Source: Acidobacteriota bacterium (GTDB lineage Bacteria > Acidobacteriota > Thermoanaerobaculia > Multivoradales > JAGPDF01). Taken from it: a stretch of 64,000 bases of DNA. Numbering within the stretch: the stretch's first letter is position 1; every line of letters starts with the position of its first letter. Under the pieces are notes generated by a model. That model did not search any database, was not told the origin of the DNA, and saw only the letters and a list, made by a program, of their open reading frames with translations. A program made the translations under genes and the position numbers. This document shows, piece after piece, positions 1 to 64,000 of the stretch. The DNA is taken from contig BTUO01000007.1 in the NCBI GenBank assembly GCA_045862895.1, positions 67,615-131,614 of the forward strand. The letters run 5' to 3'.

Positions 1-2280
1 GACGTCGGGCAGGATCTCGATGTCGCCCGGAGTGCCGTCGCTCGAACGCAGGACGCAACCTTCCCCCGGCTCCCAGGCCCAGTAGAGCAGCCGCGTGGCG
101 TCACCCGACCCGACGGTGGTGGCGTCGGAGACCCCGAGCTCGTCCTCGGTGGTCGGCCGCAGCAGCGTCCGTTCGTCGGCGACGAGATCGACGACCCAGA
201 ATCCGGCAAGATCCGACACCACGATCCGGCCGAGCTCCGGCCGGAACGGCCTCGGCCACCACAGGCCGTCCCATGCCGACGCGGGGCCCGGCGCGAGATC
301 GTGCGGGAGGGTCCCCGCCATCGAGCCGTCGCTGGTCCAGAGCTCGGTGCCGAGCGCGGTGGTGGTCGCCGCGAAGACGAGCATGCCGCCGACGTCGGTG
401 AGCCACTCCGGGAAGCTCCCTTCGACGCCGGGTTCGACGTCGCGCATCAGGCCGGTGCCGAGCGACGTGCCGTCGCTCGCCCAGAGCTCCTGACCCGCGA
501 TCGGTTCCCAGGTCGAGAAGTAGGCGAGATCGCCGGAGGCGCGGAGCCAGCCAACCGGCCCATCCGTCCAGCTCGCGAGCGGCACGAGCTCGACGCCGTC
601 GACGCGGGACAGCCGCCCGTAGATTCCGTCATAGTCGCCGACGAGAATCGAATCGTCCGGGAGCGCCTCGATCGCTCCGGTGATCGGTACCGGATCCCCG
701 TTCGCGAGCGTCAGCTCGACGGTCCCCGGCGCGCTGCCGTCCGACGCGAATCCGAAGAGCCCGTCCCAGGGCGGGGCGGTTACGTCCGGATACGCGGCGA
801 AGACGAGCCCGCCCGGCCGGGTCGTGAGGCTCGCCGGCTGCGAGGCGGAGCGCTCGACCGGAGCCATGAGTCGGAACGTGCCGGCCGCAGAGCCGTTCGT
901 CCGGTAGGTCTCGCAGCGCTCCTCCTCGTCGTGGGGCGGCACGTAGTACCAGCGGCAGATGTCGAACACCGTGAAGCCCGGGAGCACGGAGCTGCCCTGC
1001 AGGTACTCGCAGCCGGCGGCAGGATTCGCCACCAGCACGGTCCCCGCGGCGGTGCCGTCCGTCTTCCAGAGCGCCTGCTCCGCTTCCGCGCAGAAGTAGA
1101 TGCCGTCGTGCCCTTCGATCCCTCTCGTGGGCCAGGAACCCTCGCTTCCGGCGACGATGTCGCGCAGCATCACGGTACCGGCCGGCGTCCCGTCGGTGAC
1201 CCAGGGCTCCGTGCCGGTCGCGGGAGTCGACTCGGAGAAGACGATGCGATCCCCCACCTGTACGAACTGGCGAGGATCGATCCCGAAGTCGACGAGGTCT
1301 CGCAACTCGACGGCGCCACCGGGCGATCCGTCGCTGAACCAGAGCCGGAGGTCGGTTGGGCTGCTGCGCGACAGAACGATCAGCCCGCCGGGGACGTGGC
1401 CCACCACGTACGAATGCTGGATCGGGATCGGCAGTTGAATCGGGCTCGGCTGCGGCGAGGCGTCGTCGAGGATCCAGGCCGAGCTCGCGAAGCTCGGTGC
1501 CCCGGCATTGGCGGTGAAGCCGACGCGCTCGCCGCCTCCGACGAACCGGTTCGGCCACGAGCTTTCGGACCCCGGGACGAGATCCGCGACCCGGTAGGTG
1601 CCGCCGTCGGTGCCGTCGCTCACCCAGAGCTCGAGGCCGGTGGCGGCGTCGCCCGCGGCGAAGTAGAGCCGACCATCGAGCTCGGTCGAATCCGGCGGAA
1701 TGCCGATCGGTTCGACCATCCCGATCGGATACTGGAGCTTGCGCACCAGCGCGGTTCCCGGCGCGGTGCCGTCGCTGCGCCAGATCTCGAGGCTCGGCGC
1801 CTGCCGGACGACCGCCAGCAGCTGCTCTTCGCCGAGCGCCCCGAGGCTCCAGATCCGCGCGCCGTCGACGCCCGGGACGAACTCCCGAAGCAGCACGGTG
1901 CCGGCGGTCGTGCCGTCGGTCGCCCAGAGCTCGTTGCCAGATTCGATGCTCGAGGCGGCGAACAGCGCGCGGCCGCCGGCGACGTCGCCGAGGAATCGCG
2001 GCGCCGCGTCGTCCGAGCCGGGCGCGACGTTGCGCAGCAGACGGGTCCCCGCCGTCGTGCCGTCCGAGACCCACGGCTCGCTGCCGAATCCGGGCAGGTC
2101 GAAGCCGACCAGCGCCTTGCCCCCCGCCCGGCCGAACTCCCAGGAAGTGACGTACCAGGTGGCGTTCGGTTGCGTGCGCAGGTCGGCCACGCGGCGGGCG
2201 ACGCCGGAGGCCGGCGCGACAGAGGGAGCGAAGGCGAGCACGGCGAGCCAGGCGACGGTGCCACGAATCGATCGAGTCAT
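1..2280 (-). CDS. ELWxxDGT-repeat secreted protein, 3'-truncated by window edge
   Basis: Minus-strand ATG at 2280..2278 gives MTRSIRGTVAWLAVLAFAPS (signal peptide) followed by RVADLRT and repeated EPWVSDGTxAGT / ELWxSDG repeats. The frame stays open to position 1. It is absent from the ORF track only because it has no in-window stop. Confidence 0.7.
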   Translation of the reverse strand, partial: MTRSIRGTVAWLAVLAFAPSVAPASGVARRVADLRTQPNATWYVTSWEFGRAGGKALVGFDLPGFGSEPWVSDGTTAGTRLLRNVAPGSDDAAPRFLGDVAGGRALFAASSIESGNELWATDGTTAGTVLLREFVPGVDGARIWSLGALGEEQLLAVVRQAPSLEIWRSDGTAPGTALVRKLQYPIGMVEPIGIPPDSTELDGRLYFAAGDAATGLELWVSDGTDGGTYRVADLVPGSESSWPNRFVGGGERVGFTANAGAPSFASSAWILDDASPQPSPIQLPIPIQHSYVVGHVPGGLIVLSRSSPTDLRLWFSDGSPGGAVELRDLVDFGIDPRQFVQVGDRIVFSESTPATGTEPWVTDGTPAGTVMLRDIVAGSEGSWPTRGIEGHDGIYFCAEAEQALWKTDGTAAGTVLVANPAAGCEYLQGSSVLPGFTVFDICRWYYVPPHDEEERCETYRTNGSAAGTFRLMAPVERSASQPASLTTRPGGLVFAAYPDVTAPPWDGLFGFASDGSAPGTVELTLANGDPVPITGAIEALPDDSILVGDYDGIYGRLSRVDGVELVPLASWTDGPVGWLRASGDLAYFSTWEPIAGQELWASDGTSLGTGLMRDVEPGVEGSFPEWLTDVGGMLVFAATTTALGTELWTSDGSMAGTLPHDLAPGPASAWDGLWWPRPFRPELGRIVVSDLAGFWVVDLVADERTLLRPTTEDELGVSDATTVGSGDATRLLYWAWEPGEGCVLRSSDGTPGDIEILPDV

Positions 2281-2376
2281 GACGCTCTCCTTTCGACGAC
2301 CCCCCGGCCTCACGCCACGCATTCGGCGAGAGACCCGGGCCACGTATCCGACCGCGGACGTGCGCGTCGCGACGAT

Positions 2377-5136
2377 CTAGGGCGCGACGCTCCAGCGCGA
2401 GGTGTCGCCGGTCTGGAAGCCGTCATAGAAGACGAGGACCGGCATCGCCCAGAGCTCGGAACCGGTGCCGTCGTCGCCGGCGAAGTAGATGCGGTCGTGC
2501 CAGGCGACGAACGCTTCCGGGTCGTCGTAGGAATCGACCGACGGCCACGGCCCGACGGCGATCTCCGACAGCTGGAGAGTCCCTTCGATGGTGCCGTCCG
2601 TCGCCCAGATCTCGCGGCCGGTCGCGAGTCGCTCGGCCGTGAAGTAGACGAAGTCGCCGATCCGGGTGAAGCCTCGCGGGCTCGACGACGCCGCGCCCGG
2701 GACGAGGTCGACCAGGCGGACCGTGCCAGCGGTCGTGCCGTCGCTGCGCCAAGCCTCGCAGCCGGCGACCGGCTCGCACGCCGAGAAGAGCAGCAGATCC
2801 CCGAGCAACGCGCTCCAGTAGATCGAGGAGCCGTCCGGTCCCGGACGAACGTCACGCAGGAGGCGGGTCCCGATCGGCGTGCCGTCGCTCACCCAGAGCT
2901 CTTCGCCGAATCCGGGGTCCTTCGCCTCGCGGGCCGTGAACAGGATCCTCTCGGCGACTATGCCCAGCCATCGGGTGGTCCCGTAGCCGAAGCCCAGGTG
3001 GACGGTCGTCGGTGCGCTCGCGCTCGATTCGACGTACCAGAGGTCGATTCCCAGTTCCCCCGGACGCAGGAAATAGAAGCGTCCGGACTCGGCGTCGATC
3101 GGCCAGATCGCGACGGCGCGGGTCTCGGGATCGTCGCCGATTACCCCGAACGGGCCCGTCGTCGCCGGAGTCCCCTCGCTGCGCCAGACGCTCTCGATCC
3201 CCGCGCCGTCGAGCGCCGTGAACCAGACTTCGTCGCCGGCGTCGATCCACAGCGCCGGAGAGCTCGACGCCGTGCCGGGGACGAGGTCGAGGAAGAGCCC
3301 GGTCCCCGCCGGCGTGCCGTCGAGCGACCAGACCTCGGTGCCCTCCCCCACGGACCGCTCGGCGAACAGAGCGACCGGGCCGGCGGAGGGCGGGAGGTAT
3401 CCGATCGGACAGTCGTGATGAACGTCGCAGCGGACCGCGGCGTCGACGAGCGGGAGGGCTTCGTCCCCTTGGGTCGACCAGATGAGGGTCGATTCCCCGA
3501 GGTCGGTCGTGCCGATCACCGTACCCCCGTCGAGCACCGACACACCACCGATGACATTACCCACCCCGAAATCCCCGGCGAGGAGTCGGGAGCCCGGCTC
3601 CGTTCCGTCGGTCCGTCCGGGATGGCCCCCGTGATTCTCGATGGGCAGATGGGCGACGAAGTAGAGCAGGTCCCCGGCGTCGGTGAACGTGGTCGGGAGC
3701 GACGGCGAGACCGTCCGCGCCAGCGGCGCGACGAGCGCGGTGCCCGCGCCGGTTCCGTCGGTCTTCCAGAGGTCGCCTTCGATCGACATCAGCAGGACCC
3801 CGTCGCTCTCGCCGAGCCATCGGATCCACGAACCGCCCGGGCCCGGGGTGACGTCGGCGACGAGCTGAGGCGCGCTCCCGTCCTCCGGGAAGAGCCACGG
3901 CTCGAATCCGTTCGTACCGTCGTCGAGGATCAGGACGAGGCCCGCGTCGACACGTTCCGGCAGCACGAGCTCGTGTTGCAGCGAGATCCCTTCCGGTCCG
4001 GGACGGATCTCCGACCAGAGATGTGTCCCCGCGGGCGTACCGTCGCTGATCCACGGCTCGAGGCCATGCTCGGAATCGCCGAGGAAGAACAGCCAGGAAC
4101 CGTCAGCGAGAGGAAGCACAACCTGGGGATATCCCGACGGCCCCGGAATGTTCATGACTTCGGTCGTCCCGGCGGTCGTACCGTCGGTCCGCCAGATGCT
4201 CGTCCCCTTCCACTCGTGGATCACGAACAGCGCTCGGCCGCCCGCGACGGTCAGCCCCGGCCAGGGCTCGATGCCCTCGGTGGCAGGGCTCCAGACCTCC
4301 TCCGTTCCCGCGGCCGTACCGTCGGTCCTCCAGAGCGCGCGGTAACCGCTCGACCCCGGGGCGAGGAAGAGGACGGTGGAGGGCAAGGCGGCGAACCGGC
4401 CCGCGGGAACGTCCTCGCCGCCGCTCGGGAAATCCGTGAGCCGAAGCGTTCCGGCCGCGGTTCCATCCGACCTCCAGATCTGAGTCCCCGAAGCCGGCGT
4501 GCGCCCCATGAAATAGAGGAGACCGTCGTGAAGGAGGTGGCTCGAGCCGGGGATCCCGCTCGTCGGTCCCGGCCAGAGATCGATGACCGGATCGGTTCCT
4601 TCGAGCGTTCCGTCCGTGCGCCACAGCTCACGGCCGGTGTCGCTCCGGTACTGGGTGAAGAAGGTCCAGGGCTCGCCGACCTGGAAGAACGGCTCACCCT
4701 CCCACCATGACTCGCCGGGATCGGGGCTCGACAGGAGCCAGGTTCCGGCCTGCGTCCCGTCGGTGCGCCAGGTTCCGACTCCGGCGGCGGCCGCTCCCTC
4801 GAAGTAGGTGAGTCCGCCGATCCGGCCGTGGTACTCGCCGACATCGGCTCCCGGCGCTCCGAGATGGGCGACAGGTGTCGCGGTTCCGGCCGCGAGATCG
4901 ACGGCGAGCACTTCGCAACCCGCGCCGCGATCCGAGAAAGCGAGGTCCGGGAACGGGGCCTCCCAGGTGAGCCGCACGGGGCAGACCCCTCCGACCTTCT
5001 CGGTCCACACCCCCGGGTTGAGGTCCGCCACCCGCTCCGCGATCCCGGCGACCGCTTCGGCGGGGAGCTGTAGACCGAGGACCGCGACGAGTGCGGCGGC
5101 TCCGGTGGACTTCGTCGAAATCCGGCCAGGCTTCAT
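2377..5136 (-). CDS. ELWxxDGT-repeat secreted protein (beta-propeller-like repeats)
   Basis: Track ORF 2377..5151 begins at a TTG. The likely start is the ATG at 5136 (MKPGRISTKSTGAAALVAVLG signal peptide) with a GGAGG 8 nt upstream. It has more than 15 copies of ELWRTDGTxxGT-type repeats. The C-terminus reads YDGFQTGDTSRWSVAP. Confidence 0.8.
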   Translation of the reverse strand: MKPGRISTKSTGAAALVAVLGLQLPAEAVAGIAERVADLNPGVWTEKVGGVCPVRLTWEAPFPDLAFSDRGAGCEVLAVDLAAGTATPVAHLGAPGADVGEYHGRIGGLTYFEGAAAAGVGTWRTDGTQAGTWLLSSPDPGESWWEGEPFFQVGEPWTFFTQYRSDTGRELWRTDGTLEGTDPVIDLWPGPTSGIPGSSHLLHDGLLYFMGRTPASGTQIWRSDGTAAGTLRLTDFPSGGEDVPAGRFAALPSTVLFLAPGSSGYRALWRTDGTAAGTEEVWSPATEGIEPWPGLTVAGGRALFVIHEWKGTSIWRTDGTTAGTTEVMNIPGPSGYPQVVLPLADGSWLFFLGDSEHGLEPWISDGTPAGTHLWSEIRPGPEGISLQHELVLPERVDAGLVLILDDGTNGFEPWLFPEDGSAPQLVADVTPGPGGSWIRWLGESDGVLLMSIEGDLWKTDGTGAGTALVAPLARTVSPSLPTTFTDAGDLLYFVAHLPIENHGGHPGRTDGTEPGSRLLAGDFGVGNVIGGVSVLDGGTVIGTTDLGESTLIWSTQGDEALPLVDAAVRCDVHHDCPIGYLPPSAGPVALFAERSVGEGTEVWSLDGTPAGTGLFLDLVPGTASSSPALWIDAGDEVWFTALDGAGIESVWRSEGTPATTGPFGVIGDDPETRAVAIWPIDAESGRFYFLRPGELGIDLWYVESSASAPTTVHLGFGYGTTRWLGIVAERILFTAREAKDPGFGEELWVSDGTPIGTRLLRDVRPGPDGSSIYWSALLGDLLLFSACEPVAGCEAWRSDGTTAGTVRLVDLVPGAASSSPRGFTRIGDFVYFTAERLATGREIWATDGTIEGTLQLSEIAVGPWPSVDSYDDPEAFVAWHDRIYFAGDDGTGSELWAMPVLVFYDGFQTGDTSRWSVAP

Positions 5137-5168
5137 CGTGAGACCCTCCAAACCACCGCGCCGCGTGC

Positions 5169-7910
5169 TCAGGGAACGGCTTCACTCCACCGCGTCGTAT
5201 CACCGGTCTCGAACCCGTCCGCGAAGAGCGCGAGCGCATAGGCCCAGAGCTCGCGGCCGGTGCCGTCGTCGGCGGTGAAGTAGATCCACGGACCGGCGCG
5301 GGTGAAGCCGACCGGGTCGGACGACAGCGGGCCGGGCGCCGCGTCGCCGAGCGCGTGGCTGCCCTCCGGCGTGAAGTCGCTCACCCAGGGCTCGCAGCCG
5401 GTCGCCGAAGCGCAGCCCGCGAAGTAGAGCCGGCCGTCGATCGCGGTGAGCGCCCTCGGCGCGAGCGAATCCGGGCCCGGGACGAGATCGGCGAAGAGCC
5501 GCGTGCCCGAGACCGTGCCGTCGCTCGTCCAGAGCTCGCAGCCGTGCTCGAGGTCGCAGGCGCCGAACCAGAGCGCGCCCTTCGCGACCAGCAGGTCCGA
5601 GGCGCACAGCTCTCCCCAGCCGCTGCTGCGTCCGGGACGGGTGGTCGCGAGATCGACCGTACCCGGCGCCGTCCCGTCGGTTCGCCAGAGCGCGCAGCGG
5701 CCGTCCGGTTCGGCATCGATCAGAACGGCGTCCCCCTCGAAAGCGACGAAGGGGTAGTCGGGCCAGTTCTCCTGCGACTCGGGATCGAAGTCCCAGATCG
5801 CGCGGCTCGTGTCGGTCGCTGGGTCGACCTCGAAGAGATGCGTGTAGCCCGCCAACAGCAGGAGCGTCCCGTCCTCGCTCGAGAGCTCCTGGATCTGCCG
5901 CGGATCCGAACTCTCGCCGTCGAGGTCCAGGTCGTGCGGGGTCGTCCCGCCCGGCGTTCCGTCGCTCTCCCAGAGCTCGTCACCGAGCTCGCGTCCGCCG
6001 TCCGCGCCGAACCAGAGGCGGTCGAGGGCGACGGCGTGGTCGTGCGCTTGCGACGACGCCGGTCCCGGAGCGAGATCGCCGAGGAACTCGCTCCCCTCGG
6101 CGGTACCGTCGGTGCGCCAGGGCTCCCAGCCGGTCCCGGGCAGGTAGCCCGAGAAGAAGACGGAGCCGAGCGCCCCGAACAGGTCGCCCCAGATTCCCAC
6201 GCCCGGTTCGCCCTCGAGCACCGGCGCGAGCGCGCCGTCGACGTGGCGGTAGAGGTTGCCGATGTCGTCGACGGTGCCGGAGACCAGCACGCCCCCGCCG
6301 GGAAGCGTCGCCGCCGATCCTCGAGACTCGACCGTCTGGCCCGTCGTCGTTCGCAGCTCGAGCGTCGACGCTTCCGCACCGTCGGTCTCGAAGTAGTGGC
6401 CGTAGTAGCCCGTGCTGAAGATCAACCCTCGACCTCCGGGCGTCAGATTCCCCGGATGCGACGACGCTCTGCCGACGCGGGTCCAGACCGGAAACGTGCC
6501 GGCGGCGCTGCCGTCGGTGCGCCACAGGTAGCAGTAGTCGCAGTCGTGGTGGGGCTCGCAGGACGCGCTCCAGCACGAATTGAACAGCGTCGTCCCCGCG
6601 AGCGCGACGCCCGAAGAGAAGCCGCTGCACGGATAGATGCTCGCGACCACGACCGTCCCCTCGGGCGTGCCGTCGGTCCGGCGGAGCTGGTCGTCGAAGA
6701 AGCTGCAGAAGTAGGCGCCGTCGTGTCCCCGGACGAGCCGGGAGCGGAAGCCGTCGGCGGGACCGGAGGCGAGATCGGCCAGCAGCGACGTCCCTTCCTC
6801 CGTTCCGTCGCTCACCCACGGCTCGTATCCGAACTTCCCGGTCCGATAGGCGAACACTGCACGCGGCCCCACTTGGAGCGCGGACCCGGCGGTCTCCCAC
6901 TCGTAGTTGCCTTCGTAGCCCGGCAGCAGCCGTACGGTTCCCTCGGGCGTGCCGTCCGTCGACCAGAGGTGACGGCGGTTCGGCTCCTCGATCCGCTCGA
7001 AGAGCAGCCGCGATCCGACGCTCCCGAGGATCGTCGACGAGCCGACGATCGACGGGTCCGGAATCGCGTCCCCGAAGACCGGTCGGGTCCCTTCCGGCGT
7101 CCCGTCGCTCGTCCAGACCTCGGAGGTCTCGCCGTTGCGCGTCGCCAGGAAGTAGATCCGGCCCTCCGCCGCCGTGAACGCGCTCGGCCGTCCCGAGCGC
7201 GGGCCCGGGCGCAGGTCGCGCACGCGGAACGTCCCGGTCGGCGTGCCGTCGCTCACCCAGAGCTCGCCGCCCCGAGAGTCCTGTCCGCAGAACCAGACCC
7301 GGCCCAGCGCCGCGACGCCTCCGTAGCTGAAACAACCTCCGGGAAAGGCCGGGCTGCCGATCGGCTCGATGCGACGGGTCCCGGCCCGCGTGCCATCGCT
7401 CTTCCAGAGCTCGGTCACGCCCTCACGTTGGACCATCGCCCAGAGAACGGCTCCCGGCAGCGAGCCGACTCCCCAGACCGGCAGGGGCTCCCGGTCTTCG
7501 CCCTCGTCGAAGATCGCCAGAGTACCGGCCGCGGTTCCGTCGGTAGCCCAGATCGCATCCCGCCCCGACACCGGATGCCAGGCCACGAACACGGCATGGG
7601 TCGAGCTCGTGCCGAGCAGCCGGGCTTCGGGGTCGATCGACCCCGGCGCGATGTTCGCGAGAATCTCCGTCCCGGCCGGGGTGCCGTCCGAGATCCACGG
7701 CTCCGTTCCGGCGCCGGTGAGGGTGGCCAGGAGCAGCGCCTTCTCGCCCAGACGCGCGAGGTCGCGAGCGAACGGGTACTCCTCCGGCATGCCCATCCCG
7801 CCGGTCCCGGTGTTGAGATCCGCGACGCGGTGGATCTGGGCGAGGAGAGAGTTCGACGCCAGGGCGAGGACCAGCGGGAGCAGCGCGCGGACACGGGATC
7901 GAGCCGTCAT
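5169..7910 (-). CDS. ELWxxDGT-repeat secreted protein
   Basis: The track ORF extends to 8114 with an Arg-rich leader. The likely start is the ATG at 7910 (MTARSRVRALLPLVLALASNSLLAQIHRVADLNTG signal peptide) with GAGGTG upstream. It carries repeated EPWISDGTPAGT motifs. The C-terminus reads FADGFETGDTTRWSEAVP. Confidence 0.8.
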   Translation of the reverse strand: MTARSRVRALLPLVLALASNSLLAQIHRVADLNTGTGGMGMPEEYPFARDLARLGEKALLLATLTGAGTEPWISDGTPAGTEILANIAPGSIDPEARLLGTSSTHAVFVAWHPVSGRDAIWATDGTAAGTLAIFDEGEDREPLPVWGVGSLPGAVLWAMVQREGVTELWKSDGTRAGTRRIEPIGSPAFPGGCFSYGGVAALGRVWFCGQDSRGGELWVSDGTPTGTFRVRDLRPGPRSGRPSAFTAAEGRIYFLATRNGETSEVWTSDGTPEGTRPVFGDAIPDPSIVGSSTILGSVGSRLLFERIEEPNRRHLWSTDGTPEGTVRLLPGYEGNYEWETAGSALQVGPRAVFAYRTGKFGYEPWVSDGTEEGTSLLADLASGPADGFRSRLVRGHDGAYFCSFFDDQLRRTDGTPEGTVVVASIYPCSGFSSGVALAGTTLFNSCWSASCEPHHDCDYCYLWRTDGSAAGTFPVWTRVGRASSHPGNLTPGGRGLIFSTGYYGHYFETDGAEASTLELRTTTGQTVESRGSAATLPGGGVLVSGTVDDIGNLYRHVDGALAPVLEGEPGVGIWGDLFGALGSVFFSGYLPGTGWEPWRTDGTAEGSEFLGDLAPGPASSQAHDHAVALDRLWFGADGGRELGDELWESDGTPGGTTPHDLDLDGESSDPRQIQELSSEDGTLLLLAGYTHLFEVDPATDTSRAIWDFDPESQENWPDYPFVAFEGDAVLIDAEPDGRCALWRTDGTAPGTVDLATTRPGRSSGWGELCASDLLVAKGALWFGACDLEHGCELWTSDGTVSGTRLFADLVPGPDSLAPRALTAIDGRLYFAGCASATGCEPWVSDFTPEGSHALGDAAPGPLSSDPVGFTRAGPWIYFTADDGTGRELWAYALALFADGFETGDTTRWSEAVP

Positions 7911-8117
7911 GGGGCGCACCTCGTTCGGATGCGGAGGAGGATCGCCGACTGCCGACTCCAGACACCAGCGACGGTGGCTCGCCCCGGACCCTCCGGGTCG
8001 AGCTTCGCCGTCCGCTGCGCGAGGTCGGCGTCGAACGTCAGGGCGGGGATCCCCGTGTGGATGATCCCGGAGTCGCGATCGTGGCGGTCGATCATCGGAC
8101 GCTCCTCGTGCCATTGC

Positions 8118-10898
8118 CTACGGCCCAACGCTCCAGCGAGTCATATCGCCAGTCTGGAAACCGTCGTAGAAGAGCTCTCCAGGCATCACCCAGGGCTCAC
8201 TCCCGGCACCACCGTCCGCGGCGAAGTAGACCTTGTCGCCGACGAGCGCGAACTCCGTGGGGCTCGAGCCCGCATCGCCGGGGGACAAGTCACCCAGTCG
8301 ATGGGTACCCGCCACCGAACCATCGGTCACCCAAGGCTCGCAGCCGTGGCTCGAGGTGCAGGCCGAGAAGTAGAGTCGATCACCGAGGACCGTCAGCGAG
8401 GAGGGCGAGGAGGACAGCGCGCCCGCCTGGATGTCGATCAACATCTCGGTCCCCTCGGGCGTGCCATCGGTTCGCCACAGCTCGCACCCCGCCGCCGGGG
8501 AACAGGCCGCGAAGTGCCACGAACCGCCGGGGAGCCGCGCCATCTCCTGGGGACAGCCGGCGGAGCCCATTGAACCGCTCCCCGTCTCGCGCACTCGGAC
8601 GGTACCGGCCGGCGATCCATCGGTGGCCCAGAGAGCGCAGACACCGTTCGCCTCGAGGTCGAAGAAGAGCGCGCGGTCTCCGAGGATCGCGAAGGGGAAC
8701 CTCTCGCGGTACGGATCGACTTCGAACGAGACGGTGTGCAGAAGGATCGCCGCCTGGGTGCCGGAGTCCCATCGCAGCAACTGGCGGTTCCTGCGGAACA
8801 GCAGTGAGCCGGGAATCTGGGGAAAGGACGTCAGGTCCGATGGACCCTCGTAGAGCGGCTCGGACCCCGGGACGAGGTCGTGGACGATCGTCGACGCCGG
8901 CGTTCCTCCGCTTTGCCAGAGCTCGACACCGTGTTCGTCGGTCGCACCGACGAACCAGGTCGAGTCGGCGACGCCGGTGAACTCCCCGCGCCCGTACAGT
9001 GTGGTGCTCGTCTCCAGATTCACGAGCATCGAGCAGCCGGGGCCGATGCCGTCGGCGTTCCAGATCTGGATATCCCAGTCGTCCAGCACTCGGAAGTAGT
9101 GGCGTTCCGCGATCCGTACGAGCTCGTCCCCGAGGATTCCGCGGTGGATGGTCGGGTAGAAGCTGCAGATCACCTCGAAGGAGCCGGGCGTCGTGCGCCA
9201 GAGGTGTCGGTAGGAGTCGACACTCGAGGCTGCGAACAGGTATTCGCCGTCGTCGAGCGTCGAGAAGTCCGAGACCCACTGAGCCGGTGATCCGTTCCGG
9301 AGCACCGGCATCGTACCTGGAGAGGACCCGTCGGTCCGATACAGGCGCCGATCCTCGAGCGCGACGAAGAGCGCTTCGGAATCCCTGGGCGTGAAGCGCG
9401 CGGGGGATGCGTCGTCGAAGATCGTCATCGGCCACAGAATCTCGGTTCCAGCTTCGGTGGCATCGGTCGTGTACGTCGCGCAGTACGTCGGACAGGGACC
9501 GCAGTCGTCCCCACAGATCCCGACGACGGCGTGGTCTCCCGCCGCGGCGAACGCGGTCCACCAGGTCTCCTGGCTCGAGTTGAGAACCGGGCCGAGGCGG
9601 GTCCCACCGGCCGTGCCGTTGGTCCTTCCGACGACGGCCCCCGAGTCGTAGGCGTCGAAGAAGAGCCAGCTGTCGTTGGCGGCGACCGTCTCGAACCAGG
9701 TCGAGCCCCCCGAGGCACTCAGGTCCTTGACGAGCAGCGTACCGCCGGCGGTGCCGTCCGAGCGCCAGGGCTCCTGCCCGTGGATTCCGTCGTCCGCCGC
9801 GAAAATGACGCGGCCGTCGATGACCGCCCCGGGTCGCGGATCCGAAGAGGATGCTCCCACCCAGATGTCGCGCAGCAGCGCCGTCCCGGACGAGGTGCCG
9901 TCGGAGCGCCAGACTTCCCGCCCGTGCTCGGGATCCGTCGCCGCGAAGAGCATCCGTCCGCCCGCGACACCGAGCGGCACCGGAGTCGAGCTCGCGGTGC
10001 CGGGAGCGACGTTTCTAAGTAGCTTCGTACCGCCGGCGGTGCCATCGCTGATCCAGAGCTCGCTGCCCCAGGCCGGCTTGGTCGCGCGAAAGTAGACTCC
10101 GCCCGGACCCGCCGAGAACCCTTCCGGCAGGCTGCCTCCAGGACCGATGTCGATGTCGAGCAGGAGCGTGGTCCCGGCCTCGGTCCCGTCCGTCCTCCAC
10201 AGTTCGACGCCATCGGGACCGTCGCTCGCGGCGAACAGGAGGAATCCACCGACCGCGGCAGCGTACGGCCGGAGCGCCGCCGCTTCGGGTTCGGGAATCC
10301 CGTTCTGCGAGCCAGGTCGAATGTCGCGGACGCGCCGAGTCCCCGAGGGGGTCCCGTCCGATCGCCAGAGCTCTCGCCCGGAGACCCCGTCCCGCGCGGA
10401 GAAGTAGAAGTCGCCCTCGAGGGCTCCGAGACCGATCACGTCCGATCCGAGGGGCCCGGGGCGGAGGTCACCGAGAAGCCAGGTCCCGGTCGAAGTGCCG
10501 TCGGTCCGCACCAGCTCGCGCCCTCGACCCGGAATCTCGGCTGTGAAATAGAGCAGGCCACCCGCCTTGCCGACCGCGATCGGATCGGTGCCGCCGCCCC
10601 CGGGCAGGAGGTCCCGAAGCCTCCGCGTGCCCGCCGTCGTTCCGTCGGATAGCCAGGGCTCTGCGCCGCCACACGCCCCGGTCAGGCTCAAGAAGGCCTC
10701 GTCGTTCCAGGTAAAGGCGCCGTCCGCGTCGCAGAACGTCTCCTGCTGTCCCGTCTCGAGCTCGGCGACCTGGCGGGCGACGCCTTCGCCCGCTGACAAG
10801 GGGACCGCGACGAAGACGAGGCAAGCCGCGAACAGTCTCCCGAGTCTCGGCGCGGAGTGAGCCCCCCACGCCTGATTCTGCTCTCGCTGTCGCTCCAT
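8118..10898 (-). CDS. ELWxxDGT-repeat secreted protein
   Basis: The real start is the internal ATG at 10898 (MERQREQNQAWGAHSAPRLGRLFAACLVFVAVPLSAGEG) with a GGGAGG 8 nt upstream. The 1917-aa track ORF 8118..13871 is a same-frame read-through into the antisense of the next gene. It carries ELVRTDGTSTGT / ELWRSDGTPSGT repeats. The C-terminus reads FYDGFQTGDMTRWSVGP. Confidence 0.75.
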   Translation of the reverse strand: MERQREQNQAWGAHSAPRLGRLFAACLVFVAVPLSAGEGVARQVAELETGQQETFCDADGAFTWNDEAFLSLTGACGGAEPWLSDGTTAGTRRLRDLLPGGGGTDPIAVGKAGGLLYFTAEIPGRGRELVRTDGTSTGTWLLGDLRPGPLGSDVIGLGALEGDFYFSARDGVSGRELWRSDGTPSGTRRVRDIRPGSQNGIPEPEAAALRPYAAAVGGFLLFAASDGPDGVELWRTDGTEAGTTLLLDIDIGPGGSLPEGFSAGPGGVYFRATKPAWGSELWISDGTAGGTKLLRNVAPGTASSTPVPLGVAGGRMLFAATDPEHGREVWRSDGTSSGTALLRDIWVGASSSDPRPGAVIDGRVIFAADDGIHGQEPWRSDGTAGGTLLVKDLSASGGSTWFETVAANDSWLFFDAYDSGAVVGRTNGTAGGTRLGPVLNSSQETWWTAFAAAGDHAVVGICGDDCGPCPTYCATYTTDATEAGTEILWPMTIFDDASPARFTPRDSEALFVALEDRRLYRTDGSSPGTMPVLRNGSPAQWVSDFSTLDDGEYLFAASSVDSYRHLWRTTPGSFEVICSFYPTIHRGILGDELVRIAERHYFRVLDDWDIQIWNADGIGPGCSMLVNLETSTTLYGRGEFTGVADSTWFVGATDEHGVELWQSGGTPASTIVHDLVPGSEPLYEGPSDLTSFPQIPGSLLFRRNRQLLRWDSGTQAAILLHTVSFEVDPYRERFPFAILGDRALFFDLEANGVCALWATDGSPAGTVRVRETGSGSMGSAGCPQEMARLPGGSWHFAACSPAAGCELWRTDGTPEGTEMLIDIQAGALSSSPSSLTVLGDRLYFSACTSSHGCEPWVTDGSVAGTHRLGDLSPGDAGSSPTEFALVGDKVYFAADGGAGSEPWVMPGELFYDGFQTGDMTRWSVGP

Positions 10899-10927
10899 CG
10901 CGATCGCCTCCCGAGAATCCTCCACTG

Positions 10928-13753
10928 TCAAGGCGCTCCGCTCCACCGCGAGGTATCCCCACTCTCGAACCCGTCGCGGAAAACACCGTGGACGATCGCC
11001 CAGAGCTCGGTGCCGGTGCCGTCGTCGGCGGCGAAGAAGATGCGGTCGCCGGCTTCGACGAAGACGGGCTCGTCCGGATCCCAGGGCCAGCCGTAGTAGT
11101 CGAGGAGCCACTCGAGCCAGGGGATCGGCAACGAAGAGAGCGGGCCCGGCGCGACCTCCTCGAGCTGGAAGGTTCCGGCGGTGGTGCCGTTGGTGACGAA
11201 GCCTTCGCAGCCGAATGCGATCCGGCAGGCCGCGAAGTAGACCCGACTGCCGATCTTCGACAGCCCGGACGGGCGTGAGGAGCCCGGTCCCGGCTCGAGG
11301 TCGAGGAGGCGCCCCGTCCCCGCCTCGGTGCCGTCGCTGGCCCAGAGCTCGCAGCCGCCCACGGGGTCGCAGGCCCGGAAGATCACCTTGCCGCCGACGA
11401 CCACGCCGGCGCCGATCGACGAGTCGGGCTCGCCGGGCCAGATGTCGCGCAATAGATGGGTACCCGCTGAAGTTCCGTCGCTCACCCAGAGCTCGGCGCC
11501 GGTCGGAGGTTCGGCCGTGCTCACCCCGGCGAACAGGACGCGCCCGCTCACCACCCCCAGCGGCTCCGGGTCGCGGGAGTAGACGCCGGTCGCGATGATC
11601 TCGGGAGGTTGACCGGACCCCGCCGAGTAGCGCAGGACCGAAGTCCCGGTCTCGTAGCGACCGGCGAAGTAGCTCCCGACCGCGGGGTCGATCGGCCAGA
11701 GGCTCGCGCGATGGAAGTCGGTCGTCGTCCCCGGCAGGGAATCCACCACCTCCGTCGTCTCCGGAGTGCCGCGGCTGCGCCAGACGCTCTCGACGTCGTC
11801 GACGTCGACCGCGGTGAACCAGATCTCCGCTCCCACCTGGCTGAGCTGCGAGGGCGAGGCCGAATCCGGACCGGGGATCAGATCGAGCAGAGGCGACGTC
11901 CCGCCCGGCGTGCCGTCGGTGCGCCAGAGCTCGCTGCCGTAGTCCGCTGTCCAGTCCACGAAGAGGGCGAAACCGCCCGCGACCGGCGGCGCGTGACCGA
12001 GGCCGGTCGAACAGCGCGCCCCACAGGAGTACGAAAGCTTGGCGACCGGCGGTGGAAGCTCGTCGCCCGACCAGAGCTCGCTGTAGCCGTAACGACCGTC
12101 GCCGTCGTAGTCGGTGTTGGCGACGAACCCACCGTCGCCGAGATCCGCGAAGTGCGTCCAGCCATACAGCCAGTCGATGGGGGGCGAACCGAGCCAACTC
12201 GTCCCGACCTCGCTGCCGTCGCTCCGGAAGGGGTGACGGACCCAGGGCGCAGCCAGCGCGTCGAAGTAGACGCGCTCGCCGACCCGCGCCAGGCGGAGCG
12301 GATCCGACGGCGAGACCGTGCGGCCCAGGTCGGCGATGGGGACGGTCCCCGCCGCCGTGCCGTCGGTCGACCAGAGCCGCCCTTCGTATTCGAAGAGCTC
12401 GTATCCGTCCTGCTCTCCGAGGAGTCGGAGATTCCGGATGTCCTCCCGACCCGGCTCGAGGTCCTTCACCAAGCCGGTGCCGGCTGCCGTCCCGTCGGTG
12501 ATCCAGAGCTCGCGCCCGTGAACGCCGTCGTCGAGGGGAAGCAGCACCTGGCCGCCCAGCGTCGCGGTGGGCCAGCCGGCGGCCGCGGAGTCTCCGGGGC
12601 CCGGTCGCACGTCGGCGAGCAGGTGCGTCCCCTCGGGAGTTCCGTCCGTCGTCCACGGCTCCACGCCGTGCGCCGCGTCGCGGGCGAAGAAGATCCAGCC
12701 GTTCGCGACCGGCAGGGGGCGACCGAAGGATGGAGCCGCGGCCTGCGGCAGGGTGGTCACCTGGAGCGTCCCGTCCACGGTGCCGTCGGTGACCCAGAGC
12801 TGGATCGCCCCGCCCTTGTCGATCTCGAGCAGCGCGCGGTCGCCCCGGACCGCGAGCGGCCGGACGTGCGCCGAATCGCCGACCGGTACGGACAGGAGCC
12901 GCTCGGCACCTTCCGCGGGACCGTCGATCCGCCAGAGCTCGACCGGGCCGCCGTAGGTCCAGGCGGTCAGGAGCATCGCCGACGGCAGCGCCGCGAAATC
13001 GGCCACTCGGCTCGCGAAGGACTCCGGCTCGAAGTCCCAAACGGCGACGGTGCCGGCCGCGGTTCCGTCCGTACGCCAGACTTCCCGGCCGTGAACCCCG
13101 TCGTCGGCGAGGAAGTAGAAGTCCGGACCCCGGAAGCCGTTCTCGCGGAACTCGTTGCTCCAGCCGCCGCCGCTGCCCGCCGCGCCCGGATTCAGGTCCG
13201 CGAGCAGCGCGGTGCCCTCCGGCGTCCCGTCGGTTCGCCAGGGCTCCCATCCGGTCTCCGGCAGGTACCGATGGAAGTAGCTCCAGGGATCCCCCGCCGC
13301 GAATCCGCGGAATCCGTAGGTCGGGGCCGGACCCGGTGTCGCGTCGAGCAGGAGGTAGGTGCCTTCCGGCGTGCCGTCCGTACGCCAGAGCTCGCGGCCG
13401 GTCGCGGCGACGATCCCCTCGAAGAAGGTCTGCCCGCCGGCCTGGCCGTAGGCCTCCTCGATCCGGGCGCCGGCCTCGCCGAGGTGGGCGACCGGCGTCA
13501 TCGCGCCGGCGGCGGGCTCGACTTCGAAGATCCGGCAGCCATCGCCCGCCGGATCGACGAAGACGAAGCCGGGGAGCCGGTCGAGGTGCGGCGTGTAGCC
13601 GTAGCCGCGGCAGGGGCCGCCCCGAACCTCCTGCCAGCTGTCGCGGTTGAGATCCGCGACGCGATACGGGGTCTGAGCCGGGAGCGCGGCGGCGACCAGC
13701 CCGGCGAGCAGGCCGATCGGGATCCTTCGTACGACGAGAGTGGTCGGCGTCAT
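10928..13753 (-). CDS. ELWxxDGT-repeat secreted protein
   Basis: The likely start is the ATG at 13753 (MTPTTLVVRRIPIGLLAGLVAAALPAQTPYRVADLNRD) with a GGAGG 6 nt upstream. It carries ELWRTDGTPEGT repeats. The C-terminus reads FRDGFESGDTSRWSGAP. Confidence 0.8.
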   Translation of the reverse strand: MTPTTLVVRRIPIGLLAGLVAAALPAQTPYRVADLNRDSWQEVRGGPCRGYGYTPHLDRLPGFVFVDPAGDGCRIFEVEPAAGAMTPVAHLGEAGARIEEAYGQAGGQTFFEGIVAATGRELWRTDGTPEGTYLLLDATPGPAPTYGFRGFAAGDPWSYFHRYLPETGWEPWRTDGTPEGTALLADLNPGAAGSGGGWSNEFRENGFRGPDFYFLADDGVHGREVWRTDGTAAGTVAVWDFEPESFASRVADFAALPSAMLLTAWTYGGPVELWRIDGPAEGAERLLSVPVGDSAHVRPLAVRGDRALLEIDKGGAIQLWVTDGTVDGTLQVTTLPQAAAPSFGRPLPVANGWIFFARDAAHGVEPWTTDGTPEGTHLLADVRPGPGDSAAAGWPTATLGGQVLLPLDDGVHGRELWITDGTAAGTGLVKDLEPGREDIRNLRLLGEQDGYELFEYEGRLWSTDGTAAGTVPIADLGRTVSPSDPLRLARVGERVYFDALAAPWVRHPFRSDGSEVGTSWLGSPPIDWLYGWTHFADLGDGGFVANTDYDGDGRYGYSELWSGDELPPPVAKLSYSCGARCSTGLGHAPPVAGGFALFVDWTADYGSELWRTDGTPGGTSPLLDLIPGPDSASPSQLSQVGAEIWFTAVDVDDVESVWRSRGTPETTEVVDSLPGTTTDFHRASLWPIDPAVGSYFAGRYETGTSVLRYSAGSGQPPEIIATGVYSRDPEPLGVVSGRVLFAGVSTAEPPTGAELWVSDGTSAGTHLLRDIWPGEPDSSIGAGVVVGGKVIFRACDPVGGCELWASDGTEAGTGRLLDLEPGPGSSRPSGLSKIGSRVYFAACRIAFGCEGFVTNGTTAGTFQLEEVAPGPLSSLPIPWLEWLLDYYGWPWDPDEPVFVEAGDRIFFAADDGTGTELWAIVHGVFRDGFESGDTSRWSGAP

Positions 13754-13918
13754 CGAACGCCTCCTCGGGGTCGACCGGCGGCCAGTCGTGAGGGGTCGTG
13801 GTTCCGGCGCGATCGGATGTCCACCGCTCGAGCGCGGGGGGTCGTTCGCTGCCCGGATTCGACAGCAGCATGTTAGCACCGCCGCGAGCCGCCGGCTGTG
13901 ACCCCGGTCAGGTCCGGC

Positions 13919-14872
13919 TCAGCGCGCGAAACTCTCGTCGATCCAGCGGGTTAGGCCGGGAGCGAGGTCGACCAGCTCGGCCTCGGTGACGCGCAGGCCC
14001 GAGCGGGCGGCTTCCGCCAGCCAGCGGCGCAGTCCGACGTTGCCCTTCTTCACCCAGAGGACATCGGCGCCGCGCAGGAACTGGCCCTGGTACCAGAGCT
14101 CCTCCTCCACCGGCAGGTCGCGGCGGTAGCCGTCGAGGCGGCGCGCCGCGACGCCCCCCTGCGCCGCGGCGATGCGGTCGAAGAGGTCGGCGATCGCCGG
14201 CATCTGGCCGGGGTCGGTGCGCTCCCAGGCCAGACGCGCCAGCGCGTGCGCGAGCAGACCGTCGATCCAGGGCGCGTCGCCGCGGAGCCCCGAGGCGCGC
14301 GCCCAGGCCGCGGCGAGCTCGGCCTGGAGGACGGCGTCGGCGACCACCAGGCTCGCGGCCTCCTCGGCGCTGCCGATCAGCGGGTCGCCCGGCAGCGCCG
14401 GCAGGAAACCGCCGGTCAGCTTCCGGGCGAGCTCGACGGTCGACGGATCGCCGGTCGACGCCACCGCGAGCTCGAGGTCGCCGACGCTCGCCGGCAGCCC
14501 CCAGGGGCGATCGAGACCGGCCGCCTCCCAGTGCTCGCGATCGAGCACGCGCAGGCGCGGGATCAACGTCCCGCGCCCCTTCGGCACCATCGCCATCAAC
14601 GCCTCGACCACGCCGTCGACCCGTTGCTGGAGAGCCGCCGCGCGGTCGAGCGAGCCCGGCACGTAACGGACCTCGCAGAAACGGCCCTGCAGCAGCAGCA
14701 GGTCGGGGTTGCGCTCGAGCGGATCGGCGTCGAGCTCGACCGGCGCCGGCAGCGGCGTGCCCGGCGGCGGCAGCGCCCGGCGGCCGCCGGTCGAACAGGC
14801 CGGCAGCGAAGCGAGCAGGGACAGCGCGAGGACCGGGGCGGCCCAGGAGCGAATGCGGGCGTCGATCGACAT
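13919..14872 (-). CDS. hypothetical lipoprotein
   Basis: The N-terminus MSIDARIRSWAAPVLALSLLASLPACSTGG has a signal peptide and an L-P-A-C lipobox. Amino-acid composition is normal, unlike the overlapping Arg-rich ORF 13908..14906. Confidence 0.6.
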   Translation of the reverse strand: MSIDARIRSWAAPVLALSLLASLPACSTGGRRALPPPGTPLPAPVELDADPLERNPDLLLLQGRFCEVRYVPGSLDRAAALQQRVDGVVEALMAMVPKGRGTLIPRLRVLDREHWEAAGLDRPWGLPASVGDLELAVASTGDPSTVELARKLTGGFLPALPGDPLIGSAEEAASLVVADAVLQAELAAAWARASGLRGDAPWIDGLLAHALARLAWERTDPGQMPAIADLFDRIAAAQGGVAARRLDGYRRDLPVEEELWYQGQFLRGADVLWVKKGNVGLRRWLAEAARSGLRVTEAELVDLAPGLTRWIDESFAR

Positions 14873-14877
14873 GGGGC

Positions 14878-14901
14878 GAGTCTATGCGCGGCGATAGACT
14901 C
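14878..14901. promoter_or_regulatory. 8-bp perfect inverted repeat GAGTCTAT-N8-ATAGACTC in the 36-bp divergent intergenic region
   Basis: Read directly from the sequence as gagtctatgcgcggcgatagactc. It lies between the lipoprotein start (14872, minus) and the quinone oxidoreductase start (14909, plus). Confidence 0.4.
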
Positions 14902-14908
14902 GGCAATC

Positions 14909-15991
14909 GTGAAGGCCTTCCGCATCGCGGCCCACGGCGGGCCGGAAGCCCTCGAGTGGACGGAGCTGCCGGAGCCGGCGGCCGGGCCCGGCGAGGTGCG
15001 GGTCCGCGTGCGCGCCTGCGGCGTCAACCACCTCGACCTCTGGGTGCGCAACGGCGTGCCCGGTCACCGATTTCCGCTGCCGCTCGTCCCGGGCAGCGAG
15101 GTCGCGGGCACGGTCGACGCGCTCGGAGCCGGCGTCGACGACCTCGCCATCGGCGAGCCGGTCCTGCTCGGCCCCGGCGTCGCCTGCGGCCACTGCCTGC
15201 GCTGCCGCTCGGGGCAGGACCACCTCTGCGCCGACTACGGCCTGCTCGGCGAGCACCGCGACGGCGGCTACGCCGAGCTCGTCTCGGTGCCCCGGCGCAA
15301 CGTCTTTCCGATCCCGCGCGGGCTCTCGTTCGCCGAGGCGGCGGCGGTGCCGCTGGTCTTCCTCACCGCCTGGCACATGCTGGCCGACCGCGCCGAGCTC
15401 GCCGCCCACGAGGACGTGCTGCTCCACGCCGCCGGCTCGGGCGTGACCACCGCCGGCATCCAGATCGCCAGGCTCCTGGGCGCGGGCAGGATCCTGGTCA
15501 CCTCGAGCTCGGACGAGAAGCTGGCGCGCGCGCGCGCCCTGGGCGCCACCCACGGGCTGCGCAGCGACGCCGGCGACTTCGCGCGCGAGGCGCGCGCGGC
15601 GACCGGCGGGCGCGGCGTCGACGTCGTCTTCGACCACGTCGGCGGCGAGCTGCTCGAGCGCAGTTTCAAGTGCCTGGCGCGCGGCGGGCGAATCGTGACC
15701 TGCGGCGCCACCGCCGGCGCCGAGGCGCGCGTGCCGCTGCGCGCCGTCTTCTTCAAGAACCTGTCGCTGCTGGGCTCGACCATGGGCTCGCTCGGCGAGC
15801 TCGAGCGGCTGCTGCCCTGGTTCGAGACCGGGGCGCTCGCGCCGGTGGTCGCCGACGTCCTGCCGCTCGAGCGCGCCGGCGCGGCGCAGGAGCGGCTCGC
15901 CGGGCGCGGCGTCTTCGGCAAGCTGGTGCTCGACGCGGGGCGCGCGCACGAAGTGCCGCGCCCGAAGGAGGTCTCCGATGGAAGCCCGTGA
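14909..15991 (+). CDS. NADPH:quinone oxidoreductase / zinc-binding alcohol dehydrogenase family (MDR superfamily)
   Basis: A GTG start gives MKAFRIAAHGGPEALEWTELPEP, the classic quinone-oxidoreductase N-terminus. It also has GVNHLDLWVRNG, a Zn-ADH-like CGHCLRCRSGQDHLC, and the Rossmann motif HAAGSGVTTAGIQIARLLGA. The upstream part of track ORF 14246..15991 is antisense of the lipoprotein gene. Confidence 0.85.
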   Translation: MKAFRIAAHGGPEALEWTELPEPAAGPGEVRVRVRACGVNHLDLWVRNGVPGHRFPLPLVPGSEVAGTVDALGAGVDDLAIGEPVLLGPGVACGHCLRCRSGQDHLCADYGLLGEHRDGGYAELVSVPRRNVFPIPRGLSFAEAAAVPLVFLTAWHMLADRAELAAHEDVLLHAAGSGVTTAGIQIARLLGAGRILVTSSSDEKLARARALGATHGLRSDAGDFAREARAATGGRGVDVVFDHVGGELLERSFKCLARGGRIVTCGATAGAEARVPLRAVFFKNLSLLGSTMGSLGELERLLPWFETGALAPVVADVLPLERAGAAQERLAGRGVFGKLVLDAGRAHEVPRPKEVSDGSP

Positions 15992-16637
15992 GTTCGTCGC
16001 CGGCCTGGTGGCCGAGATGCAGCAGCTCTTCGCCAAGCTGGGGGATCAGGGGGCGCTCGAGGCCGAGTCCGACGGCAACGTCGAGGTCGTCACCCTGCTC
16101 GAGCTGGCGTTGAAGAGCGAGATCGAGGCCGCCGAGCTCGCCGGCTTCTTCCTGCCGACGACCGCCGAGATCGACGCCAAGATGGTCTTCGCCCGCCAGT
16201 GCGGCGACGAGATGAAGCACTACCACCTGATCTCGGAGCGTCTGCGTCAGCTCGGTCGCGACGTCTCGCAGATCGACCCGCTCGCCGACGGTTACAGTCC
16301 GCTCTACCACTACGTGAAGGGACTGCGCACCACGGTCGAGCGCGTCGCCGCGGGACCGTTCGCGCGCGAAGCGATCGCCGAGGTGCGCAACGAGCAGTTC
16401 ATCGCGCTGTGCGAGCGGCAGGGGGACGCCGAGACCGCGCGGCTCTACCGCGAGACCATCCAGCCGGAGGAGGTCCTTCACCACCGGCTCGGCCGCGAGC
16501 TGCTCGAGAAGTACTGCACCACCCCCGAGCTCCAGGAGGCGGCGGCCACCGCCGCGCGCGCCACCCTGGCGATCGCCGACGAGCTGTCGGCGCTCGCCGA
16601 GAAGACCACCGGGATGCACCCGATCCCGGCTTCCTGA
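15978..16637 (+). CDS. ferritin-like diiron-carboxylate domain protein
   Basis: A GGAGG lies 6 nt upstream of the ATG. Two ExxH motifs are present (DEMKHYH and EEVLHH) and the protein is helical and acidic. The start overlaps the oxidoreductase 3' end by 14 nt. Confidence 0.65.
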   Translation: MEAREFVAGLVAEMQQLFAKLGDQGALEAESDGNVEVVTLLELALKSEIEAAELAGFFLPTTAEIDAKMVFARQCGDEMKHYHLISERLRQLGRDVSQIDPLADGYSPLYHYVKGLRTTVERVAAGPFAREAIAEVRNEQFIALCERQGDAETARLYRETIQPEEVLHHRLGRELLEKYCTTPELQEAAATAARATLAIADELSALAEKTTGMHPIPAS

Positions 16638-16659
16638 TCCTTTCGCGGAGGGCAAGACC

Positions 16660-17535
16660 TTGGAGATCCAGAACGTCGCCGTCCTCGGCGCCGGCACGAT
16701 GGGGCGCGGCATCGCCCACGTCGCCGCCTTCGCCGGCTTCGACACCGTCCTCTACGACGTCGACGACAAGGCGTTGGCGCGCGCCGAGGAGTCGATCCAC
16801 AAGAACCTCGACAAGGGAGTCTCGCTCGGCAAGGTGCCGGCGGCCGACGCCGCCGCGGCCAAGGCGCGGCTGGCGCTCGACAACGACCTCGCCGCCGCGG
16901 TCGAGGAGGCCGACCTGGTGATCGAGGCCGCGCCCGAGTCGATGCGGCTCAAGATCGAGCTGTTCGGCGAGGTCGCCAAGTACGCGCCGTCGGCGGCGCT
17001 CTTCGCCTCGAACACCTCGTCGCTTTCGGTCACCGAGATGGCCGCCGCGTCGGGGCGCGCCGACCGCTTCTGCGGCATGCACTTCTTCAATCCGGTGCAC
17101 CTGATGAAGCTGCTCGAGATCGTGCGCGGGCTCGAGACCTCGGAGGCGACGATCGCCGCGATCCGCGAGGTCGGCGAGCGCATGGGCAAGACCTGCGTCG
17201 TGGTCGCCGACGTCCCCGGATTCGCCACCTCGCGGATCAACGCGCTGATCGGCAACGAGGCCTTCCGCATGCTCGAGCAGGGGGTGGCGTCGGCCGCCGA
17301 CATCGACACCGCGGTCAAGCTCGGGCTCAACCACCCGATGGGCCCGTTCGAGATGGCCGACCTGGTCGGGCTCGACGTGCGCCTGTCGATCCTCGACCAC
17401 CTCCACGCGACCCTGGGCGAGACCTTCCGCCCGTCGAACCTGATGCGCCGCTACGTCGCCGCCGGCCGCCTCGGCAGGAAGGTCGGCAAAGGCGTCTACG
17501 ACTACGACGCCGAGGGCCGCCGCCTCGAACCCTGA
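16660..17535 (+). CDS. 3-hydroxyacyl-CoA / 3-hydroxybutyryl-CoA dehydrogenase
   Basis: A TTG start with a GGAGGG 7 nt upstream gives MEIQNVAVLGAGTMGRGIAHV (NAD-binding GxGxxG). The protein also has NTSSLSVTEMAAAS, HFFNPVHLMKLLEIV, and a C-terminal NHPMGPFEMADLVGLD typical of Hbd/FadB family dehydrogenases. Confidence 0.85.
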   Translation: MEIQNVAVLGAGTMGRGIAHVAAFAGFDTVLYDVDDKALARAEESIHKNLDKGVSLGKVPAADAAAAKARLALDNDLAAAVEEADLVIEAAPESMRLKIELFGEVAKYAPSAALFASNTSSLSVTEMAAASGRADRFCGMHFFNPVHLMKLLEIVRGLETSEATIAAIREVGERMGKTCVVVADVPGFATSRINALIGNEAFRMLEQGVASAADIDTAVKLGLNHPMGPFEMADLVGLDVRLSILDHLHATLGETFRPSNLMRRYVAAGRLGRKVGKGVYDYDAEGRRLEP

Positions 17536-17676
17536 TCCGTCTCGCCGGGAGATCCGGTGACAGGATGGTTGATGATCCTGTCACCGGATCTCAGCGTCGC
17601 CGCCGGCCGCCTCGGCAAGAAGGTCGGCAAGGGCGTCTACGACTATGACGCCGTGGGGCGGCGCCTCGAGCCCTGA
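17454..17676. repeat. direct duplication (about 82 bp, roughly 90% identical) of the 3' end of the dehydrogenase gene, flanking the hairpin
   Basis: Copy 1 (17454..17535) is cgtcgccgccggccgcctcggcaggaaggtcggcaaaggcgtctacgactacgacgccgagggccgccgcctcgaaccctga. Copy 2 (17596..17676) is cgtcgccgccggccgcctcggcaagaaggtcggcaagggcgtctacgactatgacgccgtggggcggcgcctcgagccctga. They encode AAGRLGRKVGKGVYDYDAEGRRLEP* and AAGRLGKKVGKGVYDYDAVGRRLEP*. Confidence 0.85.
17551..17590. terminator. perfect 15-bp-stem hairpin (GATCCGGTGACAGGA ... TCCTGTCACCGGATC) with a 10-nt AT-rich loop
   Basis: Read directly. It lies 16 nt after the dehydrogenase stop, between convergent genes. It is a likely bidirectional terminator, with no U-tract. 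Confidence 0.45.
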
Positions 17677-17690
17677 GGCGCGGCGACGGG

Positions 17691-18806
17691 CTACCCTGCC
17701 GAGGCGAGCGGCAGCGTCGCGCCCGCGCGGTGGCTGGCGGCGACCACCGCCTCGTGCCAGTTGACCAGCAGCGCTCCCTCCGGCGCGGTCAGCTCCTCCC
17801 ACAGCTCGCGGCAGAAGGCACGGAAGCCGGCGAGGCGCTCGCGCGCGAACTCCGGCCAGGCCTCGGCGAGGGGGCGGCGGCGGACGTCGGTGATCCGGAA
17901 GCGGGGCGAGACGCCGTACGCCGCCGGGACGACATTGCCGCCCGCTTCGAGCACCAGCAGGCCGAGGCGTTCAGCGGCCGGGGCGTCAGCGCCGTCGAGC
18001 GGCGGCGCTCCGGCCTCCGGAAGGTCCGCGTAGACCAGCTCCGGCGCCTCGCGCAGATCCTCGCGATAGAGCAGGTCGAGCTGGACCTTCAAGGCCCCCT
18101 GGTGACGCAACGCGAGCCCGAACGCGGCGACGTAGGCGCGGGCGAGCAGCTCGTCGTCCGGGGCTTCGCCGGAGAGGACCTCGGCGGCGCGGCCGGTGCG
18201 CTCGAGCGGATGGATCTGGAGAAGCCGGGCCCCCTGCGCGACGGCGTACTCGCCCAGCCACTCGAGGTGGGGGGCGCTGCGCCGCGTCAGCGTGTGGATG
18301 AAGCCGAACGGGATTCCCGACGCGCGCACCGCGTCGAGCCCGGCCTCGAGCCGCTCGAAGGCGCGGCGCGAGCCGCGGATCTCGTCGTGCAGCTCGCGCG
18401 GGCCGTCGAGGCTGATTGCGAGCACGTCGATCGCGTCCGCGATGCGCGCCAGCCGGCCGTCGCCGGTGAAGAAGCCGTTGGTGGTGACGGTGGTGCGCAG
18501 TCCGAGCTCGCGGGCCCGGGCGAGCGAGCGCTCGAGGCCGCGCCAGACGAGCGGCTCGCCGCCCGAGAACGAGACGACGCGGTAGCCGAGCGCCGCGGCG
18601 TCGGTGATCGCCTGCTCGACGACCGCCGGCTCGAGCTCGAGCGCGGCGGCCGGCCCCGAGCTCGAGTAGCAGTGCTTGCAGGCGAGGTTGCAGCGCAGCG
18701 ACGGGTGAATCTGGAGAATCGCGGTCCCGGCGGGGCCGGGCGTCCTGCCGGTCTCGCCGGAACCGCCGGCTCCGGCGGACTCGCACGCTTCCGTTCCGGA
18801 GCGCAT
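17691..18806 (-). CDS. radical SAM enzyme (MoaA/PqqE-like core without a C-terminal SPASM/twitch Cys cluster)
   Basis: The ATG at 18806 has a GAGGAG 7 nt upstream. The N-terminus MRSGTEACESAG...LQIHPSLRCNLACKHCY carries the CxxxCxxC motif. It also has SFSGGEPLVW, TTNGFF and ISLDG. Only one further Cys occurs in the C-terminal half. The upstream 5' part of track ORF 17691..19850 is Arg-rich read-through. Confidence 0.8.
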   Translation of the reverse strand: MRSGTEACESAGAGGSGETGRTPGPAGTAILQIHPSLRCNLACKHCYSSSGPAAALELEPAVVEQAITDAAALGYRVVSFSGGEPLVWRGLERSLARARELGLRTTVTTNGFFTGDGRLARIADAIDVLAISLDGPRELHDEIRGSRRAFERLEAGLDAVRASGIPFGFIHTLTRRSAPHLEWLGEYAVAQGARLLQIHPLERTGRAAEVLSGEAPDDELLARAYVAAFGLALRHQGALKVQLDLLYREDLREAPELVYADLPEAGAPPLDGADAPAAERLGLLVLEAGGNVVPAAYGVSPRFRITDVRRRPLAEAWPEFARERLAGFRAFCRELWEELTAPEGALLVNWHEAVVAASHRAGATLPLASAG

Positions 18807-18817
18807 CGAGCTGCTCC

Positions 18818-19183
18818 TCAGTAGCCGCCGTGGCGGCCGGGCTGGACCGGCGCCCCGAGCTCGATCTCGACGCGGAAGATCTCCGGCCACGGAATGCCGT
18901 AGGGGAAGAGGCGCACTCCCCCCAGCCGCGGCGTCTGCAGCAGGATCTCGCCGAGCACGCGCGCGGCGTCGCCGCCGTCGACGATTCCCGAGAGGGCGAC
19001 CGCGTCGACGATCGGCGGCTGGCCCTTGGGGAACGCCTTGAGCTTCTTGATGCCGTGACGCTGGAGCCGCGCGATGATCGCCACCAGCTCCTTCAGATTG
19101 TCGCGGTCCATGCCGCACCAGCGCAGCTCCGCGCCGACGGCCTCTTCGATCGACACCTTCGCTTCTTCCTTCGCACCGGCCAT
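18818..19183 (-). CDS. hypothetical 121-aa protein, co-transcribed upstream partner of the radical SAM gene
   Basis: A GGAGG lies 5 nt upstream of the ATG at 19183. Its stop is 9 nt upstream of the radical-SAM start codon. Composition is normal (MAGAKEEAKVSIEEAVGAELRWCGMDRDNLKELVAIIARLQRHGIKKL ... GRHGGY). I recognise no family. Confidence 0.5.
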   Translation of the reverse strand: MAGAKEEAKVSIEEAVGAELRWCGMDRDNLKELVAIIARLQRHGIKKLKAFPKGQPPIVDAVALSGIVDGGDAARVLGEILLQTPRLGGVRLFPYGIPWPEIFRVEIELGAPVQPGRHGGY

Positions 19184-19207
19184 GACGACCTCCCTGTCGC
19201 GAGTTGC

Positions 19208-19245
19208 GGGGGCGCCCGCGCTCGAACGAACGCGGGTGCGCCCCC
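19208..19245. promoter_or_regulatory. GC-rich imperfect inverted repeat (GGGGGCGCCCGCG - 10 nt - CGCGGGTGCGCCCCC) in the divergent region between the small-protein/rSAM operon and the sigma factor gene
   Basis: Read directly from the sequence. It could be an operator or a 5'-UTR structure. Confidence 0.3.
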
Positions 19246-19282
19246 TTGTCCTCCTCGCCGCACGAAGGCGGTTCCTTTTGAC

Positions 19283-19882
19283 ATGGGAGCGCCCGCGCCG
19301 CAGCCGAGCAACGATCCGGTGCCGGCGCCGCCGCCATCGGCCGCCGAGGTCTTCCGCTCGGCGCGTGGCGAGCTGGTGCGGTTGCTGGCGCGCTACCGGA
19401 TCCCGCGGCCCGACGATGACGATCTGCTGCAGGAGGCGTTCCTGGCGCTGGCGACGAAGGGTTCCGGTGCTCGCGATCCGCGCCTCTGGCTGATCGGCGC
19501 GATGCGGGTGCTCTGCCTGCGCTATCGCCGGGCGCTCGCGTATCGGCTCTACGAAGCGATCGACGCCGAGTTGCTCGACGCCTTCGCCGACTCCCGTCTG
19601 GCCGGCTTCGAGCGACGCGTGCTGATCGGCGAGGTCGAGGTCGCCCTCGGTCGGCTCGGAGAGCGCTGTCGCGAGATCCTGCGCCTGCGCTACGGGCTCG
19701 GCTGCGATCGCTTCGAGACCGGCGCCGCGGTCGGCTGCCGGCCGTCGTCGGTGGGTACGCTCGAGAAGCGCTGCCTGACGGCGCTCGGCACCGCACTCGG
19801 CGGCAGCCGGCGGTGCGCGCGGCGGCGCACGCGCGAGGCGCCGCGGCCACCCCGCGCCGACGCCTCGATCAGAGGATCGTGA
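19283..19882 (+). CDS. ECF-type RNA polymerase sigma-70 family factor
   Basis: MGAPAPQPSND... then the region-2-like DDLLQEAFLALATKG...DPRLWLIGAMRVLCLRYRR, and the region-4 HTH ALGRLGERCREILRLRYGLGCDRFETGAAVGCRPSSVGTLEKRCLTAL. The 5' part of track ORF 18830..19882 is antisense of the neighbouring genes. Confidence 0.75.
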   Translation: MGAPAPQPSNDPVPAPPPSAAEVFRSARGELVRLLARYRIPRPDDDDLLQEAFLALATKGSGARDPRLWLIGAMRVLCLRYRRALAYRLYEAIDAELLDAFADSRLAGFERRVLIGEVEVALGRLGERCREILRLRYGLGCDRFETGAAVGCRPSSVGTLEKRCLTALGTALGGSRRCARRRTREAPRPPRADASIRGS

Positions 19883-20249
19883 TCGGTTCCCAGACCCCCT
19901 CGGCGGCCCGGCGCGGGCCGTCGTCGGTGGTCAGCCAGGCGTGGCCGTCGCCGGAGCCGGAGCTATCCGGGCGAAAGGCCAGCGCCAGCCGCGGCTCGAG
20001 ACCGCAGCGGGCGTGCAGGTCGAGCAGCACCAGCGAGCGCTTGAGGCAGGGGCCGCCGTCGACCGGCAGCAGCCGCGCGACGCGCGCGACGTAGCCGCTC
20101 CAGCGCCCGGGATCGCGCAGTGCGGCGCTGCGAAAGGCCGGCGCCTCGCGCAGGCGCGCCACCCGCTCGTCGATCGGCAGCGCCGAGGTCGAGCGCGCGC
20201 GGGCGACCGCGCGCAGCAGCGCGGGGAAGCCGACGAGCGCGAACAGCCA
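19869..20249 (-). CDS. transglutaminase-like superfamily small protein (lasso-peptide B2-like Cys protease fold)
   Basis: The minus-strand ATG at 20249 lies 5 nt after the kinase stop. The protein is MNRWLFALVGFPALLRAV...PCLKRSLVLLDLHARCGLEPRLALAFRPDSSGSGDGHAWLTTDDG. This matches the CLxRSL...HAW(V/L)...G signature of lasso B2 / PF13471 proteins, with Cys and His present. It is hidden in the track inside the Arg-rich ORF 19869..23981. Confidence 0.65.
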   Translation of the reverse strand, partial: WLFALVGFPALLRAVARARSTSALPIDERVARLREAPAFRSAALRDPGRWSGYVARVARLLPVDGGPCLKRSLVLLDLHARCGLEPRLALAFRPDSSGSGDGHAWLTTDDGPRRAAEGVWEPITIL

Positions 20250-20254
20250 TCGAT

Positions 20255-23200
20255 TCATGGTGGAAACTCCGACCCGACCCCTTCGAGCCACGGCACGCCG
20301 GCCGCCAGGCGCGCGCCGAGCTCGTCGCGACGGCGGTCGAGCCCGGCGAGCAGCTCGGTGAAAGCGGCATCGCCGTCGAGCGAACGTACGGCGAAGTCCT
20401 TGCGGATCCAGGGGGCGTCCCAGTAGCCGAGCGCGGCGGCGCGGCCGAGGTAGTCGAGCGCGGCGGCGCGGTCGCCGAGCAGGGCGTGGACCTTGGCCAC
20501 CCAGTAGGTGAAGGTGCCGTCGGCCGCGGCCCCCGGCTCGGCGAGCGCGAGCGATGCGCGCGCCGCTTCGGCCTCCCCCTCGGCAGCCGCCGCGAACGCC
20601 GCCACGCCGTGGGCGATCGGGTCGCCCGGGTCGAGCTCGACGCCGCGTTCGATCCAGTGCCGCGCTTCGCGCCGGTCGCCGGCGTAGAAGGCGGCGATGC
20701 CGCGCCAGTAGTTGTAGTGCGCGAACCGCGGCCGCCGGGCGACCAGGGCCTCGGCCTCGGCCACCGCCTCGTCGAAGCGGTCGAGATAGATCAGCACCGA
20801 GAGGCGCCGGATCGTGTAGGCGTACTTCGGATCGTGACCGGCCGCGCGCCGGTGCGCGGCGAGCGCCTCGCCCCAGAAGCCGGTGTTCTTGAACAGGTAG
20901 GAGAGGCCGTCCCAGGCCGCGGCGCGGTCCGGGTCGCGCGCGAGCACGCCGGTGAAGTCGTCGAACGCCGCGAGGTTGTCGCCGCGCTCGAGCCGGATCA
21001 GCCCGAGCACCGTGCGCGCCTCGGCGGAGCCGGGCTCGAGCGCGAGCGCCTCGGTGACGGCGACCTCGGCGCGGTCGTAGAGCGCGACGTCGCCGGCGAA
21101 CTCCGCCGTCTCGGCGTCGTGGCGGCCGAGCCGCACCAGCAGCGCCGCCCGCTCCGCGCGCGCCTCCTGCTCCGGCAGCCGCGCCGCCAGGTCGAGCGCG
21201 CGCGCGAGGTGGGGACGGGCGTCCTTCGGGTTGCGCCACGAGGCGACGTCGGCCGCCGCCAGGTTCTTCTCGATCGCGCGCCGGAACTCGCGCCCCTTCT
21301 CCCAGTGCACGGCGAGCTGCGCCAGCGCCCCGCCCGGCCGCGGCGCGTGCAGGCGCTCGAGCTCCTCGGCCGCCCGCCGGTGCCACTGCTCCCGGCGCCG
21401 CGCCGCCATCTCGTCGTAGAAGGCGTGCTGGTAGAGCGAGTGGGCGAAGCGGAAGCGCTCGGCGGCGCTGCCGTCCGGGTACTCGACCTCGCCGGCGGCC
21501 TCGACCAGCCGGTGTCGCTCCGCGAGGAAGCGCAGGCGCTCCTCGGCGTCGACCGCGTCGACACCGGCCAGCCGCGCCGCGACCAGTGAGGAGAAGGTCT
21601 CGCCCTCGACGCTCGCCGCTTCGAGCAGCCGGCGATCGGCGTCGTCGAGGCGCTCGACCTTCTGACGGATCACCGCGGCGATCCCCTCCGGGACCACGCG
21701 CTCGATCGAGGGCAGCGAGCGCTTGAGCACCAGCTGGCCGCCGACGCGCTCGACGGCGCCGTCCTGGATCAGGTGGTTGACGACGTTGAGCAGGAACAGC
21801 GGGTTGCCCTCGGTGCGACGCAGCGCGAAGTCGACCAGCTCCTCGGGCGGCTCGACGCCGAGCTCGCGCCGCAGGTAGGCCGCGACCTCGTCGCGGCCGA
21901 AGGGCTCCGGTTCGAGGTCGCTCCAGGCCTGGTGGCCGAGCGAGAGGCCGCGCAGCAGCTGGCGCAACGGGTGGCGCTCGACCTCGAGCTCTTCCGGCCG
22001 GTAGGTGCCGACCACCAGCAGCGGCAGCCCGGGCAGGCGCGGCACCAGGTGCGCGAGCAGATCGACGCTCGCCGGGTCGGCCCAGTGCAGGTCCTCGAGC
22101 GCCAGCACGACCGGTCGGCGCGCGCCGAGCTCGGCGACCAGCGCGGCGAACTCGCGCGGCATCCGGTCGCGGCTGCGTCGCCCCTCGAGCAGCTCGTCGC
22201 CGCCGCTCGCGGCGAGCGACGGGAAGTGCGACGCCCAGGTCGGCGCGTGCGCCGTGAGCACGGAGGAGAGCGTCTCCTTCCAGGGGCCGTCGAGCAGGCT
22301 GCCGAGCGCGTCGAGGAAGGGAGAGTACGGCTCGGCCGACGCGAAATGCTCGGCCGAGCGGCCGAGCGCCACCATCGCGTCGGGCAGCTGGCCGCGCACG
22401 CGGCGCAGGAACGCGGCGAGCAGGGTCGACTTGCCGGTTCCCGGCTCGCCGCCGATGGTGACCAGGTGCCCGGAGCCCGCGGCCGCCGCCTCGGCGAGCG
22501 CGGCGAGCCGCTCGAGCTCGACCTCGCGGCCGATCGGCTCGGCGGGCAGCGCTCCGCTCCTCTCGCGCGAGGCGCGGCCCACCGGCGCGATCGGCGGCCT
22601 GACCCAGCCCGTCGCGGTCAGCGCCTCGCGGGCGACGCCGGCGAACCCTTCGCGCAGCGCGCGCGCCAGCATCCCGGCCGATTCCGGCCGGCGGGCCGGG
22701 TCCTTGGCGAGCGCGGCGAGCAGCGACGCCGAGACCGCCTCCGGCAGGTCGGGCACGCGCGCGGCGGGCGGATCGGGATCGCGGGTCAGGTGCGCCACCA
22801 GCACCGCCTCGACCGTCAGGCCCTGGAACGGCGGCGCGCCGGTCAGCAGCTCGTAGGCGATCGCGCCCAGGCTGTAGACGTCCGAGCGCGGCCCCGCTGG
22901 CAGCCCCTGGCACTGCTCCGGGCTCATGTAGAGCGGCGAGCCGAGGGCGTTGGTGCCGGTCAGCCGCGGATCGTCGCCGGCGAGCAGTCGGGCCAGGCCG
23001 AAGTCGCCGACCTTGGCGCGACCGCCGGTGAACACGATGTTGGCGGGTTTCAGGTCGCGGTGGACGATGCCGGCCGCGTGCGCGAGGTCGACCGCGGCGG
23101 CGACCTGTTCGACGATCTCGACGGCCTCGATCGGCGCCACGCCGGCGTCGCGGGCGAGCCGGTCGCCGAGACTCCCTTCGCCGCAGTACTCCATGACCAG

Positions 23201-23548
23201 GAAGGCCTCGCCGTCGGCGGTGCGGTCGAAGTCGTGGACGGTGACGACGTTGGGATGGGCGAGCGCCCCGGCGGCGCGCGCCTCGCGGCGGAAGCGTTCG
23301 AAGGCGGGCGCGTGCGCGGTGAGCTCGCGGTGCAGCACCTTGATCGCGACCTGCCGCGCCATCTCCTCGTGGCGCGCGAGGTAGACCACGCCGGCGCCGC
23401 CGGAGCCCAGTCGTTCGAGGATCCGGTAGCGCCGATCGAGCAGCGTCCCCAGCCGCGGATCCGTCGTCTCGTTCACGGGCCGGCCGATGGTACACCGACC
23501 CACCCCTCCCCCAGGGACACCCAAAGGGGACACACGAACTCTGGCCAA
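20255..23548 (-). CDS. Ser/Thr protein kinase fused to an AAA/STAND ATPase and TPR repeats
   Basis: The kinase subdomains are present (LGSGGAGVVYLARH, AIKVL, HRDLKPANIV, DFGLA, SPEQ). A Walker A GGEPGTGKST follows, then C-terminal TPR-like repeats. The start is ambiguous between TTG at 23548 and an in-frame GTG at 23476 (VNETTDPRL). Confidence 0.85.
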   Translation of the reverse strand: MARVRVSPLGVPGGGVGRCTIGRPVNETTDPRLGTLLDRRYRILERLGSGGAGVVYLARHEEMARQVAIKVLHRELTAHAPAFERFRREARAAGALAHPNVVTVHDFDRTADGEAFLVMEYCGEGSLGDRLARDAGVAPIEAVEIVEQVAAAVDLAHAAGIVHRDLKPANIVFTGGRAKVGDFGLARLLAGDDPRLTGTNALGSPLYMSPEQCQGLPAGPRSDVYSLGAIAYELLTGAPPFQGLTVEAVLVAHLTRDPDPPAARVPDLPEAVSASLLAALAKDPARRPESAGMLARALREGFAGVAREALTATGWVRPPIAPVGRASRERSGALPAEPIGREVELERLAALAEAAAAGSGHLVTIGGEPGTGKSTLLAAFLRRVRGQLPDAMVALGRSAEHFASAEPYSPFLDALGSLLDGPWKETLSSVLTAHAPTWASHFPSLAASGGDELLEGRRSRDRMPREFAALVAELGARRPVVLALEDLHWADPASVDLLAHLVPRLPGLPLLVVGTYRPEELEVERHPLRQLLRGLSLGHQAWSDLEPEPFGRDEVAAYLRRELGVEPPEELVDFALRRTEGNPLFLLNVVNHLIQDGAVERVGGQLVLKRSLPSIERVVPEGIAAVIRQKVERLDDADRRLLEAASVEGETFSSLVAARLAGVDAVDAEERLRFLAERHRLVEAAGEVEYPDGSAAERFRFAHSLYQHAFYDEMAARRREQWHRRAAEELERLHAPRPGGALAQLAVHWEKGREFRRAIEKNLAAADVASWRNPKDARPHLARALDLAARLPEQEARAERAALLVRLGRHDAETAEFAGDVALYDRAEVAVTEALALEPGSAEARTVLGLIRLERGDNLAAFDDFTGVLARDPDRAAAWDGLSYLFKNTGFWGEALAAHRRAAGHDPKYAYTIRRLSVLIYLDRFDEAVAEAEALVARRPRFAHYNYWRGIAAFYAGDRREARHWIERGVELDPGDPIAHGVAAFAAAAEGEAEAARASLALAEPGAAADGTFTYWVAKVHALLGDRAAALDYLGRAAALGYWDAPWIRKDFAVRSLDGDAAFTELLAGLDRRRDELGARLAAGVPWLEGVGSEFPP
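23514..23535 (-). promoter_or_regulatory. upstream motif copy A (minus-strand read GTGTGTCCCCTTTGGGTGTCCC) before the kinase gene
   Basis: Read directly from the sequence. It is near-identical to the motif at 23684..23707 in the opposite orientation. Confidence 0.45.
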
Positions 23549-23683
23549 GGCGGGGGGAGGGGCGCCCAGGGTCCGGAAACAACGGTCGCGAGGCGAGACC
23601 CCGGTGGGCCCCCCTCGTCTCCCTCCGGACGCCTGCGGTGCAGCGCCCTTCTGCCCGTCCGGACTCCCGGAGATTCCCTTCCT

Positions 23684-23707
23684 GTGGGTCCCCTTTTGTG
23701 TGTCCCC
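23684..23707 (+). promoter_or_regulatory. upstream motif copy B (GTGGGTCCCCTTTTGTGTGTCCCC), 39 nt before the FAD oxidase ATG
   Basis: Read directly from the sequence. It forms an inverted pair with copy A across the divergent region. Confidence 0.45.
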
Positions 23708-23745
23708 GAGGGTTGGTAGCGTCCGCGGGCGGGTGGAGGGTGGCC

Positions 23746-25002
23746 ATGACGACGGGGACGGGCGCCGGCAGGGAGCGGGGACGGGGCGGGCTGAGCCGCC
23801 GCGAGCTGCTGGCGGCCGGCGTCGCGCTCGGCACGACCGTGGCGCCGCGCGCCGTGCGGGTGGCAGCGCCCCGGCGAAGCGCGCTCGTGGTCGGTGCCGG
23901 CGCCTTCGGGGGCTGGAGCGCCCTCCATCTGCTGCGCCGCGGCTTCGAGGTCACGCTGGTCGACGCCTGGGGGCCGGGCAACTCGCGCGCCTCCTCGGGC
24001 GGCGAGACCCGGGTGATCCGCGGCAGCTACGGCGCCCGCGGCGTCTACACGCGGCTGACCGCGCGCGCCTTCGAGCTCTGGAAGGAGCACGACGCGGCGC
24101 GCGGCTCGCGCCTCTTCCACCCCGTCGGCGTGCTCTGGATGCACGGCGCCGACGACTCCTTCCTGCGCGAGTCGATTCCGCACCTCGACGCCAGCGGCCT
24201 GCGTCACGAACGCCTCGACGCCCGCGCCGCCGCGGCGCGCTGGCCGCAGATCGACTGGCGCGGCCTCGCGGGCGCGCTCTGGGAGCCCGACTCCGGCTAC
24301 CTCGACGCACGCCGCGCCTGCGCCGACGTCGTCGCGGCGTTCACCGCGGCGGGCGGCCGCTTCGTCCTCGACGGCGCGCGGCCGGTCGTCGCCCGAGGCG
24401 AGGCCGCGGTCGAGCTCGACGGCGGCGGGCGCCTGGCGGCCGACCACATCGTCTTCGCCTGCGGCCCCTGGCTGTCCCGCCTCTTCCCCGACGTGATCGG
24501 CGTCCGCATCCGCCCGACCCGCCAGGAGGTCTTCTTCTTCGGGACACCGGCGGGCGAGCCGCGCTTCGCCCCGCCGCAGATGCCGGTCTGGGCCGACCCG
24601 AGCGGCGAGCGGATGTTCTACGGCATCCCGGGCAACGACGCGCGCGGCTTCAAGGTCGCCGACGACACGCGCGGTGAGCCGATCGACCCCACCACCCTCG
24701 AGCGAACGCCGTCGCCCGCGGCGCTCGAGCGGGCCCGCGCCTTCCTCGCCCGGCGCTTCCCCGCGCTCGCCGGCGCGCCGCTGGTCGAGGCGCGGGTCTG
24801 TCAGTACGAGAACTCGCCCGACGGCGACCTGATCTTCGACCGCCACCCCGAAGCCGCGAACCTCTGGCTGCTGGGCGGCGGCTCAGGGCACGGCTTCAAG
24901 CTCGGGCCGGCGCTGGGCGAGCACGTCGCCGGCGTCGTCGCCGGAGAGACCGCACCCGAACCGGCGTTCGGACTGGCCCGATTCGCGAAGCCCGAGTCCT
25001 GA
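23746..25002 (+). CDS. FAD-dependent oxidoreductase (DAO / glycine-sarcosine oxidase-like) with a Tat signal
   Basis: A GGAGGG lies 5 nt upstream of the ATG. MTTGTGAGRERGRGGLSRRELLAAGVALG contains the twin-arginine motif. ALVVGAGAFGGWSALHLLRRGFEVTLVD is a GxGxxG FAD fold. The C-terminal part reads LLGGGSGHGFKLGPALGE. Confidence 0.8.
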   Translation: MTTGTGAGRERGRGGLSRRELLAAGVALGTTVAPRAVRVAAPRRSALVVGAGAFGGWSALHLLRRGFEVTLVDAWGPGNSRASSGGETRVIRGSYGARGVYTRLTARAFELWKEHDAARGSRLFHPVGVLWMHGADDSFLRESIPHLDASGLRHERLDARAAAARWPQIDWRGLAGALWEPDSGYLDARRACADVVAAFTAAGGRFVLDGARPVVARGEAAVELDGGGRLAADHIVFACGPWLSRLFPDVIGVRIRPTRQEVFFFGTPAGEPRFAPPQMPVWADPSGERMFYGIPGNDARGFKVADDTRGEPIDPTTLERTPSPAALERARAFLARRFPALAGAPLVEARVCQYENSPDGDLIFDRHPEAANLWLLGGGSGHGFKLGPALGEHVAGVVAGETAPEPAFGLARFAKPES

Positions 25003-25025
25003 TCGGTCGTTCCCCGAACGAAGAA

Positions 25026-25077
25026 CCGGCGGGCCCGCTCTCGCGAACCCGCCGGTCGGACCGCCCTTCGGGGTCCG
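25026..25077. terminator. two GC hairpins (CCGGCGGG-N14-CCCGCCGG and CGGACC-gcccttcgg-GGTCCG) between convergent genes
   Basis: Read directly. They sit in the 84-bp gap between the oxidase stop and the TonB-dependent receptor stop. Confidence 0.4.
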
Positions 25078-25086
25078 CTCAGGAGC

Positions 25087-27510
25087 TCAGTAGAGCTTGA
25101 CCCGAGCGGTGATACCGAACGTCCGCGACTGGTTGATCAGGTAGCCCTGGCGCGCACGCGTGCCGCGCTCCTGGTCGATGGCGAGCAGCGCCACCTCGTC
25201 CGTCACGTTGTTGACGTAGGCGGCGAGGTCCCACTTCTCGTTGGCGAACCCGAGACGAAGGTTGATGATGTCGTAGGCCGGCAGCTCGGCGTCGAAGTTG
25301 TGGGTCGGCTGCGTGTACGGACCGCCGATGTCGCCGGCGAAGCTGTCGAGGACGACGACGCCGAAGCCCGCCGCCTGGTCGCCGATCTGCGTGAATCGCT
25401 CGCCGACGTGCTGGTAGACGCCGGTGACGGTGCCGAGCCAGCTGCCCGCGGTCCAGTGCCAGGAGCCCGCCGCGACGCCCTGGAGCTCCGGGACGGTCGG
25501 CAGCCGGTTGCCCGCCTCGATGCCGGCGAGCACGTTGCCCGAGGTGTCGCGCAGCGTCGAACGCAGCTCGGAGTTGGTGTAGCTCGCCGACAGGTCGACG
25601 TCGAAGCTGGTGCCGAGCGTCTTCGCGAAGGAAAGCTCGACGCCCTGGCTGCGCGCCTTCGGGACGTTCAAGATCAGGCGCGACGAGCACGAGCCCGCCG
25701 TCACCGTCGCCTGCAGGTCCGAGATGTCCATGTAGAAGATGGCGGCGTTGAAGATGCCGCCGCCGGCGAGCGTGGTCTTGGAGCCCACCTCGTAGTTCCA
25801 CGCCTCCTCGTCGGCCCAGACGTCGTTGCCGCTGTAGGCGGCGAGGTCGGCGGGCGTGCACAGCGGCACGTTGAGCTGGTCGTTGACGCCGCCCAGCCGG
25901 AAGCCCTTCGAGACCTGGGCGTTCAGGTTCGTCCCCTCGTTGATCGCGTAGCTGGCGATCAGGCGCGGCGCGACGCCGTCGGCGTCGACCCCGCCCGGCC
26001 GCGACGCCGGGTCGGCGAAGATGCCGTCGAAGACCTGGGTGCGATCCTCCGAGAAGTCGTAGTAGCGCAGGCCGCCGGTCAGGCCGAGCCGGTCGTTGAC
26101 CGCCCAGGTGCCCTCGCCGAACAGCGCGTACTGGTCGAGCTCGTAGTGCAGGTCCGAGAAGTAGAGGTGGTCCTTGCCGGCGCCGAAGTTACCGGCGGTC
26201 GGGATTCCCGAGAGGTCCTCGAAGCCGAAGACCGGGAGGTCCTGGCCGTAGTCGCGCTCCATCTGGCTGTAGAAGAGGCCGGCCACCCAGTCGAACGAGT
26301 CGCCGTCGCCCGCCAGCCGCAGCTCCTGCGTCCACATCGCCACCTGCGTCGCGTCGAAGAGGGGCGCGTCGAGGGTGTAGATGTTCTCGGGCAACCCGAT
26401 CGAGCCGCCGGTAATCGAGGCGGTCAGCGCCGTGGCGTCGCGCACCACCAGCACGTCGCGATCGGTGTAGGAGGTGATCGAGGTCAGCTCCATGCCGCCG
26501 AGGTCGTACTGGATGTTCAGGTCGGCGAGCAGGAACTCGTCGCTGAACGGCTCCTCGAACTGGGTGAACTGCTCGGTCTCGCCGAAGGTGACCCGGGGCC
26601 GCGTCGTGGTGTAGGGATTGGCCAGGATGTTGAAGACGTCGGCGCGGTTCCAGCCGTCGGTCTCGACCTCCTGGTAGAGGATGCGCGGCGTCACCACCAG
26701 GTCCTCGTTCGGCTCGAAGCGCAGCGCCCAGCGGATGCCGGCGCGGCTGCCCGAGTTGACGTCCTCGTTGACCGACAGGTCGGGCTGGATGGCGTCGACC
26801 CAGCCCGCGAGGTCGGTGTAGTAGGCGGTGACGCGCATCGCGGTGGTCTCTCCCAGCGGCACGTTGATCGCCGCCTTCGCGGAGTAGCCGATGTCGCCGC
26901 CGTCGATCGAGGAGAGGCCGACTTCGGCGATCGCGGTGGAAGCCCCGATCTCGGGCTGGTTGGAGATATACCGGATCGTGCCGGAGAGCGAGCCGGCTCC
27001 GAACAGGGTCCCTTGCGGTCCGCGCAGGACCTCGACGCGCGAGACGTCGAAGAGATCGAGGTCCGGGGTGAACAGCGACAGCGAGATCGACGACTCGTCG
27101 AGGTAGGCGCCGACCTGCTCCTTGACGCCCGGCTGGTCGCGCACGATCTGGCCCGACGAGACGCCGCGCATCGCCACCTGGCTCTGGCCCGGTCCCAGAT
27201 TCTGGACGATCAGGCCCGGCGAGTTGGCGGCCACCCCTTCGAGGTCGGTCGCGCCACGCTGGCGCAGCGTCTCCTCGTCCGGAGCCAGCATCGAGAACGG
27301 TACGTCCTGGAGCGACTCCTCGCGCTTGCGCGCCGTGACGGTGATCTCCGCCTCGATCACCGGCTGCTGCTCTTCCTGCGCCGTGGTCTCGGCCGGGGCC
27401 TGCGTTCCGGAATCCTGCGCCGCCCCCGGTACCGTCACGAACAGCCCCGCGACGAACAACCCCGCGGTGAATACCCGAATCCCGCGGCGAACCAGCACCG
27501 ATCGCAACAT
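25087..27510 (-). CDS. TonB-dependent outer-membrane receptor
   Basis: A GGGAGG lies 6 nt upstream of the ATG at 27510. MLRSVLVRRGIRVFTAGLFVAGLFVTVPGAAQ is a signal peptide. A plug region follows (VTARKREESLQDVPFSM...RVEVLRGPQGTLFGAGSLSGTIRY), then a long beta-barrel region ending in the aromatic terminus TFGITARVKLY. Confidence 0.9.
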   Translation of the reverse strand: MLRSVLVRRGIRVFTAGLFVAGLFVTVPGAAQDSGTQAPAETTAQEEQQPVIEAEITVTARKREESLQDVPFSMLAPDEETLRQRGATDLEGVAANSPGLIVQNLGPGQSQVAMRGVSSGQIVRDQPGVKEQVGAYLDESSISLSLFTPDLDLFDVSRVEVLRGPQGTLFGAGSLSGTIRYISNQPEIGASTAIAEVGLSSIDGGDIGYSAKAAINVPLGETTAMRVTAYYTDLAGWVDAIQPDLSVNEDVNSGSRAGIRWALRFEPNEDLVVTPRILYQEVETDGWNRADVFNILANPYTTTRPRVTFGETEQFTQFEEPFSDEFLLADLNIQYDLGGMELTSITSYTDRDVLVVRDATALTASITGGSIGLPENIYTLDAPLFDATQVAMWTQELRLAGDGDSFDWVAGLFYSQMERDYGQDLPVFGFEDLSGIPTAGNFGAGKDHLYFSDLHYELDQYALFGEGTWAVNDRLGLTGGLRYYDFSEDRTQVFDGIFADPASRPGGVDADGVAPRLIASYAINEGTNLNAQVSKGFRLGGVNDQLNVPLCTPADLAAYSGNDVWADEEAWNYEVGSKTTLAGGGIFNAAIFYMDISDLQATVTAGSCSSRLILNVPKARSQGVELSFAKTLGTSFDVDLSASYTNSELRSTLRDTSGNVLAGIEAGNRLPTVPELQGVAAGSWHWTAGSWLGTVTGVYQHVGERFTQIGDQAAGFGVVVLDSFAGDIGGPYTQPTHNFDAELPAYDIINLRLGFANEKWDLAAYVNNVTDEVALLAIDQERGTRARQGYLINQSRTFGITARVKLY

Positions 27511-27531
27511 GGCATACCTCCCTCGGAAATT

Positions 27532-27553
27532 GGGGGGACACTAGCCCAAAGCC
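27532..27553 (-). promoter_or_regulatory. related motif (minus-strand read GGCTTTGGGCTAGTGTCCCCCC), 22 nt upstream of the TonB-receptor ATG
   Basis: Read directly. It shares the TTTGGG ... GTGTCCC core with the kinase and oxidase motifs. Confidence 0.35.
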
Positions 27554-27609
27554 GGCAGAGGCTCAATGGCGCCCGGGGACGGCCGAGGCGGACCGGCAGG
27601 CGCGGCGCT

Positions 27610-28647
27610 TCAGTGGAGCTTCGCGGCGAGACCTCGGACTCCCTCGACGGGCAGTCCTTCGAGCTCGGCGCGGACCGGCGCCAGGGCGTGGCGGTACCGG
27701 CCCAGCGTGGCGATCGCCCGTTCCACGAGGTCGGGTCGGTCCTCCATCAGCACCGAGAGGAGCAGCGCGGCCTGCTGCCGGTCCTTGCGGGCACGCAGGG
27801 TTTCCGAAGCCGGCCGACGCCGCGCGACCCAGAGCTTGTGCAGAGCGAATCGCCCGGGGTCGGGAACGGGTACCAGAATCGGCAGCGATCCGACCAGCAC
27901 TCCTTCGGTCGGATCCTCGATCAGATAGTCGAGCAGGCGCAGCGGCCAGGCCGCGAGCCCGAGCGCCGGCAGCTCGACCGGGCGCTCGCGATCGGGACCG
28001 TGCCGCGGCATCAGGAAATCGATCCGGTGCTCACGCCCGCGCAACTTGAACGAGGTCGACGCCCGCCGCGGATCGAGGCCGGGGATCGGCAGGAAGGGGG
28101 GCTCGGCTCCGGTCAGCCAGTCGGATACGGCGCCGCCCGGCTCGGCCCCAAACGCGATCGCGGTCTCGCGATCGCCGGCGACGTCGATGTCCTGGGTCCG
28201 TGCCAACGCGCTCGCGCGGATTCCGAGCGAATTGGCCAGCACGCCGAAGGCACGCGTCCCGACCAGCACGGCGCCCGCCCGGAACAAGCCCGCGGCCGCC
28301 AGCAGCTCGACGACCCGCGTGCCGACGGCCGAGTCCCGATAGGCGCCGGCCGCGACCAGCATGTCGTGGACTTCCTGCGCGCGGGCGCGGTCGGGTTCGA
28401 GCTCCGTGCGGCGTCGTTCGACCTCCTCCATCCTGGCAAGCAGCTCCGCGCTCTCCGCGCCGAGATAGCGCTGCGTCCGGACCCCCGCTCCGGTCATCTG
28501 GAGGTACCAGTAGCGCCGACCCTTGATCGACTTCGAAACGAAGGTCCCAGGGGGCAGGTCTCGCCCGGCGCGCGCGAGGGCGCGCAGCTGGTCGAGCAGC
28601 TCCGAGTAGAGCGCCAGGGCCGGATCCGGCAGCCGCTCCGGTGTCAT
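27610..28647 (-). CDS. nucleotidyltransferase-fold protein (AbiEii-like / GSU2403-like) with an N-terminal extension of about 100 aa
   Basis: The ATG is at 28647. LVGTRAFGVLANSLGIRASALARTQDIDVAG resembles the hGGTAL...RxSxDIDh motif of AbiEii-type NTases. The N-terminal part (about 110 aa, LALYSELLDQLRALARAGRD...) is of unknown function. Confidence 0.55.
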   Translation of the reverse strand: MTPERLPDPALALYSELLDQLRALARAGRDLPPGTFVSKSIKGRRYWYLQMTGAGVRTQRYLGAESAELLARMEEVERRRTELEPDRARAQEVHDMLVAAGAYRDSAVGTRVVELLAAAGLFRAGAVLVGTRAFGVLANSLGIRASALARTQDIDVAGDRETAIAFGAEPGGAVSDWLTGAEPPFLPIPGLDPRRASTSFKLRGREHRIDFLMPRHGPDRERPVELPALGLAAWPLRLLDYLIEDPTEGVLVGSLPILVPVPDPGRFALHKLWVARRRPASETLRARKDRQQAALLLSVLMEDRPDLVERAIATLGRYRHALAPVRAELEGLPVEGVRGLAAKLH

Positions 28648-28654
28648 GCGCGAA

Positions 28655-28685
28655 TTATACGCTGGCTAGTCCAACCAGCGTATAA
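28655..28685. promoter_or_regulatory. perfect 11-bp AT-rich inverted repeat TTATACGCTGG-N9-CCAGCGTATAA, with a TATAAT hexamer ending 6 nt before the NTase ATG
   Basis: Read directly. The minus-strand read is ...CCAGCGTATAATTCGCGCATG. It lies between the halogenase stop (28702) and the NTase start. It could be an operator, a terminator, or a leaderless-type promoter. Confidence 0.45.
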
Positions 28686-28701
28686 CTCGAACCGAAAGCC
28701 G

Positions 28702-30267
28702 TCACTGCGCCGGCGGAGCGCTCTCGGAGGCCGGCGCCGGAGCCGGAGCCGGCCGCGGGCCGAGCCCGAGGGCGCGTTTGGCGTAGAGGCGCAGGCCGTC
28801 GAGCTCCGCGAGCATCCAGAGCTTCACGGCGCGCGCCGCCATGTGCCAGGGCGCCAGTCCGAGACTGAAGAAGGCCTTGATCCGGCGCCCGTGGTTGCGG
28901 CGTCCGGCCTCGCCCATCTCGCGGCGCAGCTCGGCGAGCTTCTGGAAGCGGGAGTGGTAGAGGCGCATCAGGTGGTAGGCGAAGAACGCCTCCTTGGGCC
29001 CGAGCACCGGCATCCACTGGAAGCGGCCGAAGAAGCGGTAGGCGGGGGTGACGACGAAGATGTAGTACTGCGCGGTGTCGAGCAGCATCGCGGCCGACAG
29101 CAGGTCGGCCTCGCCCATGTAGAAGTACTTGCCCTCGAAGATCGATTCGAAGAAGCGCCAGTAGGAGCGCAGGAAGATCTCGTTGTGCTCGGCGATGCGC
29201 TCGGGCGTGAGCTTGCCGATCGAGTCGTCGAGGACGAGCCGCACGGTGGCGTCGACCGAGAAGCCGACGTGATCGAGCCCGGGCGAGTAGTAGGGATCGA
29301 GGAACGCCGCGGCGTCGCCGACCAGCGCCCAGCCCTCGCCCATGTACTGCTTGGTCGCATAGGCGAGCGTCGAGTAGTGCCGGAAGTCGTCGTCGCGCAT
29401 CTGGGCGCGGTCCATCAGCTCGCGCGCCGGCCGCAGCTCCCGCAGGAACTCGCGATAGGCCGCCTCGCGGTCCTTGCGCTCGGCGAGATCGATCAGGCGC
29501 TTGTCCCAGACGATTCCGATCGAGGTCTCGCCGTTGCCGAGCGGGATGAACCAGACCCAGTAGCCGCGCCCGGTGTAGTGGTTGGTCCCGAGCCGCCGCG
29601 ACGACACGTTGCGCTTGGCGAGCCCCGCCGAGGAACGCGCGGCGACGTCGTCGATGTGGCGCACGCCCTTCCACCGGCACCAGGAGGCGGCGGTGGGATG
29701 CCGCTCGTTGCGCTCGATCAGCCCGAGCTTCCGGCCCAGGACGCAGGCGCGCCCAGTGGCGTCGATCACCCACCGGCAGCTCACGCGAGCGACCTGGTCG
29801 CCGGCCTCGATCTCGATCTCGTGATCGAACGATCCCACCCGCACGTCGCGCACCCGCGCCGGGCGAACGAGCTCGGCGCCTTCTTCGACGGCGAGGTCGA
29901 GCACATGCTGATCGAGCGCATCGCGCCGGAGCTGGAACGACGGCACCAGGCTGCGCACGAACCCGCCGGTCTCGGTCGCCTGATCGTGCCGCTGGACGTG
30001 CTCGTTGGCGAACCAGTACCGCAGCCCTTCCTTGGGCAACTGTTCCGCCTCGAGGTGATGCCACAGCGCGAGCCGCCGGGTCAGGAACATCCCCGACATC
30101 TCGGTCGTCGCCTCCCCCACCTTGGCGTCGAACTGCTGGGTCTTCTCGACCACCAACACCGAGAGCGAAGGCCTCTCGCGCTTCAGCAACAGCGCCGCCG
30201 AAGCCCCGGCAATCGCGCCCCCGAGCACGACGACGTCGTAGCGGTCTTTGGAGGGAAGTCCCGTCAT
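28702..30267 (-). CDS. flavin-dependent halogenase family protein (tryptophan-halogenase-like FAD monooxygenase fold)
   Basis: The ATG at 30267 has a GAGG upstream. DVVVLGGAIAGASAALLL is the GxGxxG fold. GYWVWFIPLG is the diagnostic WxWxIP motif. GDAAAFLDPYYSPGLD is also present. Length is 521 aa. Confidence 0.7.
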   Translation of the reverse strand: MTGLPSKDRYDVVVLGGAIAGASAALLLKRERPSLSVLVVEKTQQFDAKVGEATTEMSGMFLTRRLALWHHLEAEQLPKEGLRYWFANEHVQRHDQATETGGFVRSLVPSFQLRRDALDQHVLDLAVEEGAELVRPARVRDVRVGSFDHEIEIEAGDQVARVSCRWVIDATGRACVLGRKLGLIERNERHPTAASWCRWKGVRHIDDVAARSSAGLAKRNVSSRRLGTNHYTGRGYWVWFIPLGNGETSIGIVWDKRLIDLAERKDREAAYREFLRELRPARELMDRAQMRDDDFRHYSTLAYATKQYMGEGWALVGDAAAFLDPYYSPGLDHVGFSVDATVRLVLDDSIGKLTPERIAEHNEIFLRSYWRFFESIFEGKYFYMGEADLLSAAMLLDTAQYYIFVVTPAYRFFGRFQWMPVLGPKEAFFAYHLMRLYHSRFQKLAELRREMGEAGRRNHGRRIKAFFSLGLAPWHMAARAVKLWMLAELDGLRLYAKRALGLGPRPAPAPAPASESAPPAQ

Positions 30268-30339
30268 TCCAGCCTCGAGAGGAGCCTACCGCAGTGCCTG
30301 CGCAGGCGACGGATCCAGCGTCGAGAAGGGTCGGGGCGC

Positions 30340-30636
30340 CTACTCGAGGAAGCGCCGGATATCGAGCGCTCCATGGAAGACACCAAGGATGTCGACGTCG
30401 CCCGCGGGCTTGACGAGGTAGGCAATGCGGAAATGGCCGTAGAGAATGATGCGAACGTGTCGGTTCTTCGAGATTTCGTAGCGATACCCGCGTTCGGGGA
30501 ACACGGCGAGGGTCTGCGCGAGCTCGTAGATGGCGCGAGAGGTCCGCTGCGCGGCGCCGGGATTGTCAGCCGCGATGTACTCGTGGATCTCGGCGAGCCA
30601 GCGCGCGGCTTCCTCTGTCCACCTTACTTCTCCCAC
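30340..30636 (-). CDS. parE: ParE/RelE-family type II toxin
   Basis: A GTG start overlaps the antitoxin stop by 13 nt. The protein, MGEVRWTEEAARWLAEIHEYIAADNP ... RIILYGHFRIAYLVKPAGDVDILGVFHGALD, is typical of ParE-like toxins. Local GC is lower than the flanks. Confidence 0.8.
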   Translation of the reverse strand: MGEVRWTEEAARWLAEIHEYIAADNPGAAQRTSRAIYELAQTLAVFPERGYRYEISKNRHVRIILYGHFRIAYLVKPAGDVDILGVFHGALDIRRFLE

Positions 30637-30821
30637 GCGCTGATCCGTTGGCCCATCTCCTCGTGACTGATCGTGCGACCGGCGTCGGAATCAGCGAGGC
30701 CACGCTCGATCATCCGAGCGAACGCCAGCTCTCGAAGGAGTTCGTCGTATGAGCTGTCATCGGGCTGCTTCTCGAGAAGCCGGAGCATCTCCTCCTTGGC
30801 AGTGCGCTTGCTCTGTGTCAT
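30624..30821 (-). CDS. type II antitoxin (putative addiction-module component, TIGR02574-like)
   Basis: The ATG at 30821 has a GGAGG 7 nt upstream. MTQSKRTAKEEMLRLLEKQPDDSSYDELLRELAFARMIERGLADSDAGRTISHEEMGQRISAWEK is 65 aa. It sits upstream of and overlaps the ParE-like gene. Confidence 0.75.
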   Translation of the reverse strand: MTQSKRTAKEEMLRLLEKQPDDSSYDELLRELAFARMIERGLADSDAGRTISHEEMGQRISAWEK

Positions 30822-30920
30822 CTCCGGGCCTCCCACTCGAACCCAGACAATTGTAGCGGACTCGCTCGACCCCGCCCGGCATGCGCGCCGCGCGCCCGAA
30901 GACCTCTGGAACGGAAGGTT

Positions 30921-31560
30921 GATCCGGTTGCCGTTGCCGTCGTAGCAGGAGGCTTGCTCCTCACCGTCCGAGAAGATCCCCGGATCCATCAATCGCTTCT
31001 CGCGCAGCAGCCGGAGGCGCAGGTCGCAGCTCCACTCCATGACCCGACCCTCCGGCTCGGCGCAACGGATTCGGTCCCCGATGTCGTCGAGCACGAATCG
31101 GGTGATCGCCGCGAGCGGGCGGTTCTCCGACTTCAGGAGGTTGCGCTCGTCGTACTCGAAGCCGGTCGTATGACCGCGGGCGTCGGTCGTGAAGATCCGG
31201 TTGCTGTTGCCGTCGTACTGATTGGACTCGAGCTTGATCCCCGCCCGAGTGGTCGACAGCAGCCGATTCTCCCGGTCCCAAGCGAAGCGGGTCGGGATCT
31301 GCTTCCGGTCGGTCGCCGACAGGCGGTTGCCCACCGCGTCGTAGCTGAAGGTCTGGAACGTCCCCGCCGCCGCCGGATCGTCGACCCGGATCAGTCGGTC
31401 GAGATCGTCGTAGTGGTAGGTCGTGACGAAGTCGCGGCGGTTCTGCTCGGTCGTCTTGTTGCCCGCGAGATCCCACGTCAGGACCGTGTCGAAGACGAAC
31501 GGGAGTGGGTCGAGCGTGCGGGTCCGCTGAAAGCGCTTCTGCGGCCTCCCTGAAGGGACG
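30921..31560 (-). pseudogene. orphan RHS/YD-repeat internal fragment, a frameshifted duplicate of main RHS gene segment 34885..35490
   Basis: About 85-90% DNA identity by eye to 34885..35490. It encodes RLLSTTRAGIKLESNQYDGNSNRIFTTDARGHTTGFEYDERNLLKSENRPLAAITRFVLDDIGDRIR, against RLLSTTRSGITLESNQYDGNGNRIFTTDARGHTTGFEYDERNLLKSENRPLAAITRFALDDLGDRIR in the main gene. It is split over two reading frames (track ORFs 30624..31334 and 30961..31689). Confidence 0.7.
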
Positions 31561-31645
31561 GGTACCGGGGCCTACGGAACGCGAATAGCCGCGAGCAAGT
31601 CTCGCCGCAATTGCTGGTCGTCCTCCATCCGAAATGAATCCAGGC

Positions 31646-32056
31646 TCACTGGATCCCCACGGCACTGCCAGACTGACTTGCCGTCTCAATTGCGCCGGCG
31701 AGCACGTCTAGGAGATTCGCGCCGTCCGATGTTACAAAGTAGTCTGCCAAGCTTTGTATTTCGTCGCTGATCTCGCTTCCCCATGGCGGATGTGCCGTCA
31801 AGTCTTCGAAATCCCAAACAACTTGCGACGGAGGGATCGCCGCAAGCGACCTTCGTATTTGGGCGAGCTCCAGTAATGCCTCCTTGAGTAGGCCTGGCTC
31901 CAAGCGGCCTGAGTAGAGGCCATTCATGATTGCTGGATACAAGCTTCCCCAGTCCTCATGTTCAAGCAGAACGAAGATCGTGGAGAAGAAGGACTTGAGG
32001 AACGAAGCCGACCCAATCTCATACCGTTTGCGACCAACACAAAGGGCAACACTCAT
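31646..32056 (-). CDS. putative RHS immunity protein
   Basis: A 136-aa ORF immediately downstream of the RHS gene, overlapping it by 4 nt. GC is markedly lower (about 50%). Composition is normal (MSVALCVGRKRYEIGSASFLKSFFSTIFVLLEHEDWGSLYPAIMNGLYSG...). This is the canonical position for cognate immunity genes. Confidence 0.6.
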   Translation of the reverse strand: MSVALCVGRKRYEIGSASFLKSFFSTIFVLLEHEDWGSLYPAIMNGLYSGRLEPGLLKEALLELAQIRRSLAAIPPSQVVWDFEDLTAHPPWGSEISDEIQSLADYFVTSDGANLLDVLAGAIETASQSGSAVGIQ

Positions 32057-35000
32057 GGATCCGCCCGTTGCACTACGACATTATCTGCATGAATAAGACC
32101 ATCTGACTTCTGGACGATCCGATCTAGCATTCTCTGAAGTAGCACGTCGTTGACCTGTTGTCCCCTGATGTCGATGATCACGCCCTGCTGCATTCCTTCC
32201 GGCAGATTTCTGGCTCGAGATTCGCTTTGGCCCACTACGTCCCGCACCAGTCTCCAGCGGCCCTTAGCTGTCGTCAAGTCGTAATTCTTCACGTCAACCG
32301 AGAGCATCATCTGTTCGCTGGCGTAGTCAGGTCTAACACTTCCTCTAGTTCCATAGCTGACACGGCTTCCTCCGAAGAAGGAGGGCTCAGACTCGAATCC
32401 GAACTGGGCGAGATCGTCCGCGGGACCGGCCTGCGCCGCCTGCCAACTTGGACGAATCGGCGGCGTGGAGCGCTCAGCCGAACTCCCAAGAGCGGGAGCG
32501 CTTTGGGTCGTCGAGACCTCGGAAACTGCCGCGCCACCACTTGTTGAGCTCTCTCCAACGACCGCACTCTGAACACGAACTGGAACGGAAGTCGTCGTTG
32601 TTCCGAAGGGCACTCTCGGCGCTCCTCCGAGCGGCGCAACCGCCTCACTGAAGCCGGCCTCGATTCCGGCGAAGTCGACGGAGAGCGCTCGGGTGGTCAG
32701 GCGACCCGCACCGCGCGCGAGAGCGCCCGCCCCTTCGATGCCACCTGCGACGGCCAGCGCGTCGGCGGATCCGATCTCTCCACCGACCATCCCGGATTGG
32801 AAGTACTCGCCCTTTGCCTCGTGGGCTTCGATCTTCTGGATCGCCACCGCATGAGCGTCGACGATCGTGTCGACCGGATGGCTGATGAAGTCCGCCAGAG
32901 CTTCCGCACGCCCCGCGTTTCGCTCGAACGCCCCTGGTAGCGCCATGCCGGAGGCGTTGTCGGCCGCGAGCGACAACAGGCCTACGGCCGTGCCGCCCAA
33001 CATCTTGGCTGTACCGACAGCCCCCCCCACCCCTCGCTGAAGGTTCTTACCGGCGTTCCGTGGGTCGTACATCCCAACGAGGGTGCCCACGGCCACGTCC
33101 TGCACGAACTGCAGATCACGACCGAGCTCTTCCCAGCTGTAAAGGCCCAGAGGATCGGTGAATCGAACCGGACTCGCGTTGGCGTAGAGGAATCGATGCA
33201 AGCTTGGCGGCGTCTCCAGGACGCCGCCGAACGGATCCTCGTTCAGGAACCTCCCGAGCTCCGGGTCGTAGAACCGCGCTCCGAAGTAGTAGAGCCCGGT
33301 CTCCTCGTCCCGCTGGTGCCCGGTAAAGCCGAAAAGGTTGAAGCTGTCCCCGGCCTGGCTTCGTAGGTTCCCCCACGCATCCCACCGGAACCGCGCCTGG
33401 AGCGTTCCGTCCGGCTTCGACAGGCTCGCCACGCTCCCCAGCCCGTCGAACAAGTAGAACTGCCGCCCTTCGACCGCGTGGTCGAGGCTCAGGAGCCGAT
33501 CCGGCCCCCACTCGTACTTCGCGATCGTGATCCCGGCGAGGTCGGTCTGGAGCAACAGGCTCCGCTCGTCGTAGACGAACCGGAAGAGACCGCCCGGGCC
33601 CGACTTGCGCGTTCTCAGGCCGTCGTAGCTGTAGCCGTAGGTCTCGAGCAGGCCGGTTGAGGTCGAGACCTCGACCAGCTGGTCTCGGACGTCGTAGATG
33701 AAGCTGCTGATGACACCGCTCTGGACCGCGGTCTTCTCGATCTGGTTGCCGTTGACGTCGTAGGCGTAGTTCGTGTTGTTGGCCGGCTCGACGCTGTCCG
33801 TCACCGAGAGGAGGAAGTCCCGCTCGTTGTAGCCGTAGGTCTTGTTCGAGGTGATCGTGCCGGTACCGGTGTCGGTCGTGACCTCGGTCTGCCGATTGCC
33901 CACACCGTCGAGGGTGTAGACCACCGTCTCGTCCGGGTAGTGGACCTCGGTCAGCCGGTCGGCGTCGTCGTAGACGTAGGTGGTCGTCTCTGGGGCGCCG
34001 CCGTTGGTCTCTTCCTGGCTCGTCCGGTTGCCGTTCCGGTCGTAGGCGTAGACGTAGCTCGATACCAGGGCGGTGTGCTGGCGGTTCTCGATCGAGGTCA
34101 CCCGGTTCGCCCGGTCGTAGCCGTAGGCGGCCGTCGCACCGTTCGGGTAGGTGATCCGCTTCAGCAGCGAGTTGCCGAGGTACTCGTAGAGCGTCGCGCC
34201 CGTGCCCGGTGGCAGCACCGACTGCAGCCGGTTCAGAGCGTCGTGCTGGTAGAGGGTCGTGCGGCCGTCCGGGTCCGTGAGGCGATTGCGGTTGCCCGCG
34301 GCGTCGTAGCCGTAGGTGAGGAGCTCCCCTTCCGGGTCGGTCTTCGTCCGCAGCCGGTCGAAGGCGTCCCAGGTCTGGCTCGTCGTCCGCGTGCCCGACG
34401 GGCCCGAATAGGTCTCGGTCACCGTCTCGACGTTGCCGTTGCCGTCGTAGGCGGTCGCGATCGACTGGAGGTCGTCGCCCCGCGGCGGGGTCGGCGGCGG
34501 GTAGGTCGCCAGCGTCTCCCGGTCGAGCGCGTCGTACTGCCAGGAGAAGGCCTGGCCGAGCGGATCGGTCAGGCCGGTGCGGTTGCCGTTGGCGTCGTAG
34601 CCGTAGCTCTCCTCGGCCGCGACCCCGGCGACTTGCGGGTAGATCTTCCTGGTCAGCCGCTCGAGCGCGTCGTACTCGAAGCTCGTCGTGTGCGAGTTGT
34701 CGTCGGTCTGGGAGGTGCGGTTGCCCGACGGGTCGTAGCCGTAGCTCGTCAGGTGGCCGAGCGGGTCACGGACCGAGGTCAGGCGGTTGGCGGCGTCGAA
34801 GCCGTAGCGGAAGGCGCCGGGGAAGGGGGACTCACACGGCTCGGCACCGGCGAGCGCCGAGAACGCCTCCGGCTCGAAGCGGGCGATCCGGTTGCCGTTG
34901 CCGTCGTAGCAGGAGGCTTGCTCCTCGTCGTCCGAGGAGTTGCCCGGATCCATCAAGCGCTTCTCGCGCAGCTGACGGCGGCGCAGGTCGTAGCTCCACT

Positions 35001-38000
35001 CGGTGACCCGCCCCTCCGGGTCGATGCGGCGGATGCGGTCCCCGAGGTCGTCGAGCGCGAAGCGGGTGATCGCCGCCAGCGGGCGGTTCTCCGACTTCAG
35101 CAGGTTCCTCTCGTCGTACTCGAAACCGGTCGTGTGGCCCCGGGCGTCGGTCGTGAAGATCCGGTTGCCGTTGCCGTCGTACTGGTTCGACTCGAGCGTG
35201 ATGCCCGACCGCGTCGTCGAAAGGAGGCGGTTCTCCCGGTCCCACGCGAACGAGGTCCGAATCCCCCGCCGGTCCGTCGCCGACAGGCGGTTGCCGATCG
35301 CGTCGTAGGTGAAGCTCTGGAACGTCCCCACCGCCGCCGGATCGTCGATCCGGACCAAGCGGTCGAGCTCGTCGTAGTCGTAGCTCGTGACGAAGTCGCG
35401 CCGGTTCTGCTCGGTCTTCTTGTTGCCCGCCAGGTCCCAGGACAGGATCGTGTCGTAGCCGAACGGCGCCGGGTCGATCGTCCGCGTCAGGCGATTGAGA
35501 GCGTCGTACTCGTACTCGGTCGTGAAGCCCCGCGCGTTCTCGTGGGTCAAACGGTTGCCGGCGACGTCGTAGGTGAAGGCGAAGTCGCGGTCCTCCGGCA
35601 GGTGCTCGGCGACCAGTCGGTCGAGCGCGTCGTACTCGCGGGTCAGCTCGTTGCCGCTGGCGTCGGTTTCCCCGATGACGTTGCCCCGGGCGTCGTAGTC
35701 GGCGGTCGACAGCGCGCCCAGCTCGTCGGAGCTCTCCGTGCGGCGATTCAGGCCGTCGTAGACATGGGTGACGACGTTGCCGTTCGGGAGCCGCTCCTCG
35801 ACCACGTTGCCGTTGCCGTCGTGGGACCACTCGGTGACCACGTCGCGCGCCGGGACCGTGAACTTGTTGAGCACCTCGGTGCGCCGGATCCGGCGGTTGC
35901 GCTCGTCGTAGTCGGAGGTGACCAGCACGCCGCGGCGATCGACCTCGCGCACGAGATTGCCCACGGCATCGTACTCGTAGGTCCAGGCCTTCCCCTCGGC
36001 ATCCTCGCGCCGCCGCACCAGGCCGCGCTCGTCGTAGAGGACCTTGCGGACCTGGTCGTTCGACTCGAAGGTGCCGTTCGGCAGCTCGCGCTGGTTGTAG
36101 CGCCGCTCCTCTTCGCGGCGGTCCGGGTCGACGAACAGCCACTCCGTGACCGCTGCCTGGCCGGCCCGCCACTCCGGCCGCGTTTCCCGGATCCTGCGGT
36201 CGAGCTCGTCGTAGTCGACGAGCGTTTCCCGGTCGAGCGGGTCGCGCAAGGCGACGACGTTGCCGTTGCCGTCGAGCAGCTTCTCGATCCGCTGCGCCAG
36301 ACCGCTCGGATCGCGAATCACCGCGATCTCCCGGTTCAGCGCGTCGTAGACCTTCTCGGTCAGGCGCGGCTCGAAGGCCGGGTCGGTCGTGTCCGAAACC
36401 GTCTCGAACCGCAGGTTGCCGACAGCGTCGTACTGGTAGACGGTCCGGCGACCGTGAGGCTCGTCACGACGTTCGAGCCGGCCGGCGTCGTCGTAGTCGA
36501 AGATCGTGTCGTGCCGCGGCGTCTGCTGGTCGAACCAGGTCGACTCCAGCGTCTTGTTGCCGGCAAGGTCGTAGTCGAGGATCTTCGTCCCCTGCTCGGC
36601 GTTCACGATCGACGCGACGTTGCCTTCGAGGTCCAACGTCGTCACGGTCGAGCGGTTGCGGGCGTCGACGTCCGTGCGCGTTCGCGACGCGTCGTCGTAG
36701 ACCACCCGCTCCTCGGCGGGCGTCGCCTCGCCCTCGACGAGCGGGTGAACCGTCCGCACCCTCCGGTCGAGGACGTCGTACTCGAAGGTCGTCGCGTGGA
36801 ACCGTGCGTCGGTCCGCGAGACCATCCGTCCGCGTGCGTCGAAGGCGCTGACCGTCTTGTGGTTCAGCGGGTCGTGGACCTCGGTGAGATTGCCGGTGGC
36901 GTCGTATCGGAATCGCGTGGTCGAGCCGCGGTGATCCGTGGTCGACGCCCGATCGCCGTTCGGGAAGTAGTCGTGCCCGATCGTCAGGGTCCTGGCGCCG
37001 GCGTCGACGTCGGTGACGACGACCGACTCCGCGAGCAGATTGCCGCGCGCGTCGTACTCGAAGGTGGTAGTGGCGCCGTTGCGGTCGGTCCGGGTCGCTA
37101 GCCGGTCCTTGATCGGCAGCTCGAACTCCGAAGGCGGCACGTACGTGCGGCTCTCGACGTAGGTGTGCGCGCCGTTGTCGACGTCGATCACCTCCACCGA
37201 CTCGGAGAGCAGGTTGCCATGCTCGTCGTAGTCGTATTCCGTCCGGACGCCGTTCGCATCCGTCCGGGCGGTGACCAGGACGTCGTCGGGTGTCCACTCG
37301 GTGACGGTGAGCTGGTCGAGGGGATCGATCTGCCGGATCGTCGCACCGTAGCGGTTCTGGACGTAGCGCCACTCCTTGCCCCGCTCGTCGGTGACGACCG
37401 TCTCGGTCTCTTCGGCCCGCGCCTCGAGCCCGGCCAGGTCGAAGGCGAACTGCTTCACTCCCCCCCGCGGCTTGGTGATCGACTCGATCGAGATCCGCTG
37501 GACGAGCACCCCCGCCGCTCCGACGGTGACCGGCAGGTACTCGAAGAGCGTCTCCGCCGCCGAGATCTCGTCTCGCGCCTCCACCAGGACCTTGCGGTCG
37601 TCCCAGAACGGATTCCGCAGCTCCCAGCGATAGCTCTCGACCCGACTCGGACTGCCGTCCGAGTGGGTCTCGCGCTCCGCACGAATCAGGGTTCCCCACA
37701 CGGGATCGTAGGTGAACGTCACCCGGAGGCCGTCGGGACCCGACACCGAGACGAGAACCTCGCCGACCCACTGCGCGAAGCTCCGGCGTTGGTAGGCGAA
37801 CGTCAGCTGGCGGCCGGCGTCGTCGACGACGGCCGCCAGGCGGAACGGACTCTCGCCTCCGCTCGACGGCTCGTAGACCAGCGTCACGCGATTGCCGTTG
37901 GGGTCTTCGACGAAGGCGAGGCGCCAGCGGGTGTCGTAGTCGTAGACGTAGTGGTAGCGCCGGCCGCCCTTGGCGAAGAAGTCGAAGGTCAGGGTGCTCC

Positions 38001-41000
38001 AATTCGCGCGGAGCGTGCCGTGGTAGCCGCGCAACGGCCGCAAACCGCCCTCGCCGTCGTCGGCGAAGCGCATTCCGGAGCCCTCGCCGCCCACCACCAT
38101 GATGTCGCCGCAAGGGAGCACCGTGACGAACGACTGCCAGTTGTGCGACCAGCCCGGTCCCAGCGAACCCGGGTCGTACACGTCGCTCGAGGAGAACGTG
38201 CGTGAGAACTCGAGATCGATGCCGCGGGCCGGGATCGAGACGTCCTGTCGCGACAACACGAGGTGGCCGTCGAAGGCGTCGACGCCGCCGACGAGCGCGT
38301 GCCCGACCGCCAGGGAATCTCGCGTCACGAGCTCGAAGCGCGCGAAACCCCGTTCGATCTCGACGTGTCCGTCAGCGGTAGAAACGCCCCGCAGCTCCCA
38401 CTCGTACTCGCCCGGCAGCAGGTCGGAGGTCAGGATGTCCAGGTCATGGGATCCGGCTGGCTCCACGCCTCCGGCAAGCAGCGTGATCTCACTGCCGTCG
38501 TACTGCGGCGCTCCTCCGAGCTCGCGATAGATACCGCGAAAAACGAGCGAGACGTTCGCCTCGTAGCCCGTACGGTAGTGGAACTTCGCGGGTTGCTCGC
38601 AGACCCGTTCGTTGACCAGGTCGATGTCCTGACCGAGGAAGAGCTGGCGATCGAGCTCCGAGAAGAGCCGCTGCGAGAATGGCAGCAGTAGCTCGGAGGA
38701 TCGCATCTCGGCCTCGGTTCCCCGGTTGAGGACGAGCTGTGCCGAGTAGGTGCGCGCCTGATCGAACTCGTAGCCGCGCTGCACCGTCGCCTGGCCTGCC
38801 CCGGACCGGGGGCTCGCGGCGGCGACGCCGATCTCGTCGCCGTCCTCGAGCAGGACGATCTCGGCCGTTCTGGCCCGGTAGTCCTCGGGCAGGATTCGAT
38901 ACGAGAGAACCAACTCCTCCGCGAGTCGGCCGTCGTCGGTCAGAACGATCGGGAGATCGGCAATTGGATCGAGCGCCGCGTCGAGCGCCCAGACGCCGTT
39001 CACGAGGTAAGGACCAAAGGTCTCGGGCCCACTCGGCATGCCGAAGAAGTCCGTGGTGACCTCAACCTCCAGCGAGTGGAATCCAACGGCGGGACCCGTC
39101 GCGAGCTGCGTCTCGTAGGACGGGCCCTCGACGAGGATCGGTGGTGTCGCCGAGCCTCCATTCGAGACCTCGAGCTCCAGAGCGGCCTCGATCACGGCCC
39201 ACTGCCCGTCTCCCGACTGGCCTGGATAGGTTTCTCCTCCACCGCCCGGCATCGGGAAGTTGCCGTCGGCCTGGACGAACGCCGCGACGGTCATCGGAAT
39301 CGCCCGACCAAAGGTCGATCCCGGCGACGTCGCCTGGATGTTCTCTCCGAGCTCGTTGATCAGCCACCACGACGCGACGTCGACGCGGCGCCACGGGCTA
39401 CATTCTCCTGTCGTACTGCTCTGCGTGTAGAGGACGCCGTACTCGAATACCTGCGGATCGAACCCCCCTGCCCATGTCGAATAGGTGTAGCTGGCGGCGA
39501 AGGCGCTACCCGTCACCACTCCGATGGGGATGCCGTACGAGGAGGTCGCTCCCGTGTACTCTGCAACCTCGCAGCCCAGCGGATCGCCCGGGAACCAGCT
39601 GCATTCGCGTGAATCGAACACCGCGCCCGGCTGAGGGCTGGATGGAGCGTTGGTGCAGGACTCGTCCTCGAACATGTCGCTGAAGGACGCGCTGACGTCG
39701 ATGTTCGAGATCGGGTTGCCGTGGGAGTCCTCGACGACGAAAACCATCGTGTCGACCCAGGAGGCGGCCCGGTCCACGACGAAGTAAGTCTCGTCACTGT
39801 CCGTGCGCCGCAGTGTCGCCGGTGGTCCGGGGAAACCGAAGGCCTCGATCGGCGCGTCGACCGGAATAGCTCCGGAGGAGCTCGCCACGACCGCGTCGAT
39901 GACGTGCGCCAGCGCGCGGGTGGAATAGGCGTCTCCGTCGTCGCGCAGCAGGTAGACCGGTTCGAGCGAGGTGTCAGTGCCGAGTCGGAAGGGAACCGCC
40001 GCGACGCCGGTCCGGTCGGTGAGCACCGTCACTTCGTCGCCCGGCTCCCCCTCGAGCGGCTCGAAGCGGCCGTCGTCGCGCCCGGTCGTGAAGGTGACCG
40101 CGGCACCCCGAACCGGCCGTCCCGCGGCGTCGCGGACTTCGACCGCGAGCTCGACCGGGAGCAGCGTACCGACCGTCCCGTACTGGCCGTCCGTCGCCGT
40201 GATCTTGACGATCGTCGCCGCCGACATCGGGTCGGGATTGGGCTCGCCGTCGTAGGGCGCGGCGAGCGCCTCGGCGAGGAACTGCAGAACCCAGTCTTCC
40301 GGTGCCGCCGTAGTCGCGCCGCCCGCGAGGCCGCCCGAAAGGTAGTAGCCGGCCGCGCCGGTCGCGGGGTCGTCGACGCGGAAGACCGAGCCGCTCCAGG
40401 CGTCGCGCGCGACTGCGGTGCGCGGCACCTCGATCGTGGCGCCGGCGAGCGCCCAGCGCTCGATCTCGGCCTCGACCGCGGGCGGATGGTCGAGCAGCGC
40501 GAGCATCGCGGCGACGTTGCCGGCGTCGATCGTCTCGACCGGGATGCCGGCGGCGCGCGCGAGCCCGAGGCCGTGGTCGGCCGAGATTGCCCCGACCAGG
40601 AACTCGTCCTCGAACACGAAGCGCTCGAGCGCCGAGCCCTGGAGCGCCGCGAAGCGCTGGTAGTCGATCGCCTCCTCGGCGTCGCCGCCGCGCGCGACCG
40701 GATCGGTCGCACGCAGGGCGGCGTCGAGGGTCACCCCCTGCCACTCGAGCCCTTCCGGGATGCCGGCGAGGTGGGTGACCTCGACCGCGTTGGCGACCAA
40801 CGCGACCGAGGGCAGCGGCGTCGCCAGGGCGACGTCGAGCAGGCCCGCGAGCTCGCGCTCCGCGACGTCCCAGCGTTCGGCGAAGCGGTAGGCGAGCGAG
40901 GAGAGCAGGCGCGCGGCGAGCTGCTCGGCGTCGGAGGGGTCGCCGCCGTCGTCGGCGCGACCGTCGGCGCGCGGCCCGCCGACCGCGAGCGCCTGGTAGG

Positions 41001-42801
41001 AACCCGAGACGAAGGTCTGCTCGATCCGCTCGCTCCCCCACGGGCCGGCGATCGTCGTCTCGAAGTCGTGGGGCACCGCGAGCGGCATCGCCTGGCCGAC
41101 CGCGACCTCGCGCCCTTCGATCCGAAGCACGGGCCGCACGTCGACGAGGTAGGCCGGCACCCGCCCGAGCCCGCCGAACAGCATCACGGTCCGGTGATCG
41201 TCGACGCTGGCCGGAATGTAGGAGATCGTCGTCCGCCGCCCGAGCAGGCGGGCGACCGGCAGCTCGTGATCGAGCACGACCGGCTCGCCCGGAGCCGTCC
41301 CCGCGAAGGCGCGGAAGCGGATCGTCTGGCGGTCGGCCGGAGCGAGCGCGCTCGACTCCGCGGTCACCGCCACGGTGCGCACCGGCAGCGAGCTCGGCAG
41401 GTGGCTCAGCCGCTCCGGGACGACGGAACGCGCTCCCAGCTGATCCACGTAGCTCTCGTCCGGCCGGTTCTCGACGAGCCAGGCCTCGACCTGGCGCCGC
41501 ACCCGCGAGAGCGGTTCCTCGTCCTGGGGCGCGGCGAGGTACGCCGCGAGCTCGTCGTCCACCGCGAGGCCCATCGACTCGAGCACCCGCGTCGACGGGG
41601 TCGTGACGTGCCCTTCGAGCGCCGGAGCCAGCGGGATCCAGGTCCGGCCCGAGAAGTCGACCACCGAGCCACGGTAGTTCGAGTACGGGGCCCAGGCCGA
41701 GATCCAGGTGTGCTCGAGCTCGAACGCCGCGACGGCGCCGCCGCGGACGATCGGCCGAGCCGCCACACCCGAGCGGGCGAGCAGCGCGGCGATGGCCGTC
41801 GGAGACTCCGTGCCGAACTCGGCGGCGAGGTCGGCGATCGGCTGCTCGATCGCCCCCCGGACGTAGCGGCACGCCATGCCGCTCGCGCGCAGGAGCGCCA
41901 CCAGCAGGCTCGCCTGGTCGACGTCGTTGCCCCGCCGCTGGCGCAGCGTCTCCTCGGCGCCCTTGAGCGAACCGGCGTAGCGCTCGGTGTCAATCTCGTT
42001 GCGCACGAACTCGAAGAGGCGGACGTAGTCGTAGCCGAGCGCCGCGGCCTGCGCGACGATCTCGGCGGTGAGCGGAGCCTCCGGGGTCGACGCCAGGTCG
42101 GCCGCCGTCGGCAGGGGTGGGACCAGCAACCGGTACGACGGCTCGATGGCCGGCGCCACGACCGGTGTGCGCGCCGCGAGCTCCTGAGGGCGGTAGGGCA
42201 GCGCGAGAGCGCGCAGCAGGGGCTCGGAATCCGCCTCCCCCCCTTCACCGAGCGTGGCGAGGCCGCGAAAGACGGCGCCGGGGACGGCAACGGCGGCGCG
42301 GGCGCGCCCTGCCGGCGGTTCGGCGAGGTCGCCGAGCCAGCGCTCGAGCCCGGCGCGCAAGGGGGCGAAGCGCTCCTCGTAGCGGCGCTCCGCGGCGTCG
42401 AGACGCGCGACGACTGTGCCGCCGATGCCGGCTTCGGCCAGACGCCGCCGGTTGTCCGCGAAACGCTCCCGCGCGAGCAGGTCGAAGGCGAGCACTTCGG
42501 TCGCGACGGCCGCGGCGTCGCCGGCGTCGAGCGACGATCGGCTCGACAGACGCTCCAGCGAGATCACCGCCCGCTCGAGCCCCGCGGCCGTCTCGCTGCG
42601 ATCGCGGGCGGCCGCGCGCACCGGCCGGGGACGAGCGGCGAGCTCCCGGGCGAGGGCGCGAACCTCCTCCCCGCGCGCGAAGCCGGCGAGGAACCGCTCC
42701 TCGCGCGGGTCGTGGCCCTGCGCCGCGGCGGCGCTCGCGAGCGCCGTCGATCCCGCGATCGACAGCAGCGCCCACGCCAACCCCCTCCCCGTCACTCGCA
42801 C
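32053..42801 (-). CDS. RHS/YD-repeat polymorphic toxin (3582 aa) with N-terminal signal peptide, transglutaminase-like and Ig-like regions, YD repeats, RHS core ending DPLGLY, and a variable C-terminal toxin domain of about 430 aa
   Basis: A GTG start at 42801 has a GAGGAGGGAG just upstream. MRVTGRGLAWALLSIAGSTALASAAAAQG is a signal peptide. Many YD repeats are present (YDxxGNL, YDALNR, YDANGNR). The core reads FGFTGHQRDEETGLYYFGARFYDPELGRFLNEDPFGG ... DPLGLY. The C-terminal domain has unknown function and is encoded in a lower-GC segment. Confidence 0.9.
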   Translation of the reverse strand: MRVTGRGLAWALLSIAGSTALASAAAAQGHDPREERFLAGFARGEEVRALARELAARPRPVRAAARDRSETAAGLERAVISLERLSSRSSLDAGDAAAVATEVLAFDLLARERFADNRRRLAEAGIGGTVVARLDAAERRYEERFAPLRAGLERWLGDLAEPPAGRARAAVAVPGAVFRGLATLGEGGEADSEPLLRALALPYRPQELAARTPVVAPAIEPSYRLLVPPLPTAADLASTPEAPLTAEIVAQAAALGYDYVRLFEFVRNEIDTERYAGSLKGAEETLRQRRGNDVDQASLLVALLRASGMACRYVRGAIEQPIADLAAEFGTESPTAIAALLARSGVAARPIVRGGAVAAFELEHTWISAWAPYSNYRGSVVDFSGRTWIPLAPALEGHVTTPSTRVLESMGLAVDDELAAYLAAPQDEEPLSRVRRQVEAWLVENRPDESYVDQLGARSVVPERLSHLPSSLPVRTVAVTAESSALAPADRQTIRFRAFAGTAPGEPVVLDHELPVARLLGRRTTISYIPASVDDHRTVMLFGGLGRVPAYLVDVRPVLRIEGREVAVGQAMPLAVPHDFETTIAGPWGSERIEQTFVSGSYQALAVGGPRADGRADDGGDPSDAEQLAARLLSSLAYRFAERWDVAERELAGLLDVALATPLPSVALVANAVEVTHLAGIPEGLEWQGVTLDAALRATDPVARGGDAEEAIDYQRFAALQGSALERFVFEDEFLVGAISADHGLGLARAAGIPVETIDAGNVAAMLALLDHPPAVEAEIERWALAGATIEVPRTAVARDAWSGSVFRVDDPATGAAGYYLSGGLAGGATTAAPEDWVLQFLAEALAAPYDGEPNPDPMSAATIVKITATDGQYGTVGTLLPVELAVEVRDAAGRPVRGAAVTFTTGRDDGRFEPLEGEPGDEVTVLTDRTGVAAVPFRLGTDTSLEPVYLLRDDGDAYSTRALAHVIDAVVASSSGAIPVDAPIEAFGFPGPPATLRRTDSDETYFVVDRAASWVDTMVFVVEDSHGNPISNIDVSASFSDMFEDESCTNAPSSPQPGAVFDSRECSWFPGDPLGCEVAEYTGATSSYGIPIGVVTGSAFAASYTYSTWAGGFDPQVFEYGVLYTQSSTTGECSPWRRVDVASWWLINELGENIQATSPGSTFGRAIPMTVAAFVQADGNFPMPGGGGETYPGQSGDGQWAVIEAALELEVSNGGSATPPILVEGPSYETQLATGPAVGFHSLEVEVTTDFFGMPSGPETFGPYLVNGVWALDAALDPIADLPIVLTDDGRLAEELVLSYRILPEDYRARTAEIVLLEDGDEIGVAAASPRSGAGQATVQRGYEFDQARTYSAQLVLNRGTEAEMRSSELLLPFSQRLFSELDRQLFLGQDIDLVNERVCEQPAKFHYRTGYEANVSLVFRGIYRELGGAPQYDGSEITLLAGGVEPAGSHDLDILTSDLLPGEYEWELRGVSTADGHVEIERGFARFELVTRDSLAVGHALVGGVDAFDGHLVLSRQDVSIPARGIDLEFSRTFSSSDVYDPGSLGPGWSHNWQSFVTVLPCGDIMVVGGEGSGMRFADDGEGGLRPLRGYHGTLRANWSTLTFDFFAKGGRRYHYVYDYDTRWRLAFVEDPNGNRVTLVYEPSSGGESPFRLAAVVDDAGRQLTFAYQRRSFAQWVGEVLVSVSGPDGLRVTFTYDPVWGTLIRAERETHSDGSPSRVESYRWELRNPFWDDRKVLVEARDEISAAETLFEYLPVTVGAAGVLVQRISIESITKPRGGVKQFAFDLAGLEARAEETETVVTDERGKEWRYVQNRYGATIRQIDPLDQLTVTEWTPDDVLVTARTDANGVRTEYDYDEHGNLLSESVEVIDVDNGAHTYVESRTYVPPSEFELPIKDRLATRTDRNGATTTFEYDARGNLLAESVVVTDVDAGARTLTIGHDYFPNGDRASTTDHRGSTTRFRYDATGNLTEVHDPLNHKTVSAFDARGRMVSRTDARFHATTFEYDVLDRRVRTVHPLVEGEATPAEERVVYDDASRTRTDVDARNRSTVTTLDLEGNVASIVNAEQGTKILDYDLAGNKTLESTWFDQQTPRHDTIFDYDDAGRLERRDEPHGRRTVYQYDAVGNLRFETVSDTTDPAFEPRLTEKVYDALNREIAVIRDPSGLAQRIEKLLDGNGNVVALRDPLDRETLVDYDELDRRIRETRPEWRAGQAAVTEWLFVDPDRREEERRYNQRELPNGTFESNDQVRKVLYDERGLVRRREDAEGKAWTYEYDAVGNLVREVDRRGVLVTSDYDERNRRIRRTEVLNKFTVPARDVVTEWSHDGNGNVVEERLPNGNVVTHVYDGLNRRTESSDELGALSTADYDARGNVIGETDASGNELTREYDALDRLVAEHLPEDRDFAFTYDVAGNRLTHENARGFTTEYEYDALNRLTRTIDPAPFGYDTILSWDLAGNKKTEQNRRDFVTSYDYDELDRLVRIDDPAAVGTFQSFTYDAIGNRLSATDRRGIRTSFAWDRENRLLSTTRSGITLESNQYDGNGNRIFTTDARGHTTGFEYDERNLLKSENRPLAAITRFALDDLGDRIRRIDPEGRVTEWSYDLRRRQLREKRLMDPGNSSDDEEQASCYDGNGNRIARFEPEAFSALAGAEPCESPFPGAFRYGFDAANRLTSVRDPLGHLTSYGYDPSGNRTSQTDDNSHTTSFEYDALERLTRKIYPQVAGVAAEESYGYDANGNRTGLTDPLGQAFSWQYDALDRETLATYPPPTPPRGDDLQSIATAYDGNGNVETVTETYSGPSGTRTTSQTWDAFDRLRTKTDPEGELLTYGYDAAGNRNRLTDPDGRTTLYQHDALNRLQSVLPPGTGATLYEYLGNSLLKRITYPNGATAAYGYDRANRVTSIENRQHTALVSSYVYAYDRNGNRTSQEETNGGAPETTTYVYDDADRLTEVHYPDETVVYTLDGVGNRQTEVTTDTGTGTITSNKTYGYNERDFLLSVTDSVEPANNTNYAYDVNGNQIEKTAVQSGVISSFIYDVRDQLVEVSTSTGLLETYGYSYDGLRTRKSGPGGLFRFVYDERSLLLQTDLAGITIAKYEWGPDRLLSLDHAVEGRQFYLFDGLGSVASLSKPDGTLQARFRWDAWGNLRSQAGDSFNLFGFTGHQRDEETGLYYFGARFYDPELGRFLNEDPFGGVLETPPSLHRFLYANASPVRFTDPLGLYSWEELGRDLQFVQDVAVGTLVGMYDPRNAGKNLQRGVGGAVGTAKMLGGTAVGLLSLAADNASGMALPGAFERNAGRAEALADFISHPVDTIVDAHAVAIQKIEAHEAKGEYFQSGMVGGEIGSADALAVAGGIEGAGALARGAGRLTTRALSVDFAGIEAGFSEAVAPLGGAPRVPFGTTTTSVPVRVQSAVVGESSTSGGAAVSEVSTTQSAPALGSSAERSTPPIRPSWQAAQAGPADDLAQFGFESEPSFFGGSRVSYGTRGSVRPDYASEQMMLSVDVKNYDLTTAKGRWRLVRDVVGQSESRARNLPEGMQQGVIIDIRGQQVNDVLLQRMLDRIVQKSDGLIHADNVVVQRADP

Positions 42802-45800
42802 GCTCCCTCCTCGATGCAGTTCGGTACCGGATCCGGCGGCGGCAGGCAGCCCGCGAACGGCGCGTGGTCGAGCTGACCGTCGAGCTTCAGCGATTCCGCG
42901 ACGACCGTGCCCTCGACGACCGCTTCGACGAAGCCGAGGACGGCGTAAGGCGCCAGGACGCTGCCGCGGAAGACCAGCTCTTCGAAGACGACGTCCTCGG
43001 CCTCAGCGAAGTTAAAGAGGACGTGGTCGGATCGCACGTTCTCGAGCGCGATCGGAAAACTGGCGGCGATGATCTGCGTTCCGGCCACGTTGACCAGTGC
43101 GGTCGAGCCCGCCGGCGCCCGCAGGATCAGGCTGGTGGCGGCCGCAAGCTGCGCCGCGTCGATCTCGAAGACGTTCAGTGTCGGATCGACGCCGACCAGC
43201 CGCAGGCCACCGCGCGGCGTCAACGTCGTCGATCCGTTCGCGGCGAGCGTGGCGAGCGACCCGGAGAGCGCGACGAGCGCCGCGCGCTCGGCCTCGAAGT
43301 CGATCGGAGCCCCCGAACGCAGAACGCCGTCGGGGATCGCGACGCCTTCGACCGCGGCCCAGTCGCCGTAGATCGCGTCGCCATGGATTACCCGCCCGCC
43401 GGCGAACGACAGGCCGTCGCCGGCGACCAGCGCGGCGCCGTCGCGGCCGGGAAGGCTCTCGCCGACGCTGACCGCCTCGAGATCGACGTCGCCACCCGCC
43501 GCCAGCCGGCCACCGACGTCGCCGTGGCTCTGGAGCAGGTCGCCCCACAGGAACAGGTTGAAGTCGTTCGCCAGGCCGAGCGGCTCGGTCGCACACCCGG
43601 CGTCGTCGATCCGCGCGACGGCCTCGGCGCCGACGACGACCTCCTCGGAGCCCGCGGCGAGGTCGAGGAAGAAGGTCTCGGGCGACTCCAGCTGCTTGTC
43701 GCCGAGGACCTCGACGGCGACTTGCGCCGAGGTCGCGGTCGCCGGCACTTCGAGCGTCCCGCTCGCCGCCTCGTAGTCGGCCCCCGCCTCGGCCTCGCCA
43801 TCGCGAGTCACGAACTCGACCGCGGTGGTCCGGTCCGTCGGGCAGGCCAGCAGCACCGGGAACTCCGCCCACGCGGTCTCGCCCGGCGCCGGCTCGGTCA
43901 CGCCGACGCCACCGACGGAGATCGCCGCTGCACGCAGCGACACCAGCGAGAGCGCGTCGAAGTAGGCATCGAGGTCGGGTTCGGTGAAACGCTCGGCGAG
44001 CAGTCGCACGCGGATGCGGCGGGTCCCCGCCGGAGCCGCGCGCTCGTCCTCGATCACGCTCCAGGTTGCCGGACTGGCGAGCGCTCCCGAATCGAACAGA
44101 TCGAGCACCGTGCCGGGCTCGTCGCGGTACTCCACGACGATCCGGGCGAGGTCGGGGATCGCCTCGTCGGCGCTGTAAACACGGCCCGAGAACCGGAACG
44201 CCTGCGCGCCCTCGTCGATCGCCGAGGCGTACGGCGCGAGATCGATCTCCTGGACCAGCTCCGCCGTGGCGACCGCGCCCGGGAAGAAGCTCGCCTCGCC
44301 CTCGACCGGAACCGGCTCGAGCCAGCGCGGCCGCCAGAGCCCGCCGACGACCTCGATCCAGCCGGCCAGCTCGCCGTCGATCAGCGGAGACTCGGCGCCG
44401 GGATTGACGAGGAGCTCCGGCCCCGGACAGAGCTCGTCGTCGACGATCGTCACCAGCCCGGTCGCGTCGGCGAGGGTGCCGTAGCTCGGCGTTCCGAGCT
44501 CGAGCGTGAAGGTCTGGTCCGGCTCGAGCAAGACGTCGCCCAGCACCGGGACGGCGACCGTGGCGCTCACCTCGCCCGGCGCGAAGCTCACGCTTTCGGC
44601 GACGGCCGTGTAGTCGAGCCCCGCGGTCGCGCTGCCGTCGGCCGTCGCGACATCGAGCTCGACCGCCTCGAGTCCCGGGGTCGACAGCGTCAGCGTCACG
44701 ACGGCGTCCTGGCTGCCGGCGTCGCCCTCGGTGATCGTCACGTCGTCGACCGCGACCGCCGGCAGGTCGTCGTCGAGGATCGTACCGACCGCCGTCGCCT
44801 GCCCGATCGTCGCCCCCTGCGGCGAACCGATCTCCAGCGTCAGCGTCTCGTCGATCTCGTCGAGGAGGTCTCCGATGACCGAGACTGGAATCGCGCCGTT
44901 GATCGCGCCGGGATCGAACGTCAGGATACCGGCGGCTCCGACGAAGTCGCTGCCATCGGTCGCCGTTCCGTCGACGGTCTGGTAGGTCACGCTCACCGGG
45001 CGCGTGACCGCCTGCGAGAGCGTGACCACGAACGACAGCTCGCCGCCCGTGGCGTCGCCCTCGACGACCTCGGCCGCCGTCACCGAGGCCTCCGGCAGGA
45101 GCGCCTCGATCGTGAAGTGGAGCTCGCTGGTGGCGCGGTTGCCGGCGGCGTCCTCTGCCAGGACCCGGAGCGTATGCGCACCCTCCTGGTCGACCGGTGT
45201 GCCGGCGGGCAGCGAGGCGCCGTCGAGCGTGACGACGAACCAGCCCGGGTGCAGATCTTCGACCGTGATCACGGGCAGGACCGGTTCCGGATAGATGCCG
45301 CCCTCCTCGACGCCATCGACGACGATGACCGGAGGTGTCAAGTCGACCTCGAAGGGATGCTCGGCGGTCAGCGCTTCGTTGTCCCAGGCATCGCGGGCCC
45401 GCAGCCGGACCGAGTGGCTCCCTTCCGCCATCGGCGCGAGCGCGGCGCCCCAGAGGCCGAGCGTCGCCTCCTCGAGCGCGAGCGGCTGCCAGTCGCCGCC
45501 GTCGACCGCGACGGCCACCGACACCACGGTCGAGTGCTGGTCGACCGCCGTCGCCTGCGCCCGCGCCTGCGCGCCGACCAGGCCCGAGTGGGCGGGGACG
45601 ATCAGGGTCGCCAGCGGCGGCGTCCGGTCGGCCGTGGCGAATCCCTCGGCGTCCAGGACGAGCCACGCGGGCGCACCGCCATCGACCCAGTACGCTTCCA
45701 GCACCGCCAGGTACGGCGCCAGGCCGAGCTCGTCGGTGGCGAAGAGGGCGCTGCCGGCGTGCGTCGCGCCGGCCGGCAGATCGATCACGCTCTCCGAGCG

Positions 45801-48800
45801 CGCCAGCTCGATTCCCGTGGCCGGATCGATCAGTCGAGTTCGAATCGGCACTGCGAAGGCGTCGGCGCCGCCCGCGTTGGTCACCGAGTAGACGGCGATC
45901 AACGGCTCGCCGATCGCCGGCTGCGGATTGGAGAGCGCGAGCATGCCGAGCAGCGCTGCCGGCGCGGTCCGCAACTCGAAAGGGACCTCGCCGACCGCGA
46001 GGACGCTGCCTCCCCGCTCGACCTCGACGCGGACGCGGTGAACGCCCGGCTCGGCCCCCGCTGTGGCAAAGGTGCGGACGACCGACGCGACGGCGCCCGG
46101 CAACAGGTCGCCGAGGGGCTGCTGCCACTGAGCGACGGCGACTCCGTCCGGGTCGATCACCGCGAGCCGAGCGATTGCGCCCGACAGGAGGGCGTTGCCC
46201 GCCTCGTAGCGGATCCGCCCCGAAACCGGCGCGCTCTCACCGATCGTGTACCACGGACGCTCGCTCGCCGCGATCACGGAGAGATAGAAGACCTCCCCGA
46301 TCTCGAAGGGCGCGGTGGTCTGGGCGATCTCGGCCCCGTCCAGATCGAACAGCCTCGCGCGCGCCTGGTAGAGGCCGGCGAAGACCCCTTCCGTCGACCA
46401 CGTTCTCTCGACTTCCAGCGTCGCGCCGTGCTCGAGGCCGATCACCGCCTCCGGTTCGAGTTCGGCCAGCTCGAAGCCGTTCGCGTCCTCGATCGCGATC
46501 TCGATCCACCCGTCGAAGGTCGATCCGGCGTTGAACAAAGCCGCCGTGAGCTCGACCGTGTCGTCCTCGCCATAGGTCGTGCGGTCGGTCGCGAGTTCGA
46601 GCAGGGGCGTTCCGTCGGCGGCCACCAGGAAGGCGCGCTCGGCCGCGTTGTCGTCCTCGTTCGCCTCGACGACCACTCCCGCCGCATCGACGGCCGCCGC
46701 CGCCAGGTAGCTGCCGGCGACGGAGGGGAGCGACAGATCGAAGCCGAAGACCGCCGAGCCTCCGGGCGGCAGCGGCGGGACCGCGAGTCCCTCCGCCAGC
46801 ACCGCGACGAAGCCCTGCGGGCCGCTCACGGCGGCGGTCAGGTCGCTCGCGGGTGCGGCTGCGCCACCCAGGTTGCGCACCACCACCGTGACCCGCGCCA
46901 TCCCACCCGCCAGCGGTACGGCGGGCAGAACCACCAGCTCCGGGCCGAGCACGGCGAGGTTCGGCAGCGCCTCGCCGCGCAGGTGGACGAGGGTCTCCGC
47001 CGACGGCACCGAAGCGTTGCCGGCGAGGTCCCGCGCGATCGCGACGAGGCGGTTGTCGCCGCCGGCGAGCGCCACGCCCGGCACTTCGAAGCGCCCCGGC
47101 GGCTCGATCCGGCTGGGAGTGAGGTCGCTGACGACGAGCGCGGTGCCACCCGCGACCCATTCGAGCTGCTCGATGCCGGCGAACAGCTCGACCGGCCAGG
47201 TACGAGCCGCGCCGTCCTCGAGATCGACCTCGAGCACCTCGCCGCCGTCCCGCACGCAGGCGAAGCTCGCGGCGTGCGGCGCCCAGCGCGGCATCGCGTG
47301 CTCTCCGGGCTCCGCGGTCACCGCTTCGCTGGTCGCGCTCGCGAGGTCGTGGCGCCAGACCTGGTCGCTACCCGAAGCGCTCGACGTCCACAGCAGCGCC
47401 GCGCCGTCCGGCGACCAGCTGAGGGCGCCGTCGGAGGCGGGCAGAGTCGCGACCACGAGGCCGGTCTCGATCTCGGCCACCTCGATCTCCGTCGCGCCGG
47501 TCGTGCGCAGCCAGGCGAGGTGGGTGCCGGCCGGCGACCACTCGAGCGCCTCGCCGAGATCGTCGAGGGTCGCGGTCGCTACCGTCAGGGTCCAGTCGCC
47601 GCTGTCGAGATCGAGCACCCAGACGCCGCTCTGACCGGCACGCAGCGCGACGACCGCGAGTCGGTCCCCCGACGGCGACGGCGCGGCGATCCTCGCTTCG
47701 TCCAAGGCGGCGACGACTTCGAGAGCTTCGTCGGCCACGTCGAAGCGGCGCACCGCGGCGCCGTCCACCACGTAAGCGGAACCGCCATCCGCGGACCAGC
47801 GCACGCGACCGTTGCCCTCCGGCAGATCGACCACCTCTGGACCGTCCAGACGGCGGACGTAGGCGGCGCCGAAGTCGTCCTCCACCCAGAGCCAGCGGCC
47901 GTCCGGCGAGAGGCGCGCCGCCGTCCAGACGACGTCCGCCAGTGACTCGACCGCGAACTCGCTCGCGGCCACCGCCTCGCCGGCGTAAACGGCGTTGCGC
48001 CGCAGCTCGATCTCGGCACCCTCGGCCGCGAAACCCGCGACCGGGATCGGCGAGCGGAGGGTGATCCGCGGCGCCCCGGCGAAGGCGGGGAAGGTCAGTA
48101 CGGGCGCCGGCGGCGGCAGCTCGTCCGTCGGTGTTCCGCTCGCCTCGTTCGACGCGGAGCTCTCGTTGCCCGCGGCGTCGAGCGCGGAGACGACGTAGTA
48201 GTAGGTCGAGCCGTCGACGAGGCCACCGTCGCGATGGGCCGGCGCCGGAGCGTCGGCGACCGGAGAGTAAGGCCCGCCGGCGACCTCGGCCCGGTGCACG
48301 CGGTAGCCCGACGGCGCCGGCCCCGAGGGCGGCTGCCAGGCGAGATCGAGGGCGCCGCCGCCGGCGACCGGGGTGACGAACAGATCGGTCGGAGGCGCGG
48401 GCAGCTCGACCGCCACCAGCGCTTCGACGGCGTTCGACGGCGGGCTCGAGTGACCTGCCCCATCGACGGCGACGACAACATACAGGTAGGTGCCGTTGGG
48501 CAGCCCCGCGTCGAGCCAGGTGCGATTCCCCAGGTCGGTGCGCTCACCGATGTTCGTGCCGTCGCGCCAGACCTCGTAGCGCTCGACGTCCGGCGACGGG
48601 CTAGCGGTCCAGCTCAGGGCGACGTCGCTGCCGGTGACCTCTGCCGCGAGCACCACCGGTTCCGGAGGCGTGGTGTCGCCGACGCCGATCGTCGCCGGCT
48701 CCGAGAGCGCGCTCTCGAAGCCGAGCGTCGTGAGCGCGCTGACGCGGTACTCGTGGACTCCGTCCGGAACGGTCTCGGTCAAGGTCGTGGCGGCGAGGAT

Positions 48801-51800
48801 CGGCTGGTGGACGGCTCGCAGCTCGGCGAGGCGGACGGGTTGAGTGTGGGCGCCGTCGAGCGGCGACGCCCAGAGGACGACTCGGAGTCGATCCGTCGGA
48901 TAGAGATCCGAGGCGAGCCAGTGCTGCTGCGGGTCCGTGTTGCCCCGCCAAGTCGCAAGTGGCACCCAGACCCCGCCGAACTCCGCCTCGAGGTCGAAAT
49001 CTGTGGGCGCGAACTGGAGCTCGGAGGTCGCGAGCCAGTCGATCTCGACGCGAGCGACGAAGCGCGTTTCCGGCCAGGTGACTTCCAGTGACTGACCCGC
49101 GAGCACTTCGGACTCGTCGACCCAAGGCGCCCAGTAGGTCGCGCCGTCACCGTCGATCGCCATCTCGGCCGAGCCCGGGGGGAAGGACTCGGTCGACGCG
49201 CTGGCCGTCGCGTCGGCGATCGTCGCCGGCGCGAGAACCGACGAGCCGTCCCGCCAAGGGCGGTAGCCGACGACGTCCGGCTCGGGATTCGCGTCCCAAG
49301 TCACGACCACTTCATTCGCTCCGGCGCCCGGCGACGCGACGACGCTCGCGGGCGCCGTGGGCGGCGCGCCGACCGTGACGTCCACGGCGGCGTCGCGCGT
49401 GCGGTTCCCCGCGGGGTCGGTAACCCGGACCGTCAAGGTGTTGACGCCGTCCGCCAGCGGCAGGTCGCTCCAGACGAAACCGCCGTCGGAATCGGTGCCG
49501 ACCGGTGGAATCGGAGCGGTTCCGGTTCCGGAGGCGATCTCGCCCGCCGCGGTTCCGAGGTAGGCGCTCACGCCGGAAAGCGCCGCGACCGGCTGGCGCG
49601 TCGGAGTGTACGGTTGCGTCAGCCGGGGAGTCGCCACCCGCGCCGGCGCCGGGGCCGAGGGCTCGGATTCGTTGTCGGAATCGTCGACGGCGATCACCGC
49701 GTACTCGTAGGGTCCGTCGGCGAGGGCCTCGTCGAGATATCCAGGTGTCGCCACCGGCGTCGCCGTCAGGCGTTCCGACGTCCCGTCCGCACCGGCGCGA
49801 TCGACGTGGTACCCGATGACGTCGGACTCCGGGCTCGCGCTCCAGTCGAGCGTCACGTCCCCGCCGTCGACAGCCGCGACGAGGTCGAGCGGCGCCGACG
49901 GTGGCGTCAGGTCCGCGTAAGTCACGAGAATCGCGGGCGCGGCCGGGTCGGTGGCACCGTTGTCGTCGGTTGCCACGGCCCGCAGCTCGAAGTCGCCGTG
50001 CTCGAGATCGGGCTCGAAGGCGAGCGGATCGAAGGTGGTCTCCCAGGGCGGCTGAACGTCGGTCGAGCCGAACGCCGCCCAGGTGCCGCTGCCCGCGACC
50101 CGCCATTCGAAGACGACGCTCGCGACGTCCTCGTCGTCGCTCTCGGCGCGGACGAAGAGCGGCTCTTCGAAGCGGGCGCCGTCGACCGGGACGACGATCT
50201 CCGCGCGCGGTGGGTGCCGGTCGATCGTGACCTCCGCCGGAGCCGACGGACCGCTGACATTGCCAGCCTGGTCGATCGCCGCCACCAGGTAGGAGAACGT
50301 CCCGTCGGGCCGCCCGGCGTCGAGATAGCTGGTCTCGGACAGCGCGTAACGGCGCAGGTCGCCTTCGACGCCGCCGGGCGCGTTGACCAGCACGCCGTCC
50401 CGGTAGAGCAGGTAGCCGAGCAGGTCGGCCTCGGCGTTGGCGTTCCAGGCGGCCTGGACGTCGCCGGTACCGCCGACGACCGTCGCGGTGAGACCCGTGG
50501 GCGGCGCGGGCGCGACGTTGTCGACGGTGACCACGACCTCCGACACCGCGACGTTGCCCGCGAGGTCCTCGCCCTCGAGCCGCAGGCGGTAGGAGGCCCC
50601 CTCCGGGAGCCCCGCGGTCGACCACTCGTGGATCGCCGCGGCGACCACCGGGACCGGCGACCGACGCAGGAGCGCGGGCTCGCCTCCCGGCTCCGCTCGC
50701 ACGGTCAGGCGGTACTCGCGGAAGTCGTCGACGCTGTAGGCCGTACCCGAGATCACCACCACGCCCGAGACCGTCGTGGCGTCGGACGGCGCGGAGATCG
50801 CCACCGTCGGAGGCGTGACATCGACCACCACGGTCGCTACGTTCGAGGGCGCACCCTCCCAGCCGGCCGCGTCGACGGCGCGAACCACGTAGGCGTGGCT
50901 GCCCTCGGCGAGCGCGGCATCGAGAAGCGTCGGCGCCGGGACCGGCGCGGGCGTCAGCCGCGCGCCGTCGCGATCGACGACGTAGCCGATCACGTCCGGC
51001 TCGGGGCTCGGGCTCCACTCGAGGCGCGCGTCGGAGCCGTTCTCGAGCGTCGCCGTCAGGGTGGTCGGACCCGGCGGGTGGGTGTCGACGCTCAGCGCGA
51101 CCTCGGTCGAGGCGGCGTTGCCGGCGAGGTCGATCGCGGCGAGACGCAGGCGGTAGTCGCCGTCCGAGGGCAGCGCCGCCCAGAGGTGGAGCTGGCCACC
51201 GACGATCGATGAAGCGCCGCCGCCGATCGGCGTGAAGGCCTCGGTGCCCGCCGGCGCCACCGCCAGCGTGTAGCTCTCGAGATGCGCGTCCGCCGCCGTA
51301 CCGAGGATCGGCGCCGGCTCGCGCACCCACGCGCCGGCGGCGGGCGAGTCGATCGCGACCTGCGGTCCGAGGTTGTCGATCGTCAGCTGGACGGAATCGA
51401 CCGCCGACTGGCCCGCGCGATCCTCGGCGATCAGCCTCAGGGTGTAGAGACCATCCGCGACGCCGGTCGGCAGCCAGTCGAGCAGGGTCTCGCCGGCGGG
51501 CAGATCGGCGCCCGAAACGAGCGGAATCCAGGTCGTCGGCGCGGTACCCGCGCCCAGCTCGACGCGCCACTCGGCGAGGTGCTCTTCGGCGACCGCCCCG
51601 CGGATCGCGACCGCGCCGCCGGCGGCACCGAGCAGGTCGCCGTTCGCGGGCGCGAGCAGGTCGACGACGGGAGGCGTGTTGTCGACGACGAACGGCACGA
51701 TCTGCTCGACCTGGATCTCGCCAGCGTCAGCGGCCCGTACGCGCAAGGCGTAGTCGCCCTCGGCGAGCCCCTCCAGGCTGCCGAGCGGTGCGCTCGACTG

Positions 51801-54800
51801 CGCCGCCGAGCCGCTCGCGAGGTCGGTCCAGACCGGGTCGACGGGATCGGAGGCGAGGGCGACCGACCAGGAGACCAGGCGCTCGTCTGCGATCGATCCG
51901 ACGACCTGGCCCTCGCCCGTGACGTAGCCGTCGGCGGGTCGCTCCACCGTGACCGCGGGGGGCGTGCGGTCGAGCTCGACCAGGATCTCCTCGTCCTGGG
52001 TGATCGCCGGGTTGGCCTCGAGCTCGGCGAGGACGCGCACGCGGTAGCGACCGTCCGGAGCCGCGTTCGCGCCGGTATCCGCGCCGTCCCAGAGGAACGT
52101 CGACGCGCCCGGCGCCGCGAGCTGCGCGAGCGCCAGGCGGCGCACGAGCGTGTCGGTCTCGGTGCGGATCTCGACGGTGAGCCGCGACTCGAGCTCGACG
52201 ATCACGCGCGCGGTTGTCGACTCGCGCCGCTCGTCGCCGTTGGGCGAGAACAGCGGCGGCAGCGCCGTCAGGTCGGAGAACAGACGCTCCGGACCGGTGA
52301 GGTCGTAGGTCACGCGATGCTCGTTGCGCAGCCCCCCCCGGTCGGTCGCCCGCAAGCGCAGCGTGTGCTCGCCGGAGAGACCGTAAGTGTTCCAGGTTCC
52401 GAACGGCTCCGAGGGCGGATGCTTCTGGAGGTCGTCCGTAGCGACCTCGATCCAGGTCGTCGGATCCGCTCCGACGCCGAACTCGAGCCGCCACTCCAGG
52501 AAGTTGAGGTCGGTCGCGATCCCCGCGATGGGCACCAGCATCGGCAACGGATCGCCGGGCGCGGGCGAGACGATCTGGGCGACCGGCGGCGTCGCATCGA
52601 CCCGGACGTGGAGGACGCGACTCCACTCGTTGCCGCAGCCGTCGACCGCGGTGACGACGAGTCCGTAGTCGTAGTCCGGAACCAGAGCCAGCGCATCGTC
52701 CTCGCCGCGCCAGACGAACTGCCGCGTGTCGGAGACCGGGATGTCGTCGACGAGCCGCCGCACCCGCGGTCCGACCACCCGCCAGCGGCCGAGAGTCGTG
52801 TCGAACACCGCCGGATGGACGTCGACGTCCAGCGTCACGGGTTGCGTAGCGACGAAAGTGCCGACGGTCTCGTCGAGGACGCCGTCGCCGTCGGGCGAGA
52901 TCAGATCGTCGGAGACTCCGGCCACGCCGCCGACGGCGGCGTCCGCGACGAAGCGGCGCTGACCGCAGATGAGATTGCCTCCGCGATCCCAGACGGCGGC
53001 GCGCACCGTCACCTCGCCGGCGACGCCGGGGTCGACGACGCTTCGGAACGGCCGGGGCGACTCCGTGGACAGGAAGTCCATGCCTTCCCGATTCGACCAG
53101 GAACGCGGCTCCGGATCCGTGTCGAAGCTGAGCCGGGGGGAGTAGCCGCCGGAACCTTCGATCCAGGCTTCATCCACCGTTCCGACGATCTCGAAGCCGC
53201 GTCGGAAGACTCCGGGCCGGATCTCGATCTCCGACGAGCAGAGCTGCTGTCCCTCGAGCGGGTTCGTGATCTCCAGAACCGGTGGCGTGCGGTCGACGAC
53301 ACCGAGCCGCTCGGACTCCATCGTGTCGCCGTCAACGCTCGTGACCCGAGCCACGAATCGATGCTCGCCCTCGGGCAGTTCGGCCATCGCGATCTCGAAG
53401 TCGTAGAGCTCGCCCGGTACCGGCTGATTGAAACTGCCGAGCAGATCCTCCGACCCGTCGGGCAGGCGTCGCGCGAGAGTCAGAAGCTGGAGCGAGGGCG
53501 GGGGCGACCCCGAGTGGAGCCGGGATCCGGCTCGAGCGCGGATCCGACCGGGCGCCGGCTCGCCGCAGACCTCGGCCCGCTCCGGCTCCAATTGGAGGGA
53601 AGCGGCGAAACACGAAGTCTCGGTCGTCTCGACGGCGGTGACGAGCTCGAGGCCTCCGCCAAGTCGCGCCGTGCCATAGGCCCGGTAGCCGCTGCAGAGC
53701 TGCCAGTCCTCGATGACGAACAGGTACTCGCGTACGTCGCCGGCCGGCAGAACGAAGACCGGGTCGAAGCGGCGCCACTCGGAGTACCGCGGATCGTCGT
53801 CGCTCTCGAGGTAGGCGGCCACCGACTCCGGCGGGGTCGCGCTCTCGAGCCGGACGATCACGAAGAGTCCCAGACCGGGCTCGATCGCGCCGGCGGCGAG
53901 CGCCTGCTCGAGCAGGTCGCCCGGCTCGGGGGGCTCGTCGCCGAGCGGTGCGACGTCCGCCACCCGGAATCTCGTCGAGATGCGCCGCCGCACCTGAACG
54001 CTGACGGTTCCGGACAGGTGCTCCGCTCCCTGGCTGTCGATGGCGCGCAGCCGGAGCTCGACATTGCCGGCGCCGAGGATCGGCTCCGGGTCCCACGCCA
54101 CGTCGAAGTAGCGGTCGGGAACGGCGCCGGCGACGTCGAGCGCTCCGACTTCGAAGATCCCCGCGTTGGCGGTCTCGCTCCAGACCGGAGCGCCGGGCGC
54201 CCGATACTGCACGTAGACCTGGGCGAGCACCGCTCGCGCCGTCTCGCCGACTTCGAAGCGGAGGAACCCCTCCGAGAGCACCTCGACCGGAGCGGCCGTG
54301 CAGCCCACGAGCTCCCACCCGGTCGGCAGGCCGGAGACCGGATCCTGGAGTTGCAGCTTGACGGCACCGATCGCCAGCTCTTCCTCCGCGAGCTCCAGCA
54401 GCTCGACGCGCTCGTTGCCCGCCGCGTCGGTGGCGCGCGCGCGATAGCGCCGGTTCACGTAGTCGGAGACCGAGATCCCGGGGCAGTTGGGTGCGCACTC
54501 GGGTGCCGGAACCTCACCCGGCGACAGGAGCGCGTCGAGCCAGGTCGCGGGGTTCGCGCCGACCCCCACCTCGAGCTCGACGCCGGGCGGGTCGTGCGGA
54601 GGATCGAGGGCGCCGGCGAGGAGGCCGAAGCTCCAGGCCGCGTGCCGGTCGTTCGGCAGGCGACCCGGATCGAGGCAGACCAGCCCGCCGTTCGACCAGG
54701 ACAGGGAGACCTCCGGCGCCGTCCGGTCCACCTCCACGAACTGCTCGAGGTCCTGGAGCTCGATCCGGTAGACGCCGTCGCGAACGTGGACACCGCTCTC

Positions 54801-57800
54801 GTCACGGCCGTCCCACTCGATCGACTCCTCCTCCGGCTGTGAGTGGCTCCGTGCGAACGTGCGCACCAGCACGTCGCGGTCATCGTAGATCCGAGTGTCG
54901 ACGTGGAGCGGCTCGAGCGCCCGATAGTGGATCGTCGTCGTCTCGAGGATGCCGTCGCCGTTGGGCGAGAAGACCGTAGGCGAGACCCAGAAGTCGGTCA
55001 CCGAGGGCGTGTCGGTCGCGAAGACGTGCTGCCGGTCGGTGCGGCGGTTGCCGGCGCGGTCCTCGACCGACAGGCGCACGTCGTAGGCGCCGGGCGCGGG
55101 CGGCACCCAGGTCAGGAAGGCCGCGTCGAAGACCTCCGTGGTCGAGGCGGGAGCGACCGGCGTCCAGCTCCCCGGCTCGGTCGCCGGGGCGTACTCGATC
55201 CGGTAGCGGAGGAAGTTGCGGTCGGCGGCGCTGCCCTCGAGCAGGAATCCGGGTCCGTTGGGCGAGCGCCGAGCCCGAAGCTCGGTGCCAAGGTTCAGCA
55301 GCGATCGGAACGCGAAGTAGTCGAGGCCATCCTCCGGGTTCGTGCACGGGTCGACCTCGGGATCGGCCGGTCCCCACGATTCGAAGAAGAGCGCTCGGCC
55401 GTCGGCGCTGAACGTCGGAACCTCGAACACCTCGTAGCCGGGAAACAGCGACGTCCGCCGCGCGTCCTCGTCGAGCTCGACACCGACGAGCGACTCCCCG
55501 TACCAGAACCGGTCGGTGGAGCCCCAGAGGAGCGCGCGGTCGAACGGCGCCCAGATCGGCTCGTGTCCGACCTGGAGCGGCGGCGCGTCGCCCTCTCCCA
55601 TCCCGGCGAGCGATCCGCCGCCACCTCCCCCCGACGACGGTTCGGTCCACGCCACGTGGCGGGCCTCGCCGCTCGCCAGATCGACCACCACGAGCTCGCC
55701 GATCCGGAGGTCTTCGGGTAGCGACCACTCGATCGCCAGCGCGACCTCGCGCGGCGAAGTCCGGGCGCGGGACAACTGCCTGGAATTGACGACGGCACTT
55801 GGCTCGGGCGGTTCGGTCTCGACCAGGTAGTTTCCGATCGGCTCGCCGTCGCGGCCGAAGACGTGCAGGCGGCCGGGCTCGGGATCGAGGACGACGATCC
55901 GCGTCCCGTCGAAGCTCCAGGCCGCGTTCCACCAATCATTGCCGGTGCCGCTCTCCAGAGCGACCAGCAGGCGGCTCGATTCTTCTCCGAGGTCGACGAG
56001 CCAGGCTTCGGCGCCCGCCGACGCACCATCGACGAAGAGAACCAGCCGCGATCGGTCCGGCGAGAAGATGTAGGGCTCGTATTCGTAGGCAAACCAGAGC
56101 GAGCTCGCATCCGGGAAGATCGAGTGCGCGAGCGAGGGGTCTGCGATCGGGACGGTCACCAGCGTGCCGTCCTCGCCCTCGACGAGCAGTCGGTCGCTGT
56201 TGCCATGAAATCCGATCGGGAACGGCGCCGTCGAGGTCGACTGGGGGAGCCGTGCGAGTTGGGTCCCGGCGGCGTCCGAGAACCAGGTCTCCCGCCGAGA
56301 CGTGCAGGGCGAGCCGCGCCAGGTGGCGAAGGCGATCCGCGAGCCGTCGGGCGAAACGCGCAGCGAGGTCTCGATCAAGTCACGCGGGCACGCCGGCAGC
56401 TGCTGGCCGAGTTGCGCTTCGGTGACGACCTGGGTGATCGCGCTCTCCTCGGTGGCGACGCGATAGATCCCGGAGGGATAGGTCGGGTTCCCGTCGACAA
56501 CGACGAACGCGGTCCTGGCGTCGCTCGTCGGCCGAGCGTCGCGGATCGGCGGCAGCTCGCAGGTCGCGTTCTCGACCCACTCGTACGGGGTGCCCAAGGC
56601 GTGGAAGAGCGAAGTCCGATCGGTATCGAGCGTGGCGCGCGCCGCACCGAGCCGCTCGCCCGAGCCCGCGTCGACGACCGTCAGGCGGTACTCCCCGTCG
56701 CGGGCGACGTCTCCGTCCGCGTCGGTGCCATCCCACTCGAAGCTGCCTTCGCCGCCGCTCCACGCGGGATTCGTCTCGCGCCGGACCAGGCGATCGCGAA
56801 CGTCGCGGATTTCGACGGCGAGCTCTACGGGAGCGCCCACCCGGAACGCGAAGGTGGTCGAGTCGAGGACTCCGTCGCCGTTGGGCGAGAAGAAGGGAGC
56901 GCTGACGTAGGAGTCGTCGTCCTGCACCGTGACCTGGATGCCGGCCGAGTTGTTGGCCTCGTCGCCCTCGATCAGCACCTCGTCGGCGTCGACGACGACG
57001 AAGATCGCGGCCTGGCCCGTCGGCTGATCGAAGGTCCACCCGAGAGTCGCGATGCCGCTGGCCTGGCCGGAGACCGGGTCCAGCGTCGAGTCGGCGAGCA
57101 GGACGCCACCAGCGCCCGGATCGCCGAGGAAGGCCCGGACCGCGACCGGAGCCGCGTCCTGCTCGCCGAGGTTTGCGACCTGTACGCTCAAGGTCACCGG
57201 TTCGCCCGGCACCGGGAAGGCCGGATCGAGCGAGAGGCTTCCCGCGCTGATCGCCAGATCCGGAAGGGAATGGACTTCGACGATCTGGAACGTCGAGTTG
57301 TCGGACTCCGTGTGCTCCGCGACCAGCCCCTCGGGATCGACCATCGCGTGGATCACACGATCGCCGGCGTCCGGCACCTCGGTCCAGACCGCCGCGACCT
57401 CTGTCGATCCGCCCGCGACGATCGGCGGCAGCGTCGCCGCAGCGATCTCGATGCCCGACGACGGTGGACCATCGTAGAAGGCCACCCGCGTCTCGCCGGT
57501 CGTGGCGCCGCCGTTGTTGCGCACCTCGATCGAGAGCTCGAGCGGCGAGCCCTCGCGTCCCGGCAGCGGCGAAACCGCGAAGTCTCCCGAAGCCACGGCG
57601 AGGTTGGGCACCGCCAGCGGCGTCGACGGGAAGGCCAGCGACGCCGAGTTGTTGGTCTCGTCGCCCTCGGGAACAAGGTCGTCCGGATCGAGCGTCGCGA
57701 CGAACTGCAGGTCTCCCTCGAGGTCGACGCGCCAGACGACGGTGCGCTCCGCGCTCTGCCCGGGCTCGATCTGGAGGATCACCTCCGGCAGCTCGCGGGT

Positions 57801-60566
57801 CGTCGTCCCGTCGGTCACCGCGAAGGCGGCGGTGAAGGAGCCGCCACCGACCGTGCCCCGGTTGCGCATCCCGACCTGGAACCGGACATCGGCGCCGGGA
57901 TGGGCCGGGCCGTCGAGCAGCGTGAGGTCGGCTCCCGTCACCTCGAGATCGATCGCCGGCGAGGTGGTCACCGTCGCGCTCGCCTGGTTGTTGTCCTCGT
58001 CGGCTTCGACCACCACCGCGTCCGGATCGAGAACCAGCGTGAAGGCGAAGGAGCCGGGCTCGTCCAGCGTGTCGAAGAAGCTCACCGGCGCGGACGCGCG
58101 CGCCGGCAGAGCGATCGTCTGTTCGCCGAGCACCTCGCCGCCGGCGCCCTCGCCGCGATGGAGCCGGATCAACGCTTCGGGGACGTCGGTCGAGCCCAGG
58201 TTGCGGACCGTCGCGACGATCGCGACCTCGACCGGAAGCACCGCCGGGTGCGGCGGCAGGAAGGAGATCTCGTCCGCTCGCACCGAGAGGTCCGCCTCCA
58301 CCGGCGCGGGATCGATCTCGACCGGCAGCGTCGCGCGGTTGTTGCTCTCGCTCGCCTCCTCGATCGCTTCGTCCGCATCCAGGATCACGTGAACCACGTG
58401 CGTTCCCGGGTCGAGCCCGGTGGTATCCCATGCGATCGCCAGCGTCGTCGAAGCGAGGGTCGCGAGCTCGGAGAGCTCGACGTCGGGGCCGATCGGTTGC
58501 CCGCCGGAGTCCGGGTCCCCGTCGAAGAGCCGCAGCACCGACGCGGGCGCGGCGAGCGCGCCCGCGTTGCGGACCGGGATCGTCAGCTGCACGAGCTCGC
58601 CGACGACCGGCGCCGCGGGCTCGGCGGCGAGCGCCCCGGCGAACGCCAGGTCCGGGAAGCGGGCCTGACTCAGCGTGGCGGCGACTCGTGCGGTCGTGTA
58701 GACGCTGCCCTCCCAGCTTCCCTCGATCGTCTGCCGTCCGTCGAGATAGGCGACCGCGGCGGCCAGGTCGACCTCGCCGGCCTCGTCGAGAGCCCGGATC
58801 GTGTCGACGACCTGTGCCGTGTCGTGCGCCGTGCTCGGGCTGTCGCCGAAGCCGCCATCCGGGTTCTGACGTCCGGCGATCCAGGAGAGCGCGTCCGGAC
58901 CCGGCGCCGAAACGCGGTCGAGCGCGACCAGGGCGGCGAGCGCCGCGGTCGTCGGGGCGATGCGGCTCGCACCGTCCGCGGCCGCCCCCCAGCCGCCGTC
59001 CGGGTTCTGGGCGTCGACGAGCCAGTTGCCCGCGCGGACCAGGGCAGGATGAGAGCTCGCGAGGCCGCTCGAACGGAGCGCTTCGATCGCCATCGCCGTG
59101 TCGATCGGATCACTCCCGTAGCGCGCCCCCGCACCCCAGCCGCCATCGGAGTTCTGTCGCGCCAGCAGGGCGCTGGTCAGCGCGGAGTTCGACGTGTTCG
59201 GCTGGAGGCGCCCGAGTGCAGCGAGCGTCCGCGCTGCGTAGTCGCTGCTCGGCGGCACCTCGAGCTCGAGCCAGTCCGCGGCCTCTGCGCCCCGCACGAA
59301 CAGCGAGTCGAGCTCGGTCAGGACGCTCGCCGCGACCGCCGTATCGCGCGTGCTCGTCTCGGGCTTGTCTTGCCAGGAGCCGTCGGACCCCTGTCGCGAG
59401 CGCAGCCAGGCGAGCGCGTCCGGGAGGCTCGCGGATCCGCCTCGAGGATCTCCCGGGTCGACGGGCCCGGGTCCCCCTCCCCCCGAACCTCCCGGCGGCG
59501 CGAGCGTCACTTCGAGGCTCGCGCGACCGCCCGTCAGGATCGCAAAGCGGATCTCGAGCGCGCGCCGGAACCGCTCGAGCGCCAGCAGCTCCGCGTCGCT
59601 CGGCGTCGCGCCCGGGCGCACCAGGTAGAGCACCGCGGCGCGGAATCGATCCGGACTCTCCCCGGCGGCGGGAACGCGCGGTCCCTCGGCCGCGACGATG
59701 TCGTCGATCGTCACCGTCACCGCGCCACCCTGAATGGTCTCCCCTGGCTGGCCACGCCGCTGCGGTTCGATCGTGGGGTTGTCGATCAGCAGCAGGGGTG
59801 GGATCTCGTCGGGTCCTGCGAACCCGGCGAGGTAGAGGTCGAGCGGCCCCCAGACCTTGTCGACGGCGAGCGAGGTGAAGCTGCCGTTGCCATCGTCGCG
59901 CCAGTCGTTGCCGTAGAGCACCGACCCTTGCGAGTCGTACAGATAGCTCCAGTGGCTCTCCCCGGTCGTCAACGCGCCCGAAAGTGAGCCGTCCGGGAGG
60001 CGAAACCGGAGTCGTGTCCCCCAGGTGTGCAGGATCTCGTGGGTCGCCGCGACCAGCAGGAGCTCGAAGCCCGGATCCAGCGGATCGAGCGCGTAGCGTG
60101 ACAGGGCAGCCAGATCGACGTAGTTGCGCAACCGGCCGGCGCTGCCGAAATCGTCGCTGAGGTCGTAGGCCGGAAGGTTGATCCCCTGAACGTCGTTGCG
60201 AACCAACCAGGCCATCGCGGTCGCCCCGTCGGTGTCGAACTCGAAGTCGGTCGCGACCAGGAGGAAGTCGTAGTCGTCGCCGTGCTCCTCGTAGAAGGCC
60301 CGCGCGACGTCCATCCGGGCACCGAAGTTGGGCTCTCCGTCGCCGAACGAACGGTCGTAGTCGCCGAGCACCTCGAACACCGAAACGCCGCCGCGATCCT
60401 CGATCGGAACGACGAGCGCCTCCGGTGCCTGCGGCGCTCGCGAGGGAGAACGCTGCCCATCGGCGATCACGACGCAAGATGCCTCGGCGGCGACCGGATC
60501 CGCGCCGGCACCGAACGCGGCGACCAGCGCAGCGACGAGCGCGACCGAGACGCGCCGGAAGTTCAT
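42792..60566 (-). CDS. giant (5924 aa) secreted multidomain surface/adhesin-like protein
   Basis: MNFRRVSVALVAALVAAFGAGADPVAAEA is a signal peptide. An N-terminal HExxH motif (ATHEILHTWG, with an E about 27 aa later) follows. Next come prenyltransferase / alpha-macroglobulin-like toroid repeats (SDGSWQD, QNSDGGWG, QNPDGGWG, QNPDGGFG). The body carries multiple CARDB-like modules, FlgD-Ig-like FSPNGDG modules, PD40/TolB-like SPDGxxxA repeats, FN3-like modules (DVIGYxVDRDG), an F5/8-discoidin-like segment, and three Calx-beta-like modules. The C-terminal NDFNLFLWGDL...GRLAAGGDVDL domain is choice-of-anchor-A-like. The ORF is continuous. Confidence 0.85.
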   Translation of the reverse strand: MNFRRVSVALVAALVAAFGAGADPVAAEASCVVIADGQRSPSRAPQAPEALVVPIEDRGGVSVFEVLGDYDRSFGDGEPNFGARMDVARAFYEEHGDDYDFLLVATDFEFDTDGATAMAWLVRNDVQGINLPAYDLSDDFGSAGRLRNYVDLAALSRYALDPLDPGFELLLVAATHEILHTWGTRLRFRLPDGSLSGALTTGESHWSYLYDSQGSVLYGNDWRDDGNGSFTSLAVDKVWGPLDLYLAGFAGPDEIPPLLLIDNPTIEPQRRGQPGETIQGGAVTVTIDDIVAAEGPRVPAAGESPDRFRAAVLYLVRPGATPSDAELLALERFRRALEIRFAILTGGRASLEVTLAPPGGSGGGGPGPVDPGDPRGGSASLPDALAWLRSRQGSDGSWQDKPETSTRDTAVAASVLTELDSLFVRGAEAADWLELEVPPSSDYAARTLAALGRLQPNTSNSALTSALLARQNSDGGWGAGARYGSDPIDTAMAIEALRSSGLASSHPALVRAGNWLVDAQNPDGGWGAAADGASRIAPTTAALAALVALDRVSAPGPDALSWIAGRQNPDGGFGDSPSTAHDTAQVVDTIRALDEAGEVDLAAAVAYLDGRQTIEGSWEGSVYTTARVAATLSQARFPDLAFAGALAAEPAAPVVGELVQLTIPVRNAGALAAPASVLRLFDGDPDSGGQPIGPDVELSELATLASTTLAIAWDTTGLDPGTHVVHVILDADEAIEEASESNNRATLPVEIDPAPVEADLSVRADEISFLPPHPAVLPVEVAIVATVRNLGSTDVPEALIRLHRGEGAGGEVLGEQTIALPARASAPVSFFDTLDEPGSFAFTLVLDPDAVVVEADEDNNQASATVTTSPAIDLEVTGADLTLLDGPAHPGADVRFQVGMRNRGTVGGGSFTAAFAVTDGTTTRELPEVILQIEPGQSAERTVVWRVDLEGDLQFVATLDPDDLVPEGDETNNSASLAFPSTPLAVPNLAVASGDFAVSPLPGREGSPLELSIEVRNNGGATTGETRVAFYDGPPSSGIEIAAATLPPIVAGGSTEVAAVWTEVPDAGDRVIHAMVDPEGLVAEHTESDNSTFQIVEVHSLPDLAISAGSLSLDPAFPVPGEPVTLSVQVANLGEQDAAPVAVRAFLGDPGAGGVLLADSTLDPVSGQASGIATLGWTFDQPTGQAAIFVVVDADEVLIEGDEANNSAGIQVTVQDDDSYVSAPFFSPNGDGVLDSTTFAFRVGAPVELAVEIRDVRDRLVRRETNPAWSGGEGSFEWDGTDADGDVARDGEYRLTVVDAGSGERLGAARATLDTDRTSLFHALGTPYEWVENATCELPPIRDARPTSDARTAFVVVDGNPTYPSGIYRVATEESAITQVVTEAQLGQQLPACPRDLIETSLRVSPDGSRIAFATWRGSPCTSRRETWFSDAAGTQLARLPQSTSTAPFPIGFHGNSDRLLVEGEDGTLVTVPIADPSLAHSIFPDASSLWFAYEYEPYIFSPDRSRLVLFVDGASAGAEAWLVDLGEESSRLLVALESGTGNDWWNAAWSFDGTRIVVLDPEPGRLHVFGRDGEPIGNYLVETEPPEPSAVVNSRQLSRARTSPREVALAIEWSLPEDLRIGELVVVDLASGEARHVAWTEPSSGGGGGGSLAGMGEGDAPPLQVGHEPIWAPFDRALLWGSTDRFWYGESLVGVELDEDARRTSLFPGYEVFEVPTFSADGRALFFESWGPADPEVDPCTNPEDGLDYFAFRSLLNLGTELRARRSPNGPGFLLEGSAADRNFLRYRIEYAPATEPGSWTPVAPASTTEVFDAAFLTWVPPAPGAYDVRLSVEDRAGNRRTDRQHVFATDTPSVTDFWVSPTVFSPNGDGILETTTIHYRALEPLHVDTRIYDDRDVLVRTFARSHSQPEEESIEWDGRDESGVHVRDGVYRIELQDLEQFVEVDRTAPEVSLSWSNGGLVCLDPGRLPNDRHAAWSFGLLAGALDPPHDPPGVELEVGVGANPATWLDALLSPGEVPAPECAPNCPGISVSDYVNRRYRARATDAAGNERVELLELAEEELAIGAVKLQLQDPVSGLPTGWELVGCTAAPVEVLSEGFLRFEVGETARAVLAQVYVQYRAPGAPVWSETANAGIFEVGALDVAGAVPDRYFDVAWDPEPILGAGNVELRLRAIDSQGAEHLSGTVSVQVRRRISTRFRVADVAPLGDEPPEPGDLLEQALAAGAIEPGLGLFVIVRLESATPPESVAAYLESDDDPRYSEWRRFDPVFVLPAGDVREYLFVIEDWQLCSGYRAYGTARLGGGLELVTAVETTETSCFAASLQLEPERAEVCGEPAPGRIRARAGSRLHSGSPPPSLQLLTLARRLPDGSEDLLGSFNQPVPGELYDFEIAMAELPEGEHRFVARVTSVDGDTMESERLGVVDRTPPVLEITNPLEGQQLCSSEIEIRPGVFRRGFEIVGTVDEAWIEGSGGYSPRLSFDTDPEPRSWSNREGMDFLSTESPRPFRSVVDPGVAGEVTVRAAVWDRGGNLICGQRRFVADAAVGGVAGVSDDLISPDGDGVLDETVGTFVATQPVTLDVDVHPAVFDTTLGRWRVVGPRVRRLVDDIPVSDTRQFVWRGEDDALALVPDYDYGLVVTAVDGCGNEWSRVLHVRVDATPPVAQIVSPAPGDPLPMLVPIAGIATDLNFLEWRLEFGVGADPTTWIEVATDDLQKHPPSEPFGTWNTYGLSGEHTLRLRATDRGGLRNEHRVTYDLTGPERLFSDLTALPPLFSPNGDERRESTTARVIVELESRLTVEIRTETDTLVRRLALAQLAAPGASTFLWDGADTGANAAPDGRYRVRVLAELEANPAITQDEEILVELDRTPPAVTVERPADGYVTGEGQVVGSIADERLVSWSVALASDPVDPVWTDLASGSAAQSSAPLGSLEGLAEGDYALRVRAADAGEIQVEQIVPFVVDNTPPVVDLLAPANGDLLGAAGGAVAIRGAVAEEHLAEWRVELGAGTAPTTWIPLVSGADLPAGETLLDWLPTGVADGLYTLRLIAEDRAGQSAVDSVQLTIDNLGPQVAIDSPAAGAWVREPAPILGTAADAHLESYTLAVAPAGTEAFTPIGGGASSIVGGQLHLWAALPSDGDYRLRLAAIDLAGNAASTEVALSVDTHPPGPTTLTATLENGSDARLEWSPSPEPDVIGYVVDRDGARLTPAPVPAPTLLDAALAEGSHAYVVRAVDAAGWEGAPSNVATVVVDVTPPTVAISAPSDATTVSGVVVISGTAYSVDDFREYRLTVRAEPGGEPALLRRSPVPVVAAAIHEWSTAGLPEGASYRLRLEGEDLAGNVAVSEVVVTVDNVAPAPPTGLTATVVGGTGDVQAAWNANAEADLLGYLLYRDGVLVNAPGGVEGDLRRYALSETSYLDAGRPDGTFSYLVAAIDQAGNVSGPSAPAEVTIDRHPPRAEIVVPVDGARFEEPLFVRAESDDEDVASVVFEWRVAGSGTWAAFGSTDVQPPWETTFDPLAFEPDLEHGDFELRAVATDDNGATDPAAPAILVTYADLTPPSAPLDLVAAVDGGDVTLDWSASPESDVIGYHVDRAGADGTSERLTATPVATPGYLDEALADGPYEYAVIAVDDSDNESEPSAPAPARVATPRLTQPYTPTRQPVAALSGVSAYLGTAAGEIASGTGTAPIPPVGTDSDGGFVWSDLPLADGVNTLTVRVTDPAGNRTRDAAVDVTVGAPPTAPASVVASPGAGANEVVVTWDANPEPDVVGYRPWRDGSSVLAPATIADATASASTESFPPGSAEMAIDGDGATYWAPWVDESEVLAGQSLEVTWPETRFVARVEIDWLATSELQFAPTDFDLEAEFGGVWVPLATWRGNTDPQQHWLASDLYPTDRLRVVLWASPLDGAHTQPVRLAELRAVHQPILAATTLTETVPDGVHEYRVSALTTLGFESALSEPATIGVGDTTPPEPVVLAAEVTGSDVALSWTASPSPDVERYEVWRDGTNIGERTDLGNRTWLDAGLPNGTYLYVVVAVDGAGHSSPPSNAVEALVAVELPAPPTDLFVTPVAGGGALDLAWQPPSGPAPSGYRVHRAEVAGGPYSPVADAPAPAHRDGGLVDGSTYYYVVSALDAAGNESSASNEASGTPTDELPPPAPVLTFPAFAGAPRITLRSPIPVAGFAAEGAEIELRRNAVYAGEAVAASEFAVESLADVVWTAARLSPDGRWLWVEDDFGAAYVRRLDGPEVVDLPEGNGRVRWSADGGSAYVVDGAAVRRFDVADEALEVVAALDEARIAAPSPSGDRLAVVALRAGQSGVWVLDLDSGDWTLTVATATLDDLGEALEWSPAGTHLAWLRTTGATEIEVAEIETGLVVATLPASDGALSWSPDGAALLWTSSASGSDQVWRHDLASATSEAVTAEPGEHAMPRWAPHAASFACVRDGGEVLEVDLEDGAARTWPVELFAGIEQLEWVAGGTALVVSDLTPSRIEPPGRFEVPGVALAGGDNRLVAIARDLAGNASVPSAETLVHLRGEALPNLAVLGPELVVLPAVPLAGGMARVTVVVRNLGGAAAPASDLTAAVSGPQGFVAVLAEGLAVPPLPPGGSAVFGFDLSLPSVAGSYLAAAAVDAAGVVVEANEDDNAAERAFLVAADGTPLLELATDRTTYGEDDTVELTAALFNAGSTFDGWIEIAIEDANGFELAELEPEAVIGLEHGATLEVERTWSTEGVFAGLYQARARLFDLDGAEIAQTTAPFEIGEVFYLSVIAASERPWYTIGESAPVSGRIRYEAGNALLSGAIARLAVIDPDGVAVAQWQQPLGDLLPGAVASVVRTFATAGAEPGVHRVRVEVERGGSVLAVGEVPFELRTAPAALLGMLALSNPQPAIGEPLIAVYSVTNAGGADAFAVPIRTRLIDPATGIELARSESVIDLPAGATHAGSALFATDELGLAPYLAVLEAYWVDGGAPAWLVLDAEGFATADRTPPLATLIVPAHSGLVGAQARAQATAVDQHSTVVSVAVAVDGGDWQPLALEEATLGLWGAALAPMAEGSHSVRLRARDAWDNEALTAEHPFEVDLTPPVIVVDGVEEGGIYPEPVLPVITVEDLHPGWFVVTLDGASLPAGTPVDQEGAHTLRVLAEDAAGNRATSELHFTIEALLPEASVTAAEVVEGDATGGELSFVVTLSQAVTRPVSVTYQTVDGTATDGSDFVGAAGILTFDPGAINGAIPVSVIGDLLDEIDETLTLEIGSPQGATIGQATAVGTILDDDLPAVAVDDVTITEGDAGSQDAVVTLTLSTPGLEAVELDVATADGSATAGLDYTAVAESVSFAPGEVSATVAVPVLGDVLLEPDQTFTLELGTPSYGTLADATGLVTIVDDELCPGPELLVNPGAESPLIDGELAGWIEVVGGLWRPRWLEPVPVEGEASFFPGAVATAELVQEIDLAPYASAIDEGAQAFRFSGRVYSADEAIPDLARIVVEYRDEPGTVLDLFDSGALASPATWSVIEDERAAPAGTRRIRVRLLAERFTEPDLDAYFDALSLVSLRAAAISVGGVGVTEPAPGETAWAEFPVLLACPTDRTTAVEFVTRDGEAEAGADYEAASGTLEVPATATSAQVAVEVLGDKQLESPETFFLDLAAGSEEVVVGAEAVARIDDAGCATEPLGLANDFNLFLWGDLLQSHGDVGGRLAAGGDVDLEAVSVGESLPGRDGAALVAGDGLSFAGGRVIHGDAIYGDWAAVEGVAIPDGVLRSGAPIDFEAERAALVALSGSLATLAANGSTTLTPRGGLRLVGVDPTLNVFEIDAAQLAAATSLILRAPAGSTALVNVAGTQIIAASFPIALENVRSDHVLFNFAEAEDVVFEELVFRGSVLAPYAVLGFVEAVVEGTVVAESLKLDGQLDHAPFAGCLPPPDPVPNCIEEGACE

Positions 60567-61174
60567 CTCGGCTTCCCGTCAGGGGCTGGGCGGCGCACCG
60601 TGCGGGCGCCTTTCGGCGCGGGCGCTTCGGTCTGTACCGGAAGGGCTCCTCGCGCGGCCGTCAGACTCTCGTCGCGGGTGCGGAGGACGCGCAGCCTGGG
60701 CTCGCCGGCTCGCTCCGCGCGCAGCAACCAGACTTCGCGGATCTCCTCGAGACCTCGGGCACCTTGCGAGGGACGGAGCAGCACGCGGTCCGAGCGCAGA
60801 CCGACGACTTCGAGGGCCTCGATCTGGTCGCCCGGTCGCACCACTCGGAGGTCGCCGCCGGTGCGTCCGACGACGGCCGCTCCGGTCGCCGGATCGCAGG
60901 CGACCAGATACCAGGACTGGAGCGCCTCGAGTGGAGCGGATCCGGAAGAGAGGAGGTCGGGCGCGGTCGCCCCGGCCGGCGGTTCGCCCGGATCGCGAGA
61001 CGTGCGCTCCGATTCCTCAGTTGCCGGCGGCGCGGGAGCGGCGCCCGGAGCATCGGCGATCGCCGCCAGCGGCGACGCCGTGATCACCAGGCCGACGGCC
61101 ACCCGCGCCGCGCCGTAGCGCAGCGTCCCGGACGACCCTCGCCGCTTCGAGACTCTCCCCGTCCTTGCCACCAT
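60563..61174 (-). CDS. hypothetical secreted protein (204 aa), translationally coupled to the giant gene
   Basis: The ATG at 61174 gives MVARTGRVSKRRGSSGTLRYGAARVAVGLVITASPLAAIADA, a signal-like N-terminus. The C-terminal half (VVRPGDQIEALEVVGLRSDRVLLRPSQGARGLEEIREVWLLRA) is vaguely GspC/PilP/SAF-like. Its stop overlaps the giant-gene ATG (ATGA at 60563..60566). The upstream Arg-rich part of track ORF 60563..61588 was rejected. Confidence 0.5.
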   Translation of the reverse strand: MVARTGRVSKRRGSSGTLRYGAARVAVGLVITASPLAAIADAPGAAPAPPATEESERTSRDPGEPPAGATAPDLLSSGSAPLEALQSWYLVACDPATGAAVVGRTGGDLRVVRPGDQIEALEVVGLRSDRVLLRPSQGARGLEEIREVWLLRAERAGEPRLRVLRTRDESLTAARGALPVQTEAPAPKGARTVRRPAPDGKPR

Positions 61175-61398
61175 GCCCTCGTTCGTAGAGGACGGAAGCG
61201 CACACCGCGAACCTCGCAGTTCCGCCCGGCCACGACTCGAAGAAGACGAACTACAAGCTAAAGGACGGACGACTTTATCCCACCGGGGGCGGTCCGTCGA
61301 GGTGCCCCTCTCTGTCGGTGCCTTCGTCCACCGAACTGATGAAAACAAACGGCATTTCGAAGCGAACCCGATCCGCGCTCGATCCGGCCCAGCGCTCG

Positions 61399-61419
61399 GC
61401 TCTCGGCTCTCGGCTCTCG
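61399..61419. repeat. (GCTCTCG)x3 tandem heptamer repeat in the upstream region of the operon
   Basis: Read directly as gctcggctctcggctctcggctctcga. Confidence 0.6.
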
Positions 61420-61475
61420 ACCTCCCCTCGGAAGGAGTCCCGATCCCAACGGCGCCGCGCGCGGAGCCGGCTCTC

Positions 61476-62876
61476 CTACCCCGCCAGGGCAGCCAGTGCG
61501 GCTCTGTCGACCTTGCCGCGGTCGGTGCGGGGGAGGTCGGGGACGAGGATGACGCTCCTTGGCACCTTGTGCTCGGCGAGGTGGGCACGGCAGTAGGCGA
61601 CGACCTGGTCGTAGGCGAGGGCGCCGGTGGGGGCGGCGACGACGGCGCGTAGGACCGAGTGGGGGCCGTCGGGGCCGGCGACGCCGAGGACGCAGGCGTC
61701 CTCGACGCCGGGCATCGTCTTCAGCACGCGCTCGACTTCGTGGGGGTCGACGTTCCTGCCGCGCACGATCACCAGGTCGTCGGCGCGGCCGAGGAGGCGG
61801 ACTTCGCCGGTCGCGGCGTCGAGCTCGGCCAGGTCGCCGGTGCGAAAGCGGCCGTCCGCGAGCTCGGGGGCGGCGTCCGGGAGGTAGGTCGCAGCGACCG
61901 CGCGCGAGCGGACTTCGAGTCGTCCCGTCTCCGGGTCGATCGCGAGCGTCACGCCGTCGACCGCGGTGCCCACCGAACTGCGCTCGGCGGCGTCGCCTTC
62001 GCGGTCGTAGGCGATGCCGCCGCACTCCGAGGCACCGTAGAAGATGTGCACCGGCTGGCCGAAGCGCTCGCGGAAACGCGCCGCCACCTCGGGCGCGAGC
62101 GGCGCGCCGGCGGCGATCACGCGGCGGATCGACTCCGGCCACGGCGGGAGCGCCGAGAGCTTGACCAGCGCGGCGATCCACGCCGGCACCGTCGGAAAGA
62201 ACGTGGCGCCAAGCTCGCGGGCCACCGCCAGCGGCGCCAGCGGCGAGCGCTCGTCGGCGACCAGCAGCGTCGAGCCGCGCACCAGTGCCGGCAGCACCAG
62301 GCTCGAGAAGCCGTAAGAATGCGAGAAGGGGACCGCGGCGAGCAGGCGATCTTCGGCGACCAGGCCCATCGAGGTCGCGAGCTGCTCGTCGTCGGCGAGG
62401 ACCGCGTCGCCCGGTACCGCGATGCCGCGCGGCTCGCCGGTCGAGCCCGAGGTCAGCTTGATCGCGCCCCAGGCCGGATCGGCGTCGAGCCGCCGCTCCG
62501 GCACGCGGCGGTCGAGGTCCCAGTCGGCGGCGGCGTCCGGCCAGCCCATCGCCGAGGCGAGGAAGCCGACCACGCCGAGCCGGTCGAGGGTCGCCAACCG
62601 GTCGGGGGTCGGCCGCGCGCTGTCGCACAGCACCGGCACCGCGCCGATCCGGCGCACCGCGAGCAGGCCGGCGAGGAACGCGGGACCGGGCGCGGCGGCG
62701 AGCCCCAGGGCGTCCCCGGGTCCGAAGCTGTCCCCGAGGAGACGTACCGCGAGCTCGCGCGCGGCGCGGTCGACGTCGCCGACGCTCCACGCGCGCGACG
62801 GCGAGGCGACGAGCGGCGCACCGGCGCGGCGTTCGGCGAGCGCCGCGAAGGCGGCGAGGAGCGGGTCGGAGGTCAT
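61476..62876 (-). CDS. AMP-dependent synthetase/ligase (ANL adenylate-forming enzyme)
   Basis: KLTSGSTGEPRGIAV is the AMP-binding motif. YGASECGG, FRTGDLAELD and VIVRGRNV are also present. Length is 466 aa. A TATACT lies 18 nt upstream of the ATG. Confidence 0.85.
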   Translation of the reverse strand: MTSDPLLAAFAALAERRAGAPLVASPSRAWSVGDVDRAARELAVRLLGDSFGPGDALGLAAAPGPAFLAGLLAVRRIGAVPVLCDSARPTPDRLATLDRLGVVGFLASAMGWPDAAADWDLDRRVPERRLDADPAWGAIKLTSGSTGEPRGIAVPGDAVLADDEQLATSMGLVAEDRLLAAVPFSHSYGFSSLVLPALVRGSTLLVADERSPLAPLAVARELGATFFPTVPAWIAALVKLSALPPWPESIRRVIAAGAPLAPEVAARFRERFGQPVHIFYGASECGGIAYDREGDAAERSSVGTAVDGVTLAIDPETGRLEVRSRAVAATYLPDAAPELADGRFRTGDLAELDAATGEVRLLGRADDLVIVRGRNVDPHEVERVLKTMPGVEDACVLGVAGPDGPHSVLRAVVAAPTGALAYDQVVAYCRAHLAEHKVPRSVILVPDLPRTDRGKVDRAALAALAG

Positions 62877-64000
62877 GGTGGGCGGCCGGGAAGTATACTG
62901 GCGACCGGTCCGACCGAGCGGATCCGCCGAGCCCCTTGACGACCCCCGAGACCCGTTTCGATGCCGACGTCGCCGTGGCCGGCGGCGGTCCGGCGGGAGC
63001 CGCCGCCGCCATCACCCTGGCCCGGTGCGGGCGCCGCGTGATCCTGCTCGAGCGCGAGGCCTTCCCCCGCTTCCACATCGGCGAGTCGCTGCTCGCCGCC
63101 GCCCATCCGGCCTTCGACGCGCTCGGGGTGACCGACAAGGTGCGCGCGGCCGACTTCCCGGTCAAGTGGGGGGCACGCCTGCTGACCCACGAGGGGGCCT
63201 CGGGGCGCGACGTCAACTTCGCCAACTCGCGCGAAGTGCCGAAGCCGCAGACCTGGCAGGTCTGCCGCGAGAAGCTCGACCAGATCCTGCTCGATCACGC
63301 TCGCGACTCGGGGGCCGAGGTGCGCGAGCGCCGGCGGGTGACCACGGTCGAACTCGAGGCCGACGGCGTTCGCCTCCACGTCGCCGGCCCCGACGGCGCC
63401 GCCGAGACCGTGCGCGCCCGCGCCGTCGTCGACGCCACCGGCCGCGCCGGCCTGCTCTCGCGCCAGCTCGACCTGCGCGTCGACGAGCCGCTCCTCGCCA
63501 ATGTCGCGATCTACTCCCACTTCGAAGGGGTGCCGCAGCTGCCCGACGACCGGCCCGGCGACATCCGCATCGTCGCCCGCGCGGACGCCGGCTGGTTCTG
63601 GCTGATCCCGATCGACGGCCGTTTGACGAGCGTCGGCGTGGTGCTGCCGCGCGGGCTCTACGACCGGCTCGAGAAGGGGTCGCCGGAGGCGATGCTCGAG
63701 GCCTGCGTCGGCGACACACCGGCGGTCGCCGCGCTGATGGCGAGCGCGCGCCGCGCCTGGCCGGTGCGGGTCGAGAAGGACTATTCCTACGGCGCGCGCG
63801 CATACGCGGGAGACCGCTGGCTGTTGGCCGGCGACGCCGGCTCGTTCCTCGATCCGGTCTTTTCGAGCGGCGTCTCGATCGCGCTCGAGAGCGGCATCGA
63901 AGCCGGTCGCGAGCTCGACGCCGCGCTCACCGCGGGCGATCTCTCGGCGCGCCGCTTCCGCGGCTTCGACCGCGTCCAGCGCCGGCGCTTCGCGATCTTC
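62875..64000 (+). CDS. flavin-dependent halogenase-like FAD enzyme (PltA/Bmp2-type), 3'-truncated by window edge
   Basis: DVAVAGGGPAGAAAAITLARCG is the GxGxxG fold. FPRFHIGESLL is the halogenase-type FAD motif. GWFWLIPIDG is the WxWxIP motif. GDAGSFLDPVFSSGVSIALESG is also present. The start is either the ATG at 62875 or the GTG at 62878, overlapping the divergent ligase start (CATG). Confidence 0.7.
   Translation, partial: MVGGREVYWRPVRPSGSAEPLDDPRDPFRCRRRRGRRRSGGSRRRHHPGPVRAPRDPARARGLPPLPHRRVAARRRPSGLRRARGDRQGARGRLPGQVGGTPADPRGGLGARRQLRQLARSAEAADLAGLPREARPDPARSRSRLGGRGARAPAGDHGRTRGRRRSPPRRRPRRRRRDRARPRRRRRHRPRRPALAPARPARRRAAPRQCRDLLPLRRGAAAARRPARRHPHRRPRGRRLVLADPDRRPFDERRRGAAARALRPAREGVAGGDARGLRRRHTGGRRADGERAPRLAGAGREGLFLRRARIRGRPLAVGRRRRLVPRSGLFERRLDRARERHRSRSRARRRAHRGRSLGAPLPRLRPRPAPALRDL

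Follow-up and report, generated by a model that had tools for sequence, protein, structure and literature searches.

LapA, SiiE and the Marinomonas primoryensis ice-binding adhesin MpIBP are giant fibrillar and RTX adhesins, very large proteins with an Ig-like stalk and ligand-binding modules near the C-terminus. For the class of inactive transglutaminase (TGase) domains found in polymorphic toxins, a role as a peptide-binding surface anchor has been predicted, and the same work links Imm70 to Tox-REase-10 (signature ExKNY...DxRG) (Zhang et al., 2012, Biol Direct 7:18, PMC3482391). Here we describe, in a window of 64,000 nucleotides (the whole stretch of Acidobacteriota DNA that was analysed), a gene for a 5,924-residue protein, hereafter the giant, together with the Rhs toxin gene (the partner) and the Imm70 gene downstream of it (Table 1). 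These overlapping downstream genes, which the earlier note had overlooked, are the best clue to the giant's function.

Table 1. Features of the locus, in order of position in the window.
Feature	Residues	Position	Strand	Remarks
Imm70 immunity gene	136 aa	31646..32056	-	Pfam Imm70 E 1.9e-42; overlaps partner stop by 4 nt
Partner gene, Sec-exported Rhs toxin	3,582 aa	32053..42801	-	overlaps last 10 nt of giant
Partner TGase-like domain	245-384	41650..42069	-	inactive
Giant gene	5,924 aa	42792..60566	-	619 kDa, pI 4.18, only 6 Lys
Lineage-variable C-terminal module		42849..45086	-	three Calx-beta and choice-of-anchor A
Choice-of-anchor A / ice-binding-like domain	5662-5906	42849..43583	-	TIGR04215 E 1.6e-51; pAdhesive_15 E 5e-47
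Sixth CARDB (aa ~4536-4650), then beta-sandwich/Ig modules	to ~5160	45087..46961	-	
TolB/PD40-like beta-propeller region	~4151-4535	46962..48116	-	PD40 E 4e-8; TIGR02800 E 1.5e-13
Ig-like (Big_13/Big_3_3/Big_7) and fn3 array	2871-4150	48117..51956	-	VDxTPP-type linkers
F5_F8_type_C lectin-like domain	3788-3883	48918..49205	-	E 7e-7
Four FlgD-Ig and weak PD40 blades	1216-2870	51957..56921	-	~1,400 residues without family match
Five tandem CARDB	~641-1215	56922..58646	-	Pfam CARDB E 5e-60, five stretches
Alpha/alpha toroid	~380-640	58647..59429	-	five QxxDGGW repeats; SQHop_cyclase_C
HExxH...HW domain (head)	~44-361	59484..60437	-	putative zinc hydrolase; family's most conserved part
His205-Trp206	205-206	59949..59954	-	invariant; His205 candidate third metal ligand
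HEILH motif	176-180	60027..60041	-	C-terminal end of predicted helix aa 165-182
Sec-type signal peptide	1 to ~27	60486..60566	-	read from the sequence; putative cleavage between MNFRRVSVALVAALVAAFGAGADPVAA and E
Possible upstream ORF	203 aa	60563..61174	-	hydrophobic N-terminus; gene status uncertain

Results

The giant gene is real and intact

The giant ORF begins with ATG and has no internal stop across its 5,924 codons. GC3 stays at 0.85-0.92 across all 900-nt blocks, so a single frame is coding from end to end. Frames of more than 1,000 codons, many overlapping each other, are present in the window as a result of its high GC content, which invites the suspicion that the ORF is an artefact, either a repeat array that was collapsed or wrongly assembled, or a long frame arising by chance in 72% GC DNA. 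For practical purposes this is already refuted, and we regard it as extremely improbable: besides the GC3 of the whole frame, significant Pfam and NCBIfam matches lie along the protein from end to end, and homologues from dozens of independent assemblies are colinear with it, differing in length by less than ~60 aa over 5,250 aa. P0165, for example, aligns in one BLASTP HSP (giant residues 56-5314, subject 53-5369), and P0084 aligns over giant residues 47-5301 (subject 33-5307). Neither the internal repeat nor the tandem array analysis found near-identical repeats within the gene. Internal DNA repeats reach no more than 78% identity, over 42-64 nt, and the only tandem arrays are four short, low-scoring ones of 39-59 nt with 64-81% matches. 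Given this and the colinear proteins from independent assemblies, collapse during assembly is unlikely, and the mis-assembly of repeats that the earlier note had allowed for was not borne out. The gene is thus real and intact, and codes for a Sec-exported, acidic 619-kDa protein.

The possible ORF upstream ends in a TGA that overlaps the giant's ATG (ATGA) and has a GC3 of 0.79. It has no Pfam match, and no counterpart was found upstream of giant homologues.

The head carries a conserved HExxH-x24-H signature

After the first 43 residues, for which the AF2 pLDDT is below 50, the head (aa ~44-361) is modelled with a pLDDT of 82.8 and a pTM of 0.81. The HExxH helix is predicted with confidence and is preceded by a helix and three strands, an order that in the model resembles zincin cores. 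HEILH is the sole HExxH of the whole protein by motif count. In alignment A1 residues E177, H180, H205 and W206 are invariant; H176, E177, H180, H205 and W206 are each at least 93% conserved, and Y245 is an invariant Tyr. The signature HExxH-x24-HW, with the spacing of the giant, is near-invariant in the family: HExxH-x(15-45)-HW occurs in 166 of 173 members, and QExxH replaces HExxH in three of the 173. Across 57 giants the mean top-residue frequency is 0.55-0.72 for aa 51-350, and 0.60-0.72 when the range ends at aa 300.

The earlier note had read the head as gluzincin-like. This did not survive comparison, since E203 of GESHW is variable and no Glu downstream of HExxH is conserved across the 57 giants; the invariant ligand candidate is His205. 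A metzincin identity was likewise rejected, as both HExxHxxGxxH and an invariant Met-turn are absent. The head had no match in Pfam, NCBIfam, PHROGs, PDB sequences or, with Foldseek, PDB structures. The hmmscan check suggested by the earlier note therefore returned no peptidase family, and equally no other family. The head is a previously undescribed domain with an HExxH-x24-H signature. Because no enzyme family matches by sequence or by Foldseek, it is the motif that argues for catalysis, and zinc binding and hydrolase or peptidase activity are putative. A protease-bearing head is still plausible, since nothing else matches and HExxH...H is the most conserved feature of the family. The domain is also found alone and in many other secreted architectures, a spread that, by analogy, would be the behaviour of a mobile catalytic domain.

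The toroid lacks catalytic motifs

The toroid matches Pfam SQHop_cyclase_C (E 3e-19), in agreement with the earlier note, except that motif counting gives five Q..[DE]G[GS][WF] repeats (aa 392-618) and not four. Foldseek returned 8pak/8paj at E 1e-10 and the complement C3 thioester domain (TED) 9qk2_G at E 1.6e-5. The DxDD motif is absent, its position being occupied by DPID (aa 486-489) with only the last Asp conserved, and there is no Cys in the toroid, hence no thioester. The toroid has a terpene-cyclase/TED fold and is read here as non-catalytic.

The TED match bears on another possible function (the earlier note had called the toroid repeats alpha2-macroglobulin-like), in which the giant would be an alpha2-macroglobulin (A2M)-like protease trap or envelope defence whose sandwiches and TED-like toroid catch attacking proteases in the periplasm. 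PF07678 (TED_complement) matches the toroid of some homologues, and both the numerous beta-sandwich modules and the TolB-like propellers are of kinds that periplasmic proteins typically have. However, the Cys-free toroid cannot carry a CGEQ thioester and is closer to terpene cyclases than to TEDs by Foldseek; no A2M, MG or bait-region model in Pfam or NCBIfam matches; and the giant is 3.5 times the length of bacterial A2M, with an HExxH domain in front. Relatives also have choice-of-anchor-A ends, or PEP-CTERM-like or transmembrane-helix-like C-terminal anchors, which point to the surface. We consider such a trap quite improbable.

A heterogeneous stalk and a variable C-terminus

Domains were assigned by searching Pfam and NCBIfam with ten overlapping pieces of the giant, and by motif counts. 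Nearly all domain calls of the earlier note held up, and so did its overall reading: a scaffold of many domains, Sec-exported and adhesin-like, headed by HExxH. Its several FlgD-Ig modules (FSPNGDG) number four (FSPNGD at aa 1226, 1866, 2556 and 2773), its PD40 blades were recovered at aa 4342-4435 and, weakly, at aa ~1398, and its FN3-like modules are represented by fn3 in the array of aa ~2870-4150. The segment described as discoidin-like is the F5_F8_type_C domain, and the three expected Calx-beta modules were all found, two at aa ~5173-5375 and, beyond a ~180-aa segment without assignment, a third at aa 5567-5651. CARDB modules are present, but in six copies (Pfam and E.NN motif) rather than "8 or more": five at aa ~640-1215, with E.NN at aa 740, 857, 970, 1087 and 1203, and one at aa ~4540-4645. 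The further, unassigned beta-sandwich modules at aa 4650-5100 may have been included in the larger count. The five tandem copies correspond to DNA repeat family D1, with ~348-nt spacing and at most 78% identity. The protein does end, as had been proposed, in a choice-of-anchor-A domain without an anchor, the 18 residues left after it containing no sorting signal.

Two islands, aa 1350-1750 and aa 1950-2500, are variable across the family, and the conserved colinear core ends near aa ~5160. The last ~800 aa differ among lineages, and the choice-of-anchor-A end is part of this variable stretch: alignments to the 63 giant homologues all stop by aa ~5700, and the giant shares its C-terminal end only with L002 (50% identity) and L006 (42% identity).

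A family of giants in diderm bacteria

A profile of the HExxH domain matched 6,169 cluster representatives at E<=1e-3 and 2,698 at E<=1e-30, family clusters being counted at 50% identity (about 6,000). Among the best 150 family representatives, 63 are proteins of more than 4,000 aa with an N-terminal HExxH domain, and at least 63 homologues of 4-8 kaa are colinear with the giant over aa ~50-5100 at 30-46% identity. The domain combination, which had been thought rare, is thus recurrent. Among the carriers are Acidobacteriota, Lysobacterales, Nitrospirota, Desulfobulbaceae and Myxococcus. Giants were found in 15 GTDB species, of which Tahibacter harae, Tahibacter sp. UC22_41, Pseudomarimonas arenosa and Myxococcus sp. 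RHSTA-1-4 are in culture. The giant is a member of a widespread, uncharacterised giant-protein family of diderm bacteria whose colinear core spans ~5,100 residues.

The giant is usually followed by an Rhs toxin gene

The partner consists of a signal peptide, a TGase-like domain, Big_1, DUF6531/FN-plug (aa 1507-1579), 17 RHS repeats, Rhs_assc_core (aa ~3141-3220) and a ~360-aa C-terminal toxin. In 31 partner homologues the catalytic Cys of the TGase is replaced by a conserved Asp (motif GND[VA]DQA), and with its triad broken this domain is inactive. No Pfam toxin model matches the C-terminal toxin, whose end reads VDVKNY...IIDIRG. The Imm70 gene that follows has a GC3 of 0.61.

The start/stop overlap of giant and partner (10 nt here) is also seen in L002. 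In 10 of 15 loci (L002, L006, L008, L009 and L011-L016) the giant has downstream of it a homologue of the partner's N-terminal region, which in nine of these ten overlaps the giant or lies within ~260 nt of it. Seen from the other side, a 5,842-aa CARDB/FlgD gene stands before the partner homologue P0188, and a split giant before P0177. Tight adjacency recurs in Acidobacteriota, Pseudomonadota and Myxococcota, and in a Desulfobulbaceae MAG. No partner was found within 2.5-5 kb of four or five of the 15 giants (L003, L004, L005, L007 and possibly L010), distant Geobacter-type partner homologues stand alone, and the C-terminal type of the giant does not correlate with partner presence. Lys makes up 0.10% of the giant, 0.20% of the first 1,500 aa of the partner and 1.6% of its Rhs and toxin part; the extreme depletion in the giant and the partner's N-terminal part would fit a common compartment. 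The window yielded no outer-membrane export route, no anchor and no secretion-system gene.

Since the giant usually stands directly in front of an Rhs toxin gene, a scaffold role for a toxin weapon is probable. We tentatively propose, with a little under an even chance of being right, that the giant is an envelope or surface scaffold for the translationally coupled toxin, which it presents or processes. An enzyme-like head, formed by the HExxH-x24-H domain and then the non-catalytic toroid, is followed by a long stalk of CARDB, FlgD-Ig, Ig, fn3, lectin-like and beta-propeller modules and by a lineage-variable tip, here three Calx-beta modules and a choice-of-anchor-A beta-solenoid. The Rhs toxin would dock onto this scaffold, and the giant would supply reach and, through its lectin-like, Calx-beta and choice-of-anchor-A modules, adhesion to the target. 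Possible substrates of the zinc-dependent head would be the toxin, the target surface and the scaffold itself, and Imm70 would protect the producer cell. The surface location, the physical docking and a part in antagonism between bacteria are what we infer for the giant.

About a third of giants have no partner, and the giant could instead be a stand-alone surface adhesin and protease that mediates binding to surfaces, polymers or prey and whose head digests proteins. The Rhs neighbour would then be independent, having only an island or promoter in common with the giant and being exported and used separately. The F5/8C lectin-like, Calx-beta and ice-binding-like choice-of-anchor-A domains are typical adhesin parts, carriers such as Myxococcus and Lysobacterales are predatory or surface-associated, and the HExxH domain occurs in small secreted proteins without a nearby toxin, sometimes near S41, S9 or trypsin-type peptidase genes. 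We nevertheless think independence rather unlikely, because of the start/stop overlaps and the recurrence of adjacency in three phyla and the Desulfobulbaceae MAG. In addition, the partner's conserved N-terminal 1,500 aa would serve as a non-catalytic binding module, no other anchor being obvious (PMC3482391), and typical repeat-stalk adhesins do not have the colinear, non-repetitive core of this family.

Discussion

The head shares with zincin metallopeptidases an HExxH that ends a long helix after a helix and three strands, and an invariant Glu, two His, third downstream His and Tyr (Y245). It differs from gluzincins in lacking a conserved Glu as third ligand and from metzincins in lacking HExxHxxGxxH and an invariant Met-turn, and no solved peptidase was found to resemble it in sequence or by Foldseek. 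The toroid has the fold and QW-like QxxDGGWG repeats of class II terpene cyclases, prenyltransferase beta subunits and the A2M/complement TED, and is most like the squalene-hopene-cyclase-like single-domain proteins 8pak/8paj. It differs in having DPID for the DxDD proton-donor motif, in being Cys- and thioester-free, and in being extracytoplasmic and fused to an HExxH domain.

Like LapA, SiiE and MpIBP, the giant is very large and acidic, with Calx-beta modules of Ca-binding type, a long Ig-like stalk and C-terminal-side ligand-binding modules, here an ice-binding-like beta-solenoid (pAdhesive_15/TIGR04215). It differs from them in having a Sec signal peptide in place of a C-terminal T1SS signal, no detected RTX repeats, an N-terminal HExxH domain and toroid, and a stalk that, rather than a near-identical tandem array, is a colinear, heterogeneous core of ~5,100 aa kept across phyla.

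The partner resembles bacterial teneurin-like YD-shell toxins (bioRxiv 10.1101/2025.11.11.687626) in its DUF6531/FN-plug and YD shell, and in an encapsulated variable toxin with a downstream immunity gene; a term search of that text finds neither transglutaminase domains nor an upstream giant. It matches the class of inactive-TGase polymorphic Rhs toxins (Zhang, de Souza, Anantharaman, Iyer and Aravind, 2012, PMC3482391, section 19) in the order of signal peptide, TGase-like domain, bacterial Ig, RHS, Rhs core and toxin, and in the variable toxin followed by an immunity gene (Imm70). Its VDVKNY...IIDIRG is also like the ExKNY...DxRG of Tox-REase-10 (PMC3482391). What sets this locus apart is the conserved giant upstream, which is unmentioned in PMC3482391, and which here overlaps the toxin gene and accompanies it across phyla.

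A giant protein encoded by one intact frame

The giant, a 5,924-residue protein, is encoded by a frame with an ATG start and a stop-free translation. Since the GC content of the window is 63–76%, long spurious frames are common in it, and the giant ORF might be read as one more such artefact. This is hardly credible, as the GC3 of the frame is 0.85–0.92 and its GC2 about 0.5 in each 900-nt block, and significant Pfam and NCBIfam domain matches cover it end to end. The large ORF claimed in the earlier note is therefore sound. Collapse of internal repeats, a concern raised there, is unlikely: even the best repeats within the DNA reach no more than 78% identity over 42–64 nt, and homologues from independent assemblies are colinear with the giant, with length differences below ~60 aa over 5,250 residues.

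The product has a mass of 619 kDa, a pI of 4.18 and only six lysines in total (0.10%). Lysine is similarly scarce in the first 1,500 residues encoded by the next gene, the partner (0.20%; 38300–42801 (-)), and makes up 1.6% of the partner's Rhs and toxin part and 0.4–4% of the other proteins of the window. Homologous giants span 0.43% to 4.75%, so high GC explains part of the depletion, which even so is unusually strong in this window.

Directly upstream lies a possible ORF with a hydrophobic N-terminus, whose TGA stop overlaps the giant's ATG (ATGA). We rejected it as a conserved upstream gene, since it matches no family and no homologue of it precedes the other giants. The rest of the ~900-nt gap to the AMP-binding gene has no Rfam match, and a tRNA and Rfam search of the window found none. 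Other genes in the window encode ELWxxDGT-repeat proteins, a TonB-dependent receptor, a kinase, oxidoreductases, halogenase-like enzymes and the AMP-binding enzyme. The four ELWxxDGT paralogues are mutually 25–47% identical and match nothing in Pfam; no frame in the intervening stretch 8118..10927 looks convincingly coding. The halogenase-like and AMP-binding genes on either side (27610–30267, 61476–64000) hint that the giant/Rhs locus lies next to a small-molecule biosynthesis cluster or has entered one by insertion.

Features of the window and domains of the giant and its partner
Feature	Position	Strand	Length, number or match
ELWxxDGT-repeat secreted paralogue	1..2343	-	four paralogues, 780–983 aa
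ELWxxDGT-repeat secreted paralogue	2377..5151	-	TIGR04534, E 6e-111
ELWxxDGT-repeat secreted paralogue	5169..8114	-	
ELWxxDGT-repeat secreted paralogue	10928..13879	-	
FAD-dependent halogenase-like gene	28702..30267		flanks giant/Rhs locus
ParE toxin gene	30340..30636	-	Pfam, E 8e-15
Orphan Rhs fragment	30624..31334	-	
Imm70 immunity gene	follows partner		E 2e-42
Partner gene	32053..42801	-	3,582 aa
Partner: signal peptide	N-terminus		
Partner: transglutaminase (TGase)-like domain	aa 245–384		Transglut_core, E 2e-10
Partner: Big_1			weak, E 7e-4, below Pfam cut-off
Partner: DUF6531 (FN-plug)	after Big_1		
Partner: RHS repeats			17 stretches; RHS_repeat, E 1e-129
Partner: Rhs-associated core			Rhs_assc_core, E 6e-22
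Partner: C-terminal region			~360 aa
Giant gene	42792..60566	-	5,924 codons
Giant: HExxH...HW head	aa ~44–361		
Giant: toroid, squalene-hopene-cyclase/prenyltransferase type	aa ~380–640		E 3e-19, five QxxDGGW repeats
Giant: CARDB, in tandem	aa ~640–1215		five; Pfam/NCBIfam
Giant: sixth CARDB	aa ~4540–4645		Pfam/NCBIfam
Giant: FlgD-Ig modules			four; Pfam/NCBIfam
Giant: PD40/TolB-like blades			Pfam/NCBIfam
Giant: Big_13/Big_3_3/Big_7 and fn3 array			Pfam/NCBIfam
Giant: F5/8 type C domain			Pfam/NCBIfam
Giant: Calx-beta			three; Pfam/NCBIfam
Giant: choice-of-anchor A / pAdhesive_15	C-terminus		E 1.6e-51
Possible 203-aa ORF	60563–61174	-	
AMP-binding enzyme	61476..62876		flanks giant/Rhs locus
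FAD-dependent halogenase-like gene	62936..64000+		flanks giant/Rhs locus

The giant carries a classical N-terminal Sec signal. Scanning the protein against Pfam and NCBIfam in ten overlapping pieces bore out the domain list made by eye, with the correction that the toroid has five repeats and not four. The C-terminal domain scores 175.5 bits against TIGR04215 (cut-off 29) and 161.5 bits against pAdhesive_15 (cut-off 23.8). Choice-of-anchor A domains take their name from the C-terminal sorting signal behind them (PEP-CTERM, LPXTG or T9SS CTD). In the giant the domain is followed by just 18 residues (…DHAPFAGCLPPPDPVPNCIEEGACE), with no hydrophobic/basic tail and no sorting signal. About 2,000 residues have no match to any model, even at E≤1; Pfam at this threshold returned weak PD40 and Ig matches, and nothing else, for residues 1300–1900, 1940–2620, 4650–5110 and 5270–5570. 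No RTX, T1SS-signal or TPS models match the giant, which places it outside the RTX/T1SS adhesins and the TPS (CdiA-type) proteins.

A family of colinear giants

A search with residues 1–380 returned 25 homologues, none with a Pfam domain on the head region. When the profile of their alignment was searched against 1.84 billion cluster representatives, 6,169 proteins scored at E≤1e-3, of which 2,698 reached E≤1e-30. We analyzed 173 family sequences, made up of the best 150 from the profile search and the first 25, with two common to both. The head is at the extreme N-terminus of 63 proteins of 4,000–7,900 aa and is also N-terminal in 64 shorter ones. In another 45 it is C-terminal (<1,000–2,900 aa, 36 of them at least 1,000 aa; e.g. 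P0026–P0061), and this arrangement is a second major architecture of the same domain. There, the HExxH...HW domain comes with two extensions, a Glucodextran_B-type Ig domain and another conserved region, of ~200 aa.

All 63 giants are full-length and colinear over residues ~50–5100 at 30–46% identity (BLASTP), some as a single HSP. The giant of the window has the features that define the family operationally: an N-terminal HExxH...HW domain, a toroid and colinearity over residues ~50–5100. When one genome per GTDB species was scanned with the conserved fn3/Ig stretch (residues 3160–3500), 15 clear giants were found. Acidobacteriota (Thermoanaerobaculia and others) account for some of them, the best match having 54% identity, and Lysobacterales for others, with Tahibacter harae, Tahibacter sp. 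UC22_41 and Pseudomarimonas arenosa as cultured examples. The remainder are from Nitrospirota and Thermodesulfovibrio, from Desulfobulbaceae, and from Myxococcus sp. RHSTA-1-4. Given these colinear homologues and 15 GTDB species, the domain combination is an inherited architecture, and cannot be called rare as had been supposed. The giant is an ordinary member of an unnamed family already present in the databases, where members are named only as 'hypothetical', 'CARDB domain-containing' or 'prenyltransferase/squalene oxidase repeat-containing protein'. A literature search found no publication on the family, and recognition of giants with a colinear core of ~5,100 aa appears to be new. JGI metagenomes, searched with the C-terminal 524 aa of the giant, gave one distant match and no close relatives.

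The head (residues 50–350) is the best-conserved segment in a MAFFT alignment of 57 giants, with a mean top-residue frequency of 0.55–0.72. The frequency is 0.60–0.72 over residues 51–300, compared with 0.3–0.5 for most of the stalk, where residues 650–750, 1350–1750 and 1950–2500 form variable islands. Beyond residue ~5100 the sequence is variable throughout. None of the 63 giants aligns with the choice-of-anchor A end, which the giant of the window has in common only with two Acidobacteriota loci (L002 and L006). Other members end in a helical 'LDELLKIWExKWY' tail, in an 'LVATKFNLL...PPGS' tail, or in a hydrophobic and basic tail like a transmembrane anchor or PEP-CTERM signal. Head and stalk are thus conserved across the family, and the tip is exchangeable.

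The HExxH head

Among 22 diverse members, E177, H180, H205 and W206 never vary, and conservation of H176 is at least 90%. The pattern [HQ]ExxH-x15-45-HW is present in 169 of the 173 family sequences, with the first His changed to Gln in three. The earlier note had called the head gluzincin-like on the basis of its GESHW motif. Gluzincins combine HExxH in a helix with a Glu on the following helix as third zinc ligand, and this reading fails: no Glu downstream of HExxH is conserved in the 22 diverse members or the 57 giants, and E203 of GESHW itself is not conserved. Metzincins, defined by HExxHxxGxxH and a conserved Met-turn, were also rejected, since HEILHTWGTRL has no His at +10. The Gly of HEILHTWG is not conserved (consensus HRWxA), and the Met of LYLMG is Ala here.

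The head had no match in Pfam (E≤10), in NCBIfam and PHROGs (E≤1), or in the PDB by sequence and by profile (E≤10). Pfam also gave no match on the domain in the 22 aligned homologues (E up to 0.1–10 across the head scans), and precomputed Pfam annotations of 45 further family members contain no peptidase family. AlphaFold2, given the 22-sequence alignment, predicted the head with a pLDDT of 82.8 and a pTM of 0.81, and this model had no Foldseek match at E<1e-3 in the PDB or BFVD. None of these sequence, profile and Foldseek searches supports assignment of the head to a known peptidase family. In the model, HExxH closes an 18-residue helix preceded by a helix and three strands. In our own reading, as opposed to a computed match, this predicted order is compatible with a zincin core.

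Elsewhere the head is joined to NIDO, Ig, PKD, RCC1, LRR/FG-GAP, dockerin and fn3 modules, and stand-alone copies occur in unrelated neighbourhoods, sometimes near other peptidase genes. We conclude that the head is an undescribed, mobile, extracytoplasmic domain; its conserved motif suggests that it is most probably a zinc hydrolase, with putative metal-dependent activity. What appears to be new is a large domain family without Pfam, NCBIfam or PDB coverage. Because so many cluster representatives share a domain with no Pfam or NCBIfam entry and no structural relative in the PDB by Foldseek, it would repay structural and enzymatic study.

The toroid

In a model of residues 41–660, a low-confidence linker connects two well-folded domains (pLDDT 85). 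With a pTM of 0.56, the model gives no evidence for a fixed head–toroid packing, and we rejected the two as a single rigid unit. Head and toroid also occur as a pair in short proteins (e.g. P0002, P0067, P0208 and P0209). Foldseek matched the toroid to the squalene-hopene-cyclase-like single-domain proteins 8pak and 8paj (E 1e-10), to drimenyl diphosphate synthase and to prenyltransferase beta subunits, and more weakly to the TED of complement C3 (E 1.6e-5).

The fold proposed by eye, terpenoid-cyclase/alpha2-macroglobulin-like, is therefore correct, but neither catalytic reading holds. Class II terpene cyclases have the same fold and a DxDD general-acid motif; the giant has DPID (residues 486–489) at this position, with only D489 conserved in the family, and was rejected from the class. 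An alpha2-macroglobulin-like trap would have a CGEQ thioester in its TED, MG domains and a bait region. The resemblance to the TED fold speaks for such a trap, which is nonetheless very improbable: there is no Cys from residue 32 to 1335, so a thioester is impossible in the toroid, and no A2M or MG models in Pfam or NCBIfam match the giant. Likeness to the alpha2-macroglobulin/complement proteins is thus limited to the fold, and the toroid is probably a binding module.

The partner toxin and its immunity gene

The partner gene starts 10 nt before the giant's stop. Polymorphic Rhs toxins with an inactive transglutaminase, a class described by Zhang et al. 2012 (PMC3482391), are recognized by a signal peptide, a triad-less TGase-like domain, RHS repeats together with an Rhs core, and a variable toxin next to an immunity gene. 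The partner has all of these and, as judged from its sequence, is a member. In 31 partner homologues the catalytic Cys is replaced by a conserved Asp (GND[VA]DQA), and the His and Asp positions are variable. Imm70 has been paired with Tox-REase-10, whose signature is ExKNY...DxRG (Zhang et al., 2012, PMC3482391); the corresponding sequence in the partner's toxin end is VDVKNY...IIDIRG, and no Pfam toxin model matches this end.

GC falls from ~0.72 to 0.63 over the toxin end, the Imm70 gene and an orphan Rhs cassette (window 30000–34000), consistent with horizontal exchange of toxin/immunity modules. The orphan cassette and ParE gene are downstream of Imm70. The orphan Rhs fragment continues in frame into an antitoxin-like tail with the ParE gene directly after it, which suggests that a type II TA pair was inserted into the cassette or became fused with it.

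Pairing of giant and partner across loci

The first 1,500 residues of the partner were used as a tblastn query against the 15 species loci. A partner homologue lies downstream of the giant in ten, and in nine of these the genes overlap or are within ~260 nt; in L002 the giant's stop and the partner's start codons overlap, as in the window. Homologues found from the partner side gave the same picture: P0188 is preceded by a 5,842-aa CARDB/FlgD protein, and P0177 has a split giant before it and Rhs fragments after it. This conserved coupling of giants to inactive-TGase Rhs toxins appears to be new. No partner lies within 2.5–5 kb of the Nitrospirota giants or of one gammaproteobacterial giant, and distant Geobacter-type partner homologues, with DUF900 instead of RHS, stand alone. 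The giant might accordingly be read as an adhesin and protease that acts on its own and is tied to the toxin only in the genome, which we consider rather unlikely beside the close spacing of the two genes at most loci.

At the Pseudomarimonas arenosa locus (NZ_JACYTR010000032.1, 158–21421), giant and partner share one open frame of at least 7,088 codons. The junction ...PEIPATSFAWLIMLAGLVAASVALRARRRG resembles PEP-CTERM and the partner's signal peptide follows directly, so we rejected a Rosetta-stone fusion; these look like two proteins read through in frame. In Geotalea uraniireducens Rf4 (CP000698.1 56502–81754), IS elements lie between the gene of a partner-type inactive-TGase protein (1,750 aa, without RHS) and a 1,720-aa gene with FlgD_ig and F5/8C domains. 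The latter, truncated at the end of the locus, looks like a portion of a giant. This locus may have been broken by transposition.

Discussion

Our preferred model, held tentatively and at a little under an even chance as a whole, is that the giant is a surface scaffold onto which the partner toxin docks. Both proteins would be exported by Sec. The giant would form a long, acidic, probably Ca-binding stalk, with the enzyme-like conserved head and the exchangeable adhesive tip at opposite ends. The partner would dock through its pseudo-transglutaminase and Ig region, the complex would present the Rhs cocoon to neighbouring cells, and Imm70 would protect siblings. Substrates of the head might be the scaffold, the toxin or the envelope of the target. 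The family with its conservation, the synteny, the broken triad of the partner and the immunity gene are established parts of this model, and metal catalysis, surface location, docking and delivery are inferred. We identified no route for export across the outer membrane among the genes of the window.

A bolder extension, which we regard as unlikely, is that giants and inactive-TGase Rhs toxins form a hitherto unrecognised two-component system for contact-dependent toxin display or delivery in diderms, dependent on Sec and without T5SS, T6SS or Tc. A ~600-kDa scaffold would capture the toxin through the pseudo-transglutaminase domain, and the head (HExxH-x24-H) would found a new metallopeptidase family (~6,000 clusters at 50% identity, without Pfam or PDB coverage) that releases or activates the toxin.

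Giant bacterial proteins are mostly repeat arrays, and a non-repetitive colinear core of ~5,100 residues kept in at least five phyla is unusual. For Rhs/YD toxins that lack a T6SS or Tc partner, the route to the Gram-negative surface, and from there to the target, has to our knowledge yet to be explained. The 2012 survey of polymorphic toxins guessed that the inactive transglutaminase domain 'anchors the toxin by binding peptides' (PMC3482391). The giant upstream, conserved and translationally coupled to the toxin gene, is a concrete candidate for this postulated anchor, testable in cultured Tahibacter, Pseudomarimonas and Myxococcus strains.

Follow-up and report, generated by a model that had tools for sequence, protein, structure and literature searches.

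The right edge of the window, by which is meant the whole 64-kb stretch of DNA analyzed here, is best explained by a conserved cassette of six genes, Hal2<-ANL | Hal1->ACP->KS->CLF, whose left half lies here. Judged from sequence, the cassette is most likely a trimmed-down relative of a known pigment pathway and not a new kind of system, and on balance it can be read as a reduced, doubly halogenating relative of the aryl-polyene (APE)/xanthomonadin type II polyketide pathway. Its most likely product is a halogenated compound resembling aryl polyenes, assembled on a carrier protein. Hal1 runs off the right end of the window, and the right-hand extension was read from two identical public contigs (L001 and L002), which match 4 kb of the window at 100% identity. 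In these contigs, ACP, KS, and CLF genes follow in that order directly downstream of Hal1 (Table 1). Each of the Hal1/ACP/KS/CLF junctions is a 4-bp overlap, either ATGA or GTGA, and Hal1 is translationally coupled to ACP.

The first-pass annotation of this DNA had placed the edge of a carrier-dependent halogenating locus here, and had considered that a lack of carrier or biosynthetic genes beyond the edge would speak against it. The ACP, KS, and CLF genes that directly follow Hal1 bear out the proposed locus. Among the partners expected to the right, the carrier protein is present, but no thioesterase or flavin reductase occurs within 7.4 kb to the right of the window. GC3-based gene calls served only as a guide, as several genes were missed or put on the wrong strand.

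Components of the cassette

Hal1, for which the first ~355 of 439 codons lie inside the window and the full length comes from L001 and L002, matches Pfam Trp_halogenase (E=6.7e-25) and contains the motifs FPRFHIGESL, WFWLIPI, and GDAGSFLDPVFSSG, as had been annotated. Its best solved match is CndH (3e1t, 207 bits), followed by ChlB4, CmlS, Mpy16, PltA (175 bits), and Bmp2 (152 bits). The best NCBIfam match is CmlS at 203-210 bits, far under the equivalog cutoff of 900. Residues invariant in 22 homologues include GxGxxG (GGGPAG), E50, K77, W220-x-W222-x-I-P (I224 and P225), and GDAGSFLDP. In alignments, K77 falls on the Lys of CndH, ChlB4, and CmlS, and E50 on the GES Glu; the catalytic Lys and the GES Glu of CmlS are K71 and E44. 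The C-terminal 75 residues of Hal1 are distinct and highly conserved, and the family is large, with >6800 proteins in soil metagenomes at E<=1e-20.

ANL matches both AMP-binding (E=1.6e-41) and AMP-binding_C (E=1.6e-12), so that the annotated 466-aa reading frame is real. Motifs A3, A5, A7, A8, and A10 are intact (TSGSTGEPRG, YGASECG, RTGDL, GRADDLVIVRGRNV, and PRTDRGK), and orthologues in relatives are 55-68% identical and likewise divergent from Hal1. The best solved relative is 4-chlorobenzoate-CoA ligase (112 bits). Similarity to E. coli ApeH is weak (23% identity over 410 aa, E=3e-7), and the two proteins are alike in being short, at 466 aa for ANL and 452 aa for ApeH; ApeH itself matches no specific NCBIfam model. 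We infer that ANL is an acyl/aryl-ACP synthetase of short ApeH-like size, and its earlier designation as the activating partner of the halogenase is plausible.

The KS, CLF, and ACP fit a minimal type II PKS at the level of their predicted active sites. The KS retains Cys-His-His at ATAC*ASA, HGTGT, and KACVGH. At those sites the full-length CLF (406 aa) reads TQREAS, SGASG, and KGVTGE, having lost the Cys and both His; where the Cys would be, it has Glu and not the canonical Gln. The ACP contains the phosphopantetheine serine (LGLDSV). It is 38% identical to E. coli ApeE (E=8e-16), and its best NCBIfam match is NF006617, the family defined by ApeE, at 52.2 bits against a cutoff of 70, with ApeE itself scoring 89.5. 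The KS is 36% identical to E. coli ApeO (E=7e-52). NF006618, the family defined by ApeO, is its third-best NCBIfam match (283.5 bits against a cutoff of 407), just behind two FabF-type models (FabF, 304 bits), and its solved matches include Thermus FabF (243 bits), 6kxd (188 bits), and ApeO (6qsp, 157 bits). Between the CLF and the 240-aa ApeC, no similarity was detected.

The second halogenase that had been annotated in the window, Hal2, is the orthologue of the gene directly after ANL in relatives; in L003, L005, L007, and L088, these genes share 65-81% identity with Hal2 and have a 4-bp overlap with the ANL stop. This supports the assignment of Hal2 to the same system as Hal1, of which it is a longer, more divergent paralogue. 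A Lys (LPKEG/LPKHG), WxWxIP (WVWFIP), and GDAAAFxDPxYSPG are kept in 19 orthologues, and the dinucleotide motif is the variant GGAxxG. The best solved matches are the halogenases 8zop, Bmp2, and PltA, at no more than 78 bits against any structure.

In the window, ANL and Hal2 are separated by about 31 kb (30340..61171, minus strand). The genes in between are judged not to be part of the pathway because relatives have ANL and Hal2 adjacent. Pfam matches across this interval comprise 17 RHS repeats, DUF6531, a transglutaminase core, and ParE_toxin. In a close relative (L095), the ANL-Hal2 junction holds only a HepT/MNT toxin-antitoxin pair.

Table 1. Features of the cassette and of the sequence between ANL and Hal2 (window coordinates unless a contig is named).
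Feature	Position	Strand	Basis or remark
Hal2, flavin-dependent halogenase-like, 521 aa	28702..30267	minus	Pfam Trp_halogenase E=7.9e-17
ParE toxin	30340..30636	minus	Pfam ParE_toxin
RHS fragment	30624..31334	minus	Pfam
Rhs-repeat protein (Rhs toxin), 3582 aa	32053..42801	minus	Pfam RHS repeats
Surface protein, 5924 aa	42792..60566	minus	CARDB, FlgD_ig, Calx-beta domains
202-aa ORF	60563..61171	minus	ORF
ANL adenylating enzyme, 466 aa	61476..62876	minus	Pfam AMP-binding + AMP-binding_C
Divergent intergenic region ANL/Hal1, 59 bp	62877..62935		Frame analysis; relatives' gene calls
Conserved palindrome AGTATACT	62892..62899		Single GTATACT; conserved in spacer of cassette loci
Hal1, flavin-dependent halogenase, CndH/PltA carrier-linked class	62936..64000	plus	Translation, solved matches
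ACP	L002 5752-6045	minus	Off-window, from identical contig
KS	L002 4535-5755	minus	Off-window, from identical contig
CLF	L002 3318-4538	minus	Off-window, from identical contig

The same cassette, in the same gene order and at 53-81% identity, occurs in Thermoanaerobaculia, Holophagales, and metagenome contigs (L003, L005, L007, L009, L013, L031, L088, L094, and L095). More distant cassettes, at 45-50% identity, are accompanied by an ApeJ-like GT, an ApeQ-like KR, ApeA, ApeG, the TE ApeK, and MMPL. In L047 and L050, the ApeQ-like KR lies directly after CLF together with ape-type accessory genes, and in L055, an APE cluster that otherwise looks canonical, a Hal1 homologue stands beside an ApeE-like ACP. 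The ape KR, DH, second KS, and TE genes are found only in these three more distant cassettes. Searches of the window and 7.4 kb to its right with E. coli Ape proteins (tblastn) returned no KR, DH, TE, acyl- or glycosyltransferase, LolA, or MMPL, and likewise no KR, DH, TE, transferase, LolA, or MMPL lies within 10 kb on either side of the cassette in close relatives. No chorismate-utilizing enzyme for an aryl starter is linked at the locus.

An ADH-DUF455-3HCDH group was considered as part of the cluster and rejected, being syntenic in close relatives only, absent from the distant cassettes, and separated from the cassette by variable genes. A further candidate explanation, that the radical-SAM reading frame at 17691..19850 is an antisense artefact of a gene in relatives, was also rejected; the L003 gene at its place is unrelated and has no radical-SAM match on either strand.

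Two further contigs (L025 and L029) contain a Hal1 homologue near KS, ACP, and SDR, with fragmented reading frames and few Pfam matches. In a plasmid collection, Hal1 and Hal2 queries retrieved only 27-37% identical relatives, one of them stand-alone in a Ralstonia flagellar region and another beside a Janthinobacterium type I PKS; neither sheds light on the cassette.

The divergent spacer between ANL and Hal1

The start codons of ANL and Hal1 had been annotated as overlapping on opposite strands at a CATG, leaving no intergenic promoter space. The tetranucleotide is present at 62874..62877, but the overlap is a wrong-frame reading, as the plus-strand ATG at 62875 opens MVGGREVYW... in a different frame from Hal1. 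In the Hal1 frame, no ATG, GTG, or TTG occurs from the upstream stop at 62459 to the TTG at 62936, and the next candidate, GTG 62975, would cut the first Rossmann strand; TTG 62936 is thus taken as the Hal1 start. On the other side, ATG 62876 is the most upstream start possible for ANL because an in-frame stop lies at 63012..63014. The claim that no promoter space exists therefore falls, and a spacer of 59 bp results. Equivalent spacers in related contigs, derived from independent gene calls, measure 56-70 bp.

Within this spacer lies the palindrome AGTATACT, which reads TATACT, a -10-like sequence, on both strands; the TTG of Hal1 lies 36 nt downstream of it, and the ATG of ANL is 15 nt away. 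GTATACT occurs once in the 64-kb window, against 0.25 expected, and of 15 cassette loci, 13 have the motif, each of them a single time and in the ANL/Hal1 spacer. When 62700..63100 was scanned for consensus sigma-70 promoters and for terminators, neither a full promoter nor a terminator was found. The palindrome probably supplies the -10 element in both directions, in which case the leader of the ANL mRNA would be very short or absent. Promoter data are sparse for this phylum, in which the palindrome offers a clean candidate for a bidirectional promoter element. Annotators should also be mindful of the Hal1 TTG start, since the public gene call in L088 repeats the overlapping-start error.

Proposed pathway and alternative readings

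As a reduced relative of the APE/xanthomonadin pathway, the cassette would operate as follows. First, ANL would activate a carboxylic acid by adenylation, an aromatic starter such as hydroxybenzoate being most likely, and load it directly onto the ApeE-like ACP. Hal1 would then use O2, halide, and FADH2 supplied by an unlinked reductase to halogenate, through its conserved Lys77, a substrate presumably tethered to the ACP. The Cys-His-His KS and the catalytically dead CLF would extend the chain with malonyl units, while ketoreduction and dehydration would be provided by unlinked or fatty-acid-synthase enzymes. Hal2 may add a second halogen, as in dibrominated xanthomonadins. The ApeQ-like KR after CLF in L047 and L050 points to a reducing, APE-like ancestry.

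An unlikely alternative is that the cassette acts by itself as a minimal halogenating PKS without reductive steps, in which KS-CLF makes a short (poly-)beta-keto acyl-ACP from the ANL-loaded starter. Halogenation by Hal1 and Hal2 would follow, either at the activated alpha-carbon or on a resorcinol or pyrone ring that forms spontaneously, giving small halogenated ketones, phenols, or haloform-type compounds and no polyene. This would accord with the conservation of exactly six genes in Thermoanaerobaculia and Holophagales amid variable neighbors without KR, DH, or TE, with the FabF-like KS, and with CmlS, an enzyme whose substrate is acyl and not aromatic, as the best NCBIfam match of Hal1. 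However, the KR and ape-type accessory genes of L047 and L050 argue against it, the lack of linked KR and DH does not prove genome-wide absence, and no cyclase or aromatase is present. The related proposal that the six genes, with no functions for reduction, release, or export among them, are complete in themselves and make a small halogenated metabolite, such as an alpha-halogenated beta-keto compound or a halophenol, as an unrecognized soil organohalogen source is slightly less probable again. If true, the complete cassette and the abundant stand-alone Hal1 and Hal2 relatives in Acidobacteriota and Ca. Udaeobacter would constitute a natural source of organohalogens in soil.

It is comparably improbable that Hal1 and Hal2 form a pair acting on a free or membrane-bound substrate independently of the ACP, with the linkage to ANL, ACP, KS, and CLF reflecting substrate supply or coincidence. 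Hal1 homologues of ~60% identity occur alone or with only a Hal2-like gene in Ca. Udaeobacter, other Verrucomicrobia, and other phyla, the Hal2-like partners in Ca. Udaeobacter and other Verrucomicrobia being 36-38% identical to Hal2. In a neighbor-joining tree, cassette-linked and stand-alone Hal1 sequences are interleaved, and the C-terminal regions of both Hal1 and Hal2 are conserved and hydrophobic. Given the stand-alone homologues, Hal1 may not need to depend on the cassette ACP. Against an ACP-independent pair stand the 4-bp stop/start overlap joining the Hal1 and ACP genes and the placement of Hal1 beside an ApeE-like ACP in differing layouts from different phyla (L044, L050, L055, and L057). 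In addition, its nearest solved relatives (CndH, PltA, Mpy16, Bmp2, and ChlB4) mostly act on carrier-tethered substrates.

The first-pass annotation had favored a PltA/Bmp2-type halogenase. In a route of that type, ANL would load proline or hydroxybenzoate on a carrier, and a pyrrole or phenol would be formed, polyhalogenated, and released by a thioesterase. The motif set FPRFHIGES / WxWxIP / GDAGSFLDPVFSSG, the presence of PltA and Bmp2 among the solved matches of Hal1, and the carrier protein that follows it are all in keeping with such a route. However, CndH, ChlB4, CmlS, and Mpy16 all outscore PltA and Bmp2, ANL reaches only 67 bits against the prolyl-carrier ligase 7thn compared with 112 for the 4-chlorobenzoate ligase, and the locus has neither a thioesterase nor a prolyl-carrier dehydrogenase of the PltE/Bmp3 (acyl-CoA-dehydrogenase) type. 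The cassette is instead accompanied by the KS-CLF pair, an ApeE-like ACP, and, in distant versions, ape-type accessory genes, which makes this route quite doubtful. That neither flavoenzyme is a halogenase, and that both belong instead to hydroxylases, cofactor maturases, or reductases with the same fold, comparable to QhpG, LodB, or geranylgeranyl reductase, is very improbable, since the Hal1 matches to QhpG (140 bits) and to a GG-reductase subfamily (130 bits, cutoff 159) and the variant GGAxxG motif of Hal2 are set against invariant or conserved WxWxIP, Lys, and Glu, top solved matches that are all halogenases (monooxygenases reach <=50 bits, contrary to the better fit to non-halogenating monooxygenases that the first-pass annotation had weighed), and no curated cutoff of a non-halogenase family being reached.

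Few bacterial biosynthetic gene families are as widespread as the aryl-polyene clusters. To our knowledge, their halogenated versions have barely been studied and the xanthomonadin halogenase is uncharacterized. Read as a reduced APE/xanthomonadin relative, the locus would define a compact variant that is strongly conserved among uncultured soil Acidobacteria of the Thermoanaerobaculia and Holophagales. With two halogenases apparently wired to a starter ACP, it offers a small, tractable set for heterologous expression, and knowledge of the Hal1 substrate would inform estimates of bacterial halogenation in soils, where the family is very large.

Comparison with known systems

Literature searches on halogenase-bearing aryl polyenes in Acidobacteria or Thermoanaerobaculia and on PDB 9S5H found no relevant paper, and a broader search returned general APE and type II PKS papers only. 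Among characterized enzymes, Hal1 compares most directly with the carrier-linked ("variant B") flavin-dependent halogenases (CndH, ChlB4, CmlS, Mpy16, PltA, and Bmp2), with which ~355 of its residues align at 152-207 bits and share GxGxxG, the GES glutamate, the catalytic Lys, WxWxIP, and the FAD motif GDAxxFxDPxFSSG. In contrast to these enzymes, the partners of Hal1 are KS-CLF and not an NRPS, a type I PKS, or a prolyl dehydrogenase. Highly reducing type II PKSs (ishigamide Iga11/12, 6kxd) and FabF resemble the cassette in the FabF-like KS beside a CLF without Cys-His-His, whereas the cassette has no linked cognate KR or DH and its CLF carries Glu instead of Gln.

In aryl-polyene biosynthesis, ApeH loads 4-HBA directly onto an ACP, with ApeE preferred for the starter, and ApeO and ApeC form the KS-CLF pair (PMC8253772). 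The cassette resembles the APE cluster of E. coli CFT073 (apeA-R, c1204-c1186) in having a short ANL enzyme of the acyl-ACP-synthetase type, an ApeE-like ACP, and an ApeO-related KS with an inactive CLF, and in its distant versions ApeA, G, J, K, and Q homologues occur together with MMPL. It differs in lacking linked ApeR, ApeQ, ApeI/P, ApeK, ApeD/J, and ApeL/M/N, in an ACP and a KS that score under the NCBIfam cutoffs for ApeE and ApeO, and in a CLF that is a full-length KS paralogue, unlike the 240-aa ApeC. Furthermore, the cassette contains two flavin-dependent halogenases, whereas the E. coli cluster contains none, and it is organized as two divergent operons instead of a single co-directional run.

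Besides a halogenase, the xanthomonadin and arcuflavin clusters of Xanthomonas and Azoarcus encode an AMP-ligase, an ACP, and a KS accompanied by a CLF-like protein (PMC3691225, PMC3949708). By these published descriptions, they are likened to the cassette as aryl-polyene-type type II PKSs with a halogenase, although they also encode the XanB2 chorismatase, KR, DH, acyltransferases, exporters, and a methyltransferase. Xanthomonadins carry zero to two bromines (PMC3691225, PMC3949708), a range that would match the two halogenases of the cassette.

The six-gene cassette and its split

The right edge of the window encodes an adenylating enzyme (ANL), whose adenylation motifs, including the A10 lysine, are intact. 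On the plus strand, a divergent frame (Hal1) runs from the intergenic spacer past the end of the window. Its translation contains FPRFHIGESL, WFWLIPI, and GDAGSFLDPVFSSG, and it matches the Pfam families Trp_halogenase and FAD_binding_3. The top NCBIfam match of Hal1 is the CmlS halogenase, at a score far under the equivalog cutoff of that model. The gene content proposed in the first-pass annotation, an adenylating enzyme divergent from a halogenase, is thus real. That annotation also took the pair to be the fragment of a larger biosynthetic locus, which is borne out by two Logan contigs, L001 and L002, that carry the identical ANL protein and match the final 4 kb of the window at 100% identity. 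On these contigs, the genes after the complete Hal1 (439 aa) encode a 97-aa PP-binding carrier protein (ACP), a 406-aa ketosynthase (KS), and a second 406-aa KS-like protein, after which come an unrelated HAMP-SpoIIE phosphatase and a SrkA/YihE-type kinase. The ACP retains the LDS serine and the KS carries the Cys-His-His triad. In the KS partner, all three triad residues are lost, the Cys being replaced by Glu, and this protein is therefore a chain-length-factor-type subunit (CLF). At each of the Hal1/ACP, ACP/KS, and KS/CLF junctions, the two genes overlap by ATGA or GTGA, an arrangement that implies translational coupling.

Over 6800 proteins are related to Hal1 at E<=1e-20, and the nearest named ones belong to Thermoanaerobaculia and Holophagales MAGs. 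The contigs of these MAGs share a single layout, in which ANL and then a second halogenase gene, Hal2, are read in one direction (overlapping by 4 bp) and Hal1, ACP, KS, and CLF in the other. Hal2 in the window is 65-81% identical to the Hal2 genes of these relatives; it is orthologous to them and therefore the cognate sixth gene, though it lies ~31 kb from ANL, behind genes that are all on the minus strand (30340..61171; see table). The cassette is a conserved six-gene, two-halogenase unit that has been split here, in an uncultured Thermoanaerobaculia-like acidobacterium, by an island of toxin and adhesin genes. In a close relative, contig L095 (Hal1 89% identical), the ANL-Hal2 junction holds just a HepT/MNT toxin-antitoxin pair. 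Together with the toxin genes in the window, this suggests that the junction tends to collect toxin-type cargo.

Features of the window and their coordinates
Feature	Coordinates	Strand	Description
Repeat ORFs	1..13871	minus	four successive large ORFs: 780 aa (partial), 924 aa, 981 aa, 1917 aa
Dehydrogenase trio	14246..17535	plus	zinc-type alcohol dehydrogenase, DUF455/ferritin-like protein, 3-hydroxyacyl-CoA dehydrogenase
719-aa protein	17691..19850	minus	radical SAM/SPASM-like core at residues ~380-560
Kinase and oxidoreductase	20255..25002		1097-aa Ser/Thr kinase with AAA_16 and TPR, then 454-aa DAO-family FAD oxidoreductase
Receptor and transferase	25087..28647	minus	TonB-dependent receptor (807 aa), NTP_transf_8 nucleotidyltransferase (345 aa)
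Hal2	28702..30267	minus	halogenase
ParE toxin	30340..30636	minus	between ANL and Hal2
RHS fragment	30624..31334	minus	between ANL and Hal2
Rhs protein	32053..42801	minus	3582 aa; 17 RHS repeats, DUF6531, transglutaminase core
Surface protein	42792..60566	minus	5924 aa; CARDB/FlgD_ig/Calx-beta
202-aa ORF	within 30340..61171	minus	between ANL and Hal2
ANL	61476..62876	minus	466 aa; Pfam AMP-binding E=1.6e-41, AMP-binding_C E=1.6e-12
Spacer	62877..62935		59 bp
AGTATACT	62892..62899		palindrome in the spacer
Hal1	from 62936	plus	halogenase, continues past the window end

The four repeat ORFs are all built of ELWxxDGT repeats (TIGR04534, 313-484 bits each) and returned no Pfam or PDB match. Relatives in Thermoanaerobaculia and Holophagales keep the dehydrogenase trio in synteny with the cassette (72-81% identity), and distant cassettes lack it; it is therefore probably part of the neighbourhood rather than of the pathway. 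The 719-aa protein has a long N-terminal region without a family match, and the gene that relatives carry at its syntenic position (~700 aa) is unrelated and lacks a Pfam match. A Ser/Thr kinase of the 1097-aa type also adjoins Hal2 in the Holophagales locus L005. Downstream of Hal2 lie the TonB-dependent receptor and nucleotidyltransferase genes; an 807-aa TonB-dependent receptor is also encoded directly 3' of Hal2 in L095, so the receptor may be a conserved neighbour in this sub-lineage.

Gene starts and the divergent spacer

The starts of ANL and Hal1 had been placed on overlapping codons (CATG, 62874..62877), which is incorrect, as the plus-strand ATG at 62875 opens another frame (MVGGREVYW...) and not that of the halogenase. 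The Hal1 frame contains no ATG, GTG, or TTG from the upstream stop at 62459 up to the TTG at 62936. The next candidate, GTG 62975, falls within the first Rossmann strand. Hal1 starts at TTG 62936, and this is the sole coordinate correction needed. Since ATG 62876 is the farthest-upstream start possible for ANL, the two genes are separated by 59 bp; the equivalent spacers on related contigs measure 56-70 bp by independent gene calls. On the related contig L088, the public call (10001..11383) gives a 460-aa Hal1 orthologue with a 2-bp overlap into the ANL start. When it is aligned to the window protein, its likely start is a TTG ~54 nt downstream, and the overlap is probably the same kind of error.

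The spacer contains the palindrome AGTATACT, which reads TATACT on either strand. Within the window, which has a G+C content of 71%, the heptamer GTATACT occurs once, in the spacer, against 0.25 expected. Across the cassette loci (3-21 kb each), the heptamer was found in 13 of 15, once per locus and always in the spacer, and 11 of those 13 have the full palindrome. In most loci, the distance from it to the Hal1 start downstream is 32-53 nt, and the ANL start is 7-15 nt away. Its placement points to a candidate -10 element shared by both divergent transcripts, in which case the ANL mRNA would have a very short leader or none. A consensus sigma-70 scan of the spacer region found no full promoter.

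Identity and distribution of the halogenases

Among solved structures, Hal1 matches CndH best (207 bits), followed by ChlB4, CmlS, Mpy16, PltA, and Bmp2, and all top matches are flavin-dependent halogenases. A better alignment to non-halogenating monooxygenases was looked for and not seen, as monooxygenases of solved structure score at most 50 bits. K77 of Hal1 aligns to the catalytic Lys and E50 to the GES Glu, and both are invariant, along with WxWxIP, in 22 homologues. These residues agree with the first annotation of the FAD enzyme as a halogenase. Hal2 diverges more, its best solved match (78 bits) also being a halogenase, and its Lys, WxWxIP, and FAD motif are kept across 19 orthologues.

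Homologues ~60% identical to Hal1 also occur alone, or with a Hal2-like gene only, in Ca. Udaeobacter and other taxa, and stand-alone and cassette-linked sequences interleave in a crude neighbour-joining tree. On the Ca. Udaeobacter/Verrucomicrobia contigs L010-L012, L016, L021, L023, and L089, the partner of such a homologue is a Hal2-like gene (36-38% identical to Hal2), and ANL, ACP, and KS are absent beside the pair. Because Hal1 homologues exist without the cassette, the dependence of Hal1 on the ACP is presumptive. The two halogenase genes of L089 flank a cation:proton antiporter gene, and the same kind of antiporter gene is directly upstream of a Hal2-like gene in L093, a Janthinobacterium plasmid. 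A Na+/H+ antiporter is also listed near the halogenase in the table of the arcuflavin cluster.

Comparison with aryl-polyene and xanthomonadin pathways

The significance of the locus is broader than is visible from the window alone, as it belongs to a conserved six-gene type II PKS cassette resembling the aryl polyene (APE) system. Direct protein comparison with the ape cluster of E. coli CFT073 gave 38% identity between the ACP and ApeE (E=8e-16), 36% between the KS and ApeO (E=7e-52), and 23% between ANL, along its full length, and ApeH, which is of similar size; the CLF gave no match to ApeC. A family search of the E. coli proteins showed that ApeE and ApeO define NF006617 and NF006618, respectively. 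NF006617 is the best NCBIfam match of the ACP, and NF006618 is the third-best match of the KS, just behind two FabF-type models, with both scores under cutoff. The KS is nearer to FabF than to ApeO. The nearest solved relative of ANL is 4-chlorobenzoate-CoA ligase (112 bits), a match that is compatible with an aromatic acid substrate, though not decisive.

Ape ketoreductase, dehydratase, thioesterase, attachment, and export genes were found neither in the window and its right-hand extension nor within 10 kb in close relatives. One possibility is that the cassette is half of a split pathway; others are that it borrows FabG and FabZ or that its product is not reduced. Extra ape-type genes are present in distant cassettes (Hal1 45-50% identical) from other Acidobacteriota, a Planctomycetaceae MAG, and others. 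These include an ApeJ-like GT and an ApeQ-like ketoreductase downstream of CLF (L050, L047) and homologues of ApeA and ApeG (L057); a DUF2062-methyltransferase and a polysaccharide deacetylase also occur in distant cassettes. The cluster in L055, with ApeR, ApeF, ApeK, and MMPL homologues, has a Hal1 homologue directly after an ApeE-like ACP.

These likenesses are consistent with the literature on both pathways. In the APE pathway, 4-hydroxybenzoate is loaded by ApeH directly onto an ACP, the starter ACP of preference is ApeE, and the KS-CLF pair consists of ApeO and ApeC (PMC8253772). A halogenase is among the genes of xanthomonadin-type clusters, whose products bear up to two bromines (PMC3691225, PMC3949708). 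The cassette is best read as a reduced aryl-polyene/xanthomonadin-type core with two halogenases.
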